Positions 1 to 64,000 of a DNA stretch of 64,000 nt are shown in pieces (position 1 is the stretch's first letter; every line of letters starts with the position of its first letter). The notes under the pieces are model-generated. The model was not told the DNA's origin. It worked only from the letters and a program-made list of their open reading frames with translations, and did no database searches. The translations under genes were made by a program, and so were the position numbers. The DNA is from Amoeboaphelidium protococcarum X5 (taxonomy: Eukaryota; Fungi; Aphelidiomycota): positions 1,695,608 through 1,759,607 of the forward strand of contig JALDTO010000266.1 of assembly GCA_023515725.1 (NCBI GenBank). Direction: 5' to 3'.

Positions 1-2016
1 GTGAGCGATGCTACCGTTCAAGAGTAATATCTTATAGCTGGACGATCATTTATAACTCTCAGCATTATAGATCTTTCATCCGTCGTTTAGGAAGCAAAAG
101 CATAAGAGTTTTACGATTTATTTTTGGTTGCTGATGACGGTAATCTATCATAGGTGGTGATTTAACTCGGCGATGATTAATTTGAGAATGATGAGAGTTT
201 TGCCATTAATTAGTATCAAGCAGTAGACAAGACTAAGTTTAGTAGACGATTTTATCTACTTGATACCGTTAGTGGATTGGATTCACGCGATTAGCTGAAA
301 TATGTCAGATATGCTCAAGATGTTTAACTGATTGTACCTATTGCCCAGGATAATAAGATCATCACGCCTATATTGAAGATCAGCTATGGAACGAGACTTG
401 TGTCATAATTATAAAGGAATGATAGCACTTAAATTTCCAAGCCATCTGCACGATTCTGGGTAGTTTATTGCTCTGCAACATCTTATTTTTGGTATCAGAT
501 TGGTATAGCAGTGATTGTTATTTCAATATTGCTCTTCTTCTACTGGTCTCGTGCTATATAGATTTGGAATAGAAAGAATTCTCTTGGTTCTGAAGGATCG
601 TCTCTATATGTGATATTCGGCTGGATTGCCATTGGATGTTAGTATCTTGGCTGTATTCTGATCTTCTTTATGTCTGCGGTGACCTATTACTGGTATCTAG
701 AATTCAAGGTGTACTAGCAGATAACTTCTACTGTCCCTTCTGATTCTTATAGCATATATACATTTTATACATCTCTGTACACTGGCTTGATCTGTATGAT
801 TGTCGCGGTATTGTTTTAATTGCATCTGCAATTTAATAGTTCAATATTTTTGATGGATTGGGAAAAGTCACATCAATAAGTAGCTAAGTAATAATAAAAG
901 CAGACTGCAGATGACAGATCTAAGTAAGGAGATACTGTAAGTATGTGGAGACGAGTGGCTATAGCAAGAGAGCTTGTGCGATTAGTCGGAACGCGCAAAA
1001 CCTCATTGGTATTGACACTTGTGATATTAATTGCATTCGATCAAGGTGCTAAGTGGGGAGATAAAGCTTGTCTTATGCCATCCACTGATGCGTGCAAGTA
1101 CTCTCCGTTCAGTCCGATATTAATGTTTGCTATCGTCAGCTTTATTTGGCTCATGATTGAAGTGTGTCAATTGTTCATTAAATGTGCTGTTGTGGATCGA
1201 TTAACACCTGATCCTTTACTGAACCTGATGGATACAAGTTCTCTGGCCAATATTAGCATTTTTATAATGAACTGTCCATATCATGGGTACTATCTGCATG
1301 GAAAATCTGTGCATTAATTGGCAGACGTTGACTTTCAGTAGTTTAAGGATTATCTGCTTAAAGAATAGAATGCCGTGATGGATCGCAGAGGATTGGGCAA
1401 CACAGATTATCAGTAGTTTGAAGTATTTATCAACGGTGCTTTCTAGCAGACATATTTCTAACTGCTGAATGCCCTATAAATGAACAGAGGCGACGTTTAT
1501 CAGAATCGTTCAGCTGCCGCGAGAGGTCAACTGTTAGAGGAAAGTAAGACTATTTCATCCGTTGATGAGTCGCAACCATTAGCTGAGCGTTAAGCTGACG
1601 CGTCAACACTCAAGAAAGCAGATCCTTATCAGAGCATTAATAAGTTGTTGTGTAACTTTGTACAGAATAAGATTAAAGGTGTGAGTAGAGTATTGGTTAA
1701 GAGAACGCTGTGGAATCGCCTACTAGGAACTATTCCATTATTTGGTCAAGACAATGCTTTCATAGCCGTGGACGATGAAGGTATAAAATATGCATCAACA
1801 TTTATAAGAGGAATGGAGTTTTTATTGAACGTTCTCTACTTTTACATTTACATCTCACTCTATCTGGCCACGAGTAGTATTTACACAAATGGTGAAGTCT
1901 GGCTGCCTGTGCTTATAGTGTTCTTGGTGGACTAAGCAATAGTATCCATACGGAGATACGCCATGAGAAAGTCATTGTCCATTCACAGCCTTATAGATGA
2001 ACGATTTCTATTTTGA
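1..2016 (+). CDS. TMEM67: Meckelin (ciliary transition-zone membrane protein), 5'-truncated by window edge
   Basis: Frame 1 is open from position 1 to TGA 2014-2016 with TAR=Gln. Motifs RRFYLLDTVSG, IFLMDWEK, VSMWRR, YHGYYLHGKSVH..ADVD and C-terminal SLIDERFLF match meckelin/MKS3; multiple TM segments. Confidence 0.88.
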
Positions 2017-4565
2017 TGAGTAATGTTCCCATTTATCGCTGTCCTCTTTGCATTAATTGATATTGTGTACTCTAATATATCTTGATTTAACTCGCGTTGC
2101 AGATCTGAGACTAACTCTTTTAGATTGGCCTTCTAGCCTGAGAAGGTTGTACAAAACACAGCTAGTTAAACTTGTTAACTTTTAGAGACTGCATTGATCT
2201 TGATAAGATATTACATAAACTTTATACACGCCAAACCAGCAACAAATTGTTACGAATGAACGTCCACCTTACCTTGAAGACACCATATCATGTTCACAAT
2301 CTTTGGGATAACATCATCTTTGACGCGCTTTAACTACAAATTTCTAGTGTTTTGGAGGAATCTCTGTAGGTATTGACACACAATCTAAATGGAGTTAGAC
2401 TACTAATCGTCCAACATCTCCAAAAGGTACGGCCACCATAACTCCAACATTGCGACATTCTCCGGATCATTAAGAATATCAATTCCGACAAAACAAATTT
2501 TCAATGCAGCCAGTCTGACCGCAAACTAGTCATGACATAGGAAATCAACTAACGAATCTATTATCTATCTAGCAGCTGCTTCATCAGCAGTAAAAAGCTT
2601 TTCATTATCTTGAGTGATTTCATATTCATCTTTATCATCAGGATCTATTGCATATTAAGAATCAGAGTGTACTTTTTACTCTGCGACCCAACGCAATACA
2701 GACGCAGATGCACAAGGGTACTTAATGATTAACTGCGAGACTTGATCCTCTACGCTTCTGTCATATTAAGAACGTCCGCTATGAGTGCTTTTACATTGAT
2801 TATTAACGACCAATACAATACACTCCTAAAAGAACGAGAGTGACACCAATATCTCTTCAACGTCAGTAACAGACTTTCTGAGGCGACTCAAAACCGACGA
2901 GATAAGTATAGAAGAATACTACAAAAATTAGGAGCCAACTAACTATATCCAACCAGTCATAATTGACAAAGATTTAACAATAGATTGACTATGCCTGAGA
3001 TCCACAACTAGAACGTTCATAATCTCATTGCGGAATTCTTAAAGAAGTTATGCAATGCTTTAATCGCTATCCTCTAAATTCCCAACACTTTGATAGCAGC
3101 TAGATATTGACTTGACACAGTCCGTAAAATGATTCTGCAGAGAGTATAACAATACACGAGCAGTTACTTGCTTTTACTTGATATCACCTCTCTCTAAGTT
3201 ATCATAGATTCTGCAAATCAATTATGCACAGTACAGCTAGTCATCAACAACATTCTCAGCAGCTGTAGAAGATACTAATAAACTCGACAAGTCTTCAAGC
3301 AATCTCAACTTCAGATGCAGCGGCAAACGAGGGACGACCGCACATAGAGTGATTATCACAGCACTTCTATTCTGGCAATATATAGCATTCAATCTATCCA
3401 GCAATGGCATAACTAAAGAATACCAATCCACATACTGAATGAATTAATCCAGTGCCAACTCCAAGTCGGCAGAGTTGAAATTCTAAAATTGAATACAGGA
3501 CGCGCCTCTCAATAAGGTATTATCTTCAGATTGCACTTTCTATTGCCTAGATGGAGTATACAGAAACATAATACCGTCTAGGACCATATCAGCCGGGACT
3601 GTGTTGGTTTCTGTCAAATTACAAAGGCCATTCGTTTTATTGATGTACATCACTCTCTTCTCATCATCCACCGAATAACATACACCATTAAATTCCAATA
3701 GCATATTTGCCAACAATCGATTCAAAGGCTTTAACGACAGACGATCAATAATCTACTACTTAAAATCATTATTATACTACGGAGATGTATTCAAATTCTT
3801 GAAGGATGATGATGACATTAGATGAGTGTATGCATGAACAATCAAACTGGTGACGCGAACTCTGCTTTACTCACAATTAACTAATGCCGCATAACAAGGT
3901 AGAAACTATTCAATAATAGACTAAGCAATAGTGGAGGACTCTTACAACACCGCCTAGTCAACTCTGTCTAATACATGACATAATTTCTAATCAATGGACG
4001 TGTCATCTTTAGATATGTATCTTCCACCACGACTTATTACAGTGGCGATAACCAGAGTGGCCATCTTTTTCATACTCAAGTGTACTTGACTTAACAACTT
4101 TACCATCGCAGACAGTATACCAGGCATAATCTTTATCATTTCTTATTCATCTAATCTGCAGAGGAATTTAGACAATAACAAAAATCCATCGATTCTTATT
4201 TACAGAGCAAGACGCGTATTTACACCAACCACTAAGAGCTAGGACACTGCATACACTTGCAATTTCTACTAAATGACTTTAGAGTACCTCTCCTACTGCA
4301 TACCTATAATCTAAATAAGAAGTTTAAGACATTAATCGATAATTTATTCATTTATTTATAATGATGTATCAGACAAGAGATTGAGACAAGTTACCAAGTA
4401 CTATTGTTCTAATCCATAGATATACTACACTGGTTAATCAAGGACCAGATTGAATACTTGCACGGCCATTTATTCATTCTTATTAACGATGCTCTATTAA
4501 AATTAAGCATAAACAGCTCTTGCGATATTCAATTACAAAGCTTAATCTTAATCTTCAGCTGTCAT
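1983..4565 (-). CDS. TTI1: TEL2-interacting protein 1-like HEAT-repeat protein (~860 aa)
   Basis: Table-6 frame from ATG 4565 to TGA 1983-1985; both ends read manually and the internal track ORFs share this frame. Helical/HEAT composition; motifs IMPGILSAMVKLL and LWWPYLLEML resemble Tti1. Confidence 0.65.
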
Positions 4566-4726
4566 TTCAAGACGTGATTTAATGTTTTGCTTCGATACGG
4601 AAGACGAGTGAAGGGTAAAGAAGAGAGAGAGAGAGAGATCAAAGAGGTATTAAAGGCATAAGAACATATTCACTTAACTCTCGAAGAAATAAACAGTTCA
4701 ATTTATTCAATTTTCATGAAAAAAAA

Positions 4727-5884
4727 TCACCGATTTCTAGTATGACGGTCAGCAACTTGACTAAGATGCTATTACCGTGCAGCCTTATCGAGTTCTTATT
4801 ACTTTCGCTGCAGATCAGCTTTGAGTTCCATCTCGGAGCGAGCGTGTTTATCCGCAATGTACAACGCTTCACTGAACTTAGAGAATTTATCGCTGACTTT
4901 CACCTGCTACAGCTCCTTTTATAGATTCTATCCAGCTAATCGTTTCTCTAGAGAAATCACCTGACCGCCAACATTCTTCCAATTAGAGACCGCTGCAGGG
5001 ATGTTCCACTGATCGCGAATCTATTTCTACTCCTCTTTACTCTTGGCATCCCATGTTACGCTTGCTGGAGTATGTAAAACTGGAGCATTATCCTCTTCCT
5101 ACCTAATCATGTCGCGCTTCTTAATCCTAAATCGCGGTGGTTCAAGTGGATCTACCGGAGCTTCCACAATTCGGACAATTCTCTACTTTATTCCCAGCTG
5201 TTTATCAGTTATAGCGGGAGTATATTTTACAAACTGATCCTTCTACGACTTGACCACAGCTGATGGATTCGTGGCCTTGGCTCTATCTTACATGCGCTAC
5301 TCAATCGCATACTGGGTACGCTGAGCCACCGCCATAGCCTCTTCCTCAGTGGGCCGCCGTAGAGATTGTTATGCATCCACACTGGTGAGCGACTATAATG
5401 GTTTAGCATCCTATAGAGAGGTCTTGTTAAGCGATAGTTACAGATTTTACGAATTACTACTAATTTAGGAAACTGACTACTAATCAGCACCACCTCGATA
5501 CATCAACTGCATATTGCCTTCAGTATCTATACGCACGGGTAGAGTTTCACCTTTCCTCTTCAGTCCTTTTCTCTTACGGCCCATATTTAGAGGATACTGG
5601 GCGAGCATAATCTCTGGATACGCTCCACCATCTCCAAAATCACTCTACTATTCAGGTTTCCAATTTGCTCTATTTGGGTATCGCGGTATAATCCGATCTT
5701 GCTCAATAACAGATTCTTTATCCTACCGTTACAGCTAATCAGATAATTTCTACTTCTTCCACTACTATTAATTGCTTTATACGGAAGATTATGCTTCAGA
5801 AGAGCGACGTGGACTATGATCATCCATACCGGTAGTCACAAGCTTCGATACAGGGGAGGGGATGCTAGCAGACTTGAACGGCAT
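4727..5884 (-). CDS. PRP45: SNW/SKIP spliceosomal protein (Prp45), 385 aa
   Basis: [70 protein letters not shown] 5884 to TGA 4727-4729. Confidence 0.95.
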
Positions 5885-6137
5885 TATACTAATAGATATG
5901 TTTTTATTCGCGCAGACCTTCGTAGATTAATAAGCTGATACAAAATATTATTTTCAATCTAACACTATGATTTTTTTAAGTATGGGGTCCAACCAAACTC
6001 TACGCGGTATTTTAATTGATCAGCAACAAAAAGAGAAAAGATGTGCGAGCGAGTTCTTTCTCTCATTGCAACCTGTCGTGGCAACGGAGACAAAGACGAA
6101 CATCGCCACACGTATTATCATCTACAAAAAAATAACA

Positions 6138-7330
6138 ATGTAAAGTTTGTAGATATAGTATCGAGATAATTATTAATGCTCAATGTATTTATTTTCACAT
6201 TGTCAAGTTTCAGCAACTGATTGTTAATATTCACACGCTCTTCAGCATGATGATTAGCATCAAGTCACTCCAATTCTGTCATACGGATGCTTGAATTCAA
6301 AACATTCTCTTCCTCCTAATCAAGCTACTGTACTTCTGCAGGTCTAAATCTACGACATCTAAGGATTCTTAAGCACTAGCATCACAATTAACGGATCCGG
6401 GCTAATGCTGAAGCTAATCGTCACGCTAAAACATAGTGCAAGGACCAGCATTATCACCATGATCGATAAACTGTGGCAATGCACTGTCACCACCTTCGCG
6501 ATTAAAACTTCATTTAGCAAGCTGTACAGGTTAAGAAGTTTATAAAGCTTAAACCCAGGAGCATTAGTCTCTCGCGATGGTGGACATTTGCCAGAATATT
6601 AGAGCATCGCTTCTCTAATATCACCTTGTTCACGCAGCCGACTACCGGGTCGAAGTCTGCGAGGCTAAACGAACGAACGAACGACGACGGCGATTCAGTG
6701 GGTTTCCTTTCATGCCCACCACAACTTGGTGCAGAGTGAGTGATACTATAGCACTTGCAACAGGCGAGCGCGAAATCATAATATCAGACAGACAGCATGC
6801 ATCCCTTCTTCTCATTAAATAAGTATGAATCGCTTACTACTACCACTCTATCGGTACAGTGCCGACATGGCATCACTATGATTCGATTCAGACAGAAGAG
6901 GATTCAAACGGAACAATTGATACATGTTATAGCGCCCTTAAGGCATTGGTAGAGATACAGCACTGACTGAGCATACGCAATGTGTGGCAGGATGTTCCGG
7001 ATTCTTACAGACTGAGCATAGATGAAGTTGAAGGCACGGAGCGTACAGTTAGAGACATCTGGGAATTAATCGCAGTCTTGGTAGTTCAACTGATGCGAAT
7101 CATGCACACGAGGACATCTTTCTGTATTGTTACACTCTGAACACAAGCCCAACACACTGTGCTCCAGGGAAGGTTTACTGTGCATTGAGTTAGTGAGTGA
7201 GCGGCTTGGGTTGATCGCGCATGATCATCCTCGAACTTACCAACAATCTCAATGGGTGGCGTTTTAGAGTTTAGGCACAACGACATCATTGTTGGACCTC
7301 GAAGTCCTGACGAAAAGTAATTAACAACAT
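6138..7330 (+). pseudogene. Probable decayed gene beginning with a CCCH zinc finger
   Basis: ATG 6138 gives C-x7-C-x6-C-x3-H (CSMYLFSHCQVSATDCQYSH). Downstream coding-like segments switch frames and contain TGA. Confidence 0.25.
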
Positions 7331-7377
7331 CGCGACTTAAAGAGTAATTAAATCTATATATAAATAATGATACCATT

Positions 7378-8832
7378 TCAACAACTTTCACAATCTGAAG
7401 ACAGCAGGTAATGTGTCTAGAAGTGATCGTGAGCAGACTCTTCTCGACTAAGCGCATCAGCCGCGATACCAGCAGGAAAATCATCATCACTATTATTACA
7501 AGAATTATTCTCTTGCTCATCTGAGCTTGTCGCTGGTTCAATAAATTCAGCCAACTCTTGCACTCTCACCTCTTGATATAAAAAAGTTCCATCTTCTGCC
7601 TCACCACACTTGAAACGTGGGGTGATTAGCTCTACAATCTAGAAATCTTCGTGCTCATCTTCACTGCATTCACCAGTATAACCATCCAAATCGTCCTCTT
7701 AATTATTTCGACGCGTTCTTTTAGTTGGCTTTACCTTATCAATGCTATCCGGAATGGCCTTTAAAGATCGCTTCCTCGAAGATTTCAAAATCTATGACTA
7801 CTTCAGCGGAGTTTGAGGGACATTTGCAGCAACATCCTTTGGGATACGCGACATCTATACTTTCAACCTCTCAGATGGCTTTCTTAATAAGCAGATAATG
7901 AGCGCCTTCACCAATCGCTCACCGATAGGCTCTGATGCATTAGCGCCATCCTCCTCTGTAAATGGATACGTAAATACTTCATTCCGTGCATCATTTTCAA
8001 CAAAGATTTTAAAGCGTTCCGAGTTGAGTAAAAAAATTGGAGCATGCAGAGTGTACAAAGCGGCAAACACCTGAGCAGTCCTAGAATCTTGATACCAATG
8101 TTGATGGACAGGAAATGCAGTGCGACTTTTCAATTCTGTACCAAAAAAAGTCAACGAATCACAATTATAATCTTGGAAGCAAACGTCCATACAAGATTGA
8201 TAATCATACTCAGGCTTGGCCATGATGCCCCCTATACGAGTTTTTCGTTCTGCTGATGGAATTGCTGCAACTTAGAGAATTGAAGCTATCGCACCTACCA
8301 ACATTGACAAAGCATTATTAATATTAGCTTCAGAATCAGCCCTGCGTAGAACTGTCAGATGCAATTAGACCATTTAATTATCCTTGACCATTAACCAGCA
8401 ATCATTCCAGACCTAGCGAGAAACCTTGAGCATAGCTGCCAACATATCAAGCCCGTCATCCTGGCAGCCCAGCGGTTGAACATTTCTATACAGCGCTGGA
8501 TGAAATATAACATGCTTTAACTTGGATGCATGCGGATTAACAATTACAAGAGTCTATTACTCTTAGTCACGACGGTCCGCACACGAAACCACTTTAACAG
8601 AAGCTTTTTCAATAAAATCATGGAGCTTAATACAGTGAGACTAAATTAGATCTTTCATAGGAGTTTTTACATTCTGCTCCAAATTATCATCAGCATCATC
8701 TTCAACATAGTCAAGAATATCAACGGTTGATCCAGATCTAGAGGAATTTTCCTCAATGTAAGCACTTGGCACCACTCGAACTTCTAATGGCAATGACGCG
8801 TCAAGACTCTGATTGAATGTAGGCATAGACAT
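7378..8832 (-). CDS. Hypothetical 484-aa protein with possible PD-(D/E)xK nuclease-like core and acidic tail
   Basis: Uninterrupted table-6 ORF from ATG 8832 to TGA 7378-7380, joining track ORFs 8641-8832 and 7855-8223. Contains MDVCF..FFGTELKS (D...ExK) and WYQDSRTAQVFAALY. Confidence 0.75.
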
Positions 8833-9239
8833 GAGACGCGTTAATTACGTAATTAAAAATAAGCAGTAGTATAAAATGAAGAAATGTCTTGACGCAGTAG
8901 AAGATTTTGAGTTTATCACTGTAGTGGAATTAGTGAAACGGCAGTAAACAGGTTTCTGAAAGCGTCGTAAAAAAGAGCAATTGAAGACAACGTGATTTTG
9001 AAATTACGGCATACATGTTGTTGTGCTAAGACGCGTTTTTATTAAGTCTCAGCCCTGGGAGTAGGATGGATATTATAATATTATAAAATTCAGATTTTCA
9101 TTTCAGTCACATAGTATCAACGCGTGCATAAGGCGGTCAAAGTCAAGGTTTACTGATCTAAAGAGTGCAGTCATTAACTCGTGTGAAACAGTCAAAAGTG
9201 GTATTAGTAAAGACTGTGACAAGTATCGAACGTAGATAA

Positions 9240-9900
9240 TGCATGTAAACACCCCAATGAGGAAACCTGCCAAAACTTACAGAGATGTATGGTAATTCAA
9301 GTATACTCTACACACTAATATCCAAGTTTGTACCATAATAATCAGATTAAGTGTTAGTGTTTTGCTACAGCTATAAAGCCTTACCGAGAATAGCACACCA
9401 ACAAACTGATGCTTCCATAAAACATCACGCGAAGTATACTGCACACGAAACTAGTACGTGATATAGTGGATCGATTCTCATCTTTTAGATTTAATATGCC
9501 AACACTAAAGTTCATTTACAAGAGAGCAAACATAAGCCAGAATGCCATATACTGCGCATGACTGGAAGGCATTCCAAATCCATCGTGTCTCTTCATGGCT
9601 CCCATCGAAAGCGATGATGGAGGAGAACTATGGGAAGCAACATTCACAACCACAGCGAAAATATTCTCGTCAACCTGAAGAATCAGCGAATGGAAAGTCT
9701 GGACGTGGTGCTTGTATATGTGTTTACGCGCGTAGTTGACAACTTCATTCAAGATCAAGCCAATTAGTCATTGCAGCATGTTCATAGATGGTCGCACTGT
9801 CAGGCATGAGAACACGAGATGAAACATGTACCAGATGGGGAATAGCGAAGACACTCCCATGATTACAGAAATAGTAAATGTATCAGGAATTTACACTTGA
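9240..9900 (+). mobile_element. Degenerate Mutator-like (MULE) DDE transposase fragment
   Basis: Frame-broken segments LTEMYGNSSILYTL / HNNQIKCQCFA (cf. MULE DxNNQIxPLAFA) and TMGSNIHNHSENILVNLKNQRMESLD (cf. TSNxxESxNxxLKxxR). Several frameshifts and TGA. Confidence 0.4.
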
Positions 9901-10161
9901 AACAACTCCATTTTGACTTAACTTTTAGATTCGAATATTCCGAGAGTTTTCACCATCCTTAATCTCTTGAGAACGCAGTTCCGACCTGTCCGTCCACCTT
10001 TTTATCCTCAACATCCTTTCAAGTATATTTGATACTTTGGGCGGTCTAAAGTTTGTTTGTTTGTTTGTTTATTTATTATTATTATTATTATTATTATATA
10101 GTAGAGTAGTAGTAGTAGTTTAGAATAAGAATATTTCTTGCTTGGGTTTGTCATTATTGGA

Positions 10162-10599
10162 ATGGATACTGGCGGTGAATCGATAGATGGATAGGACATT
10201 GTTCCTGACTAGACGATGATGTCTGTGAGTCCGGGTGGAGCTGACATCTCTTCATAACCCGCTACTCTTTCCAACGTTTAAGATCCTAGAGGAGATGCAG
10301 TCTTAAATAAGGACAATAATGAGCTTAGCATGGAACAAAGGATGATGCCAAATCAATAATTAGACTCTAGTGATGACATGGAGGTGGAGACAATTGACGA
10401 TGACACTGTTATAGTGAAAGATGATGATCAGACTGATGGTCGGTAAGAGAACACTTTATGGTCTTAAATGCTCTCTGCTGGTCCTGGCACTTTATCTGCT
10501 AATGGTCAATCTGCTTTGGGCACATGGAATGTGAATGAATTATTCCGAATGGGGTTCGCTGATCAGAATACTCAAGTTGGTATAATAACAAAAAGCTGA
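10162..10599 (+). CDS. Acidic low-complexity hypothetical protein (145 aa); may be the tail of the upstream relic
   Basis: Table-6 ORF from ATG 10162 to TGA 10597-10599, D/E/Q-rich. Confidence 0.4.
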
Positions 10600-10826
10600 T
10601 ATTAACTTGCGAGGCATTTGTGGAGGAAAAAAATTTAAAAAAATAAACAAAATAAGTGCGGAGAGCTATGTCTGAAGTCTGAGTGACAATGCTTACATAT
10701 ATATATATATTGAATTCAACAAGTAAATATCAATAATGAGTATAATAAGCGAATGCTTTGAGTGAACGCGTAATCTTGTACAACGTTTTAAGAGTATTAA
10801 CATTAATACTTCATATACTAAAGTCA

Positions 10827-11999
10827 TCATACGTTCTGACCATTCTACAATCCATCAATGTTACCATAGTAGAAATTAATGTTGGGATAATTGCCATCAG
10901 CCTCAGATCCACCTCCATACTTTAATTTAGATTATGAAATGCCCTGTTTAGATCTACAATCCACAATGATGGAAAGTTGATCATTAGAATTGCTACTACT
11001 ACTGTTAGATCCATCTTCATAACGTCTACTCTGTAATAAAACAGACAGGTAATGTTCATCAGCGACAGAGCGGCGATTCTTCGCACCTGACAATGGCTGA
11101 CTTGAACGCGACAATACAGCTTATGAATGCGGATGTGCATACACTATATGAGGCACTTTACCATGTTACCGAAACTCTGACGCCTGCTTCAATTGATCAT
11201 CTTCTACACTGGCAGGTACTATTAGACTAGACGGGAGACATGAAGACACTTCAAATTGGGAATTAACTAGAGACTGTCGGAACTTTTAAGGATTATAATC
11301 AGAAGTCATCTTTGAATCTCCCAATTTGAACATTTTCTAATCAAAATTGCTTTGATGAACTTGCTTGTACAGATGCACGTACTATCTACCAATTTAATTC
11401 TGCATAGATAGCAAGGCGTTGTACTTGTGATACGCTTCATTGAGATCATTGTCAGTCTGGAACTTTAAACAAAATCGCTCCATAGATTTACATCTAATCG
11501 CCAGCGTACACTCTTCCTATCTCAACACCACACTCAAGTTGGTATGAAGAATCTACAATAGGATCATCAATTAAATAAATAAAAGATTTTGAAGATTTAT
11601 AAGAGCAATATTACTCTAATCAAAGGCTAAGAACTTTCGCTGAGGGAGATCACTTCCACGGTCGAGTAGAAGGATTCAATGGTCAGAGTTGCCTGATAAT
11701 ACATACAATCATCGTTCCCACATTGGAGTGTAATTGTATACTTTTTATTCTCCATTGCAATTTTTTTCAATATGTTAATCGCTGATTCTTGTTCTCCTGC
11801 AGTCAGTTCTTGGAAAGAAAATGTGAGCAATGATCGCCTAAGGACTGAACTCTCGCTGTCTGTCTGCACGAGATACGAAAGAAGAGAAATCAACACTAAT
11901 AGGCTTAAAACGAGAAATGTGATTATGGTGCTGCTGATCTTCTGGCATTATAGTTTTTGATGGTACACGGATGGGGGTTGTGCTCTCTTGTCGCGTCAT
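10827..11999 (-). pseudogene. Myotubularin-related phosphoinositide phosphatase, frameshifted and truncated
   Basis: PH-GRAM-like LAIRCKSMERF; LPSSLIVPASVEDDQLKQASEFRQHGKVP; LSRSSQPLSG..RRSVADEHYL; IVDCRS..GGGSE. Intron 11553-11614. Frameshift near 11820. TGA 10827-10829 precedes the HCSDGWDRT active site. Confidence 0.75.
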
Positions 12000-12046
12000 C
12001 TAATCGCTCAAAGTACAGTACAGTACACTCTAATTGACGCCCAAGA

Positions 12047-12960
12047 TGGGTGGTAGTCAAGACAAGCAGGCCTATGTGCTAGGTATACAAATAATTCAAG
12101 AATTTATGTTCATGTTTGGATTATCTAGTCTTGTTAAAAGGTATAAGCTGAATAGGATGTCAGACTAACTTTGCTTTAAACGCGTACAAGAGAGGTAGAC
12201 GTTGATCTGATTGCAAAGGCTTAGCAGCAAAAGTTCAACACTTATGAGAAACCTGCTCCAACAACTAAGCCAACCAGTTTGGCGAATACAAGTCTTAGAA
12301 GTCGTCTTTTAGTGATTTCAACCTCAATTACTATTTCCGTGTCCCATTGTAGAGTAATGTCGGATAATATCAATTCAAGGATAATTATGGTTAAGGTTCA
12401 CTGTAGTTGCTACCACCGATCCTGCAGACGGTTATTACCCTGTTTAATTCGCACTTGTATGAACGGAGCAGGATTGACTTTGATGAACCAGAAGCATCCA
12501 CCATCGCATTGCATCGCGCCAGCCGTAAATCTTCTGCTGGCAGCTTTAAGTTAAGAAGAGTCACCTTACATAGAGTACTATAATGGTCTGGAGATCCGCT
12601 GGTGGACAAATTCGATGGACAGAGATTTTCAAATCGGATTAAGTAGCATAGTGCTACTCTAGAAATCATCAGATTCTCTGCACATTCTCTCTCAGAAGAA
12701 TTTGTCCGCGAGATTCTAGGAGTCACTTGGGCATTGTAGAATGTTAAGTGCATTACAGTCACTTTGTCCGACTGACTGCTTTCTTGGTAAAAAGAGTTGA
12801 AGTTTTGGAAATGGTGGCATGAACAAAGATGCATTTGATCTGCTATTACCTGCTGTCCCATATTCACATTCACAATGTCAACCGCGTGAACTCTCTCCAA
12901 CGCAGAATATACAACAATCAAAATAAAATAATTATTCTTTTAAAGGTTAGTGGCTTGATT
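12047..12960 (+). pseudogene. Possible decayed coding sequence of unknown family
   Basis: TGA-free stretch of about 175 codons (12248-12775) in table 6 with no in-frame start, flanked by segments in other frames. Confidence 0.2.
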
Positions 12961-13145
12961 AAAATTATAGATAAACTCTATTGTACTGTATATACAAAAA
13001 CTATACACAGAGCCACACTCTTTGTGAGCAAAACGGGCGCGTTAGGTAAAGTCTTTCGATGTGAAACAAAACATCAATTGTTAATTCACCGCAATACATT
13101 TTCACTCTAGTATTCCTTCATTGGATATCAATACTGCTTCAAAAT

Positions 13146-13448
13146 ATGTAGTGTCCGGAAACGTTTGAAGAAAGGTGTATGAGAATCGAGCAGAAACTAG
13201 ACGCGTTACTGACAAAGAATGCTATAGTGCTGAATGAGTATGCTTAAATATTCAAAGAGAATTAACAATTGAGGAAAGAAGTTGATCCAATAAAAAGGGA
13301 TGTTTCACAGCTCGCTGCTGATGTTAGAGGCATCCGAAGAAATAGGAGAGATTAATACCGCGCTATGACGAATTCTACTGCACCTCATGCTCTAATGCCT
13401 AAAGTGATGAAATCCGCTTCCTATCTCTTTAGATTTGTGACATTATGA
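13146..13448 (+). CDS. Small coiled-coil protein, paralog of 14127-14842 (possibly truncated)
   Basis: MQCPETFEERCMRIEQKLDA...KENQQLRKEVDPIKRDVSQLAADVRGI; shares IEQKLDA and the coil with the downstream copy. Confidence 0.55.
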
Positions 13449-13649
13449 TGTTTACTTTGCTGTCGCTCTGTGTACTGTTGTTGCAAATGAATGCACCGCT
13501 TACCTTCAAAATAAGAGAGCTGCAAATTAGATGATGACTTAATAAAAATATTAATTCCCAGTTCCCCTGTTTTTGGACACGGCATCAAATTTTTTGCCAC
13601 TCACGCGTATTTACTTCTGTATTGACTGAGAGCCATGTCAATTCAAATT

Positions 13650-14090
13650 CAATGTCTCAGGTCTACTTCAAATATAGGAATATCAATCGATGGTTTCAGA
13701 GATCTATGCAAAACATAATTTATTTTATCTGGTGTTGCAGATACTTGAGTGGGCGTCAAGAATATCTGAACATCTCCTAGCAACTTTAGGGGGCGAGGGG
13801 CCTTGTGTTTCCAATTAGGGAATTCGTTTCCAATCAGAGCTGTTTCAAAGATTTCTTGCCACTTACAGTATATGGTCTACTGTTAGAATAAGCAAAATAG
13901 AATAGATAAAAGTCAATTAAATAGTATACGTGCCGTGTGGTTGAGCTCTATTGATCAGAGATCAAGAAACAAAGTGGCGCAGCAAATTTCTCTTTATCCG
14001 AGACGACGGTTAAGGTTAGCGACAGAACATAAAACCCAACATCTACTTCTTCTTCTTCTTCGTCTATTCCGCTTAAACACTTCACACGAT
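13650..14090 (-). mobile_element. Possible second MULE/FAR1-like transposase fragment
   Basis: YVLSLTLTVVSDKEKFAAPLCFLISDQQSSTT resembles the MULE LVxDxxGxGxPxAFLIS strand. No start codon. Confidence 0.25.
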
Positions 14091-14198
14091 TTCATTTAAT
14101 AGTTTCTAATACTTCTACTGTGAAACATGGCTTCATAACCTACCTTAGATTGGGCACGTAGTATTGAACAAAAGTTGGACGCTTAAAGCCAAATCATT

Positions 14199-14325
14199 GC
14201 TCAGTTGAACATGCGCATTACTCAGTTGAATTAAGACAATGCTCAGCTGAATTAAGACAATGCTCGGTGAATTAAGACAATGCTCGGTTGAACATGCGCA
14301 TGACTCAGTTGAATTAAGACAATGA
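14199..14325 (+). repeat. 21-bp coding minisatellite (gctcagttgaattaagacaat), about 6 units
   Basis: Directly visible tandem units encoding heptads. Confidence 0.85.
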
Positions 14326-14535
14326 TTAGCAGAAAAAAGACTATGCTGAGTTGAAGGCAGAGAATGCGCAGTTGAAGAAAGACGATGCTCAGATGAGACG
14401 AGATGTCTAAAAGATTGCTGATGATGTAAGTGATATTAAAGGTAAGATGCGAGATTCGCGTCTCGCTATTGCTAAATCAACGGCATCTAACAATCTCGCT
14501 AATTAAATGGTAATTTCTGCTTTCCGTTTCCTCTG

Positions 14536-14539
<4 letters not shown>

Positions 14540-14574
<35 letters not shown>
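14540..14574. repeat. (TA)n microsatellite inside intron 14510-14590
   Basis: Directly visible. Confidence 0.95.
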
Positions 14575-14576
<2 letters not shown>

Positions 14577-15359
14577 GAATTCTTGGGTAGATGACTTTTA
14601 TAAAACTACTATTGAGCGCTTGTTGCGTCGCGTTTATGATCGCTCTGGGAATAGCGATTGCAAGTGGTAATGCGACTAATTTTATGACGGGAATGCAAGG
14701 TTGGGCTCAAATTGCTTTGGGAGTGATGGGTGTTTACTATTTGGTTTAGCGTGACATTAATGACCACTAGGCCAACCTCAAAAATATGGAATAGCTGCAG
14801 CGCTCATATGATGACTTGTTTTAATCGACTGAAGATGATTGATTATCATTGCATTCCTTAAAGTCTTGTCCACATCTTTATCGTAACCCTTTTAGTCTCC
14901 GTGGAAAATTGCTTACAAGTGAGAGCCGCCCTCGCGACTTCATTCTTCGCACCAATCTTCTCTATCGTGTCAGTCGTGGTGGCTAAAACCAAAATTTCAG
15001 TCTCTTCCGTACCCACGGGCTTTTTTTGTTCTTTCCTTTATCCAGTTCCTCTATCTTGTCGCGCCAAAAATTGATCTTTAGTGTACCACCAATCATAACA
15101 GTAACATTTAGTAAAATGAACGGAATGACATCCTAGAACCCACGCGCTTGGCTGATTGATTGATTGATCGACGGGCGAGAGAGAATTGTCTGACTCACCT
15201 CTCTCTCTCTCTTACTGACTCTATTCTTCAATCATTACCATTGTTTCTTTATTGTAACATTGGAGGTTTTTATTCTACTAGACCGCGGTTTATTCAGAGT
15301 AATCTTCATTGCATTAGCGTTGCATAAACTCCATTTTCAATTGAAGACTAGAGGATAAT

Positions 15360-17549
15360 ATGACTGTGAAGGCTGAAAAGTAAATGTAAGAGAACTAGGC
15401 GTAGAGAAACAAGTAGAAGCAGCAGATGTAATAGACGACGGGTTAAGTGTAATCTGAGCAGGTGATGTCTCAACCGTAAAACCATGATCAGGGAATTAGA
15501 AAGATTAGTTCATTGGAGAATGTTGATGGAACTCAAGTTATTGCTCAGGATGGGTACTTGGAGCCATTCAGAGGTGCGCTGTAGCACAGATTTGGCTTCT
15601 TCAAGAATTGGCTGCACAGAATTGAATAGGGTGATGGTGGCCTGGAGAAGTTTTCGCGTGGCTATGAGTAATTTGGTCTGAATTACTCGCCGGAGAGAAG
15701 AGGCATAGTGTACCGTGAATGGGCTCCGAATGCGTAAGAGGCGTACCTTATTGGCGATTTCAACAACTGGGACAGATCCAGCCATAAGATGACTCGTAAT
15801 CAGTTTGGAGTGTTTGAACTATTTCTACCTGACGACCCAAAGACTGGTCGCAAGGCTATTCAACATGGATCCAAGGTGAAGATTACCATGAGACTTCCTT
15901 CAGGTGAGTGGGCTGATAGATTGCCTGCTTGGAGTCGTCGTGTGGAGTAGGATTTGAATAAGAGCACTCTGTACGAGGCGGTATTTTGGGATCCTCCTCA
16001 AAGTTACCAATGGAAGAATAAGAGTCCTCAGAAGCCATCTGATTTGCGTATCTACGAGGCTCATGTTGGCATTTCCAGTCCAGAGGCCAAGATTTGCACG
16101 TACAAAGAGTTCACCCGTGATGTTCTGCCTAGAATCAAGTACTTGAATTACAATGCCATTTAGTTGATGGCAATCATGGAGCATGCTTATTATGCGTCCT
16201 TTGGGTATCAAGTAACGTCCTTCTTTGCTGCATCATCTCGCTATGGAACACCAGAAGATTTGAAGGAGCTGATTGACACTGCGCATGGGATGGGTCTAGT
16301 GGTGCTGCTGGATCTTGTTCACTCTCATGCATGTAAGAATGTTCTGGATGGTCTGAATTAGTTTGATGGCAGTGATCATCAGTATTTCCATGAAGGTGGC
16401 AAAGGCCGTCATGATCTGTGGGATTCTAGGCTGTTCAACTATGGCCATTATGAAGTTTAGAGATTCTTGTTGTCTAATGTGCGCTTCTGGATGGAAGAGT
16501 TCAAGTTTGATGGTTTCCGCTTTGATGGTGTCACGTCAATGTTGTATGTGCATCATGGTATTAGCTATGGCTTCAGTGGAGATTATCATGAATACTTTGG
16601 TGATTTGACCGATTTGGAGAGCGTGGCGTATCTAATGTTGGCCAACCACATGATTCATGAGCTGTATCCGAATGCGATCACCATCGCAGAGGATGTTAGT
16701 GGAATGCCGACATTGTGTCGTCCAGTAGCTGATGGCGGAGTTGGATTCGATTACAGGCTGGCCATGGCTATACCTGATATGTGGATTAAACTGTTGAAGG
16801 AAAAGCGCGATGAAGATTGGAGTGTCCAAGACATCCAGTGGACTCTGACGAATAGAAGATGGTAGGAGAAGACTATTGCGTACTGTGAGAGTCACGATCA
16901 GGCACTGGTTGGTGACAAGGCTATTGCTTTCTGGCTGATGGACAAGGAGATGTATAACTTCATGTCTGATGTGACACCTCGTACTCCAGTTATTGAGAGA
17001 GGTATTGCTTTGCACAAGATGATTCGTCTGTTGACGTATGGCCTAGGCGGAGAGGGTTACTTGAATTTTGAAGGCAATGAATTTGGTAATCCAGAATGGT
17101 TGGACTTTCCAAGAGAAGGTAACGGCAATAGTTATCATTACGCTAGACGTTAGTTTAATCTGGTAGATGATGAGCTGCTACGCTACAAGTACTTGTATGA
17201 ATTTGATCGCGCCATGCATCAGTTGGAAGAGAAGTACAAGTTTTTGAATTCCACTCAGTATGTGAGCCGTAAAAATGATGGCGATAAGGTGATTGTATTT
17301 GATCGCGGTCCTCTGCTGTTTGTGTTCAATTTCCACTGGGACAAGAGTTATAGTGATTACCGTGTCGGTACTGATGTACAAGGTCCTCTGAAGGTGGTTT
17401 TGAATTCTGACAGCAGCGAGTTCTTTGGACACAATCGTATCGATGAGACGGTGAAGCATCACACCTCTGTCGGTGACTGGGATGGTCGTCAGAATTGGTT
17501 ACAGGTGTACATTCCATGCCGCACTTGTATCGTATTGGCCAAGGCTTGA
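15360..17549 (+). CDS. GBE1: 1,4-alpha-glucan (glycogen) branching enzyme, GH13_8
   Basis: IYEAHVG, YNAI(TAG=Q)[50 protein letters not shown](TAG=Q)FNL. One frame, with a Gln-rich N-terminal extension. Confidence 0.98.
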
Positions 17550-17741
17550 TTTATAATCTGAGGGTGATTTTGTTATTATAATGAGATGCTTTTAAAATGA
17601 TACCCGCCGAAGTAATAAAAGGAATTAAATTCTATTAAAGGAGATTAGTGTAAAAGTACATATCTGGTCAGTACACATGTACAAAGTTGCGTGTATTAGC
17701 TTCAAAGAGTAGACCATACATACACTCACTCAAATCAAATC

Positions 17742-18323
17742 TCATATTTTAATATCACGAACACCATCCTTGTCAATCACCTTGATAGCATACTCCTTCA
17801 GATTAACAATAAAGCGAGTCTTGAGCTCTTCCATGCACATTTTCAACAGTTCAATAGCCTCCTCCAAGTTCATATCCTTCTTGTAATGACGATCCATAGT
17901 GGACATTGTGAAGAATGAAGCATAGCCATGAGCAGCGAATGGAATCTTTTACATACTAGCCATGTAGTCCAACCAGTACAGCTCAGGTCCATCACGTTCG
18001 CTATAACCACCAATCAATGTGAACACATTGTATGGCTTGCGGGATCTCAGTGACTGAGCCAACTCACGCCGAGTAAAGTTGGCCGCTGCAGCTGTACTCA
18101 GTCCAATCTCATGCTTAATTCCATAATATTAAACATTGCGCTATATGTACTCAGCAAAAGTGACTGCATCTCCATTCTCACCAGAGTACACCATGGCAAT
18201 GTGACCACTCAAATCTCTGCTCTTATCCTCGGTAGCCTTCATCACCATTATGGAGCGAGCAACCACCTTATCTGCAGCTAGAAGTACAAAGTCTTTTCCC
18301 GTAATTCCAAATAATGCCTCCAT
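17742..18323 (-). CDS. PRE1: 20S proteasome subunit beta-4 (PSMB2)
   Basis: MEALFGITGKDFVLLAAD, GDAVTFAEYIQRN, LYWLDYMASM, PFAAHGYASFFTMSTMDR. TGA 17742-17744. Confidence 0.96.
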
Positions 18324-18593
18324 TTAATCCTAGAATGCTCTTTAAACTTGGAGCGATAATTGTTTAGTTGGTAAAAGTAAGAGAACAAGTTGAAATTGGT
18401 TGAATAAAACACGAATACAAGTCAGCGACGATCTGAACTTGACAAAGGAACGCTCTCTTCATTTGAAGTCACGCTGAGAAGAGCGAGCGAAGAAATTCTG
18501 TGCTGAAACACAACACAGTTCGACGCTCTTGATCTTCAAGAGATTCCAGCAAAGTCTATCATTTCATTATAGTTTACACTATCGTAGTGGGAA

Positions 18594-19727
18594 ATGTTGT
18601 ATTTGGTTCTTATTTGTGTTATTGGCTACTTCGCATATAAGAATGTCCCATCTCAAGACTCGTTTAGAGATTACATCAAGAAGGCTCAAGGGAACGAGAG
18701 CTAATCTAAATGGATCCCTAAATTCCTTAGATCACTCGCTAGAGAACCCGCTTATGACTATCAGAGTTATGGATTATTTTCGCTGGTTACTATCAGACGC
18801 TCTGGTTAGTTGTATCTAGGATTCATGAGTATCTGGATTCCATTATCAGTTCCTGATGGTGGCGAATAGTAAGGAGATGCATAGCGCGGTTACCAATAGA
18901 CTGATTAATTGCACGGTGTTCAAGTAGATGGGTAGATCGAATCTTTACAGCAGTAGGCAATTGATGCAAAGCGGAGTAAGCAATTTAAATATGCTGGAGA
19001 TTTGTATTAGAAATGTGCATAGTTATGCTTACAAGCTGCTAATAGAGAACTCCAGAGCGGCGGTGGTGTGGAAGCTGCCAGTATGTTTGAAGATGCATAT
19101 AAGTGCTTCAAGTAGTCGGGAGATAGTCATTCGCTCTGTTTATAATCGCTGTAAAACGCCGCTGAATTGTATGAGCAATACGATCGGTCGATGAACCGTG
19201 CTGCCAGGTGTTACGATACTCTTAGTGATATGCAAATGGACAAGCCTGATTAAGCCATCCTCTCACTCAGGAAGGTTGTTGACTGCTATCAAGTTGATGA
19301 TGACATCAGAGCTGTATATGCGCGATATAAACTTGTTAATGCTTATGCAACAACTAGTCGCTATAGAGAGGCTTTAAGCGAAGTTGATAATCTGCTGAAA
19401 TGCCCTCGATTTGAAGAAGCTTACAAATTCAGAATTAATGAGATTATTCTATGCAGCTGTTTGTGCTCCCTTGGTGTCTCTAGGCAGTTTATCGATTTCA
19501 TTGCAATGTAGAAGAGGTTGAGTGAAGAGTTCCCAGCCTTTGACGCGTCACGAGAAGGACAGCTCTGCCGGGATTTAATCAAGGCTTATGATACATCAGA
19601 TTCTACTTAATGGACAGCTGTTATTAACGCGTTCTTTAGTCTTAGTCCTTTATCATCAACTGAGCGATGGAAAATGGACATTTTAAAGTCACAATCTGAT
19701 AAACTGGATCATAGTGAACTTACCTGA
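18594..19727 (+). CDS. N-terminally membrane-anchored protein with C-terminal alpha-SNAP/Sec17-like TPR domain (377 aa)
   Basis: Single ORF. TM MLYLVLICVIGYFAY, small domain YGLFSLV..YLGFMSIWIPL, then SNAP-like EAASMFEDAYKCFK, RAARCY, FPAFDASREGQLCRDLIKAYD, RWKMDIL. Confidence 0.8.
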
Positions 19728-19857
19728 ATACATTGTGTCACATATCATTGTTTTACATTTTTTGAAAGTTGACAATCAAATTCTTTAGTATAAAAGTGTC
19801 TTATTCACGTTTGACTCAGTTTAGAGATATTTTAAGCATGAAATAATTGAATCGTAA

Positions 19858-21069
19858 TCATGGCTCAACCATCACTTCTTTAATCATAAGCTTAGTGGAA
19901 TCTTGTGATAGTTTGGTATTAAGATGATCCAATTGATCATCAGATTTGGACAATTTTTTAATTTGAGACTGCTGGAATAGAGACTTTTGCTTAGACTAAA
20001 ACTCTACAAACGTATACAATGCTCCACCTACCAGAGTAATTAATATGCCAAGTCCATTGAGTGAAGTTATGGTCAAATCAAAAATCGACACGGCCAGTAG
20101 GATAGACAGAACCTGCTTGATATTAGCCGCCACAGTCATTGTAAGAGCACTCGTCATCTTATTAGCAGTGAATGAGACAAAATTGAGCATGAAAGCTATA
20201 ACACCATTGAAGAACAGTGCCCAAAATACGGTAGGAGTAAACAGACTGGGCGCGTCCTCTGCAGGATTGCCAAAAATGAACTCGGCCAACTTCTGATTCT
20301 CGCCAGATAGGTGACCAAAGATAAGACATTGGACAAATGCGAGTGGGCTCATTCGAAGCAGCAGATCTATCGGATGAAGTTTCAACGATCCCACCTGCAC
20401 TACATTAGTCACTACAGTCTTCATGGCAGCCAAAAATGTCCCCAACAAAGTCAGTACCAGACCTGTTTAACTGAAATTGTACTCGCCCATGGTGGCTAAA
20501 CCCACGCCCATAATCACAGGTAGTAGGGATAGATATATCTACAGACTATACCTCTTCTTAAGAAATAGAACAGAGAGCAGAATGGCAAACACGGGAGTAG
20601 TAGCACGAACCACTTGATGAAACGGCACTGTGACCAGTTGAAGAGATATATTGGACGTGGCCTACACACACAGTATCGCGATATATAAGTTTCTATGAAG
20701 CCTCCAAATTTAAAATAAATAATTACAATGTTCACAGTGTATAGAACGGAGAATAAAGCCATGACAATGTTCTCCTTCATGGAAAGATGCGATGGCCGAA
20801 ACATGCCCAGCCAGTAGACACAGATGAAACAACCCAAAGCACTACACTTAATTACAGAGACATGATATCACGTTCCATATAGTATAAGGATGAGATAATC
20901 CATAGAAAACATAAATATAAACATACCTGGAGAAGGTGTGGATAGCAGTGATAGCCCAGGGGAACTTGAAACCAATAAACTGCATCACAGCCTTGTTGTA
21001 GATGGTGAGAGTGAGATTGCACAGGAAGTATAGCGAAAGCCAGAATATACTAGAAACCCTCTTCTCCAT
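19858..21069 (-). CDS. Triose-phosphate/nucleotide-sugar transporter family protein (2 introns: 20842-20926, 20662-20726)
   Basis: NLTLTIYNK..FKFPWAITAIH, NISLQLVTVPFHQVVRATTPVF, LLLRMSPLAFVQ, SALTMTVAANIKQVLSI. Confidence 0.93.
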
Positions 21070-21436
21070 TATATCTGCTATAGCTTTATAGATTTCTAGT
21101 ATGTATGTAAGATACGCAGATAATAATAGTTGAGTCTTGACCGAGAAAGTTTGACTCACCCTTGTAGACAGACAGACACAGAGACACTCAAAGACTCAAA
21201 GAGTAAGCGGCGAGGTGAGTGAATCTGAAACCGGACAATCTGAAAATCGATTCTCTCCTGACTGGCGACGTGACGCGTGAACGTTCTCACCAATCCTTGA
21301 GACTCAAGCTGCAATGACGCGCTTCTTCTTCCAAGAGAGAGAGAGTGACTGCTATTTCTCCTTGTCGATCGCTAAAACTCAGAATCTCGTCGCGTAGAAA
21401 AAGTCAAGACATATAACTGTAGATTTGTTTAGAGGG

Positions 21437-22273
21437 ATGACAATGATTAGACGGACTGTTCTTGCATTGCCTGTGAAAGATAAAGCTATAAATTTCTTTG
21501 GTGCCAATTCTCCTGTGGCAATGAATGTGGTATCATAGAAGCAGTCAGAGTCTAGTGGAAATGTTAAAGTTCCGTTCTCTCTCAGATTTAGAATGTTGGT
21601 TGATAAGTATGCTGATAAAGCACATACCAAATGGCACTAATATGGCTCTGTGGATAACAAGAGATCTTGGAAGTTCAAATTGTACTCTTATGGCAGTGCT
21701 TTAATGAATAAAGTTGACGCGGATGAATGGTTCTTGAAGGAGATCAGTCCAGTTGCCTCTGTAGATGACCAGGTGAATGATTATGGATTTAGAGTTTTGT
21801 ACCCATCGTTGATCGATAAGAGCACTGTAAAGTCACGATTGTAAATCATGTTAGACTATAGAATACCGTATCACTAAAAGTATAGGAAATTATCTGTCTA
21901 TTGCATTCCTTTGAGTATGTTAGGAGGAATTCTACCTGGCCCCAACGTGTTTCTCATGTACAATTTGTTCAGATTATACTCTCATGATAAGGCTTATAGA
22001 GGTGCTTGTCATTTGAAAGAGAGATTAGATGAAGATAGTTTCCAGTCTGATTAGAACCTGGATCTCCTACTTGGATAGCGACTTAAATCATTTAAAGGTG
22101 GCCACAGAATGGAGTATGAGCCAAGTGCGTCGCTTCTTAATTAGTTGAGACGAGATTATGATATGCCTCCCGGAACTTTTTAGACGCATGTTAATAGAGC
22201 CATCACTCAAGCGCTTTCTAAACAGGGTGGCGATGGAGATTAAAGTTTAGAGAAGCAAGTAAAATAAAAATGA
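21437..22273 (+). CDS. Mitochondrial K+/H+ exchange-related protein (Mit_KHE1/YDL183C-like)
   Basis: EWFLKEISP, VLYPS, GILPGPNVFLMYNLFRLYSHDKAYRGACHL. Confidence 0.75.
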
Positions 22274-22347
22274 ACATTGAATAGATAGATGAGTAGATGT
22301 GATAACTATTTATTTTACATTTACACGATACCTTTGTATATTTAACA

Positions 22348-22762
22348 TCATTTATTTCCTAAATTCTATTGGTGAAAAGACTAGATCTCAGCTTTAAGGT
22401 GCTACCATTTCTACCGTGAATCCACGTCCTCATTTATCAAACTCACAGTTGCACTACATATTGAAGCCAGAATTCGCGTTAAATATATATTTATCACATC
22501 TACATTAGAATTCTTACACGTTTGTAGACTTTATAATTTAAGTTCCAAGAGGGACTAATTGCATCTCATCTTCAAGAGAAAACAACCGTTCTATAGCGTC
22601 CCCAATCGCGATATTACTCTGCGAATCCACGGCCACAAGCTCCCCAACCAACAATCTTCCATCATATGTAATCACTATGACTTATTCTACAAAAGAACGG
22701 ATTGCATTTACTCGGTTTAAAGTTAAAATCTTACTATCGACAAACGTTTTAAGACCGTCCAT
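22348..22762 (-). CDS. LSM8: U6 snRNA-associated Sm-like protein LSm8 (introns 22687-22734, 22454-22517)
   Basis: Spliced product MDGLKTFVDKQVIVITYDGRLLVGEL..DSQSNI..AIERLFS..VPLGTQIIKSTNVATVSLINEDVD. Confidence 0.85.
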
Positions 22763-23522
22763 TGTTACTTTTATATTACTGAATAGCTGCAAAGAAGGTG
22801 CGATTAAGCGAGTTTAAGTGGGAAGATGGTCGAAAGCTTGACAGAGACACGCAAGCGTGCGATTTATGTCGAACGGCATATCAACGACTCCACGCTTGTC
22901 TCAATAGGTAATCCACCATGAAATGTACTCAAGCACCTTGAGATATTTGGCTGCCCTTGATGGTGACATTCCACTCACGGCAATATTGAGCTCTACAGGC
23001 GTGTTTTGATATCACTGAGACACTGACGCGTTTAACCCGTCTCCCGCTGGCTTTCTATCTAAACTCAAGCTCTTGTTACTATTGTCTATAATGTTTCGAC
23101 CGCCACGTCACATCGTACCTGTTTAGAGCAATCGGGATGTGACCGACGTGAAAGAGACTAAAAGTGAGACTGTCCTGATATTTTTAACTGCAGTTAGCCG
23201 GTAATTCAAACTGTAGATTCACAAGCAAAATATATAAGGCTCCACAACGGTCTGCAGAACTATTGCAGTTTTCAATCGGGGATATTTGGACTAGTATATC
23301 AGTTTAGTCCAGCTCAGAATGATGATTTCTCCATCATGTCGTTGTGCAGGCAGAGCTGGTTTGTTTGTTATCACTGCGAGTTTGTTTGTTCAACTCCACA
23401 ACTTCTCACCGGCCTTCCGCTCTCCTCTCTTCTCTTCTCTTCTCTTTATCAAGATACTCTCTGGTAATTGTGGATAATATATCTGGCACTCTTGGAGTGT
23501 TTCCTGCTCTGTAATGGAGCTT

Positions 23523-23579
23523 CTGCATCATAATGATATTTCTGTATCGTAATGATATCTCTGCATCATAATGATGTGG
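23523..23579. repeat. 19-bp tandem repeat x3 containing the inverted repeat ATCAT-A-ATGAT
   Basis: ctgcatcataatgatattt / ctgtatcgtaatgatatct / ctgcatcataatgatgtgg. Confidence 0.8.
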
Positions 23580-23739
23580 CTGCCTCCGGGTAGTCTCCCC
23601 CCTTCTCTTATCCATTCTAACCTCTTCAGAACTCCATCTGCCTCTTCAGATCTGAAAAGCTTCTCTATTAGACGCTTCCCATTCAGTGAAACAGGAAGGA
23701 ACCACCCGTTTCATAGTTTCAACGCGTCCTGATTACTGA

Positions 23740-25270
23740 TGAAGTGTTTTAGTCAAAGTCGGTATGATTATGATTACCAATATCAAAAGACATTTCAATA
23801 CTGCTGGAGCATTGATCAACTCAAGTCAATGCCCATACAATCATAACAACTTATTAATCACAATCCAAGAAAGGGAAGGAGACGACATGATTCGCGTTTC
23901 AGTAAAAAAAGCACTACTGTAGTCTCATAACATCACGCTGGGTGACAAGTTGTATTTGCGCCATTTGATTTGTCTGAAGAGGAGGAATTAGTCTTTGAAT
24001 TGGATTCCACTGGGGCGTTGAAGAAGCTTGAAGATCAACACAATATGAGCTTGCCGTTGACACAATGCATATAAGATCTATAACGTGGTTAACATCAGCT
24101 ACTGAGTTCACGTTTGAATCAGAGCGCCTTGAACCTCATGACTGTGAAATGCTCGATCAAATCACATTCTTAGGTACCGCGAAATCTAGGACAACTTTTA
24201 TCATAGGCACAGTCTTTCGCATGGACTAATCTGCGGACAAGTCATGCCTGAAAGTGATGATCCATGAAGGAACTGCAAGCGCTGCAGTAACTTGTTACGG
24301 AAAATTTACAGAACTCTTACCAAATGCTCTAAAAATTGGCTTGACCCTTGCACTCTACAATGTTTCTCTGACAAGGCGCGATACAGGAGTCTCTATCACG
24401 TTGGGAAGTAGAGTAAATGCGTCCCAAGTAGGAACTTTAGATCCGTACTTCTTAATCAGCAGCACTTGCAGTGTACTTATCAGCTGCATAATTCTGAATA
24501 GCAATGAAATATGAAAGTCCAACTACCAAAAGTATGAGCTGAATACTGTCGTAACTTCTAATTTTTTCAATGTATTCCACTTCTTTATGTAAAGTCAGTA
24601 GTACGCGTAATGTATCGCAGACAAACAGGATTCGTGCCACGTTTCAAGTTCAGACGAGGTGATATTTAACAGCAGCACACTGACGTTAAGACAAGAACCA
24701 AGGCATAGCAAGTAACAGATATAGATGATACTGATCAATCATCGCAACAAAAAGACGCCACCACGACTTGTTATATATATCTAATTGTACCACAGAAAAT
24801 TATCAGTGTTGCTCTTCTCCGAGTTGTTTACCCTTAGTATAAACTCCATTCAGAATCCAAGTCTATCCACGAGTAGGACAGAATGCTTTACAGAACCCGA
24901 CCTGAAATGCTACGTACTAACGCGTATGCAGCGAAAATGACATGCCCATTGACGAGAGGTCATGCAATTTCTTAGAGCAATATCTAAGGGACGATGGAAT
25001 TGTGATCTTTCATTCATATGGAAGTGCATCAATTAGTTGGAAGGTTGAACAAGCGGATGATCTCCACACGGATGGTGTTACGTGGGCTGCTTTTACAATT
25101 AGTACTGGCAGAGACACGGGAACCACCGTTCCAATGGACATATTTGTCAGTCATGGAAAACACTATTTCCAGATAAAAATTATATTCAATTAATCAAATT
25201 CACTCTTCAAAAAATCCTACCAAAAACTCTTCTCAGAAGAACCGTGTCAATAGAGGCGGACCCCTTGATC
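23740..25270 (+). pseudogene. Decayed multi-OB-fold (RPA/ssDNA-binding-like) gene
   Basis: FIIGTVFRM..LKVMIHEGTASAAVTCYGKF..LKIGLTLALYNV and LLITIQE..IRVSV..ITLGDKLYL are OB-fold-like. Frames broken by TGA. Confidence 0.3.
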
Positions 25271-25629
25271 AGCCACAGGCGAACGACTCAATCTTCATAA
25301 CCTGAGAAACCGTCAATACATCTAACAGATGGTGTTTCCTAGCACCAATCCCGACGTGAATGGGAATAGCTCGACCGCTCGCATACAAGAGTATTACATT
25401 AATTTCAAAATAAAATCAGGAAGCCGGGAATACTCTTGTATTGCAAGGGAGGAATCACCAATACAGATAGTGGACTTTCGATCTTAATCTCAAGGAGATC
25501 AGCCAAGACACGCAAGGATCATGTTTCTCACTCATTCCTGTTTCAGCTTTTTGAAGATAGCTATTCTTTTGCAAACTGAATGCTATTGACATAAAATAAG
25601 TAAGCCATTTTCACCAGTAACAGTAAAGT

Positions 25630-26257
25630 ATGAATGGTGAAAGCTATAGACTTATGCATTAGAAGTATATGATCAATGGACGTGATTTGACGCGTCAAAA
25701 CTCTACGTACTGCCTATAAACTGAGCGTGTCAATGCTGATAAGAGAGTTCTGGTTGGCGATTAGATTCACTTTTAGTCAGTAATCAAGTCGAATGAGAAG
25801 AGCATTGGCTAAATGTAAACTCTTGATTAAAAGTTGGAATAAGTTCTCAAGAGTCTGCTGCTACAACAGAAAGTTTTATTGGTACGAGTTTACTAGCATT
25901 TTTGTACAAAGTACATGATAATGCTTGGAAATGTAGGAAATAACAGTGAAAGAAATATCGCAATTTGAAACTACATGTAAAGAGTAAATGCAGATCATGT
26001 TGGAAAAGATCAAAGAATGCTCAGCTTTGATCAATGATTATCACAACAAGACCGACGCGTTATTGAGCAACTGCGTATCTAACTGGCACGAGACTCGCCA
26101 ACAGTGGTCCACAGCAGAAGCCGAGTTTCAAAAAGTCCAAAAAGCTGTGCAGAAGCAGTCTACTTCAAAGAAAAGGCCAATCACCCAATGGCCGAAACGA
26201 AACGTCAGAGCGAAACAATTCAAGTCGACCCTGGGTGCACTGAATGAGTCCGATTGA
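25630..26257 (+). CDS. Coiled-coil hypothetical protein (intron 25882-25936); start uncertain
   Basis: Table-6 open frames joined by a GT..TGTAG intron; ends at TGA 26255-26257. Confidence 0.5.
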
Positions 26258-26561
26258 ATATACGATGGGAAGTCTGTGAATATGAACAGCTTTCTATTAC
26301 GACTCGTGCGGTTACTATTATAATGACTCAGTCTAACAAGAATCATGCTTACAAAAAATAAAGTACTTGACTAAGAACGAGTGGTTTCATAGTTGTTTAC
26401 TTCAATCATTGCTTGGTAACGGGAGCGGCCTAGCAGAAGCTAAGCGCTTCGCAACAGTTCTATTTTCACACCAGGTGATTGATTTAATTTTGGAAACAAC
26501 TCAAACGCATCAAGCGCACGTTCTCTGTATAAATAGATTTTGTATTGTATTCGGCTGCAGT

Positions 26562-27860
26562 ATGTCTTCTGATCACAGCAACTAAATTAGTGAAGAATCG
26601 CTGCATAATAATGATGGCAGTTCTTAATAATAGGAATCTCGATAGCAATTGGAAATCCCGCATTCTGCTCACATCTTCTCGTCATAATCCGGTACTTCTG
26701 CCTCAGCAAGTGCGACAACATCGCGCTCGATATCACGCTAATCCATGTATCCATTTCCATACACTGCAGCAATTCCTACGGTAAATACCTCCTAATCTCT
26801 GGTCCAACTATCATCCTACCCGAAAGTGTTACAATAGCGTGGTCACGAAGATTCTGAAGCCATTTTAACGTTGCGAACTGCTTAATCCATGATTGATTTG
26901 CGTAATCTGAATTAAGGGAAGCCATACAAGACTACGCTGCCCATCCCACTGCCTGCTCCTGCTTAGCGAAGTGCACCAAGAAGGCCATTGTTCATCCGTA
27001 GCCACTCTTCTGTTGCTGCTTTGAGCTCTGGTAAGTTGCCCGTTCCTTTTCTTCCTGTTATTTCACCCCGATCTTGGTCCGAAAAATCTGAGGATTCGTA
27101 GTTGGTGATGTCCTAAGAAAATCAAAATGCTTCTTTAGCTGGCACTGTGGATAATACAGCGAAGCGTAGGAGGTCTTCATCGGCAGAGGGATTTGAGAGT
27201 GTTACTGCTGAGTGCGTAGTCAGCGGAGAGGCGGGCTATCAACAGCAATCACCCAAGAAATGGAAGCATGATTCTGTTGGTTCCGACTTGGCAGTAAAAG
27301 AAGCTAAATAGAGCTCTAATGAAGGTGATGGAAGTATTATCTCTTCTGTTATGAATGAGACCAACAATAATGTTACGCAATAAGACTCTTCGGTGGTATC
27401 TGCCAATCGTCGTAGTTTGCGAAGTTCCAGTCGATAGAGTGCTACTATTAATGGGGCTACCCGTTTAGGCAATTCTGGCGTTCTCGGCTCTCAACAGCTA
27501 CGGCTTAATGAGATTTATTAAAGAAATAATGGCAGCACTGCCTCTATAGTATAGAAATCGAACGTGGCTTCCAAGTCTGATAGTGCGCGTTCCGCAGTTC
27601 AAGATAATGCGTCGATAGTTAGGAGTTCTAGTTATTAGTACTTGGACTTGAAAGGGAGACTTCGATATGCTTATTCTAATATAAACAAGGATGTGCAATA
27701 AAACTCGAATTTTCCTGGTTAGTATGATGGTAATAACGCGCCAGTGGCATAATTAAAGAAGAAGATTAGCAAGATGCCTCTGCCTTCCAGATTGAATCCA
27801 ATAGAGTCTAGGGACGTTCAGGATGACTTGGAAGGCATAAGATCTGCAATTTAGAAATGA
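26562..27860 (+). CDS. Ser/Gln-rich, likely disordered nuclear protein (432 aa)
   Basis: Uninterrupted table-6 ORF. NLS-like AKRRRS and SPKKWK; C-terminal helices LKGRLRYAY and IESRDVQDDLEGIR. Confidence 0.7.
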
Positions 27861-27995
27861 TGTTTATAATTTGTAATTTTATTTAGTATAATTTTTGTAT
27901 ATTTTTGGTGAGACTCTTTACTTGATCACTGTCCTATCTATTTTCAACTTTAATCGTTTTAATTCGAAGCGCAATCTGTTTAAAACTGTTGAAAT

Positions 27996-28981
27996 ATGCT
28001 TTATATAATTGGACTTGGTCTAGCGGATGAAAAAGGTGGGTACTTAATAATTATTACATAAGCTAATAAGACGCGTATTGTTTAGATAACTATCTCATAA
28101 GTGTAGATATCACAGTGAAAGGATTGGAGGCTGTGCAAAAATGTGAGCGCGTCTACTTGGAAGCTTATACGAGTATTCTATTAGTAGACTAAGCGAGACT
28201 GGTAAGATATCGTTATTCTCATATCGTGAGTATCTAGAAATAAGTTTGATAAATGTAGGAAGCATTTTATGGAAAGAAAGTTATATTGGCTGATAGAGAT
28301 ATGGTGGAGTAATAGGCTGATGAAATTTTGAAAGATGCCGATTCGGTCGACGTGGCATTCCTTGTGGTTGGCGATCCTTATGGAGCAACCACTCACTCAG
28401 ACTTGGTTCTTCGTGCTTAGAACCTGGGCATCGCTGTAAAGTCTATTCACAATGCTTCAGTAATGAACGCTATTGGCGCGTGTGGCTTATAGCTATACAA
28501 TTACGGATTGACAGTGTCCATACCGTTCTTTACTGATACGTGGAAACCAAGTAGTTTTTATGATAAGATTCTGGGGAATATTTGTTGGACTCAGTACGCG
28601 TCAGAGAGCTAGTAAGTCAGTAGCCTGCATACACTATGTCTACTTGATATCAAAGTTAAGGAGTAGAGTATTGAGAATTTGGCTCGTGGTAGAAATATCT
28701 ACGAACCACCTCGATTCATGACTGTAAATTAAGCGCTCTAGCAGTTGATGGAGATTGAGTAGGAGCGAAAGTGTGGAGTCATTAGTGGTGATACACTGGT
28801 GGTTGGAATAGCTAGATTAGGATCCGAGTCGCAGGTAATCAGAGCTGGAACGGTTGAATAGTTGATTGATTTTGACTTTGGTCCACCGTTGCACTGTCTC
28901 ATTCTACCTGGTTAATTGCACGAGATTGAACGCGAAGCATTGTCTGAGCTCATAGAGTAGTGCACAGAAGATGGTGAATGA
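27996..28981 (+). CDS. DPH5: Diphthine methyl ester synthase (intron 28036-28106)
   Basis: [84 protein letters not shown]. Confidence 0.97.
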
Positions 28982-29200
28982 GTGATCATTACATTAAAGT
29001 TGAAGATAAGAATTAAAAAGTTCACGGGACAATGCAAATGACAACGTTGACAAGGTCAAACCAATGAAATAGATACGACCATGCTCGAAATTTATCTTTG
29101 GCATTAGCCGTTGCCCACCGATGAATTGCAATCTTTAATAAATAAATAAAACGTACATATATTTTAACAGTAAATTATAATCAAATTCACAAGAGATAAA

Positions 29201-30817
29201 TCACTAACTTAAATAGCGAGCATTCGCCTTGTTAAGCGTTTTTTCGTATACCTTCTTCCTCTTCTAAGCCAGTGCGTCTACTTCACCCGTGATGATCTTT
29301 GGAACTTCAAAACTAAACTTTGCTTAACTCTTAAATACATCTTTCAAAAACAGTATCCACGTCGCCAAAGAGAACTCTGCAGTAGATAGAATCTTAGCTC
29401 CACTTTTGATTGTATTTTTAGGCTATGATGAGGTTTAAGCCTATAACAAATTTCCATTTGTTGCATTAGACTACTAAGCCAGATTACTAACGTTTTATAA
29501 GGTTAAGCGCATATCTTTTATCAACTTTAAGGTTAAGTTTTAAGCAAACTCTTCATTCCACTATGTCATTCCACCTTTGGATTTCTCAGCCCAATTACCA
29601 TTTGGATTATTCTTTTTAAGCATTCCGGTATTGATCCAATAGCACTATTAAGGCAACTACCCAAATTTCTCTTTATAGTGCAGATGGATCGCAATATTTT
29701 ACTTACCATATGATAATCCGGCATAAATAGCACATTCACCTTTATATTCTTTATACACAGCCCCTATCATCTTGATATTGTCTATTTCCTCTATCGTGGG
29801 AAGAGCTGGCACGGACCCCTTATGACTCTGAAATCCTCTATACTACAAGTGATCGGTATAATCGCACAAGCTGGTATCCATCGATGCAACAAATGGCCAA
29901 TAATTCTAAGCGTTTAAAGTATCCGGCCTGGTATAATACTTAGGCGTCTGCCCCTATACAGTCTCTTCAGAGGAACTTTAACCGGAAGAGATAGTATCGA
30001 TTTTAGAATCATTAGCCTTCAAAGCGTTTAGCTCAAAGAACTTCTAGAAGAACAAAGCAACAGCAGCTACTTCATCCGATCCACAGGAAGACTGCACATG
30101 AATAATATAATCCTTCCACACATCATCTGGTAAGTTCTTACAATCGTCGACAAACTTTCCAGAATAACAGCTATCGACGACAATTTCAATAAAGTGATTC
30201 TAAGGCCTTCTCTCTCCCTTGTAATTAGTTCGCCAAAGATCAAGCAAGGACTCTAAGTCAGCAAATCCTCGCTAGAACATCAGAATTTCGCCGCCAGTTA
30301 ATCGTCGATTATTACCAGAAAACTTTTAGAAAGACTCTTCAACATAATCGCCTTCAAAATGCACCAAAGGATACTTACCAAAAGGATGATATTATTAGTT
30401 GTCACCCGTTCCACCAGCAAGTTTGATGAGAGGAGTATTATTCACTTCAACAGCAAATTTTTCAGAAACACCATGGGATGAAATGAATAGAATAATATGT
30501 TTATATTAATGATTTCTAAAATGATTAAGAAACTCCGTAAATTTGCCACCAAACAATGTATACGCATCATTTACAAACCCATCCTCTACGGACACCCATT
30601 AGCCATTATCCGCCATTTTCTCAACAACTTCATTCCACGACTCAACCTGGTTATGTGTAATGTTACGATATTAGCAAAACTTAGTGATTCTTTCTATCTC
30701 AGCTTATACCACCTATGGATCTTGACAAGCACCCAGCCCGACAAGACTTTCAAATAGCAGCGTTGGAAGATATAACGCTATTACATCATTCGAATGCTAT
30801 TTATTATCTAATGACAT
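29201..30817 (-). CDS. Caspase/metacaspase-fold (clan CD) cysteine protease-like protein with unknown C-terminal domain (538 aa)
   Basis: Intronless ORF from ATG 30817 to TGA 29201-29203. HIILFISSHG (His codon 30473-30475), IEIVVDSCYSGKF (Cys codon 30167-30169), VQSSCGSDE, QTP. Confidence 0.75.
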
Positions 30818-30856
30818 CGTTGATTTAGAGGTAACTGTCCAAGCAAACAGAGTGAA

Positions 30857-30928
30857 GTCAGCAAACCACTAAAGTATGTCAGCAAACCAATGTACTGTAG
30901 TCAGCAAACCAATGTACTGTAGTCAGCA
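30857..30928. promoter_or_regulatory. Four phased GTCAGCA(AACCA) motifs spaced 21-22 bp, upstream of the caspase-like gene
   Basis: Copies start at 30857, 30878, 30900 and 30922. The regulatory role is inferred from position only. Confidence 0.45.
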
Positions 30929-31338
30929 GTAAGTGCTTCGAAAAGCTGTATAGGGCAAATATATGGATCATGTAGCTATTCTCCGATGAAACAATGCCCT
31001 ATGTTGAAAACGTATTTATTGAGTCGGAGACAATATTCGTTCCGGAAAGGACAACATTTCGTCGCACAACGCTGATGAAAGCTTTCGCCCGCGTTTCTTT
31101 GTATCGGACTGTATAGAGCTCATTAAAGGAAAAATGTGCTTCAAGCGCGTACTCGCCCCACAAAATCATATAACTTCGATTCTAGACAACTATTACAGTA
31201 TGCTATCGATTAAATGTTTTACCCTCTTCGGTATCCAAGAATTATTATTGCGAACCATGGTGCTTCTTAAAAGTTAGACAAATTAACGTTGTTTAGTGCT
31301 TCAGCCAAAATCATAGTATGTTAACAGTATTTACGCAA

Positions 31339-31854
31339 TCACCTGTCTTTAGGAAGGTTGAGTTAACGAGCAGATACTGGATTATTCGGTATCAGTGCAG
31401 CAGCGACTCTTCGCTCCTCTTCAACTAGAATGTTGTATGTAGAACACGCCTACTTGGAGTTCATAACCTCATGCTATATCCCCAGTTTAGACAACATTTG
31501 CTGCAATTACACGCTTAACGGTTACATGGACTTGCCAGTACCGATGATGAGAATCTCGGGTGGATCTGATATCAACTTCAATACAGCCAGTGTATCTGGT
31601 GAAAGCTATTTATGTGTGGATACATCCCAGCAAAATATACCGCCATTCAATAGCATCACACCTCCCAGCATATCGATATTCCCAATGACGAATCCATCGT
31701 TCTTGACGCGTGTAACCATCGGCAACTTTGGAACCATTGGATCATCTTTACTTCCCTATTATATAGACTAGAATACATTAAGACTATTCAACACATTACT
31801 GTCCATCACTCTCCTGCTCTACGTGAAAAGTCGCTTTCTACTTAGCATCAACAT
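31339..31854 (-). CDS. NDUFAF3: Complex I assembly factor NDUFAF3 / Mth938 domain protein
   Basis: PPEILIIGTG, LGIQHEVMNSKQACSTYNILVEEERRVAAALIP. Confidence 0.9.
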
Positions 31855-31917
31855 TGTGTATTTTCTCTTATAGTTATCAGCGCAAGAAAATTAAAGAAGA
31901 ATTAAACTGAACTTAAT

Positions 31918-33000
31918 ATGACTGCGGATATGTTGGTTTTTGTAGAAGTGTTAAAGAACATATAAAAGTTGAATATTATAGTGAGGGGAGATGGTGTTAA
32001 TGCTGACGTGTCTGATCTTAAATTAAAATTGGTGGGTCATAGATTGATGTTAATTGGCGGGTCGGATTCTATAATGATTTTGGATGACATGACATCGTTG
32101 TCTATTGTATCCAGTACCGCGACTTTTAAAATATTAAATTATGAGTTACATATCCAAGTTGAGATAGCCTCTGATATATCAGCGTTGGAGTATACAGACT
32201 GGATGTTAAGCGAGAATTAATGTCTTGAAATATTGAAATAATGCACTTCCATGCATTGCATACAGTGTCAAAAGAGACTGACACCACCTGAAAGATCGCG
32301 ATTATTCAATAAAGCGCGTCTTCTTCCACCAGAGTATTGGCATGAGTTAATTGAGTGTTGGGTGTGTCATCCAAAAGAAGATCTTAAGAAGGTACAGGAA
32401 TTTGATGCTCATGCACGTAGTGGAACTGTTCTTGTGGCGGGTAGTCGAGTTTTGATGCACGTTGATGATCTTGACGCGTCTTCTATATCTCTCGGTGATT
32501 TTGAAAGTAATGGTTTTGTGAACTGCAAATAATGTGGGCATTAATTTGCAAAGTCTTAGTAATACGAGCGAAATGGTGAATTAGGCATTGATGTTTCCAT
32601 AGACATTAGCCAAGTTCTGATTAGAAATCGGAATCGCACTGAGTACAAGATTAGCCAACTATAATCGGTTCTTCTGCGCATGAGAGAACTGTATGACGCT
32701 CACAATGACAGTAAGTTTGCTTTGTGCTCAGATACTGAGGCTGTAGAGATATGGATATTGTAATGGGATTCTCTGATCAGCTTTAGTTAATAAATGAAGT
32801 TGGTCTCTTCACCGCGTATCCTCTATAGAAAAGTTAATTTGATTGAATCTGAGATCTCAACTGAAATCATTAAAATCTCATCGGATTAATTGCAGAGAGC
32901 AAAGCAAGATTTGGATAAATCGAATCAAGAACTTCCTCCAAGTGTTCGATAAATGCTCGGGTATAGTGTTGCCTTTTTGAATGTTGATTATATCTAATGA
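31918..33000 (+). CDS. UBE3D: HECT_2 / E2-binding protein (UBE3D/Ipa1-like)
   Basis: FVEVLKNIQ, CxxC, LPPEYWHELIECWVCH, second CxxC, SNQELPPSVR. Confidence 0.85.
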
Positions 33001-33178
33001 TTACTTGCAGTCGATGACTAATGAGTGACATTTCCCTTTTGAGAAGGTGAAACAGCGAAATTTTGTTATTCGTGTTTCAGCGTTGAGATTTTCGCTAGAG
33101 ATTTTGTCTAATAGCTCTTTTTTACTCATATCTTTGTCCTTTTTAGAATATCGCTCTGCTTTAATTTTGTGTATTAGT

Positions 33179-34333
33179 ATGTCACAGCCATCAAGAGTTG
33201 GATTGTTGCCGTGCCTGTTTATTGTCATTTTGTGGTTGCTTCTACCTTTGCCTAAATTGCAACATGGGCCTGCGTTAGATCCAACGACAAGAAATGCTGC
33301 ACTGAAAGCGATGCAGCGAACCAAGAACACGGCGGCTGTTATTAAAAGTAGAATTAGTCTTAGTAAAAGAAGAACGTCATAATCTCAAGAATCATCTAAT
33401 TACTTGTATAAGCAGTATCAGAGTTGGACCTCCGCTGGTTCTGATGCTGAGTCTGAAGAAGCTCCAGATATCTCTAATGACTTGAAACAACTAACGTCCA
33501 CCACTGCCGCCAACAATAGAATGCTCATCGTAACTGGTATCGCTCCAAAGCCGTGTAAATTACATGAGGGGGATTTTTTGACGATGCTATCGATAAAGAA
33601 TAAATAAGATTACGCAAGGATGCACGGATATGATTTTTACATGTCAACGCACCTGAGCGACGTGAATTTGGTGGGCGCGTGGAACAAAGTTGCGCTCATA
33701 CGCGATCTTTTAATATCCTAATCTCAGTACGAGTGGATAATGTGGATTGACTATGACTCAATTATCATGGACGTGAATTTCATACTTCCGTTTGATAGAT
33801 ATGCCGGTAAGGATCTAGTGCTCTGGGGCCAAGAGAAGTAGTTGTATGAAGAGGGAGATAGTCATATGGGATTGAATACAGGAGTCTTTCTGGTAAGAAA
33901 ATCTGAATGGTCGCGCTCATTCTTCAATGAAACATGTCAATACGGTCACCAAAATGGTAAGAAGTATGAAGCGCTAATGAAAAGTCGTCTAGCCAAATAC
34001 TCTTGGGCTATGTTTGATTAAAATGGGTTCGCTTATAATCTCAACTATTGGAGGCCAGAAGAGTCTCGTGCCAAAACGTATCTAGAACGATCATTCATCT
34101 TGAATGGTTACTGGAAAGACCTGCCTCTGGATTAAATGTCTGCTGACACGCATGAATTGAGGCAAAATCGTTCACTGCGAAAGTATCCATTTGTCAAACA
34201 TTTCATGGGATGTCAATTTTGTAGCGGTGTCAATACTGACGCGGAAATCCAGTCGTTATGTTAGAAGGACTTTGTTGATACCTTCAATAAAGCAAACGAG
34301 CTAGTAATCAACGCGACGTTTTCTGGGCTGTGA
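33179..34333 (+). CDS. GT34 glycosyltransferase, plant xyloglucan xylosyltransferase/galactomannan galactosyltransferase type; type II membrane protein
   Basis: N-terminal TM. RMLIVTGIAPKPC, LSIKNKQDYARMHG, WNKVALIR, WIMWIDYD, GLNTGVFLVR, DQ, LNGYW, PFVKHFMGCQFC. Confidence 0.9.
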
Positions 34334-34401
34334 AAGTAGTTGACAGAGAGTGCATTTTGTAATTTATCAAACATCTAATGATGACAATAATATTCATTTA
34401 A

Positions 34402-35505
34402 TCATAAAAAGAACGAGTCCTTCTTTGAACTTGGATCATCCCTATTGGTCTTGTGCTTTCGATTCGCTGGTTGCATATCACCCCGTCTAACGGACTTCCC
34501 AATGCGTTGTGCTTTCGGACCATCAATCCTCCTCTAAGGCTCAGACTTAATATCTCCTCGTTTGAATTAACTTTACGACTTTTTAGATTACTTTGTGCCA
34601 GATACTTCGCGTATATCAGCCTAATTGGCAGCTTCACTCAGAATTTAAGCATGTTTTCTCTTACCAATACGCTCATCCAATCTCTCGCCATTAAAGACGC
34701 GAAGCTTTGAAAAGATGCCTATTATCACTTACTTGATAGTCTATCCGCCATCATTAGTCTATAACATTTCCATAACTGGATTACCTTTTAGATTCAATTG
34801 GCGCAACAAAGGGAACGCTTGGGAAATAAATTCCAATTCTTTCAGGGACGAGATTTCATTATTACCAAGATCCAAAATGTCAAGACTAGTATTTGTATAT
34901 CCAAGAGGCTTTTAAACCGTAATCTTATTATGACTTAGCCTGAGTTCTTTCAATTCCAAATTGACATCCAAACCAAGAGGGAAACAGCTTAGTTTATTAT
35001 TAGAGAGACTCAACTTTTTCAAATGCTTCACCGCACTAAATACACCACACGTCTAATTATCAATACTTACAGCCAGGCTCTCATCATTCAGACTGTTATT
35101 CGATAAAACAATAGTGTTAAGTTCAGGACAAGTGCTAAATACGCTAGATTCAATCTTGGATATCTAATTATCGTTCATTATCAGAGCTTTCAATTAGGGA
35201 AGATTCTGTAAGTATATCGGCAGCTGAGTAATCTTGTTATGGGAAACATTCAACACGGATAGCTACTTCAGCGCACGTATAAACTCGAGGCTGGATACCT
35301 TGTTATCTGATATATTAAGCCAAGACAATTATAGACATTAACCGATCTTGTGCAGGAAATCCGAATCCTTCGCTGAGCTCAAATGATTACCGCTAACATT
35401 CAATCTTCTCACTGTATCTGCACTTCCTGCTGGTAAATCAAGAGGCAGTTTCGCATTCTACGCTCTTACTTTACTCAAACTGATATCAACTCCAGCTTCA
35501 GGCAT
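34402..35505 (-). CDS. SDS22-type leucine-rich repeat protein with basic C-tail
   Basis: Repeated LxxLNxSxNxI units (LSWLNISDNKV, LSVLNVSHNKI, LKALIMNDNQI), LRR cap LRVFNGERL, K/R-rich tail. Confidence 0.85.
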
Positions 35506-35656
35506 ATTTCAGTCAGCAAATAACGCGTACTTTGTCAAATAGAAGAGTATTTATGATTTGCGAAATTTGCACTAATGAACAAAGGAGCAACTTGAGAGCG
35601 AGTGGGCGGTCCAATCGCGTTTCAGAGATGCTCAAGTAGAATACACTGTAGTCAAT

Positions 35657-36758
35657 ATGGATAAGGTACGACTAGAACAAGATTTGGAATCGTTGTAGAA
35701 TGGACATACACCCATGTTTCTTAGATTCAAAGCAATTTAAAGACTTTTGTTTGAACTACAGTAGCCTCATTCATCCAACAAGTAAGTATTGTACTTGCAT
35801 TTTAGGGTCAATTTCTAATCAATTAATGTATGCTGTAGATTCTACAATTTTAATGTATTGAGCTTATTCCTTCAATTTAAAATTCTGAATACTCTATGTC
35901 AAGTTAATCATCAATTTCATGGCACATTCCAACAAGATTTATGCAATTTAGCTGATAAGGCGTGTCCATTTGTGAAGAATTAAATGTTGTTGTAACAGCT
36001 GGCCGTAATATCTGGCGACTAGTTGTTGTAATAGGACCATGATGGGATTAATACTGAATAGCCTTCAAAGTCTACTAATGTCGATTCTAGGCATGCCATT
36101 CGAGATTCCGTCAATATAGTTGATTTAAAACGTGAAGGTACTTTATACATGAGAACTGCACAAGGTTTCTATGGTTATAATTCCGATTTAAATCCTAATT
36201 AAGAGTAGCTGGTTGAAAAATTATAACGCGTCATTGAGCCATAGCATGAATAAGTTTACAGAGAACTAGTAACAATAGCGCATTAGCTCCTGGGTTAGTT
36301 GCATAATGAACCATCTAGAGTGGATTCTAATTCAATGAATCTGATTGTTAGAGCGGCGTTTCAAGATACCAAGTACAGCTCATTCACTGGCCTGGTGGAT
36401 ATTCTATCTACAATTTTGATTCCATACTTTAAGAGTCTACAAAAAAGTTGTGATAGAGTAATGCTTGACTGCTTGCGCTTTGTAATGCAACAAGAGCCGC
36501 CTGTTTTCATTGAAGTATTGAGTAAGTAGTGCCTGCAAGATGGCGAGTTAAAGTCGAGTAAGTAGTATTCAAGAACATGGCCATATGTTTGGATTTATAC
36601 GCGCCAATGTAGACAAATATTTGATTGAGGTACTCACCAAACTGATCAAAGAGCTCAACTAAGATTATTGTAATGATATACTACAGTAAGTTGAATTATA
36701 GCGCTGTTGTTTAGGAGTTAAAAGTAACGCAACTGAGCTGATGTAGGAATGTCTGTGA
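35657..36758 (+). CDS. Hypothetical helical protein (predicted introns 35782-35838, 36558-36612)
   Basis: Table-6 open frames joined by GTAAGT..TGTAG introns; no family recognised. Confidence 0.55.
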
Positions 36759-37046
36759 CGCGCTGATTCAAAATGGAGATGAAAAACTGATTACCCTATT
36801 GCATTAAATTCTGCTACTAATGCGCAGTAAAAATTACGGTAATAACAATAACAATAATATCAAGAAGAAAATGCCGAGCAATTCAAGAGTAATCATGCTG
36901 ATAGATATACTCCAGCAAAGGTTTAATCAAAACTCAAAATCTGCACACATCATTCAAATGATTAGCTAATGAGTGTAATAAATACCATAATAAATTTGAT
37001 ACTATGAGGGATGCTATGTATATATTTGTCAATAGCAATCACATGC

Positions 37047-37421
37047 TCATGCCAACACAGCATACTTTCTGACTGGGTATTGACGCAACTTCTTCATCTC
37101 TTTCTCAGTCTTCTTGTTCAGCTGCTCCTTGGTCAGAGCTCTTCTCAATGCTCTAGTCTTCTTGAATCTCATGTCCAGAGGGAGGTACTTCTTACCCTTG
37201 TACTCCTCCTTCAAAGCCTCTCTCTACTTCTGAGTGATGACAGTGAGAACACGAGCAATGTTCTTGCGCACAACAGAGATAGCGGTAGACTTCTAATTGT
37301 TATTTGAGGAAGCTTTCTGGACGCGCAGAGTGTTGATTTCTCTCTTCAAATCCTCCAACTATTTCATAAGTTCCTCCTTGGTCTTGGAGCGCAATTCATA
37401 AGCCTTTAATTTCTCACTCAT
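37047..37421 (-). CDS. RPL35: 60S ribosomal protein L35 (uL29)
   Basis: [66 protein letters not shown]. Confidence 0.98.
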
Positions 37422-37679
37422 TTTAGATTTCAATATTTTTAATGGTAATCGATTGCTTATTCAGATGAACTAGCCAAATTGATCTAAATCGGGGCGAAAT
37501 TAGCGTAAATTCTCAGAAGAAAATCGTCCGCGTTAAGGTTGATCAAGGTTGAAATTTACGCGCAACTCTCCGGTCAGAGCGACATAGCGTGAGATCTGAA
37601 TTTATGACTGGGCGCGTTCATTACAGTCAAGTCGCCAGCTTAAAGTTGCTGTGGAGGAAAAGTAGGAAAACAACGCAAA

Positions 37680-39038
37680 ATGCTCAAACAGTATCAATAA
37701 GGTGCATACAATCAGGTGCGCTTCCTGCATTAACGCGTTAATAATCTCACTAGCAAGTCTTCTAGATTTACGTTGCAGAAACTGACTGTGGATAGGAGTG
37801 ATAATGTGATTAGGAATGACTACAAGACGGTAAAGAATCAAGTGAAGGCGGGTTCGTTTAATGATTTCGGTCTCAGATCAGATATAATGTCCGCTGTAGA
37901 TTCTATGGGCTTGAAGAAGCCTACTGCCATATAGATTTTAGCTATCCCGGAGATATTGAAGAGGAGGAATGTTTTGTTGGCTGCAGAAACTAGTAGTGGA
38001 AAAACGTTGACGTATCTCCTTCCGCTCATAAATCAGTTGAAGCAGTAGGAGGAAGTTGATGGTTTTCTGCGACTGATACGGCGACCAAGAGTGTTGATAG
38101 TCGTGCCTAGTAAAGAGCTTGTTCATTAGGTAACATAGACTGTCAAGTAGGTTGGTCATCATGCTAAAATACGCGTAGAATCTATTCTAGATCGTAAGCC
38201 ATAGAAAAAGCGCGACTTTGATGGATGTTTTGATATCGTGGTGACTACGCCGATTAAATTGAAGTACTATTTGCAGGATAAGATGATTTAATTGAATGAT
38301 CTTTAGTGTCTAGTAGTAGATGAAGCTGATACAATGATGGATAAAGATTTCGCTGTCGATATTAAATCTCTCATTGACTCGATTAAAGCGAATGATACGC
38401 GCAAGAAGTGTCAGTTTATATTCTCAAGTGCCACAATTCCTAAAGCTTTAGATAAGTAGTTGGATGATGAATTTGGAGATGATATATTGAAAATAGCTTC
38501 CCCCAGACTTCATAAGACTGTGCCAGCGCTGCGATAAAGATTTATTCACCTGGATGGTCATGGTGATAATAAATAGTAGACTTTATTGCGCGTGCTCACA
38601 GAACTCCCACCCAAAGATTGCCCGACCTTGATCTTCTGTAACACCTTGGCCAGTTGCCGGTCATTATAGTCTTGGCTCAGTAGTCATGATGTATTTACCG
38701 ATTTGAATGGAGGTGCGGATAAAATGCAGTCGATCCATTCCAAAGTTGAAAGAGATGATAGATTTATGGCAATTAAGCAGTTTGAACAGGGAGCGCTGAA
38801 TACTTTGATATGCACTGACATTGCATCAAGAGGTATTAACACTCTGGCAGCTAGACATGTTATTATGTATGATTTCCCATAAAGCGCTGCAGACTATTTG
38901 CACAGAGTTGGCAGAACGGCTCGTTTAACACCGTCGATCAGGTAGGAAGGTAAAGCTACTGCTCTAGTTTCCAGGCGTGATAGACAGTTGGCATCCGAGA
39001 TTGAAACTCTTATTAAGCGTAAAGCTGCTCTTGCATGA
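37680..39038 (+). CDS. DEAD-box RNA helicase, probably mitochondrial (Mrh4/DDX28-like)
   Basis: Q motif PTAI(TAG=Q), [37 protein letters not shown]. Confidence 0.9.
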
Positions 39039-39137
39039 TACTAATGAAATTAAAATTTGGGAGGTTATATGTATAATAATACGAAACGATTATAAAATAG
39101 ATATTAGAGTTTTTTTGATACACTTTATACTAAAGTA

Positions 39138-40302
39138 TCATGCATTATGATAGTTTCTTCTCTCTTGTGCTTTCTATGTATTGTATTCTAGACTGGAATC
39201 GTACTTAGGAAGTAGTGATGGTTCAGCTGGCAGAGGATCTTGCCATAGATAATCATGATCTAGCGCCAAGTCTGCTGATATCCTGGCAATCGGGTTCAAC
39301 TTGAGGAATTCCTATATCAGCTATATACAAGATCTACTACAATGACCAAATATATTGTGTAGTGCAGAGGGATAATTCGGCACGTTGAACTCTTTGACAA
39401 CAGGCAACTCTCGCCAGCCATGATACGCGTCCAATCCATAATCTTGAGGTGTACCGCACAGCTGCAGTATCTTCCATATCTAGTCCACATCTGTAGTGCC
39501 CATCAGTATCGGTCGCCTCAGAATCATTTCACCAAAGATGCATCCCACCGACCACACGTCAATCTTTGTGTTGTAATCAGTACTGCCCATACACAGTTCC
39601 GGTGCCCGATACCATCTAGTGACCACATTCGGTGTGTATTTACCACTACGCTCACGATCCAGAGGACGTGCAAGACCAAAATCAGAAATCTTCAAAATAC
39701 CTTCGTTATTCAGCAGCAGATTCGCTGGCTTCAAATCTCTATGGATGATACTGTTGAAATGCAGAAATCTAACACCGCGAAGTATTTGTACCAGATAGCA
39801 TTTGATCACAGCTTCAGTCAAGTGAACCTACTTGTTCTCAATCAACCCGGCCAAGTCATGGTCCATACATGGGAAGACGTAGAACATGGTGGCGCGTTCC
39901 CACTTTTTAACGCTGCTTTTCTTTTAATCACCTTGCTCATCTTAATAAGCCGTATCTGCGTCTTAAGCCTGTTGTTACTTCTCTCGTATGAACACTGTAT
40001 CCAGAAGAGATATGAGATTAACATGATTGAGCAATTTTAACAATTTGGTCTCTCTGTACGTGATCAGCGGTATTCCCTCCTGCTCCAACTTCTATCTCAG
40101 TTGCGCATCTTATTGCTACTACTCATATGGCAGGATCAGCTTTTTAATCGCAAAGATCTAATCTCCCTTCTTGGCCTTGAACACTTGTCTACACACTATC
40201 AAATATCACCAAGCGTTTAGCATTACATCTCATACCTACTTACCCAAAAGTTCCCTCGCCAATCTTTTATAAAATCTCATAATCTCCAACGCGATTGAGC
40301 AT
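39138..40302 (-). CDS. BUR1: Cyclin-dependent kinase, CDK9/Bur1 group (intron 40189-40243)
   Basis: GEGTFGQV, GIPLITYRE, MDHDLAGLIEN, HRDLKPAN, DFGLAR, YTPNVVTRWYRAPEL. Confidence 0.8.
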
Positions 40303-40537
40303 CTTAGTTTAGTTGTTAATATGTCGATATAATATTAAAACGCGACTAATCAATGTTTGGCTACAATTGTTCTGAAGTTGAAATGATAAACTTATCTCGC
40401 CGTGCTGTTCGCGTCTTGTTTTATTTTGTTTCGTCTCGTCTCCCGTCAGCTATTCTTCTTCTTCTTCTTCTTCTTCCAGCTTTGATCATTCATTCAATTA
40501 ATTAAGTAATAGTGACCTTTTTGAGTACAACATTAAT

Positions 40538-43126
40538 ATGACTGAGTAGACAATTCAGGTATAAGACAAGGTGTAAATCTTGAATGAGAATAAATAATTC
40601 AACTAGAATGTGGGTGGTGTGATTAAGAACTAGTGGCAATTGGGTGATGACATTGGTTTGAATTATAATGTTGTGGCAGTATTCGGCTCATAGTCCACGG
40701 GTAAGAGTACGTTGCTGAATAAGTTATTTGGCACCCACTTTGATGTGATGAGTGAGAAGAGAAGGCAGTAGACTACAAGAGGTATTTGGTTGAGTAAAGC
40801 TTCTGGATCTGTTGTTGGTGCCCAAGTTGGTGATGCTCCGTCGTCTCTTGAACAAAGGAATATCCTTGTTCTAGATGTTGAAGGTACTGATGGTAGAGAA
40901 CGTGGTGAAGATTAAGAGTTTGAGAGACGCTCTGCTCTGTTCAGTCTTGCTGTGGCTGAGGTGATCATTGTCAACTTGTGGGAGAATATGGTCGGTCTGT
41001 ACAATGGTGCTAATATTGGACTATTGAAGACTGTATTTGAGGTGAACTTGCAGCTGTTCCAACGCTCAGATTCTCCCAAGACTTGTCTTTTATTTGTGAT
41101 TAGAGATTTTCTGGGCACTACTCCACTAGAGGATTTGAAATAAGTCATGATGGAATCTTTGGATAAGATATGGTCAGAGCTGAATGCCACTTAGAAATAT
41201 TCTTAAACCGCAAACAAGACTCAGTTGAGTGATTACTTTGATTTTGATTTTGTCGCTCTACCTCATAAAGTATTGTAGCCGGAAGCTTTTGATGTTGGCG
41301 TTAATCAGTTGAAGTCTCGATTCTTTTGTTCATAGCAGTAATAGTAGTAATAGGTGTAGTTGTAAGAGAGTCCTGTGTTCAAGCCAGAGTATGCTAGAGG
41401 GATCCCAATTGATGGTTATAGTCATTACATGAATAGTGTTTGGGAATAGATTGTGGGAAGTAAGGACTTGGATCTGCCTACTTAGCAGCAGCTTTTGGCT
41501 CAGTATAGATGCGATGAGATTATGAATGTTGAATACGAACGTTTCGTTCAGTAGATCAAATAAAAGTAGTTGGATGTCAATAGTGGTCAAGTTTTGGATA
41601 AGTTTTGTGAGTTGTCAGATGTTAGAGATAGCACCATACAGCAGTTTGATAAGAGTGCAAGTCGTTATCATATTGAGGTTTATATGAAAAAGAAGTAGGA
41701 ACTTGCCGTCAAGTTAAATGGAGCTTTGAATTTATTATTTATTGCGCAGATTAAGAATTTGCATAAAGTTTGTATTGCAGAGTTCAAGAGTGATGTTGGC
41801 AAGATTTTGAAGGGAGATTCTGAACATTTTGCACGGGGATTGATGCAGGCACAAGACAAGATCAAGGCCAAGTTTAGTGAAAAGGCTAATGAGGCTGTGC
41901 TTAGTGGTACTGATTGGTCCGTTGCTGAAGACGAGAAGTAGTTTAATGATGAAATTGTGGAGCAATCAAGCAAGATTCGTCATGAAGAAATGGAAAAGTG
42001 GGGCAAGAGACTTATCAAGCAGGTTGGTAATCAGATTACAGATGGCCTGGTCGATCAATTTGCTGATCCAGAGACTGACTTTTGGCCATCTATAAATTCT
42101 CTGCTAGAATCACAGGTTGAAAAGGCTTGTAGGCAATTCACTTCAAAAGTGCAACCATTCTAGGCTAGTGAAGAGGAGATTGTAGAGTACATTGATTGGG
42201 TTAGATAGGATTGTTGGGATAATTACAGGGCCAAGTTGAAGGAGGAACTTTCTGATTAGATGCTTCTATCTAGATTGAAATCAAAGTTTGAGCAACATTT
42301 TCGTTATGATGAGAATGGTCTTCCGCGTGTATGGTAGTAGAATGAGAATATTGAGCCATACTTTCTGGCAGCTAGAGATAAGACGGAGCTTCTGATTACG
42401 CGCCTGGCAAAGATGCCTTTGCCGGAAAATTATGGTTCGGCTGAGTATATTTTGAATGACCCAGATTTTGATGAAGATTTGTTGTGCATGACTATGCTGT
42501 CCACGAGTAGGTAGCGTGATATTAAAGAGAGATTTGTTAAAGATGCGTAGATGATTTATCTGGAAATTAAGCGTGGTGCTTTGACTTCGTTCAGTGAGAT
42601 TCCGAAAGGTGTTTGGCTGCTGCTGCTCGTCCTTGGCTTTAATGAACTCTATGCCACGTTGCAGTTTATATTGTCTAGCCCGTTGCTTGTGGTATTATTG
42701 GTTCTGGTATTCAGTAGTATCGTTGTGCTGTATCAGAGTGGACTCCTCATGCCAGTGACCAAGGCTGCCATGAGATCAGCCAAACCTATCATGTCGATTG
42801 GCTTCCAGTCCATAGGCCCCATGGTGGAGAATGGCAGGTTGTTGCTGGCTGAATCTCTGCGCAATATATCATCTAAGCTGGATGAATAGAATGCTAGTGG
42901 TCAAAGCGGATCGAATGACAGTAATATCAACAATCGACCTTCGCTTGGTCACAGTAGCAGCTTTACGCGGCCGCTCAGTGATATACCATTATCATCTGCT
43001 GCATCTTCAGTCACAACTACTCCTGTAAAGTAAAGACCGTAATCATAAAGTGTATTCGGGTAAATGGACAAAGTTAGCAATAGTCCACCAGAATAATTTT
43101 ACACTCCCATGAAGAAAGGCAATTGA
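40538..43126 (+). CDS. SEY1: Sey1/RHD3 atlastin-like ER-fusion GTPase (862 aa)
   Basis: VAVFGS(TAG=Q)[54 protein letters not shown]-terminal TM hairpin LGFNE. Confidence 0.97.
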
Positions 43127-43229
43127 TCAAACGATATCAAATGATACTACTATTGCATTGTTAATGATAATAACAACAATATATTCGTTGGCTTGACAAT
43201 GCTCCATATTAGTTACATCTAGGCCATGA

Positions 43230-43667
43230 TCACTGCTAGATTTATATACGATTCTCTCTGCAAAACTTGAGCATGTCTTCATTTTTATCTTTGTATGAGG
43301 TGGTCATTTGAGTGATAATTCGATCAAAGTTGTCAACGTTCTCTGACAGTACAGGCAAGACTTATCCAACGCGTCGCTGCACCAACACGCCATTTAGAAG
43401 TTGATAACACTTTCGCTCGGCCTCCAACTCCTTCAGTGCATTCACCACCAATCTACATACATACGCTAATGTAGTTATTACTTAGCGGATCAATATGTAG
43501 CAAAAATGGTCATTGAATGAGTACTTACCTGTGCTCATCACGCTAATTCCCAGTTCCCCGAGCTTAGCGGCGAGTCTCTTCAACTCTGCAGCCTTATTCT
43601 AAACTTCCTAAAATAAAGCCTGCTCCTTCTCCGTCAACTGTTACTGTTATTATTACTGGCTCGACAT
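43230..43667 (-). pseudogene. PFDN2: Prefoldin subunit 2 with a 1-nt frameshift in exon 1 (intron 43453-43528)
   Basis: LAAKLGEL/..DEHRLVVNALKELEAERKCYQLLNGVLVQRRVGQVLP. The ATG frame and the DEH frame differ by one base near 43550. Confidence 0.75.
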
Positions 43668-43817
43668 TAGCTCGATAATTGTAAATGGGTTTTTGATAAT
43701 ATACAGAGATCAAAGATCAGTTAAACGCAAGAATTATGAGCGATCAACGGCTCCGATGGTTAAAGACAACACACATCAATCTAAAAGTGCTCTACGTTAA
43801 CAATTCAATAAACAAAA

Positions 43818-45884
43818 TCAATCTATCTTTATTGGCACACAAGTCTCTTTAATGCACTATATAATGTCTCCAACAAGGGGGCCTTCGAAGCGATTTTCGA
43901 ATAATACACCACACTCCATGCCATTGGTTACTTGTTTAACATCATTCTTGAGGTGTTTGAGTGACTTCAGTGATCCTTCATACACTTTGATATCATTACG
44001 CAAAACTCTGTACTTGATTGCTTGAGATTATACAGCACCTGCATCAGATAGCGACGCGTCCAGACTGGAAAGAGACCTATATAAAGTACCTGTTATAACT
44101 TTACATCCGGCAATCACGTCCTTATCCTTCCCGACATTAAAAGTGGCTTGAACACGCGCCTCTCCCACCACATCATACATATAATCTGGTTTAAGCATAC
44201 CTGAAATTAACTATTTAACATCATCCAAAAGATTATATATGATTTTGTGACTAATTACTGGAATCTAATGTTATGTAATGTATGCAGACAGCTGCTTTGG
44301 CTACGGGAGATTGAATGCAATCAGAGCTGGAGTAGCTTGAGATTATTATAGTTAGGATCCACCTCTATTACTAGATGAACCGCCACTTTGGCTATTCAAA
44401 CGACTATTTTTCATATTCTTAGTGGCTGCAAGTAAGTCCACATCTGACTGAGTTATCGGACCGACTGCTGAATGCAGAATCTTTATGCTAATCTGTTCAT
44501 CCGCATTTCTGGCCTTCTTATTAGCATTTGCCACCATAGTATCTAGAGCATACCGCACAGCATCAACTGACCCATAAACGTCTCCCTTGAGTACAACATT
44601 CAGCTCATGGACTTTTTATTACGCAGAAACGCCGCTATCAATATCACCTCCATTAGAGATAGATTACTAGTCCTTCTGCATAAGTTCTAATTCCTCCTTC
44701 AATGCACGAGCTTCACGAAGACTCTGGTAATACAGCGGACGGTTGTTGGTCATCTTTAGTCGTTGAACCTGCGCAACTTTACGATCATACAGTTTTTTCT
44801 TATACTCGAAGCTAGAACTATCCAATTTATGATTAGAAGCATTCACAGCTTCGGCGGCCATCTTGTCGCGCCTCTACCTCTGTAGATAGTCATCATGCAG
44901 CTATTTAGCTTCCTGTTCCGTAGCCACTTACTATGCACTATCTCCAGCGATAACATGATCCTACCCAGTCCATGCGCCGATAATCTCAACAGGGGCTGAT
45001 GGGCCGGCAGATTTGATCACTTTAAGTTTATCATTGTGCATCGCCCTGATCCGTACCCACGACTTGCCATTAGAGAACACCATAATAGAGCCAGTGGATA
45101 GAGTACCTTATTGTACTAGAATTGTAGCCACAGTCCCCCTACCTTTCACCTGCTTTGATTCCAAGACGACTCCCTCACAACTGGCACCCGGATCTGCTTT
45201 CAATTCCATAATCTCTGCCAGAGTTGTAATACATTCCTCCAGTCTATCTAGCCCATGGCCTTTGAGGGCGCTAATCTCTGCCACCTGTACATCACCGCCA
45301 TACTCTTCCACAACGATATCATGATCCATCAGTTGACGAAAGATCATGTCCCTCTACCGTTCGATATTTATACCCGGTAGATCACACTTATTCAGAGCGA
45401 TAATAATCGGAACATGCGCTGCCTGGGCGTGCTTGATAGCCTCTATGGTGGTAGGGGATACACCGTCATTGATAGCCACCACGAGAACGGCGATATCAGT
45501 CACCTGGACACCTCTAGCACGCATTGATGTAAATAGCTAATGACCGGGAGTATCGACAAACGTAATCTTGGCACCGGACTGTAGATCTACACTGAACGCG
45601 CCAATATGCTAAGTAATTCCACCAGCCTCCGACTTTACAACACTAGTCTTTCGCAGAGTATCCAGCAGAGTAGTCTTTCCAGTATCGATATGTCCTAATA
45701 TGGTGACGATCGGTGGTCGCGTTTACAAGTTACTTTTAGATTAAGCGGCCAATTATGCAAATTGTCTTCCACTTGATAAATTTACCGCAATTTAAACAGA
45801 AGCTTTATTATATTATCGCTGCTTGTTAAGTGAATATCTACTCGACACTTAAAGGCCTCTTGATAGTCTGGCGTAAATCATCAT
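43818..45884 (-). CDS. IFM1: Mitochondrial translation initiation factor IF-2
   Basis: [26 protein letters not shown](TAG=Q)[56 protein letters not shown]. Confidence 0.95.
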
Positions 45885-46049
45885 TTTTTAACGCTACCTT
45901 TAACGACAATCAACGCTTAAGAGAAAGAGAAAGATAAATCAAAGCAAAAACTCAATGCAAAGATTTTTATAAAATGTCTCAATTATTCGCTTACAGTACA
46001 TCTAAATGTATATAAGATCAAGATATTCACAAAAATAACAATAATAGTA

Positions 46050-47068
46050 TCAATGAGAATGACCACCAGAGAGGATAATAGGTACAAACATTCCAATCAA
46101 GACTAGAATAATGTTCCACCATTTAGACTATCGCGTTCGCTGATTGATATTATTAATTGAATTATTCTATTAGATATCCGCTGCTGAGGTAATAACTCCA
46201 TCGCTGTGATCATTCGTGAATATCTCCGGTAGGATATGAACACAGGACACGTACAAGAACGACCCACCACTAACGAGCAGGAGAGAGCCAGTGAGATTGG
46301 ACATGCAAGAAGCCGAATATCGATCACCATAGTTCTTGGTAGATATGGACTATAATCGTATACTTTGATACAACTACAAGACAATGAATGTCACCATACA
46401 AGATAGCGACGGCATCGCAGTGAATAATAACATCCACTATTTGATTCTCCGCCTACCCAGCTGATATTTATCCATTAGAATAGCAGTGAGTGCAAACGCA
46501 GATGGAGCTTTATGAAGAAGAATGGCCAGGAATATTACGAAAGTCAACTGATCAGAATCTGATAATGTCGACACTCCCATTGCAATACCATCAGATGCAC
46601 AATGGATCAACATTCCAATCATCATTGAAGATGGATTCATTTTATGATCCACATGAAGATGTTGTGTCTACTGATGCTGCCTTTGAGAACTTACGGAAAT
46701 AACATCCGCCAATTCTAAGCCTTGATTGTCATCATCCACCTCTTTGTAGCCATTATTTAATGATCTCTTATTGACTAGAGAAATCTATGAGCGATTGCGA
46801 TTAATATCTTCAGAGTGGTGGTGGTGATGGTGATGATGTTCATGCGAAGTGCTCTAGTCTACAATAAACATTACAGCAAATCCAATCAGTAAACTTATAC
46901 CAACAGTAAAGCTTTTATTATCCTAGTGATCGCCACTATGATTATGTTCATCATGCTCGTGATTATCCATTCCATCAGAGTCTCGCCTCTATAGAGATAC
47001 ATCATCATTATTGTTGGGATTAAGATTCGCTAATTATGTTCTATTAGTACTTTGACTACTCTACTATC

Positions 47069-47101
<33 letters not shown>

Positions 47102-47357
47102 CAACCCGTGATTTACTTGTAGAAGTAACAGCAGCATCAGCAGATTCTGCAGGCAATGATGAGCAATTTTAATATAGAGCATCCACGCCTTCAGGTATGA
47201 CGATGAGGAGAGCAGTTCCCACCAAGAGACCGCCACTGACAGCAGATAGCTATTTCATATACTTGTCTTGGATCTAGATCATTAGCGGGAGCTGCGATGC
47301 AAAGTATGACAGCAGAAAGGTTACCAGATTTAATCCAAAGAATATACCAAATTCCAT
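46050..47357 (-). CDS. ZIP-family zinc transporter (ZIP9/Atx2 type) with His-rich loop and poly-Asn
   Basis: GLLVGTALLIVIPEGV, GMLIHCASDGIAMG, AILLHKAPSAF, GSFLYVSCVH, C-terminal GHSH. Confidence 0.92.
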
Positions 47358-47752
47358 TCTTGATATTTATATACTGTACGTTGTCCACCAACCTCTTTAG
47401 ATTCAATAAATAAAGTGAACATTCGCCGGCAAAACAATGTTACATTGCAAGAACTGAAGAGGAAACAGGCTCGAACATTCGCCACGAAAATCTCAAAGGC
47501 GCAACTTTGACCGCTGAGTATATTCGAGATTTACATTGAAAATGTCAAACCAAATCTACGTACAGAACCTTATTAGATTTGAATATTATCATTAAAGCGG
47601 ACTGTACAGTAGTTTGACAACTTGTGTCTACACAGTTTAAGCAAAACTTAACTAATCAAATTAACTTGGTGAACTTGGAAAATTACTCTATACGATGTTC
47701 AAACATGACCCTTGATTAAAAGCAGCATTAATACATTTTAAAACTTATCTTT

Positions 47753-49009
47753 TCAATATACGGGCATGTTGTCATCGAGGCAGGTAGCGTACTAAGTAAT
47801 ACCACCAATTATATCCTTCACATTACTAAAGCCAAGTTTCTTCAACTGCAATACGCCCTTCTATGACGCGTTTCCTCGTCGACAAATCACGTATATCAAT
47901 TCATCCTTCTATATATTGTGATCAGATAAGATTTAATCATCATTTAACTAGGATAAAGGAATGTTGATAGCATCGGGTAGAGAGACAATCTAATACTACA
48001 GCGAGTCCCGAACATCAATCAATCTATGTGCAATACCCTTACGCTGTATGGCTTCGTACTCCTGCACTGTTATCCTGTCTTCATCAAATAACAATTTAAC
48101 CGACTTGGATTTATCACAAGACTTCTATCCACAAAACTGTTCATAGTCAGGTAGATTATCCGCTGTGATGGTTGGATTGTCTCCACACACTGAACAGTCG
48201 GGCTTCTTCTTACGCAACTAGATCACCTTGAACGAGTTCAAAAATGCATTATACAGAAGCATTTTACCAGCCATTATATCGCAGTTCTTTATAGTTTACT
48301 ATTATAACTATTTCGAGGTGGACGAGCCGTTACAAGAGCTAGTAAAGGCGCGATGCGTCTGTATGAGAATCTTGAGAACTTCAGTGGCCTGCATGGATCC
48401 AAGAGTGCCAACGAGAGAGCCAATAACTCCACCATCAGCACAATTTACAACAGCACCTGCGAAAGGTGGCTCAGGGAATAAGCATCTATAACATGGAGAG
48501 TCATTGTAATTGTACACCGTGAGTTGACCTTCAGTCCTCAAGGCAGACGCGGATACCAGCGGCTTACCGGTGAGAACACAAGCGTCATTCAACAGATACC
48601 TAGTGGGTGCATTGTCGAGACAGTCCACGACCACGTCAAATTACTTTACAATTTCCACAGCATTCTCTCTCGATAACTAGCAATTGAATTGGATGGTGCG
48701 GCAATCTGAATTGAGATCAGCGATAAATTGACTAGCAGATTCCACCTTGCTCAATCCAACACCAGATTCTCTGTGCAGTACCTAGCGATGTAGATTAGAC
48801 TCTTCCACCACATCATAGTCCAGTATTCCTAATGTGCCAACACCCGCAGCCGCGAGATACATGGCGCACGGACACCCCAGTCCTCCCATACCGATTAACA
48901 GCACTCTACCACCGATCAGAGCCTACTGACCAGCCACGCCAATCTCTTTCATGAGTAAATGACGCGAATACCTCATCACCTATCTCTTATTCAACTAATT
49001 GCTACTCAT
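47753..49009 (-). CDS. UBA4: Adenylyltransferase/sulfurtransferase Uba4/MOCS3 (ThiF plus rhodanese)
   Basis: [20 protein letters not shown](TAG=Q)[35 protein letters not shown]. Confidence 0.96.
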
Positions 49010-49480
49010 TGCAATAATTAATCAAAAACTGCTTTATCTTATCTCTGATTTGTAATCAAATAAAACTATCAGAATCGAGTTGCCGCGGCAGATCAGTGAA
49101 AATGTAGCAGATCACGATTTAACGCGTTTTTAACCGCGATTTGATTTCAATAAGGCTGAAACTGAACGAAAACGGACTTAAGATTAGAGTTATAAAAGCT
49201 ACTATACCGTTTTTAGGGCTTAATATCTCCATCTGTCTCGTAGATATGTCACATGTTACCATGCTCGGTGACGCATCTAACTGTCCCTAGTGTCACGTCA
49301 GGTATGATTGTTTTAGGGTCCAAGCGCAATGAAAACTAGATAAAAGTCAACTGTTACAGTATTGAATAGTAAAATTTATTCAAACAAGAAGTGCACATTT
49401 ATTATTATTATTATTACATACATAGACACAAGTCGGAGCTATAAACAAAGCAACACACGAATGCTAAGGCAATCACTCAC

Positions 49481-49816
49481 TCATTGAGTGCGGTTCGGTT
49501 ATTTTTCTTTCCATTGCTCCTTACCATCCTTACCATCTTTGTCGCCTTACTTGCGTTTGTGACCTCCACACTAGCCACCGACACTTCTCTTACACCTACG
49601 ACCTCTCTTGCCCTTACCATCGCCATCTTTTGGGCCTTTGTCATCTCCGTCTTTTTTGCCTTCGCATTTACCATTGTTACCACACCCAGGACCTGCACCT
49701 GTCTTCTAACCACCCTTGCCTTTATCAAGATCGCCACCCTTTGGCGCGGTCGGAATAGCCAGCACTGCTGCTTGAAACAACACAAACACCACCAAAATCA
49801 GAAATAATACTTTCAT
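49481..49816 (-). CDS. Small secreted Gly/Lys/Asp-rich protein with 4 Cys (111 aa)
   Basis: Signal peptide MKVLFLILVVFVLFQAAVLA, then GKDGDGKG-type repeats and dibasic KR/RR sites. TGA 49481-49483. Confidence 0.75.
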
Positions 49817-50334
49817 TTTTAAATTTAGTCACTATAGTTATTATTAAACAATTTATAATTAGTACAATGAAGAAAAGAAAAGATAATCTAATCGGGACCC
49901 CATTTTGTTAGCACTTTAGTGTGCTACACCGCTCTACTTTGTGACTGGATCAATGTAGTTGTGCTACTCAATGGGCGAATCAGCTGGGAGATCTGGCACA
50001 GGCGAAATTGCTTGGCGTATTACAAATTTATTTTTGACTCAAAAAGAATCAAATTGCACAGAATATGATATGAATTAGGAGAGAAGTCTAGCTAATAGCT
50101 AAAATATATAGCGCTGAAGCTAGGTATTACGCTAAACCGATGGCGGTACTTATTTGCGGAAGCGTCCCACTGCCTTCCTATCTCAGCGACGCGTTGTTCT
50201 GTAGATTTGAACTGTTTGATCACTTTTCTCTCTTTACTCAGCTGCTGTAAACTAATCTATTCACATCTCTTCATATCACAGTGGTTGATATTCAATAGTT
50301 CAATTTCGTTATAAATATCAAAAGTATCATTGAA

Positions 50335-51723
50335 ATGTAGTATAGACATACGAGCGATCCAGCGACTGCGTAAATGTACAGCTGCGTGTCTTGTAATCTC
50401 AAGTTTGCTGATGCAGTGACATAGAAATCACATTATCAGTCTGATTTCCACCGATACAATTTGAAGAGAAAAGTGGCCGGTCTGCCTATTGTATCTGCGG
50501 CTGAGTATAATGCGCGTCTCATTGCAGTACAGTAGTAGTAGAAGTTGGACACTGAGCAGAAGATGTCTGGCTAGGCTTGGCACTGCCAGGTTTGCCAGAA
50601 GCACTTTGGCTCTGAGAATGCTCACAATAGTCATATGGTTAGCAGAAAGCATCTGGATATGATGAAGCGATAGAATGCCGCTGACTTATAGAGTGAATCA
50701 AATGCTCATAATGAAGAGGTGGCCGATGAACAAGACGCGTCCAAAGTGGTTGATGGCTCTGTCAAAGCTCTGATGGAATCGGAGATGCTTCAGTTGTTGA
50801 AAGCTGATTCATTTAGAGGCAAGAGTTATCATTAGAAGGTGATTGCGGCAACTTCTGAGGATTTAATCTAGACATTGCTGGATGATAAAGTGAAGGAAGC
50901 ATTAAAGTTGGACGTTGACCATTTCTGTCTTTTCTGTTGCCATTATTCCGAGAGTTTGGAGGAGAATCTGCTGCATATGGAACATCAGCATTCTTTCTAC
51001 GTCCCTAATAGAGCACAGTTACGAGATGTATTCGAATAGTCTACTGGACTGAAATCGCTGCTCCAATTCTTGGCTGATATGATCACAGAGAGGAACATGT
51101 GCTTGTACTGTCAGACTAGCGGTAAGACCTTCTGGACCATTGAGAGTGTGCGCAATCATATGGCCAGTGCTGGTCATTGTAAGATTAGCACTGATGATAT
51201 TGACTTTGTGGATGAGATTGCCCAGTTTTATGATTTTGGATAGGATGATGAAGAAGGAGAGGATTGCTGGGAAGATGTTGATGATCGCGACTCATTGTCT
51301 GTAGTCAGTGATAATGCTATGGAGGTTGATCAGGCATCTGACAATTCTTTGATGATTGTTAAAGGGGAGCGATAACATCAGCTGTCAAAAGTCAATAATC
51401 GTGATTAATATGATTATGGAGATGTCGATGAAGATGCTGCAGAGTGGAAGCTACCTAGTGGCAAATCTATTGGACATCGATCCCTGATGAGATATTACAA
51501 GCAGAGATTTCATGACACTGATGGTGGTTCGCGCAGATCAGGTCGGCATGACCAGGATAGTAGTGGGTAATTAGTTAGAACTGAAGAATGGTTCAAAGAG
51601 CGCCGCAAGATGCAGAAGGATGTGGTGCGTGCCAAAAAGTATTAGCATGACAAGGTTGACCTGCGTTTTGCTGTTAGATCATTCAAATTGGTCAAGCACT
51701 TTCGTCCTCAAGTGGATTTCTGA
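50335..51723 (+). CDS. REI1: Pre-60S factor Rei1/ZNF622 (C2H2 zinc fingers)
   Basis: HYQSDFHRYNLKRKVAGLP, CQVCQKHF..HMVSRKH, CLFC..HMEHQHSFYVP, LPSGKSIGHRSLMRYYKQ. Confidence 0.95.
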
Positions 51724-51941
51724 TACTTTCGTATTCTACTATGGTGGATTTAAATTATCAATCGATTGTTATTGATAATCTTCGCTGAAATGAGATTCAA
51801 TTGATAAAAAGATAGCACAAAATATTTTAAAAAATTGAGTTTTAGTAGCTAATATTATTCCCTTGTACCTCACACATAACTATTGATATTACTTTTCTTT
51901 TACCGCACCAACTTTATATATACCTCCAGCCATTTATTTCT

Positions 51942-53182
51942 TCACTTCTTTGGAGGATTTACGTAAGCTGGCGCCCATTTCTTCAATGGCAACTTTCTGC
52001 CACCCTTTTCATCTTCATCACCACTCAGATGAGGATTAGACTTTCTGGTATGAGCATCCTTTCCACTAGCACCAACAGGAGACAAATGGGACTAATTCAG
52101 CGATGATGAACCAGGCGTACCAGAGCCGGATGACTTCAGATTCATGCCCAGCTCTTGCTCATTCCAATCATAGCGACTCTTGAAGAACGGATTGGTATTC
52201 TCCACAGTCTGAGACTATGAGTAAACTCTGCTAAAATCGTCACTCGTGTAAGAGCCACCCTGATTGCGCTAGAACTACGTTGGGTTATACTTGTAGCCAA
52301 CGGGAACAGAAGAGCCATCACCCGTGCTTCTCTCCTTTTTGTAGAACCTGTCATGGATCTACCACCACAGCTTCAGGAACTCTTCACTAGTCTAGATATT
52401 TCCATGCACCACTGGCGTACCATCTGGATTTCTGTCAAAGTTCCAAGGCTTGGAATCACCAAGGAAATGCACCACCTTGACATCACTGCGGAATCTATGG
52501 AATGCGGGAACGTACGAGTAAAGAGCACAGAATCCGACATTGTACAGGAAGGGAATACGCGCCCAGTCTTTGAAATAATCATTCAGCAGACCCTGATCAC
52601 CACCATCAAAACTGCCTTGACTCTCGGCGAATTTGATCAAGTTGTCAAAAGTCTCCTTGGACGGCTTGGCAACAAAGACGCCACTATTGAAGCAGTCGGG
52701 CCAGCCCATGTCTGGAGCTGCAGCAACACCACTTCCATTACCGGATAGCTGGTACTCAGTGAAGAGGTTGTCAGTATTCTTGAGCACAAGAGTGTCAGCG
52801 TCCATGAACACAACCTTGTCAAAGTTTACCAAGTTCCAGATGTGGAGTTTAGTGTAAGTGTACGCCAGCTCCGGACGACCGAGAACTTTCAGATTGTCCA
52901 GAGAGCTAGACTTTAGAGAGTCAACAGTGATGACTTGATTAAACACAGCCTTCAACTCTTCTTAACTACCTGCACTGATGTTCCCGGTGATCATTGCCAC
53001 CAACTACCGTGTAGTACCGACTGCTCTTAGAGATTGTGCCAGAACCAAAGCACCAATAACGTAATCCTCTCTACACAAATATATATATATATATTGCGAG
53101 TTTATATATACTTTTTTTATTAATCGAAATATATAAATTACGTTGTGACTAGAGTAACAAAAGCTTCCAAATTGTTCACCAT
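51942..53182 (-). CDS. GYG1: Glycogenin (GT8) (intron 53071-53141)
   Basis: AFVTLVT.EDYVIGALVLAQSLR, LGRPELAYTYTKLHIW, FMDADTL, APDMGWPDCFNSGVF, SFDGGDQGLLN, YSYVPAF, HFLGDSKPW. Confidence 0.96.
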
Positions 53183-53801
53183 ATTAACCAGTATGTATGT
53201 GTGTGTGTGTGGAATATATGTAGTTAATCAGTATTGAGGTGAATCGATCGATTTTTCTCTCGAATAACGTTCTCTCAAGGCGATAAAGTTCGGAAATACG
53301 CGCGCCACGAGCGATTCATTTTGTGCGAACGGCCTCTCTCAATCTCTCTCTCTCGCGCGCTTTTTACCGTCTTGATGTTTTCTTGTTACGTCGCCCACTT
53401 CTATCCCACAGACTCGTTTCGCTCAATATAAATTGTACTGCATATTATTACGCGTATTTCGGTCGACTCTTCCTAATATCTGACTATATGCATTTATTTT
53501 GTCTGGTTTGAATCGTCTAATCATTTGACGCGTTCGACTTTTGGCATTATCTGGGCGGACTTTATCTCTGTTTGAATTCAATTCTATGGTGTAACTTGAG
53601 GTGTAATGTCGCTCCCACAGTCTGTTTCAGAGGAGTATGTCTCTTAAAAGTTCATACCTATGGAATTGCAACAGTGACTGAATCAACTGATACTGAAGAA
53701 GGTTGCTATTTAATTTGTCATGGTTTGCTGCTTTTTCAAATTTACAAGATTTTTACACTTAAAACTTTTATACTCTGTTATTATTGTCATGTTTGAGAAT
53801 C

Positions 53802-56073
53802 ATGTAGTTTACATATCTATTCTAATTTACTAAGTTGAGTAGGATAAGGAGCAAGAGCAATTAGATTTTATATGTTGCCGTGTAAATCTTGATGATGGTA
53901 AAGATGGAGTGAGTTAGAAATTAATTAGTTAAAAGTAGGCGTGTAAAGGTTCACTTGCATAATTTTTTAAGTTTTACTTGAATATGGACATGTTTAAAAG
54001 GAACTAAGAATGCACTGATGGCTTTAAAAGTGTCTGATTTGTTAGCGTCTGGTCTATCATTAGAGTCTCCTTTGATTGTCTCGATTCCTGTTGGTATTGT
54101 TGGTAGAGCCACTTTTCTATGCTCGTAGACTATTTGCAGAGTGTATGAATCTTACAGATCGACTGCAAACTTATTGTTGAGCTCTGATATGTTGAAGGAT
54201 ATTGATCATACAATATCTTTGATATACAAGACTTTTGAGGTATTACCATTCGTGTTTGTTGAGGGATCTTCTGGCTGCGGTAAGACTTAGCTTGCAATGA
54301 CACTGTACTAGAGAAGTAAATAGTCATCTTAAACGCGTAATGTCTATTACTTGGTCTGCTCAAAGTATGACGATAATACTCAGGTTATATACCGGTATTT
54401 CACTAATATGTCAGAGCTATTTATGAAGTGCATCCATCAGGACTTTTCATCTCAATCGCGTTTTAAGGAATTAAAAGATGAGCTGGTTGAAGATAATTTA
54501 TTTGTGTTTGGGTTTATATATCAGTTATTATTCGAAGATGTTTATGGCACTAAAGATTATGTTAAAATCTTTAAAATGAACGGTAACGCCTTACGACGCT
54601 TGATTGACGGATGAAAGACTGCCATTAGATTCCAGACCTGTTGTCTTTTTGGACGAATTTTTCCCTGAAGACAATGGCCGTGAGGAGGAATACTTGAATT
54701 TCATGCGCAACTGCATTCTTACTGTTGGAATTGTGGTGATAATGACGGGCACTGATGCCAAAGTTGCTAGTCTTATCAGGCGATCTGGGAAGACTCGCGG
54801 CGATGACGTTATTCCCTGGTGTTATATATGTCACCCATTTACCGAAAGTGATTAATTTGTTTCCTGATGTACAATAAAGTGGATTATGGCATTAGATACT
54901 CTGCAATTCACGCCCATATTTCGCCAAGAAAGCTTATAATCTCATGCTGGAGGATGGGAACGATTTAGATGCAATCTTGGAAAAGTTGTTTCCTGTGTTC
55001 GTTAATGCCAAAGATATTAACTTTGCAGATAATATTCCCGGCCATACCGGATAGGTTGTGTTGACTCTGAATGCATTTCATATTTCTGGCAGCTAAAGTT
55101 AATCTACTTACCTAATTCATAAGCATTATGGGCGCCTGATATTGGATAATGAGCCATCGATTCTTCTGTGCGACGGTAAACTTGCTGGTCATCCTTAGAA
55201 TATTTGGCATCCAATTTCCAAATTTCCCTCTCCATCAGAGGACTTATTATTTATTGCATATGGTCATGTTGGGTGGTAAGAATTATCACTCAATTTACTG
55301 TGACGGTGCTATTCGCCCTCTGCGTGCTATAGTCTTTGATCTTGGATTCAGATGCGCGAAAGTGGCTTAATATAAGTGACTTCACAAACATCTAATAAGG
55401 CATACGTATCTGGTAATGGTTTGAAGCTTTGGTTGCTGCTGCCGTCTGCCTTGCGTCGCGTTAGAATGGAGTGAAGGGAATTGGGCTTAGAGACTTTTTC
55501 AGGTTACTACTGTAACACTTGAATCCTACTGCCACCACGATGGATGATTTGCGAGTTCAGAACATGGAGTTACTAGACGACTTTAGTTCCATCATAGTGC
55601 CATTCTTTACTACGCCTGGAGCTCAATGGCCGGACTATATCAAAAACTCAAAAGATTTGCTGTGTAGAGACTTTGACCGTACAAAGAACATTGATCATAT
55701 TGCTGCACGTGGTGAATTGATAAGAATTTTTACGGATGCAAGGGAAGAGATTCGATATTTAGCAGTGGAGTCCAAATACAGCAAGAGTATTGTGACTATT
55801 GAAGAAATTCAAGAGGTTCTGTTGCGCATGAGCGATGATACAGAAGTGACAATACTGGTTGGAACATTTTTTGACAGCGATTACTTTAAAAACAAGTCAT
55901 TTGCCCAATTTGTCTCCCAAAATGGAGCTCTGTGTGATTGTAAATTCTTGAAAGTTTCCTTGACAAGTGATACTCCTTCCTTTATGGATTTGCTGGAACG
56001 CTTTAGTCTGACACCATAAGCCGGTTATTCACGTCGCTTAGTGGTTTTTATTGAAATTGGACAGTTGGCGTGA
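53802..56073 (+). pseudogene. Crinkler (CRN)-type effector: header + P-loop NTPase + C-terminal REase-like domain, multiply frameshifted
   Basis: Header end SLESPLIVSIP; Walker A FVEGSSGCGKTQLA; Walker B VVFLDEF; VIMTGTD; SRPYFA; FEALVAAAVCLASR..GI; LAVESK. Frameshifts near 54610, 54840, 55250 and 55420. Start uncertain. Confidence 0.7.
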
Positions 56074-56289
56074 ATTTATGAGTGATATCTGTCAAATGAA
56101 AACGTCATCTTCTACTGATCGTAACTGAGACAATTTAGACGCTGATTCTTTTAAAGCCAAAGTTTTAATCGCGATCGCGCTCGAAACTATCTCGATCACA
56201 AGTGGCGCTCAACCTTCCTTGGTCAATTTGAATTCACGTCCAACGTTGTAACTTTGAGTAATAAAGAACGATTAAACCGTAAAGTCATT

Positions 56290-56880
56290 ATGAATTCGTT
56301 TCTGTTAATTTTCACCTTACTATTTGGTGCTGTGTTTGCTAGTTTGGAGGTTACTGACAAGGTGTATTTTGACATTAAGCACGGTGACTAGGAGCTGGGA
56401 AGAATTGTAATCGGTCTATTTGGCAATGAGGTGCCAAAGACTGTGGACAACTTCAAGGCTCTGGCCACGGGGGAGAAGGGATTTGGATACAAGAACTCTA
56501 TTTTCCACCGCGTGATTAAGGATTTTATGATCTAGGGTGGTGATTTCACTAATGGAGATGGTACTGGCGGCAAGTCTATCTGGGGCCTCAAGTTCAAGGA
56601 TGAGAACTTTAACATCAAACATGGTGGTCCTGGTTATCTGAGTATGGCGAATGCTGGTCCTGACACTAATGGATCTCAATTCTTCATCACCACCGTGAAG
56701 ACTTCTTGGTTGGATGGTAGACACGTTGTATTTGGCAAAGTGTTGGATGGAGAGTCAATGGAAGTTGTGCGCAAGATTGAAAAGGTTAAAACTGGATCCA
56801 GTGACAGACCAAAGAAGAATGTTGTGATTGAGGATTGTGGCATCCTACCTGTAGAGTCTGTATTTAGAATCCAGGCATGA
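56290..56880 (+). CDS. PPIB: Secretory-pathway cyclophilin B (PPIase)
   Basis: Signal peptide, [19 protein letters not shown](TAG=Q)[42 protein letters not shown]. Confidence 0.96.
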
Positions 56881-57738
56881 TTTATGAGTGAATAAATGTG
56901 ACTTCGAACTAACATGTTGATTCTCTTCACGTTTATAATTACGAATTTTAATTTTTAATTTTTGTGAATTAATTTTAGGCTATCCATAGACTGTTATTCA
57001 CCGATTAATGGCTGTATTCTTTTAACGTCGCTTGATCGATGAAACATAGCGTCCGTATCGGTTACGATATCGGAATGAGAAGCAAACATTTAATTCATTA
57101 GTGTTGCATCAAATGCTTATGAGTGAACCGCTTAATGAAAAAAAAACTTATTAGAGTCGAACTTACGGCACTGAAGATCAATGGGTAGTGAGTGACACGG
57201 GAGCAAGCGACACAGCACTAGTAGAGACTATCAAAGTCGGTCGTTGATGCGAGAACAGGACAGAACGCGCGCGCGTATAAATTCGCAGTGACCGAACGCA
57301 TTCTTTCTTTTTTCAGTATCAGTAGATTGGAAGATAAAGTTTTTACTAACATTTAACTAGTGGTTCAGTAAACGTTCCCCTTCCATATATAGACGCGTAT
57401 TTCTCAATCTGAAGTCTAACTAGGTCTATTAGTTATTCTATGGCGAGAAATTCTATAATTACATCTTTACATTGTATTGTTATAACTCTTTAATATTTCC
57501 CATGATCATCAGGACTCATTATTATTGCTTTAAATTGAGGGTATTACGCGTTCACATTGTATCAATTGCTCCAATTTTCAGGCATATGCATCATGCTCTA
57601 TCTTGACGCGTCTGGCTGACAAGCGAGGTGGCTGTAATCCTTCAATAGGCAGTATTTCAATGAGGTGTATCTTACATTTTCGCAATTTTCAATTTGTACG
57701 CTTCCTTCATTTTAATAGTTCAATAGAAGCCTATATAG

Positions 57739-59505
57739 ATGCAAAAGCGTAAAAGACAAGACGAAACTAGCTCTGCTTCTTAGCAGACAGAAGCTGAAGT
57801 AGGAATCACTGAATATCTCGGTAGTTCTGCTGGTGAGAGATTCTCTGGCATTCTCAAGCAGAGATATGAAGACTTTATCGTCAATGAGATTGATTCTTTG
57901 GGTAATGTCGTAGTGCTGTCTGATGTATCCGCGTCACCGACAGATAGCGATGATATCTTACAAGACTAGTCTCAATTGGAGATTCCTAGCGATTTTATGC
58001 ATATTATATCAGATGATATTAAAGAACACCTGTTTGCAGTTTTAAATGGAAGTTTGAAGGATGTTTAGCTAGAGTCGTAGGAATTGGCAAAGGATCAGCG
58101 AACTCAGCTGCATCAGTGGATTAAAAAGGCATTTAATGGTAAATTGGAATCATAGACTAAGGATGGCGGCATTGTTGTCAAGAAATCCAATAGCAGGACG
58201 CGTCAAGATAGCTTCTATCTTCTATTCCGTCTTTGCAAATCTAATCGCGATACTCATGATGCTTTGCAAATTCTATCCAGAGCATTGAACATCCAACACA
58301 AGAGATTAGCTGTAGCTGGTACTAAAGATAAACGCGGTATCACTACTTAGCTCGTCACTGCATTTAACCTTAGTGAGAGACATTTGATGAGCGCCAATGT
58401 GTTCTTAAAACGCCATAACATTTAAGTTGGAAATCCTGTTCGCGTAAAGTAGCAGCTAACTCTGGGTGACTTGTCAGGTAATCAATTCAAGATCACGCTC
58501 CGTAATATATAATTCGGTGACACTTAATCTATTGATAGACGTTTACAAGAGCTCAATTAGACAGGATTTATCAACTATTTTGGAATGCAGCGATTTGGCC
58601 ACGGTAAATCTCCCACTCACCTTGTTGGAAAACTACTGCTACAGTTGAAGTATGGTGAAGTTGTGAATCTTTTGGTCAAGTCTGCACTTTCTAGCGACCA
58701 TCCGCAATATGATTCGGATGATGACTTGATCACTGCAGACACATCGCTGGAAGATTTGAATCGCTTGAGGGATTGTGTTAACCGAAGAGAAGTGTCCGCA
58801 TCTAAGATTCTGGAATTTCTGATAAAGAACTTTCAGTAGCAAAAAGTCAACTATCAAGGTGCCATACTCTCTATTCCTCGTACTCTCCGCATGATGTACT
58901 ATCACGCGTATTAAAGTTATCAGTGGAACCAGGGTGCGAGTTTCAGATTGAAAAACTATGGATCTAAAGTAGTTGAAGGTGATTTAGTCTTGATAGATGA
59001 TCAGAATAATAGTGGTCGTGGTGGAGATTCAGAGAGCAGATCTGCTAGTGTCAAGTATGTATCTGCTGAAGATTGTGGTAGTTATCACATCTCCCAAGTA
59101 GTTCTCCCTTGTTATGGTTCTCAATCTTAGTTACCCAAGAACGAAGTGGGAGTGTTTTTTTAGAATCTTATTGCCGCAGATGGATTTAACAGAGATTGTA
59201 TGGCGGATTTGTACAAGAAATTGGACTTGTACGGCGATTACAGAAAGATTATCGCTGGACTCAATGAACGTGGTGAAAGCACTTTAGATCTGGAATGGAA
59301 TGTTGTAAAGTACACCGATGCAACAGTACCTCTTGTGGATTCTGACATGGATACCCTTGAAAACAGGAGTAATGCTTCTAATGGTGTCGAGGATGGACAA
59401 TTGACAGCGCTGAATCTTAAGTTCAAACTTGGCCGCTCTGAATACGCGACAATGCTCCTACGTGAACTTATGACTGTCGAAAGTGACCGTCAGTAACAGT
59501 AATGA
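57739..59505 (+). CDS. PUS7: TruD-family pseudouridine synthase Pus7
   Basis: EVGITEY, GILKQRYEDFIVNE, AGTKDKRGITT(TAG=Q), GNQFKITLR, GFINYFGMQRFG, YHAY(TAA=Q)SYQWN, YATMLLRE. Confidence 0.97.
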
Positions 59506-60194
59506 ACATGAAGTAAAAAATGGTCATTTTGCACTAAACGTCGCATGAAAGGCTTAGCAAACGCGTCCGTCCACAACCGTTAAATATTATGTAAAGCATA
59601 TGACATTATTAATATATCTAACTCTATGTGGTACCTGTTTTTTACCATGTTTAATTATCTTTTAAAATACTTATGGGAATGATTAAAATTGATATTTCCT
59701 AATAAGAGCTTATAATTATATCGGATCATGAGTGTAGAATTCGGTAGTTGACAGTTAAAATGTGAAATGCATCAGTCTGTACTTGTCATCATTAGAGAAA
59801 ACTCTATAAGAAGTCTAACAAATATAATAGAACATCATATGCATTCAAGATTTATAAGTAGATGCCATACGGCGCCATTAGAAACGCGATATGGTCTGAT
59901 AATATACTGAATAAAGTAAAACATCGCAAACAATATATCCATTGTGGGTATATGCACAAAGAGGTGAGAGGAGCCACCGATATGCGACCTTTGCAAGGGA
60001 TTTAGTTACTTTAGGCTACAATATGACCCATGCGTACACAATACCAGTATACATGGGCTTCGATAGAGCCATTTAATACGCGATCAAATAAGGAACAATA
60101 GCGCGTCCGGCTACTGATTTGATCTATTACAGTCCTTCATCAAGACAGAATTGAAAGAAAAAGAGAAGAAACGCGAGAGAGAATCTTTTCTACC

Positions 60195-60197
<3 letters not shown>

Positions 60198-60229
<32 letters not shown>
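60198..60229. repeat. (GA)n microsatellite upstream of the kinase fusion gene
   Basis: Directly visible. Confidence 0.9.
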
Positions 60230-60231
<2 letters not shown>

Positions 60232-60427
60232 GCAGAAATTCGGTTTGATCGATTTTCTCGCCCGTTTCTCCACACACACTGAAGAAACAATAAAACAAGA
60301 GCGCGCGTGGCTTTTCCAGTTTCACACTTTCATTCAGTGTCGCGTCTGTTGCCGCATATTGTTGCGTCGGTTGTGCCTGTCTGTCACCGCAATTTGTCTA
60401 GTCAATAACACTCATCTATTTCAAGCT

Positions 60428-63400
60428 ATGGGAAATGTGAACTGTGCAGAAACTCCAGACCTTTAGGTGCATTGTACTGATGAAGGTGAGTCTCATTTAA
60501 CTGCAAAGCCTTCGATCAGTTATCTGTCGCGATTGTGTGTAGTTACTCTGCATGACATCCAATGCCGCCGTGCTAATCAATCTGAATACAAAAAGGCCAA
60601 GAATTAGGAAATATACTACAAGTTTATAATTGCATTCAACTTCTCTGTAAATTCTCCAGAGATTGAGACTATTAAGGCTGTATATACAAGGGATCAGATA
60701 TTTGACAGCGTAAAATTGCACAAGGCTTTTCCTATGGTTCATTCTAGCGATCTGTCATCTGGCTTTATGGAGGATATTGGCACTGTGTGCCAGGAGAATG
60801 CAACGTGCACCCATTAATTTGAAATGATGCTCCCTGCTTCTCTGACGGACCGAATGATGTTTGGTTTCCTGCTTGATGAGAATAACGTCGTGACAGCTAA
60901 AGTGCGTGGCGCTGTCCTGGTGGAAGGTGAATTGGAATTACTTCACTCTATACCCGCCGTTGTGGATAGTGAGAGAGTGTCTAGACGAATTGGTATTGAG
61001 CGGATGTCTCGTATGAATGTTAGTGCCTAGTTTGATATTCCGCAATCTATGCGATTGTAGAATGCCATGAAGAAGTTTCAGGCTGTATCAAAGCCTAAAT
61101 CTGAGTTTATTGCCAGTACTGATGGTGTTAAGTTATCCTACAGATAGTATTAAAGTGATGGTTTAGATGATCAAAAGGCTATACTAGTCATGATTGCAGC
61201 TAATGGTTAACATTATGATTATATTGCAAGTGAAGTCAGCAAAAGTTATAACATTATTTCATTTGTTTTGGAATTAAGAGGCTTTGGTCAATCTGGTGGA
61301 TTGAAAGGATATTCTCCTACCAAAGATCAAGTATTTGTGGATATCAAAGTCTTCATTTAGTATTTAAAGGTCAACTTTGACGGTCTCCCTGTATTCTTGT
61401 GTGGACATTACTTCTAAGGTGGTCTTGTGCTTAATTATCTCGGCTGGAGGTAGAGGGAGCCAGTTGATGCAGCCATATTTATCTCACCTCACTTTGGTTA
61501 TATGGCTGGCGATAGTATCAATTTCAAGAGCCTGGACAGTTTAAAGTCATCACGAAGGTCCAGTATGAATTAGAACTCTTCAACTGTGTCTTCGTTCAAT
61601 AACTTATTGCAACGGTATTCATCACAGGATGAGATTATACACCACGATGATGCAAGAGTTGAAAGCACTTTTATGGATTTGGCGTCATCTAATATTGCCA
61701 AAGCCTGTAACGCTGTAAATCCTAAAAAGTTGTTTGAAAAGATTGATACCCAGTTTGGCTTCTGGGTTGGTGAATGTGAAGAAATCGTAGTGCCTGACAA
61801 GATTGTTAATTTCCCCAAGAGATCTTCCGTTCGCTCCACCGTGAACATTATCCCTAAAGCATCACACATTGACGTGATTTTGCAGATATCCACCACGTTG
61901 GGAGAGTGGATAGAGGCTACTGCATCTAGAGATGTGCCCACTAGGAAGTTGTAGGCTGGAGAGAAGAGTCCACGGGATGATGAGAGTGGTCCAGCACCAT
62001 TTAAGCATCCCGTGCTGTTCGATTATGATCTGGTCACGCGAACTTATAATGATCTGAAGCTTGATTGTGGCAAGAGTTCATTCTTAGTGGCCAATGATGG
62101 ATTTAATATTCGGTATCGCGTATTTATGCCATAACAATCTGATGATCGAGTGTAAGCTAACGTGATTCTATTTCAAATGGATTTCAAGCTTATTCTCCCT
62201 TGGCTCCTATCATGTAAACTGCCAGTAGCTGTGTACGCCGTGGAACTTCGAGGGATTGATAATTCATCTATAGTTCATAGCACAGATGTGATTTTGGGCG
62301 ATATTCGGCTGTTTGTGTGTCACCTGAAATTTAATAATCCTGACATTCCACTGCTTATTGGTGGTCACGGCTTTGGTGCATCTGCCTGTATTAACTATTC
62401 GAACTGGCGATATAGAGAACCTGTGAATGGCTATCTTTTCATCTCCCCGCTGATTGATTATCTATCACTCAATACTGCAGATTCTGGAATGGTGAAAACT
62501 CACAATATGATCAAGCTGTACACGGTCGATGAGTAGAAGCACTGGTTTAACACTATGAGAAGTTCAGCTTCTGTTAAGTTACTCACCACATTCAATAGCG
62601 CCTTAAATTCTGCTGCTGCATCCACTTAGAATTCTAATACTAATAGTCCGCTCGGTTCATTGTGTCAAATCTCTGACAGCTCATCCATCACCATCTCCTA
62701 GCCGTTGTGGGGTGCGTTAACTTGTAAAAATGTCTAGTCACTCTTTGGTAATATGGAAGTCCCGTTCGGTCTGTACCTTGGCTCAGAAGATGAGCTTACG
62801 TGTGCCCATTAATTTGTCAGTATGGTGGAGTAGCAGACTGATAAAGTGTACCTCAAAGATTTGCAGGTGATGAGAGGATCAAGTCATATGTCGTCACTGA
62901 TCACGGCTTCTGCGCACATTGTTCCATTCATTAAAAAGTTTATCAAGATTGTGTCTCCTAAGCTGTCATTTAAGATGAGGAATCCCAAGCTATCGTAATT
63001 TGAAAAAGTCTAATTCATCGGCAGAGGGTCTTTCGGTAAGGTGTATTTGGTGCGGCACATCGAGTCTGATCGCTACTATGCCATGAAAGTCTTGAGTAAG
63101 AGTCAGATATTTAAACTCAACGAGGTGAAGCATGTCATTACTGAGCGTAATATACTCTCAGACTTGAATTCACAGTACGTGGTGTCTTTTGTCGGCTCGA
63201 TGCAAGATGGGCATAATCTGTACATTTTAATGGAGTATGTGATTGGAGGTGAATTGTTCACTCAGTTGACTCTTCGCAAATGCTTCAATGTGGATACTGC
63301 GCGATTTTATGCTGCGGAAGTTGTCTTATTTCTGGAACATATGCACAGTAACTAGATTATTTATCGTGATATTAAACCAGAGAATATTCTGATTGATGCT

Positions 63401-64000
63401 ATGGGACATATAAAGTTTACAGATTTTGGATTTGCCAAGTATTTGCGCAAACGGACGTTCACCTTTTGTGGCACTCCGCAGTATATGGCTCCTGAGATTA
63501 TCATAAATGCTGAACTGGGCAGGAGAGGACTTGGATATTCATTCGCTGTCGATTTCTACTCTCTCGGTATCCTGATATTTGAGATGCTCGTTGGTTAGAC
63601 TCCATTTCATGACCTCAATGTGAAAGATGTGTATAGAAAGATCCTGTACGGACAAGTTGAATTCCCGTGGTCGATGGATCCTGATGCCAAAGATTTGATT
63701 AGACTTCTATTAACAAAGAATCCTAGCAAACGGCTCGGTGTCAATGGCATTGAAGAGATCAAAAATCATAAATGGTTCTAGTCTATAAACTGGGAATAGC
63801 TTAGACGGCGAGAAATTGCTCCGCCCTTCATTCCAAGATTCACACATGCTGCTGATACTAGAAATTTCATACCATGGAAAAGTGGACAAAAGAATGTACG
63901 CGGCGATGAATATGATCAAGCAGGCTTGGACACCGCATGTAACCGCGATTAGGAAGATAGTAAGAAAGTGGCAGATGACGTTGGCCAATCTAGAGAAAAT
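60428..64000 (+). CDS. Fusion protein: N-terminal unknown domain + two Ser-less alpha/beta-hydrolase (Hydrolase_4/MAG-lipase-like) domains + PKA-like AGC kinase; 3'-truncated by window edge
   Basis: One TGA-free frame from ATG 60428 (MGNVNC) to the window end, linking track ORFs 60824, 61586, 62162, 63041 and 63401. Hydrolase 1 about 61100-61915 ([32 protein letters not shown]). Hydrolase 2 about 62080-62935 ([30 protein letters not shown]). Kinase [57 protein letters not shown]. Confidence 0.92.

What the first reader, a model, noticed from the sequence alone, without database searches (positions are those of the whole stretch)
1598..59566. Palindrome ACGCGT is strongly over-represented across the window, including inside exons
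Seen: a manual count found at least 44 ACGCGT sites: 1598, 4212, 7711, 8796, 8836, 9031, 9120, 10766, 12180, 13201, 13603, 19543, 19627, 21273, 23026, 23722, 24603, 24920, 25690, 26055, 28071, 28596, 31706, 32474, 35523, 36226, 37733, 38171, 39425, 43369, 44054, 47866, 49122, 50189, 50735, 53450, 53528, 54333, 57393, 57546, 57606, 58198, 58904, 59561. With GC estimated by eye at about 39%, roughly 9 are expected from base composition. Sites fall in CDS in different reading frames (Thr-Arg, Asp/Asn-Ala-x, x-Arg-Val), in an intron and in intergenic DNA. I saw none in GBE1, SEY1, RPL35, glycogenin or cyclophilin. Established: ACGCGT is the fungal MCB cell-cycle box, but that is a promoter element. 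Frame-independent iteration is instead reminiscent of cyanobacterial HIP1. Inference: a eukaryotic highly iterated palindrome maintained by a methylation or repair bias, or by a chromatin-organising protein.
Basis: partly seen in the sequence, partly recalled or inferred. Interest (0 to 1): 0.75.

Follow-up and report, generated by a model that had tools for sequence, protein, structure and literature searches.

The report
ACGCG site iterated through aphelid genes
In this stretch of the algal parasite Amoeboaphelidium protococcarum the word ACGCG (present twice in ACGCGT) piles up 100-150 bases upstream of ordinary genes and is about three times too common at silent positions inside them, likely because binding sites of an abundant DNA-binding protein are weakly favoured everywhere rather than because of DNA methylation.

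Summary
Real and robust. All 44 sites are exact (dinucleotide shuffle 5.4). The window is Amoeboaphelidium protococcarum, read with TAA/TAG = Gln. The excess survives synonymous-codon shuffles (21 vs 4.9-5.4 in CDS) and holds outside CDS (23 vs 2.4). The unit is not the palindrome but ACGCG: about 3-fold per strand, with ACGCGT being two overlapping copies and no extra palindrome term. It is strand-symmetric, frame-independent, uniform along genes, and does not skew amino acids. It also peaks 100-150 bp upstream of ATGs of housekeeping genes (22 of 33 promoters), so it is both a general promoter element and a gene-body word. No periodicity, no depleted one-off neighbour, and a published Pfam table lists no DNA methyltransferase in this species, so a HIP1-type methylation ratchet is unlikely. 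Best reading (0.5): an abundant CGCG-binding factor, MBF/SBF-like or Rsc3-like, whose sites are weakly selected at silent positions. The protein was not identified, selection versus binding-dependent protection from mutation is unresolved, and only 64 kb could be tested.

The parts
1598..59566 (.). Dispersed ACGCG word: 127 loci (171 strand-counted copies), 44 of them the double form ACGCGT
1598..1603 (.). CDS site, meckelin (+), Asp-Ala-Ser
4212..4217 (.). CDS site, TTI1-like (-), Thr-Arg
7711..7716 (.). CDS site, ORF 7381-8832 (-), Thr-Arg
8796..8801 (.). CDS site, ORF 7381-8832 (-), Asp-Ala-Ser; absent in one divergent contig of run X4
8836..8841 (.). Upstream site, about -8 from ATG of ORF 7381-8832; kept in a divergent contig of run X10
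9031..9036 (.). Upstream site, about -203 from ORF 7381-8832
9120..9125 (.). Upstream site, about -292 from ORF 7381-8832
10766..10771 (.). Non-CDS site beyond the end of the myotubularin-like ORF
12180..12185 (.). Counted as non-CDS; probably Thr-Arg in the unannotated ORF 11961-12800 (+); reads as GCGCGT (half-site kept) in run X10
13201..13206 (.). CDS site, small ORF 13146-13448 (+, uncertain model), Asp-Ala-Leu
13603..13608 (.). Non-CDS site
19543..19548 (.). CDS site, SNAP-domain gene (+), Asp-Ala-Ser, near a convergent 3' end
19627..19632 (.). CDS site, SNAP-domain gene (+), Asn-Ala-Phe
21273..21278 (.). Divergent promoter site: about -163 from KHE1, -208 from TPT
23026..23031 (.). Upstream site, about -268 from LSM gene
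23722..26060 (.). Five sites (23722, 24603, 24920, 25690, 26055) in an unannotated 3.2-kb stretch
28071..28076 (.). Intron site, DPH5 intron 1 (28036-28106)
28596..28601 (.). CDS site, DPH5 (+), Tyr-Ala-Ser
31706..31711 (.). CDS site, DUF498 gene (-), Thr-Arg-Val; also about -211 from the HECT_2 gene
32474..32479 (.). CDS site, HECT_2 gene (+), Asp-Ala-Ser
35523..35528 (.). Divergent promoter site: about -22 from LRR gene, -133 from ORF 35657
36226..36231 (.). CDS site, ORF 35657 (+, uncertain model), Gln-Arg-Val
37470..37625 (.). RPL35/DEAD divergent promoter with three ACGCG half-sites and no ACGCGT: example of the promoter peak at a housekeeping gene
37733..37738 (.). CDS site, DEAD helicase (+), Gln-Arg-Val
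38171..38176 (.). CDS site, DEAD helicase (+), Ile-Arg-Val
39425..39430 (.). CDS site, CDK-like kinase (-), Asp-Ala-Tyr
40285..40420 (.). CDK/SEY1 divergent promoter region with three ACGCG half-sites
43369..43374 (.). CDS site, prefoldin (-), Arg-Arg-Val
44054..44059 (.). CDS site, IF2 (-), Asp-Ala-Ser
47866..47871 (.). CDS site, UBA4-like (-), Asn-Ala-Ser
49122..49127 (.). Upstream site, about -117 from UBA4-like
50189..50194 (.). Upstream site, about -145 from REI1-like
50735..50740 (.). CDS site, REI1-like (+), Asp-Ala-Ser
53450..53533 (.). Two non-CDS sites (53450, 53528) upstream of glycogenin
54333..54338 (.). Site in a fragmented P-loop ORF (+, uncertain model), Thr-Arg
57393..57611 (.). 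Three non-CDS sites (57393, 57546, 57606); the last two about -192 and -132 from PUS7
58198..58203 (.). CDS site, PUS7 (+), Thr-Arg
58904..58909 (.). CDS site, PUS7 (+), His-Ala-Tyr
59561..59566 (.). Non-CDS site just downstream of PUS7

Best explanation
ACGCG, over-represented on both strands upstream of genes and at silent coding positions, is likely the site of an abundant CGCG-binding protein that would act as a general regulatory factor at promoters and whose extra sites inside genes are likely kept by weak selection. Shown: the word, its half-site unit, the upstream peak at about -150 to -100 from ATG, and a uniform 3-fold preference at synonymous positions with no amino-acid skew. Inferred: that a protein binds it (the preference [G/A]ACGCG[T/C] matches the MCB box bound by fungal MBF/SBF KilA-N proteins, and CGCG words mark Rsc3/30 sites in yeast); that promoter sites keep DNA open; that gene-body sites give a small additive benefit (ln bonus about 1.1 per half-site, i.e. 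codon-bias strength, doubling at the palindrome), for example in nucleosome positioning. The force is too weak to change residues and appears absent from four presumably highly expressed genes.
For: Promoter peak: 32 ACGCG loci in -300..0 of 33 ATGs vs 16.9 (max 30 in 3000 circular shifts); 15 vs 3.3 in the -150..-100 bin; none in 0..+300 (19 vs 19.6); 22 of 33 promoters vs 43.5% of random 300-bp windows. ACGCG is the top 5-mer upstream, orientation 13:14. CDS: 94 vs 37-40 under two codon shuffles, the top 5-mer; sense 43 vs 17.4, antisense 51 vs 18.6, all frames; Ala is GCG in 18 of 39 cases after xAC vs 137 of 851 otherwise (P 2e-5); dipeptides TR 33 vs 32.1, DA 55 vs 57.3, RV 49 vs 50.6. 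Conditional logit: ln bonus 1.09+-0.10, extra palindrome term -0.27+-0.32, exceeds cancelling two CpG penalties by 0.42+-0.14 (1.4+-0.25 for ACGCGT); same bonus >400 bp from any ATG (1.13+-0.13). MBF binds ACGCGT via core CGCG and SBF is retained in fungi (PMC4862756, passages); SBF placed in the fungal ancestor (PMC9457484, passages); A. occidentale has one KilA-N hit; CGCG motifs are nucleosome-depleting GRF sites in yeasts (PMC2897762, passages).
Against: No binding protein was identified. The published Pfam table gives A. protococcarum 0 KilA-N, 0 E2F, 0 AP2 and has no CG-1, CXXC or SAND row; its KilA-N zero is weak, because it also gives 0 for Gonapodya, for which Medina's supplement lists two SBF proteins. 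No direct evidence of selection: of three sites readable in divergent copies one is kept, one reduced to a half-site and one lost; residues under sites differ in 6 of 171 comparisons vs 605 of 11418 elsewhere, non-independent and uninformative. No nucleosome-scale periodicity. Functional sites are more usually avoided in gene bodies (general knowledge), as CACGTG is here (1 site). Only 64 kb of one genome was tested.
Confidence: 0.5

Rival explanations
1. Same binding protein, but gene-body sites are a neutral footprint: occupied sites mutate less (or are repaired better), so they accumulate at silent positions without benefit.
Against: A 3-fold to 8-fold drop in total mutation rate needs very high occupancy at about 2 loci per kb (inference). 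Cancelling CpG loss alone is not enough.
Confidence: 0.2
2. Gene-body sites are hidden promoters for antisense, nested or neighbouring transcripts in a compact genome, so everything is promoter function.
For: The word is a promoter element here; 31706 is both in a CDS and -211 from the next gene; part of my non-CDS class is unannotated.
Against: Bonus is the same >400 bp from any ATG, flat along CDS and not raised near 3' ends; CDS sites are not in AT-rich or clustered context.
Confidence: 0.12
3. An intrinsic, protein-independent mutation or repair context effect makes ACGCG unusually stable.
For: Strand symmetry, silent-site restriction and Poisson spacing.
Against: It is a lone outlier: next palindromic 6-mer 1.58 vs 3.89, other alternating purine-pyrimidine 5-mers at most 1.26 vs 2.33; does not explain the upstream peak.
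Confidence: 0.1
4. A HIP1-type ratchet: a methyltransferase marks ACGCG/CGCG and methyl-directed repair fixes new sites.
For: Density 688 per Mb lies in the HIP1 range of 300-2700; one-off words differing at the outer base are enriched (GCGCGT 2.4x, TCGCGT 1.9x) and inner ones are not, as Elhai describes for HIP1 (abstract); mild CpG depletion at codon junctions; ACGCA is the most depleted 5-mer under one null (39 vs 60.6).
Against: Pfam table: PF00145 = 0, MT-A70 = 0, N6 methylase = 0 in this species, while PF00145 is found 2-5 times in five of the other six genomes; ACGCA depletion vanishes once the motif bonus is fitted (-0.18+-0.14); no palindrome-specific term; upstream peak unexplained.
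Confidence: 0.08

Closest known systems
MCB box / MBF-SBF (Mbp1, Swi4, PCG2; KilA-N/APSES domain)
   Same: Identical word ACGCGT with core CGCG (PMC4862756); orientation-free upstream position.
   Different: Here it is in 22 of 33 promoters of unrelated housekeeping genes (RPL35, SEY1, UBA4, PUS7) and 3-fold enriched inside CDS; no cognate protein shown.
Yeast general regulatory factors, Rsc3/Rsc30 CGCG sites
   Same: CGCG-core word upstream of many unrelated genes; species-specific GRF words are known (PMC2897762). A. protococcarum lists 8 Zn2Cys6 proteins.
   Different: Strong 5' A preference; enrichment through coding DNA; nucleosome depletion untested; Rsc3 orthology not tested.
Cyanobacterial HIP1 (GCGATCGC) and alternate HIPs
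   Same: Frame-independent iteration in CDS, similar density per Mb, outer-base one-offs enriched.
   Different: O/E about 5 vs 55-228; unit is a non-palindromic 5-mer; no cognate methylase listed; no periodicity; has a promoter peak.
Dnmt5-linked CG periodicity of picoeukaryotes (recalled, not from a call)
   Same: CG-containing words favoured inside genes of a compact eukaryote genome.
   Different: No C5 methylase listed, CG overall depleted (0.82), no nucleosome-scale period in CG or ACGCG.

Membership tests
MCB/MBF regulon | Site sequence ACGCGT with CGCG core | tested here: met
MCB/MBF regulon | Enriched upstream of start codons | tested here: met
   ACGCG 32 vs 16.9; ACGCGT 12 vs 5.9, 0.8% of 3000 shifts
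MCB/MBF regulon | Restricted to G1/S gene promoters | tested here: not met
   housekeeping promoters and deep CDS carry it
MCB/MBF regulon | Bound by a KilA-N/APSES protein | tested here: inconclusive
   published Pfam count 0, but that count misses known SBF in Gonapodya; proteome not searchable here
MCB/MBF regulon | Cell-cycle periodic expression of targets | not testable with these tools
   no such data
General regulatory factor site (Rsc3/30 type) | Positional peak upstream of many unrelated genes, either orientation | tested here: met
General regulatory factor site (Rsc3/30 type) | In vivo nucleosome depletion over the word | not testable with these tools
   needs MNase/ATAC
General regulatory factor site (Rsc3/30 type) | Abundant sequence-specific binding protein identified | not tested
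   no genome held
HIP1-like highly iterated palindrome | Frame-independent excess in coding DNA | tested here: met
HIP1-like highly iterated palindrome | Very high O/E from base composition (55-228) | tested here: not met
   4.85 vs Table 2 of PMC4390886
HIP1-like highly iterated palindrome | Palindrome itself is the favoured unit | tested here: not met
   extra term -0.27+-0.32
HIP1-like highly iterated palindrome | Cognate DNA methyltransferase | tested here: inconclusive
   none in a published Pfam table; not searched directly
HIP1-like highly iterated palindrome | Quasi-periodic spacing | tested here: not met
   gap CV 0.96 vs null 0.96; periodogram p 0.82; 44 sites give limited power

The most novel reading that the evidence does not exclude
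A eukaryote without DNA methylation has written the site of one chromatin-organising protein into the silent positions of most of its genes, about two loci per kb, as a selected second code: a protein-read, methylation-free counterpart of bacterial iterated words, possibly an SBF/MBF-type factor turned from cell-cycle regulator into a genome-wide architectural factor at the root of fungi.
Probability: 0.3. Interest if true: 0.8.

Novelty: new variant of a known kind. Interest (0 to 1): 0.52.

Why it matters
A promoter word that is favoured rather than avoided inside coding DNA, strongly enough to decide synonymous codon choice (46% vs 16% GCG in context), is unusual. This species has two subgenomes and two sequenced strains (four copies per gene), so gain and loss at silent sites can be measured directly: a clean test of whether binding sites in exons are selected or are mutational footprints.

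Tried and rejected
No whole genome is held, so nothing is genome-wide. Scans for more aphelid DNA failed: metagenome contigs gave 4 loci at 29-47% identity (11.9 kb, ACGCG 6 vs 5.4 expected, a small negative control); viral contigs 0; GTDB 0. Read laying (7601-15300) showed 40 of 1070 difference rows, none inside a site, so no conservation rate could be computed; no RNA holder listed. Rejected: dispersed repeat (none of 14 direct families or 17 inverted pairs holds ACGCGT); structured RNA (0 Rfam hits); codon or amino-acid side effect; RNA-level signal (strand-symmetric); purine-pyrimidine alternation or dipyrimidine avoidance; CpG protection alone; one-directional conversion; nucleosome or helical periodicity (CGCG best period 108 bp, p 0.07). 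No correlation of site density with codon bias among the remaining genes (rho 0.03). Ten paper searches listed no report of this motif in aphelids; I did not read the species' genome paper (Mikhailov 2022, seen only as a reference), and the supplement of PMC9457484, which may score SBF in aphelids, could not be read. PMC6299283, PMC8657485 and the supplements of PMC12695648 held no relevant term hits. Five look-ups of earlier findings returned nothing. A direct search of the proteome for SBF/APSES or methylases remains open.
Full report
Observation. All 44 coordinates are exact and complete. Expectation is 9.05 from base composition, 5.5 to 16.9 from Markov orders 1-3 and 5.35 from dinucleotide shuffles, with 0 of 100 reaching 44. 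The sites are evenly spread (11, 12, 9, 12 per quarter) and belong to no repeat family.

Organism and genes. Standard-code ORFs are few; with TAA/TAG = Gln long ORFs tile the window and match Pfam families. SEY1 is 95% identical to an Amoeboaphelidium protococcarum protein, and 9 of 10 gene models I looked up exist letter for letter in the protein collection; 7 of those 9 clusters hold named A. protococcarum members. A paper describes this genome as duplicated (PMC10608142, passages). I used 44,355 bp of CDS (about 3.9 kb of it uncertain models) and 19,670 bp of other DNA. The second class includes unannotated or degenerate ORFs; 12180 probably lies in one.

Nulls. In CDS ACGCGT is 21 against 4.9 in within-gene synonymous shuffles (max 13 of 1000) and 5.4 when junction dinucleotides are also kept (max 11 of 300); it is the only outlier among the 64 palindromic 6-mers (3.89; next 1.58). 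Outside CDS it is 23 against 2.4 (max 9 of 300).

The unit. CGCG and ACGCG head the maximal-order Markov lists and ACGCGT does not. ACGCG is 94 vs 37 in CDS and 77 vs 16 outside; GACGCG is the best hexamer (38 vs 9-10). A conditional logit on 14,125 synonymous choices with free codon and junction weights gives ln bonus 1.09+-0.10 per ACGCG, no extra term for the palindrome (-0.27+-0.32) and little for other CGCG (0.26+-0.16) (pseudo-likelihood errors, approximate). ACGCGT is two overlapping half-sites, about 8-fold.

Character of the coding excess. Both strands (43 vs 17.4; 51 vs 18.6) and all frames are affected; Ala is GCG in 18 of 39 cases after xAC against 137 of 851; dipeptides are not skewed (TR 33 vs 32.1, DA 55 vs 57.3, RV 49 vs 50.6; NA 58 vs 45 is the largest). 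So it is a DNA-level force on silent positions. The bonus is the same more than 400 bp from any ATG (1.13+-0.13) as near one (1.20+-0.19), and is missing in RPL35, cyclophilin, a proteasome subunit and GBE1 (-0.17+-0.48).

Promoter peak. Around 33 ATGs (10 supported by database proteins; the rest my choice; one corrected) ACGCG loci number 32 in -300..0 against 16.9 (max 30 of 3000 shifts), 15 against 3.3 in -150..-100 (bin seen after the fact), and 19 against 19.6 in 0..+300. 22 of 33 promoters carry it, against 43.5% of random windows, among them RPL35, DEAD helicase, SEY1, UBA4, REI1 and PUS7. Density is 5.75 per kb upstream, 3.2 in other non-CDS, about 2.1 in CDS and near 3' ends; orientation is 13:14.

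What it is not. Not mere escape from CpG loss: the junction CpG penalty is -0.33+-0.06 and the bonus exceeds twice that by 0.42+-0.14 (1.4+-0.25 for ACGCGT); outside CDS the words are 5.2x and 10x over base composition while CpG o/e is 1.01. Not purine-pyrimidine alternation. Not a one-way conversion: ACGCA looks depleted (39 vs 60.6) but not once the bonus is fitted (-0.18+-0.14). Not periodic (gap CV 0.96 vs 0.96).

Candidate proteins. I could not search the proteome. Supplementary Table S1 of PMC10608142 (rows seen; methods section) gives A. protococcarum 0 C5 DNA methylase, 0 MT-A70, 0 N6 methylase, 0 KilA-N (A. occidentale 1), 0 E2F, 0 AP2, 8 Zn2Cys6, and has no CG-1, CXXC or SAND row; single-copy housekeeping domains read 2, so the table tracks this genome sensibly. 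The KilA-N zero is unreliable: the table gives 0 for Gonapodya, whose two SBF proteins are in the supplement of PMC4862756. The methylase zero carries the same kind of caveat but less, as that model finds 2-5 copies in five of the other six genomes. MBF binds ACGCGT through its CGCG core and SBF is retained across fungi (PMC4862756, passages); SBF is mapped to the fungal ancestor (PMC9457484, passages; PMC10406608 passages, add nothing on aphelids); CGCG words are nucleosome-depleting GRF sites in yeasts (PMC2897762, passages).

Divergent copies. Reads laid on 7601-15300 showed only 40 of 1070 difference rows. Loose ends tell three sites: 8836 kept with changed flanks, 12180 read as GCGCGT, 8796 absent. 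Turnover occurs; no rate can be given.

Comparison with HIP1. Density (688 per Mb) is in range, but O/E is 4.85 against 55-228 (PMC4390886, abstract and sections 2.2 and the first part of 3.4); HIP1 has cognate methylases and quasi-periodic spacing (PMC13756078, abstract). It resembles a HIP in being iterated through frames but fails the palindrome, O/E and spacing tests.

Verdict. A real, sharply defined signal: a general promoter word of MCB sequence that is also favoured at silent sites throughout genes. Most likely an abundant CGCG-binding factor with weak selection for extra sites (0.5); neutral footprint of the same factor (0.2), hidden promoters (0.12), intrinsic context effect (0.1) and methylation ratchet (0.08) are the rivals. 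Ten paper searches listed no description of it, but the genome paper was not read. New variant of a known kind; interest 0.52, held down by the single window and the unidentified protein.

Noticed in passing
window 1-64000: E-box CACGTG occurs once, against about 8.6 expected under the maximal-order Markov model: an avoided word, the mirror image of ACGCG.
   Followed up: no
window 4619-4638, 15199-15212, 53334-53356, 60196-60229: GA/CT tracts in upstream regions; CTCTC and AGAGA are the next most enriched promoter 5-mers after ACGCG.
   Followed up: partly
window 1-64000 (CDS): A-runs are avoided in coding DNA: AAAAA 90 vs 181 under codon shuffle, 119 under the junction-preserving null.
   Followed up: no
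window 23063-26261: 3.2 kb with no convincing gene, no Pfam hit for six ORFs tried, no Rfam or plasmid match, yet 5 ACGCGT and 11 ACGCG copies.
   Followed up: partly
window 53982-56070: P-loop NTPase-like gene in three ORF pieces (weak NACHT/AAA hits); resemblance to Crinkler-type proteins is recalled, not tested; no relative in viral contigs.
   Followed up: partly
window 13146-13448 and 14294-14536: Two small similar coiled-coil ORFs, the second preceded by 21-nt tandem repeats; divergent copies show indels and joints here.
   Followed up: no
window 11961-12800: 279-codon + strand ORF without a model in my set; a divergent contig differs mostly at third positions near 12180, suggesting it is or was coding.
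   Followed up: partly
window 10830-11675: Myotubularin-like ORF matches only profile positions 26-175 of 352; truncated or continued through an intron I did not resolve.
   Followed up: no
window 1-2016: Meckelin (TMEM67), a ciliary transition-zone gene, in a species whose spores I recall as amoeboid and non-flagellate.
   Followed up: no
PMC10608142 Table S1: PF07282, a transposase-associated zinc-ribbon domain, is listed 11 times in A. protococcarum and 72 times in A. occidentale against 0-2 in the other five genomes; a link to TnpB/Fanzor elements is recalled, not tested.
   Followed up: no

What the first reader, a model, noticed from the sequence alone, without database searches (positions are those of the whole stretch)
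60428..64000. Tandem pseudo-lipase domains fused to a PKA-like kinase: candidate lipid-sensing kinase
Seen: once TAR is read as Gln, a single frame of more than 1190 codons carries MGNVNC (Gly2 plus a nearby Cys, a myristoylation/palmitoylation-like signal), about 220 aa of unknown domain, two complete Hydrolase_4-type alpha/beta-hydrolase domains and an intact PKA-type kinase with AGC tail. In both hydrolase domains the GxSxG nucleophile is replaced, and by different residues: GH-Y-FQGG (61403-61423) and GH-G-FGA (62363-62380). The N-terminal HG oxyanion motif is also lost. The acid region (GECEE, GSEDE) and the C-terminal His (ASH, SSH) persist. Established: alpha/beta-hydrolase folds are reused as ligand receptors and signalling scaffolds (GID1, D14/KAI2, EDS1, neuroligin), and canonical PKA-C is regulated in trans by cAMP-binding R subunits. 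Inference: this resembles PKG logic (two tandem sensor domains in cis ahead of an AGC kinase) with lipid-binding pseudo-hydrolases in place of cyclic-nucleotide domains. It could be a membrane-tethered receptor kinase for monoacylglycerol or lysolipids, perhaps of host origin. I know of no described protein with this architecture, and standard-code annotation would miss it.
Basis: partly seen in the sequence, partly recalled or inferred. Interest (0 to 1): 0.92.

Follow-up and report, generated by a model that had tools for sequence, protein, structure and literature searches.

The report
Ancient kinase carrying two dead lipases
This algal parasite, several related microbes and a distant single-celled relative of animals share an apparently undescribed signalling enzyme, in which an intact PKA-like kinase is joined to two inactivated fat-splitting domains and a membrane anchor that probably control it; what switches it on is not known.

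Summary
The fusion is real. The mature protein has 1182 aa, and NCBI already lists it as hypothetical. From the N-terminus it carries a Gly2 myristoylation signal, an Ig-like sandwich, a basic linker, two lipase-fold domains and an intact PKA-like kinase ending in FxxF. It is under strong purifying selection (dN/dS 0.02-0.09). At least 15 full-length relatives exist, in aphelids, unidentified compact-genome eukaryotes and the ichthyosporean Chromosphaera. Their kinases form one clade beside canonical PKA, which this genome also has, with an R subunit. 29 of 30 hydrolase domains lack the catalytic Ser. The nearest intact relatives are prokaryotic hydrolases. Monoacylglycerol sensing is not supported: the oxyanion loop and lid are the most eroded parts. 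New lead: a conserved R-x-x-R-x-x-small-hydrophobic segment lies ahead of the hydrolases and resembles PKG's pseudosubstrate. Best reading: a membrane-anchored kinase that inhibits itself in cis and is probably cAMP-independent; the activator is unknown. I found no paper on it. The scan already noted the homeologous copy (s1-570538).

The parts
60428..60485 (+). Exon 1: start codon, Gly2 N-myristoylation signal, first strand of the Ig-like domain
   Evidence: Gly2 in 10 of 15 full-length relatives, Ser/Thr at position 6 in 8 of those 10
60486..60542 (+). 57-nt GT..AG intron, phase 1, length a multiple of three (61 nt in the homeolog)
60543..64000 (+). Exon 2: uninterrupted table-6 frame, continuing to a TGA 33 bases past the window end; protein ends FDQF
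60464..60913 (+). Ig-like beta-sandwich, residues 13-143 (spans the intron); no Pfam match; weak fold matches to NPC2, PDE-delta, ApaG, RhoGDI, UNC119 and generic Ig domains
   Evidence: (pLDDT 88.5)
60971..60997 (+). Conserved E-R-x-x-R-x-x-small-hydrophobic segment (residues 163-171), candidate pseudosubstrate
   Evidence: post hoc motif, predicted helical at low confidence
61100..61930 (+). Pseudo-hydrolase domain 1 (residues 206-482): Ser->Tyr at 61409-61411, HG motif lost, Glu and His kept; cap replaced by a Ser-rich low-confidence stretch (61550-61678)
   Evidence: (E 6e-56 to a profile of intact prokaryotic relatives)
62072..62953 (+). Pseudo-hydrolase domain 2 (residues 530-823): Ser->Gly at 62369-62371, oxyanion loop shortened, Asp and His kept; Ser/Asn-rich low-confidence stretch (62525-62689)
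62999..63781 (+). Intact PKA-like AGC kinase domain (residues 839-1099): equivalents of PKA K72, E91, D166, K168, N171, D184, T197, E127, E170, E230 and Y247 present; E203->Gln; 7-residue insert after APE
63782..64000 (+). AGC C-terminal tail (PPFIP, DTRNF), ending FxxF just outside the window

Best explanation
This is one member of an old, undescribed family of single-chain PKA-related kinases. Shown: one spliced gene; an intact basophilic kinase; two alpha/beta-hydrolase folds that have lost the catalytic Ser and oxyanion loop but stay under purifying selection; an N-terminal Ig-like domain; conserved Gly2. Inferred: the myristoylated N-terminus holds the protein at a membrane. The basic linker segment (residues 163-171) lies in the kinase's substrate cleft as a pseudosubstrate. 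The two dead hydrolase folds act as a regulatory clamp in cis, as the CNB domains do in PKG. Binding of a membrane surface, a lipid-modified partner or a protein releases the inhibition. This would give a PKA-like output that does not depend on cAMP, alongside the canonical PKA-C/PKA-R system that the genome also encodes. The dead domains work mainly as folded interaction modules, not as a conserved pocket for monoacylglycerol.
For: The architecture is kept in at least 15 full-length proteins from aphelids to Chromosphaera. dN/dS is 0.022 and 0.042 in the two dead domains, against 0.035 in the kinase. Catalytic kinase residues and the E127/E170/E230 equivalents are invariant. The family's kinases are one clade (99/95), sister to this genome's PKA pair. 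Canonical PKA-C and PKA-R exist separately. In the linker, Arg is at P-6 and at P-3 in 15 of 17 fused members, a hydrophobic residue at P+1 in 14 of 17, and a small residue at P0 in 9 of 17. Chance is 0.1-0.6 full matches per protein anywhere. The segment is not seen in kinase-free relatives. PKG autoinhibitory motifs are RAQGIS, KRQAIS and AKAGVS and sit N-terminal to the tandem domains (PMC9417419). Erosion is concentrated in the oxyanion loop and cap while the core is kept.
Against: The motif was defined after seeing the alignment. P0 is His, Arg, Gln, Asp or Val in 8 of 17 members. AlphaFold predicts the segment as part of a long helix at pLDDT under 50, and a helix gives the same i, i+3, i+7 pattern. 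I could not inspect the model for docking, and the domain arrangement is uncertain (pTM 0.52). The alignment to kinase-free relatives is unreliable in this region. Five members lack Gly2, though their starts may be miscalled. No experiment exists.
Confidence: 0.45

Rival explanations
1. Small-lipid receptor kinase: one or both dead hydrolase pockets bind monoacylglycerol, lysolipid or a similar molecule, as GID1 or D14 bind hormones, and this switches the kinase on.
For: The closest solved relatives are monoglyceride lipases (E 5e-13). Aphelids keep His and acid in both domains, an invariant His-Tyr-x-Gln elbow in domain 1, and Ser->Gly in domain 2, which leaves room for a ligand. Most non-aphelid members keep the domain-1 cap. 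The Ig domain's best Foldseek hits are lipid carriers.
Against: No pocket residue is conserved across the family. The nucleophile position holds Tyr, Gly, Leu, Phe, Thr, Ala, Ile, Val, Met or Asp. The oxyanion loop and cap are the least conserved parts, and both caps are low-complexity in this protein. The family also occurs in a non-parasite.
Confidence: 0.2
2. Targeted PKA paralogue: the kinase is constitutive or is held by the ordinary PKA-R subunit and cAMP. The N-terminal 830 residues only localise it or recruit substrates, like a built-in AKAP.
For: The kinase is closest to PKA-C (299 bits, against under 250 for Akt2, RSK2 and PKG). It keeps T197, Y247 and the FxxF end. A PKA-R with two CNB domains is in the genome.
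Against: W196->Phe, E203->Gln and a 7-residue insert after APE alter the surface that, by my recollection of PKA holoenzyme structures, binds R subunits. The basic linker motif is kept in fused members and is not seen in kinase-free ones.
Confidence: 0.22
3. The hydrolase folds still do chemistry without the Ser, using the His-acid pair as a general base, as some alpha/beta-fold lyases and dioxygenases do (from my own knowledge). The protein would be a bifunctional enzyme-kinase.
For: His and acid are kept in both domains in five aphelid-type proteins. One fused member (P0009, domain 2) and the kinase-free Capsaspora protein keep Ser, Asp and His.
Against: The His is lost from domain 1 in 8 of the 10 non-aphelid members, and from most of their second domains. 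The oxyanion motif is lost everywhere.
Confidence: 0.08
4. Artefact: neighbouring genes joined by reading through TAR codons, or a decaying pseudogene.
For: No single contig of any run spans the whole gene.
Against: The same fusion is one open frame in standard-code genomes and in a Paraphelidium transcriptome model (P0002). Selection is strongly purifying. Coverage in run X5, which shows the spliced form, is continuous with no joints.
Confidence: 0.02

Closest known systems
PKA catalytic subunit / PRKX-type kinases
   Same: Best sequence match of the kinase in all three members tested. Sister clade to this genome's PKA pair when rooted on Ypk, Sch9, PKC, Akt and SGK. FxxF C-terminus, activation-loop Thr/Ser, acidic basophilic-site residues and N-terminal Gly2.
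   Different: About 830 extra N-terminal residues in three folded domains. A separate clade from canonical PKA-C, which the genome also has. Phe in place of the Leu after the activation Thr. E203 is replaced in all but one member. Insert after APE in aphelids.
cGMP-dependent protein kinase (PKG)
   Same: Layout of N-terminal targeting module, candidate pseudosubstrate, two tandem domains and AGC kinase in one chain. PKG is the top VIA-align match for the kinase fold (Z 40.7).
   Different: No CNB domain and no leucine zipper. The kinase sequence is closer to PKA (259 vs 230 bits, 265 vs 241 bits). The tandem domains are hydrolase folds. Autoinhibition is untested.
Monoacylglycerol lipase / Hydrolase_4 (PF12146), nearest: an unnamed ~320-aa prokaryotic subfamily with FxHGGGA and GHSSG motifs
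   Same: Same fold and order of motifs. A profile of the intact subfamily hits domain 1 at E 6e-56 and domain 2 at 3e-28. One intact member lies in a Neomarinimicrobiota MAG, and others lie among bacterial-type genes.
   Different: Nucleophile Ser and HG oxyanion motif lost; caps eroded; duplicated and fused to a kinase. Not the closest kin of this genome's own lipases.
Repurposed alpha/beta-hydrolase folds (GID1, D14/KAI2, EDS1, neuroligin; from my own knowledge)
   Same: A hydrolase fold reused for signalling. Ser->Gly in domain 2 parallels neuroligin.
   Different: Different hydrolase subfamily; tandem; fused in cis to a kinase; no conserved pocket signature or known ligand.
PDE-delta / UNC119 / RhoGDI / NPC2 lipid-binding Ig-like sandwiches
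   Same: Size and all-beta fold. They fill most of the top Foldseek rows (E 3e-4 to 3e-3, TM about 0.5).
   Different: No sequence match. VIA-align ranks generic GH2 Ig domains higher (Z 9.3, against 7.2 for RhoGDI and 7.7 for NPC2). No cavity was shown.

Membership tests
AGC kinase, PKA-related | Intact catalytic motifs and AGC C-tail with terminal FxxF | tested here: met
Canonical PKA catalytic subunit | Groups with canonical PKA-C | tested here: not met
   Own clade, 99/95; aphelid members plus PKA rejected, p-AU 0.029; only two PKA rows, from one genome, were in the tree
Canonical PKA catalytic subunit | Stand-alone domain of about 350 aa with only a flexible N-terminal extension | tested here: not met
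   Three folded domains precede it
Canonical PKA catalytic subunit | Inhibited by R subunit, released by cAMP | not testable with these tools
   An R subunit exists in the genome; the docking surface is partly changed
PKG | Two cyclic-nucleotide-binding domains in cis | tested here: not met
   No cNMP_binding match at this locus
PKG | Pseudosubstrate N-terminal to the tandem domains | tested here: inconclusive
   Motif of the right spacing at a conserved column in 9 of 17; post hoc; predicted helical at low confidence
Hydrolase_4 / monoacylglycerol lipase fold | Alpha/beta-hydrolase fold homologous to MGL | tested here: met
Active serine hydrolase | GxSxG nucleophile, HG oxyanion motif, Asp/His | tested here: not met
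   Tyr and Gly replace Ser; HG lost; acid and His kept in this protein
Ligand-receptor pseudo-hydrolase (GID1/D14 kind) | Conserved, intact ligand pocket and lid | tested here: inconclusive
PDE-delta/UNC119/RhoGDI/ML lipid-binding domains | Sequence or clear structural membership | tested here: inconclusive
   No Pfam or PDB sequence hit; fold matches at the level of generic Ig domains
N-myristoylated protein | Gly2 with a small residue at position 6, conserved | tested here: met
   Sequence signal only: Gly2 in 10 of 15, Ser/Thr6 in 8 of 10; the modification itself is untested

The most novel reading that the evidence does not exclude
The last common ancestor of animals and fungi had a third branch of PKA/PKG-type kinases. 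In this branch a prokaryote-related lipase fold, duplicated and inactivated, serves as a ligand-gated regulatory module in cis. It releases a PKG-like pseudosubstrate when it binds a lipid messenger or lipid-modified partner. This would be a one-component, non-nucleotide second-messenger kinase, kept in aphelids, other early fungal relatives and ichthyosporeans, and apparently missing from the well-studied animals and fungi.
Probability: 0.2. Interest if true: 0.85.

Novelty: new variant of a known kind. Interest (0 to 1): 0.64.

Why it matters
It adds an apparently undescribed regulatory architecture to the well-studied PKA/PKG kinase group. It occurs on both the fungal and animal sides of the opisthokont tree, so it is probably ancient. 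If the N-terminal region proves autoinhibitory, it shows PKG-like control in cis built from different parts, and it gives a testable route to a new signalling input. It is single-copy per subgenome and strongly conserved in a parasite that damages algal cultures, so its role in the infection cycle is worth testing.

Tried and rejected
1. Treating the frame as unspliced was rejected once the intron was found. 2. A RhoGDI/PDE-delta identity for the N-terminal domain was my lead from memory. Fold searches gave only weak, non-specific support, the A5 profile did not hit this genome's RhoGDI loci, and one direct comparison failed on a stop codon. 3. A PKG origin of the kinase is not supported by sequence scores; no PKG sequence could be put in the tree. 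4. Homology between the Ig domain and the N-termini of the kinase-free holozoan proteins is not established (hhalign probability 0.6%). Even the Chromosphaera N-termini match only weakly. 5. An early note that all domains lack Ser was wrong: P0009 domain 2 keeps it. Two of three word-indexed protein searches returned only the query or its near-identical sibling, so the family list is a lower bound and absence from animals, Dikarya or chytrids is NOT shown. 7. The organisms behind the Logan/ENA/MAG members could not be named. 8. No RR-x-S/A motif is shared at one position across the family. 9. Ten paper searches found no description; the main aphelid genome paper was not held. 10. Direction of transfer between prokaryotes and eukaryotes cannot be read from the domain tree (weak support, long branches). 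I searched stop-free pieces by reference first, then used the database's own protein record (P0085) that a tool returned.

Full report
Observation. Translated with TAR as Gln, the frame from 60428 has no stop to the window end and closes 33 bases further on with FDQF-TGA. The genome is 23.6 Mb and holds a second copy of the gene at 93% identity. Proteins in the same 90% cluster are named Amoeboaphelidium protococcarum hypothetical proteins, a species described as having genome-wide duplications (PMC10608142). TAR=Gln is supported by TAR/CAR interchange between the copies and by Gln enrichment opposite TAR codons in relatives.

One correction matters. Positions 60486-60542 are an intron. It has GT..AG ends. 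The homeolog's version is 4 nt longer and breaks the frame. Run X5 has no depth inside it and carries the end of exon 1 as a loose end at its 3' edge. X5 is not on record as RNA; I infer it is, from this spliced form. X5 covers the rest of the frame evenly and shows no joints, though no single contig spans the gene. The two exons match NCBI's 1182-aa protein P0085 exactly. I searched stop-free pieces by reference and then used that database record.

Anatomy. The AlphaFold model (mean pLDDT 75.5, pTM 0.52) shows a beta-sandwich at residues 13-143, a long low-confidence helix at 156-200, two alpha/beta-hydrolase domains (206-482, 530-823) and a kinase (839-1107). Folded alone, the sandwich is confident (pLDDT 88.5). 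Foldseek ranks NPC2, PDE-delta, ApaG, RhoGDI and UNC119 first, but weakly. VIA-align and the Atlas rank generic Ig domains first. So it is Ig-like, and lipid binding is only a hint. Between the two homeologs dN/dS is 0.089 for the N-terminal part, 0.022 and 0.042 for the hydrolase domains and 0.035 for the kinase. The dead domains are as constrained as the kinase.

Family. A search with one 126-residue piece found many proteins of 1100-1400 aa with two matches each. Those examined have Hydrolase_4 plus Pkinase. Named members come from Paraphelidium tribonemae, Amoeboaphelidium occidentale and, twice, the ichthyosporean Chromosphaera perkinsii. Others lie in gene-dense, intron-poor eukaryotic contigs that use the standard code, and several share neighbours. 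I could not name those organisms; the kinase tree groups them with aphelids (95/91), so early fungal relatives are my inference. Kinase-free relatives with one such hydrolase domain occur in Capsaspora, Pigoraptor and Chromosphaera. The 17 family kinases form one group apart from this genome's canonical PKA-C and second PKA-like kinase (99/95). They are sister to that pair when the tree is rooted on other AGC kinases. A separate origin of the Chromosphaera kinases is not rejected (p-AU 0.07), so one origin before the animal-fungal split is the simplest reading, not a proven one. The genome also encodes an ordinary PKA-R.

Hydrolase domains. The closest solved relatives are monoglyceride lipases. 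The closest relatives overall are stand-alone proteins of about 320 aa with intact FxHGGGA, GHSSG, Asp and His; the three I located are in prokaryotic contigs. Of 30 domains in 15 fusion proteins, 29 lack the Ser. The exception (P0009 domain 2) and the kinase-free Capsaspora protein keep Ser, Asp and His but not the HG motif. His and acid are retained in aphelids and often lost elsewhere. Measured against the intact subfamily, the elbow and following helix keep 51-70% of conserved positions, the oxyanion loop 4-18% and the cap 5-28%. In this protein both caps are Ser-rich, low-confidence stretches. A receptor for one lipid should conserve its pocket, and this family conserves the scaffold instead. 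Aphelids do keep a His-Tyr-x-Gln elbow in domain 1, and most other members keep the domain-1 cap.

Kinase and linker. Catalytic residues and the acidic residues that select basic substrates are invariant, and the activation-loop Thr/Ser is present in all but one member. Sequence scores favour PKA-C over PKG in three members. Between the Ig domain and hydrolase 1 lies one of the most conserved non-core segments, E-R-x-x-R. In register, 15 of 17 fused members have Arg at P-6 and at P-3, 14 have a hydrophobic P+1, and 9 have Gly, Ser, Thr, Ala or Cys at P0. Here it reads R-R-I-G-I, like the PKG autoinhibitory motifs RAQGIS and KRQAIS, which also sit ahead of two tandem domains (PMC9417419). It was not seen in the kinase-free relatives, where the alignment is poor. 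The motif is post hoc, P0 is bulky or acidic in eight members, and a helix would give similar spacing. It is a lead, not a result.

Mechanism. Most likely (0.45) this is a myristoylated, membrane-associated, PKA-like kinase that inhibits itself in cis through the basic linker. The two dead hydrolase folds would form a regulatory clamp released by a membrane, lipid-modified or protein partner. Rivals are a targeted PKA paralogue under ordinary R-subunit control or constitutively active (0.22), a small-lipid receptor (0.2), Ser-independent catalysis (0.08) and an artefact (0.02). The gene structure, domain content, loss of the nucleophile, selection and family range are shown. Everything about regulation is inferred.

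Comparison and novelty. It is an AGC kinase of the PKA neighbourhood. It fails membership of canonical PKA-C (separate clade, extra domains), PKG (no CNB) and active serine hydrolases. It may work like PKG. Ten literature searches found no description of the architecture, but the library lacks most subscription papers, including the main aphelid genome paper. I rate it a new variant of a known kind: single-chain AGC kinases with N-terminal regulatory domains are well known, but this domain set appears not to be. The scan had already flagged the homeologous copy (s1-570538) and part of this copy (s1-577579). Those are AI notes and are not independent support. Interest 0.64.

Noticed in passing
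P0033 / P0093 (Capsaspora), P0025, P0029, P0046 (Pigoraptor), P0076 (Chromosphaera): Kinase-free holozoan proteins with a long unassigned N-terminus and one hydrolase domain of the same subfamily. Capsaspora keeps Ser-Asp-His; the others have lost the Ser. They may be a sister family or the precursor of the fusion.
   Followed up: partly
L030:2149-5628 and 6001-9474: Two tandem full-length copies of the fusion gene in one contig. L029 and L030 share TIMELESS, EF-hand, CLASP and Memo neighbours; L031 and L032 share Iki1, methyltransferase and MSC neighbours.
   Followed up: partly
P0040, P0041, P0096 (L070-L073): An unnamed prokaryotic subfamily of about 320-aa alpha/beta-hydrolases with FxHGGGA and GHSSG motifs, some with signal-peptide-like N-termini. 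They are the closest active kin of the eukaryotic pseudo-domains; their substrate is unknown.
   Followed up: partly
L032:5094-8403 and L080:5437-9231: Family members that gene callers split into pieces, apparently at introns. Such pieces look like stand-alone hydrolases in protein databases (P0027, P0048).
   Followed up: partly
window 60165-60230: A GA-dinucleotide repeat about 200 bases upstream of the start, present in both homeologs. Run X5 has no coverage there, although the tool skips repeats at that place.
   Followed up: no
window 57664-59505 (+): The upstream table-6 frame of 614 codons looks like a TruD/PUS7 pseudouridine synthase by its C-terminal motif (from memory, not tested).
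   Followed up: no
L001:5595-6582 (-): A convergent gene ends about 60 bases after the kinase stop. One X5 contig runs across both 3' ends, which suggests overlapping 3' UTRs.
   Followed up: no
L014 (G000:C192): One of the genome's ordinary Hydrolase_4 genes has an odd elbow (S-D-S-S-A in place of G-x-S-x-G), while keeping Ser, Asp and His.
   Followed up: no
G000, whole genome: The cNMP-domain search found a PKA-R, a neuropathy-target-esterase-like protein and one other cNMP protein, each in two copies, but no PKG. The PDE-delta/UNC119 family search found nothing, but it rang in no control genome, so absence is not shown.
   Followed up: partly
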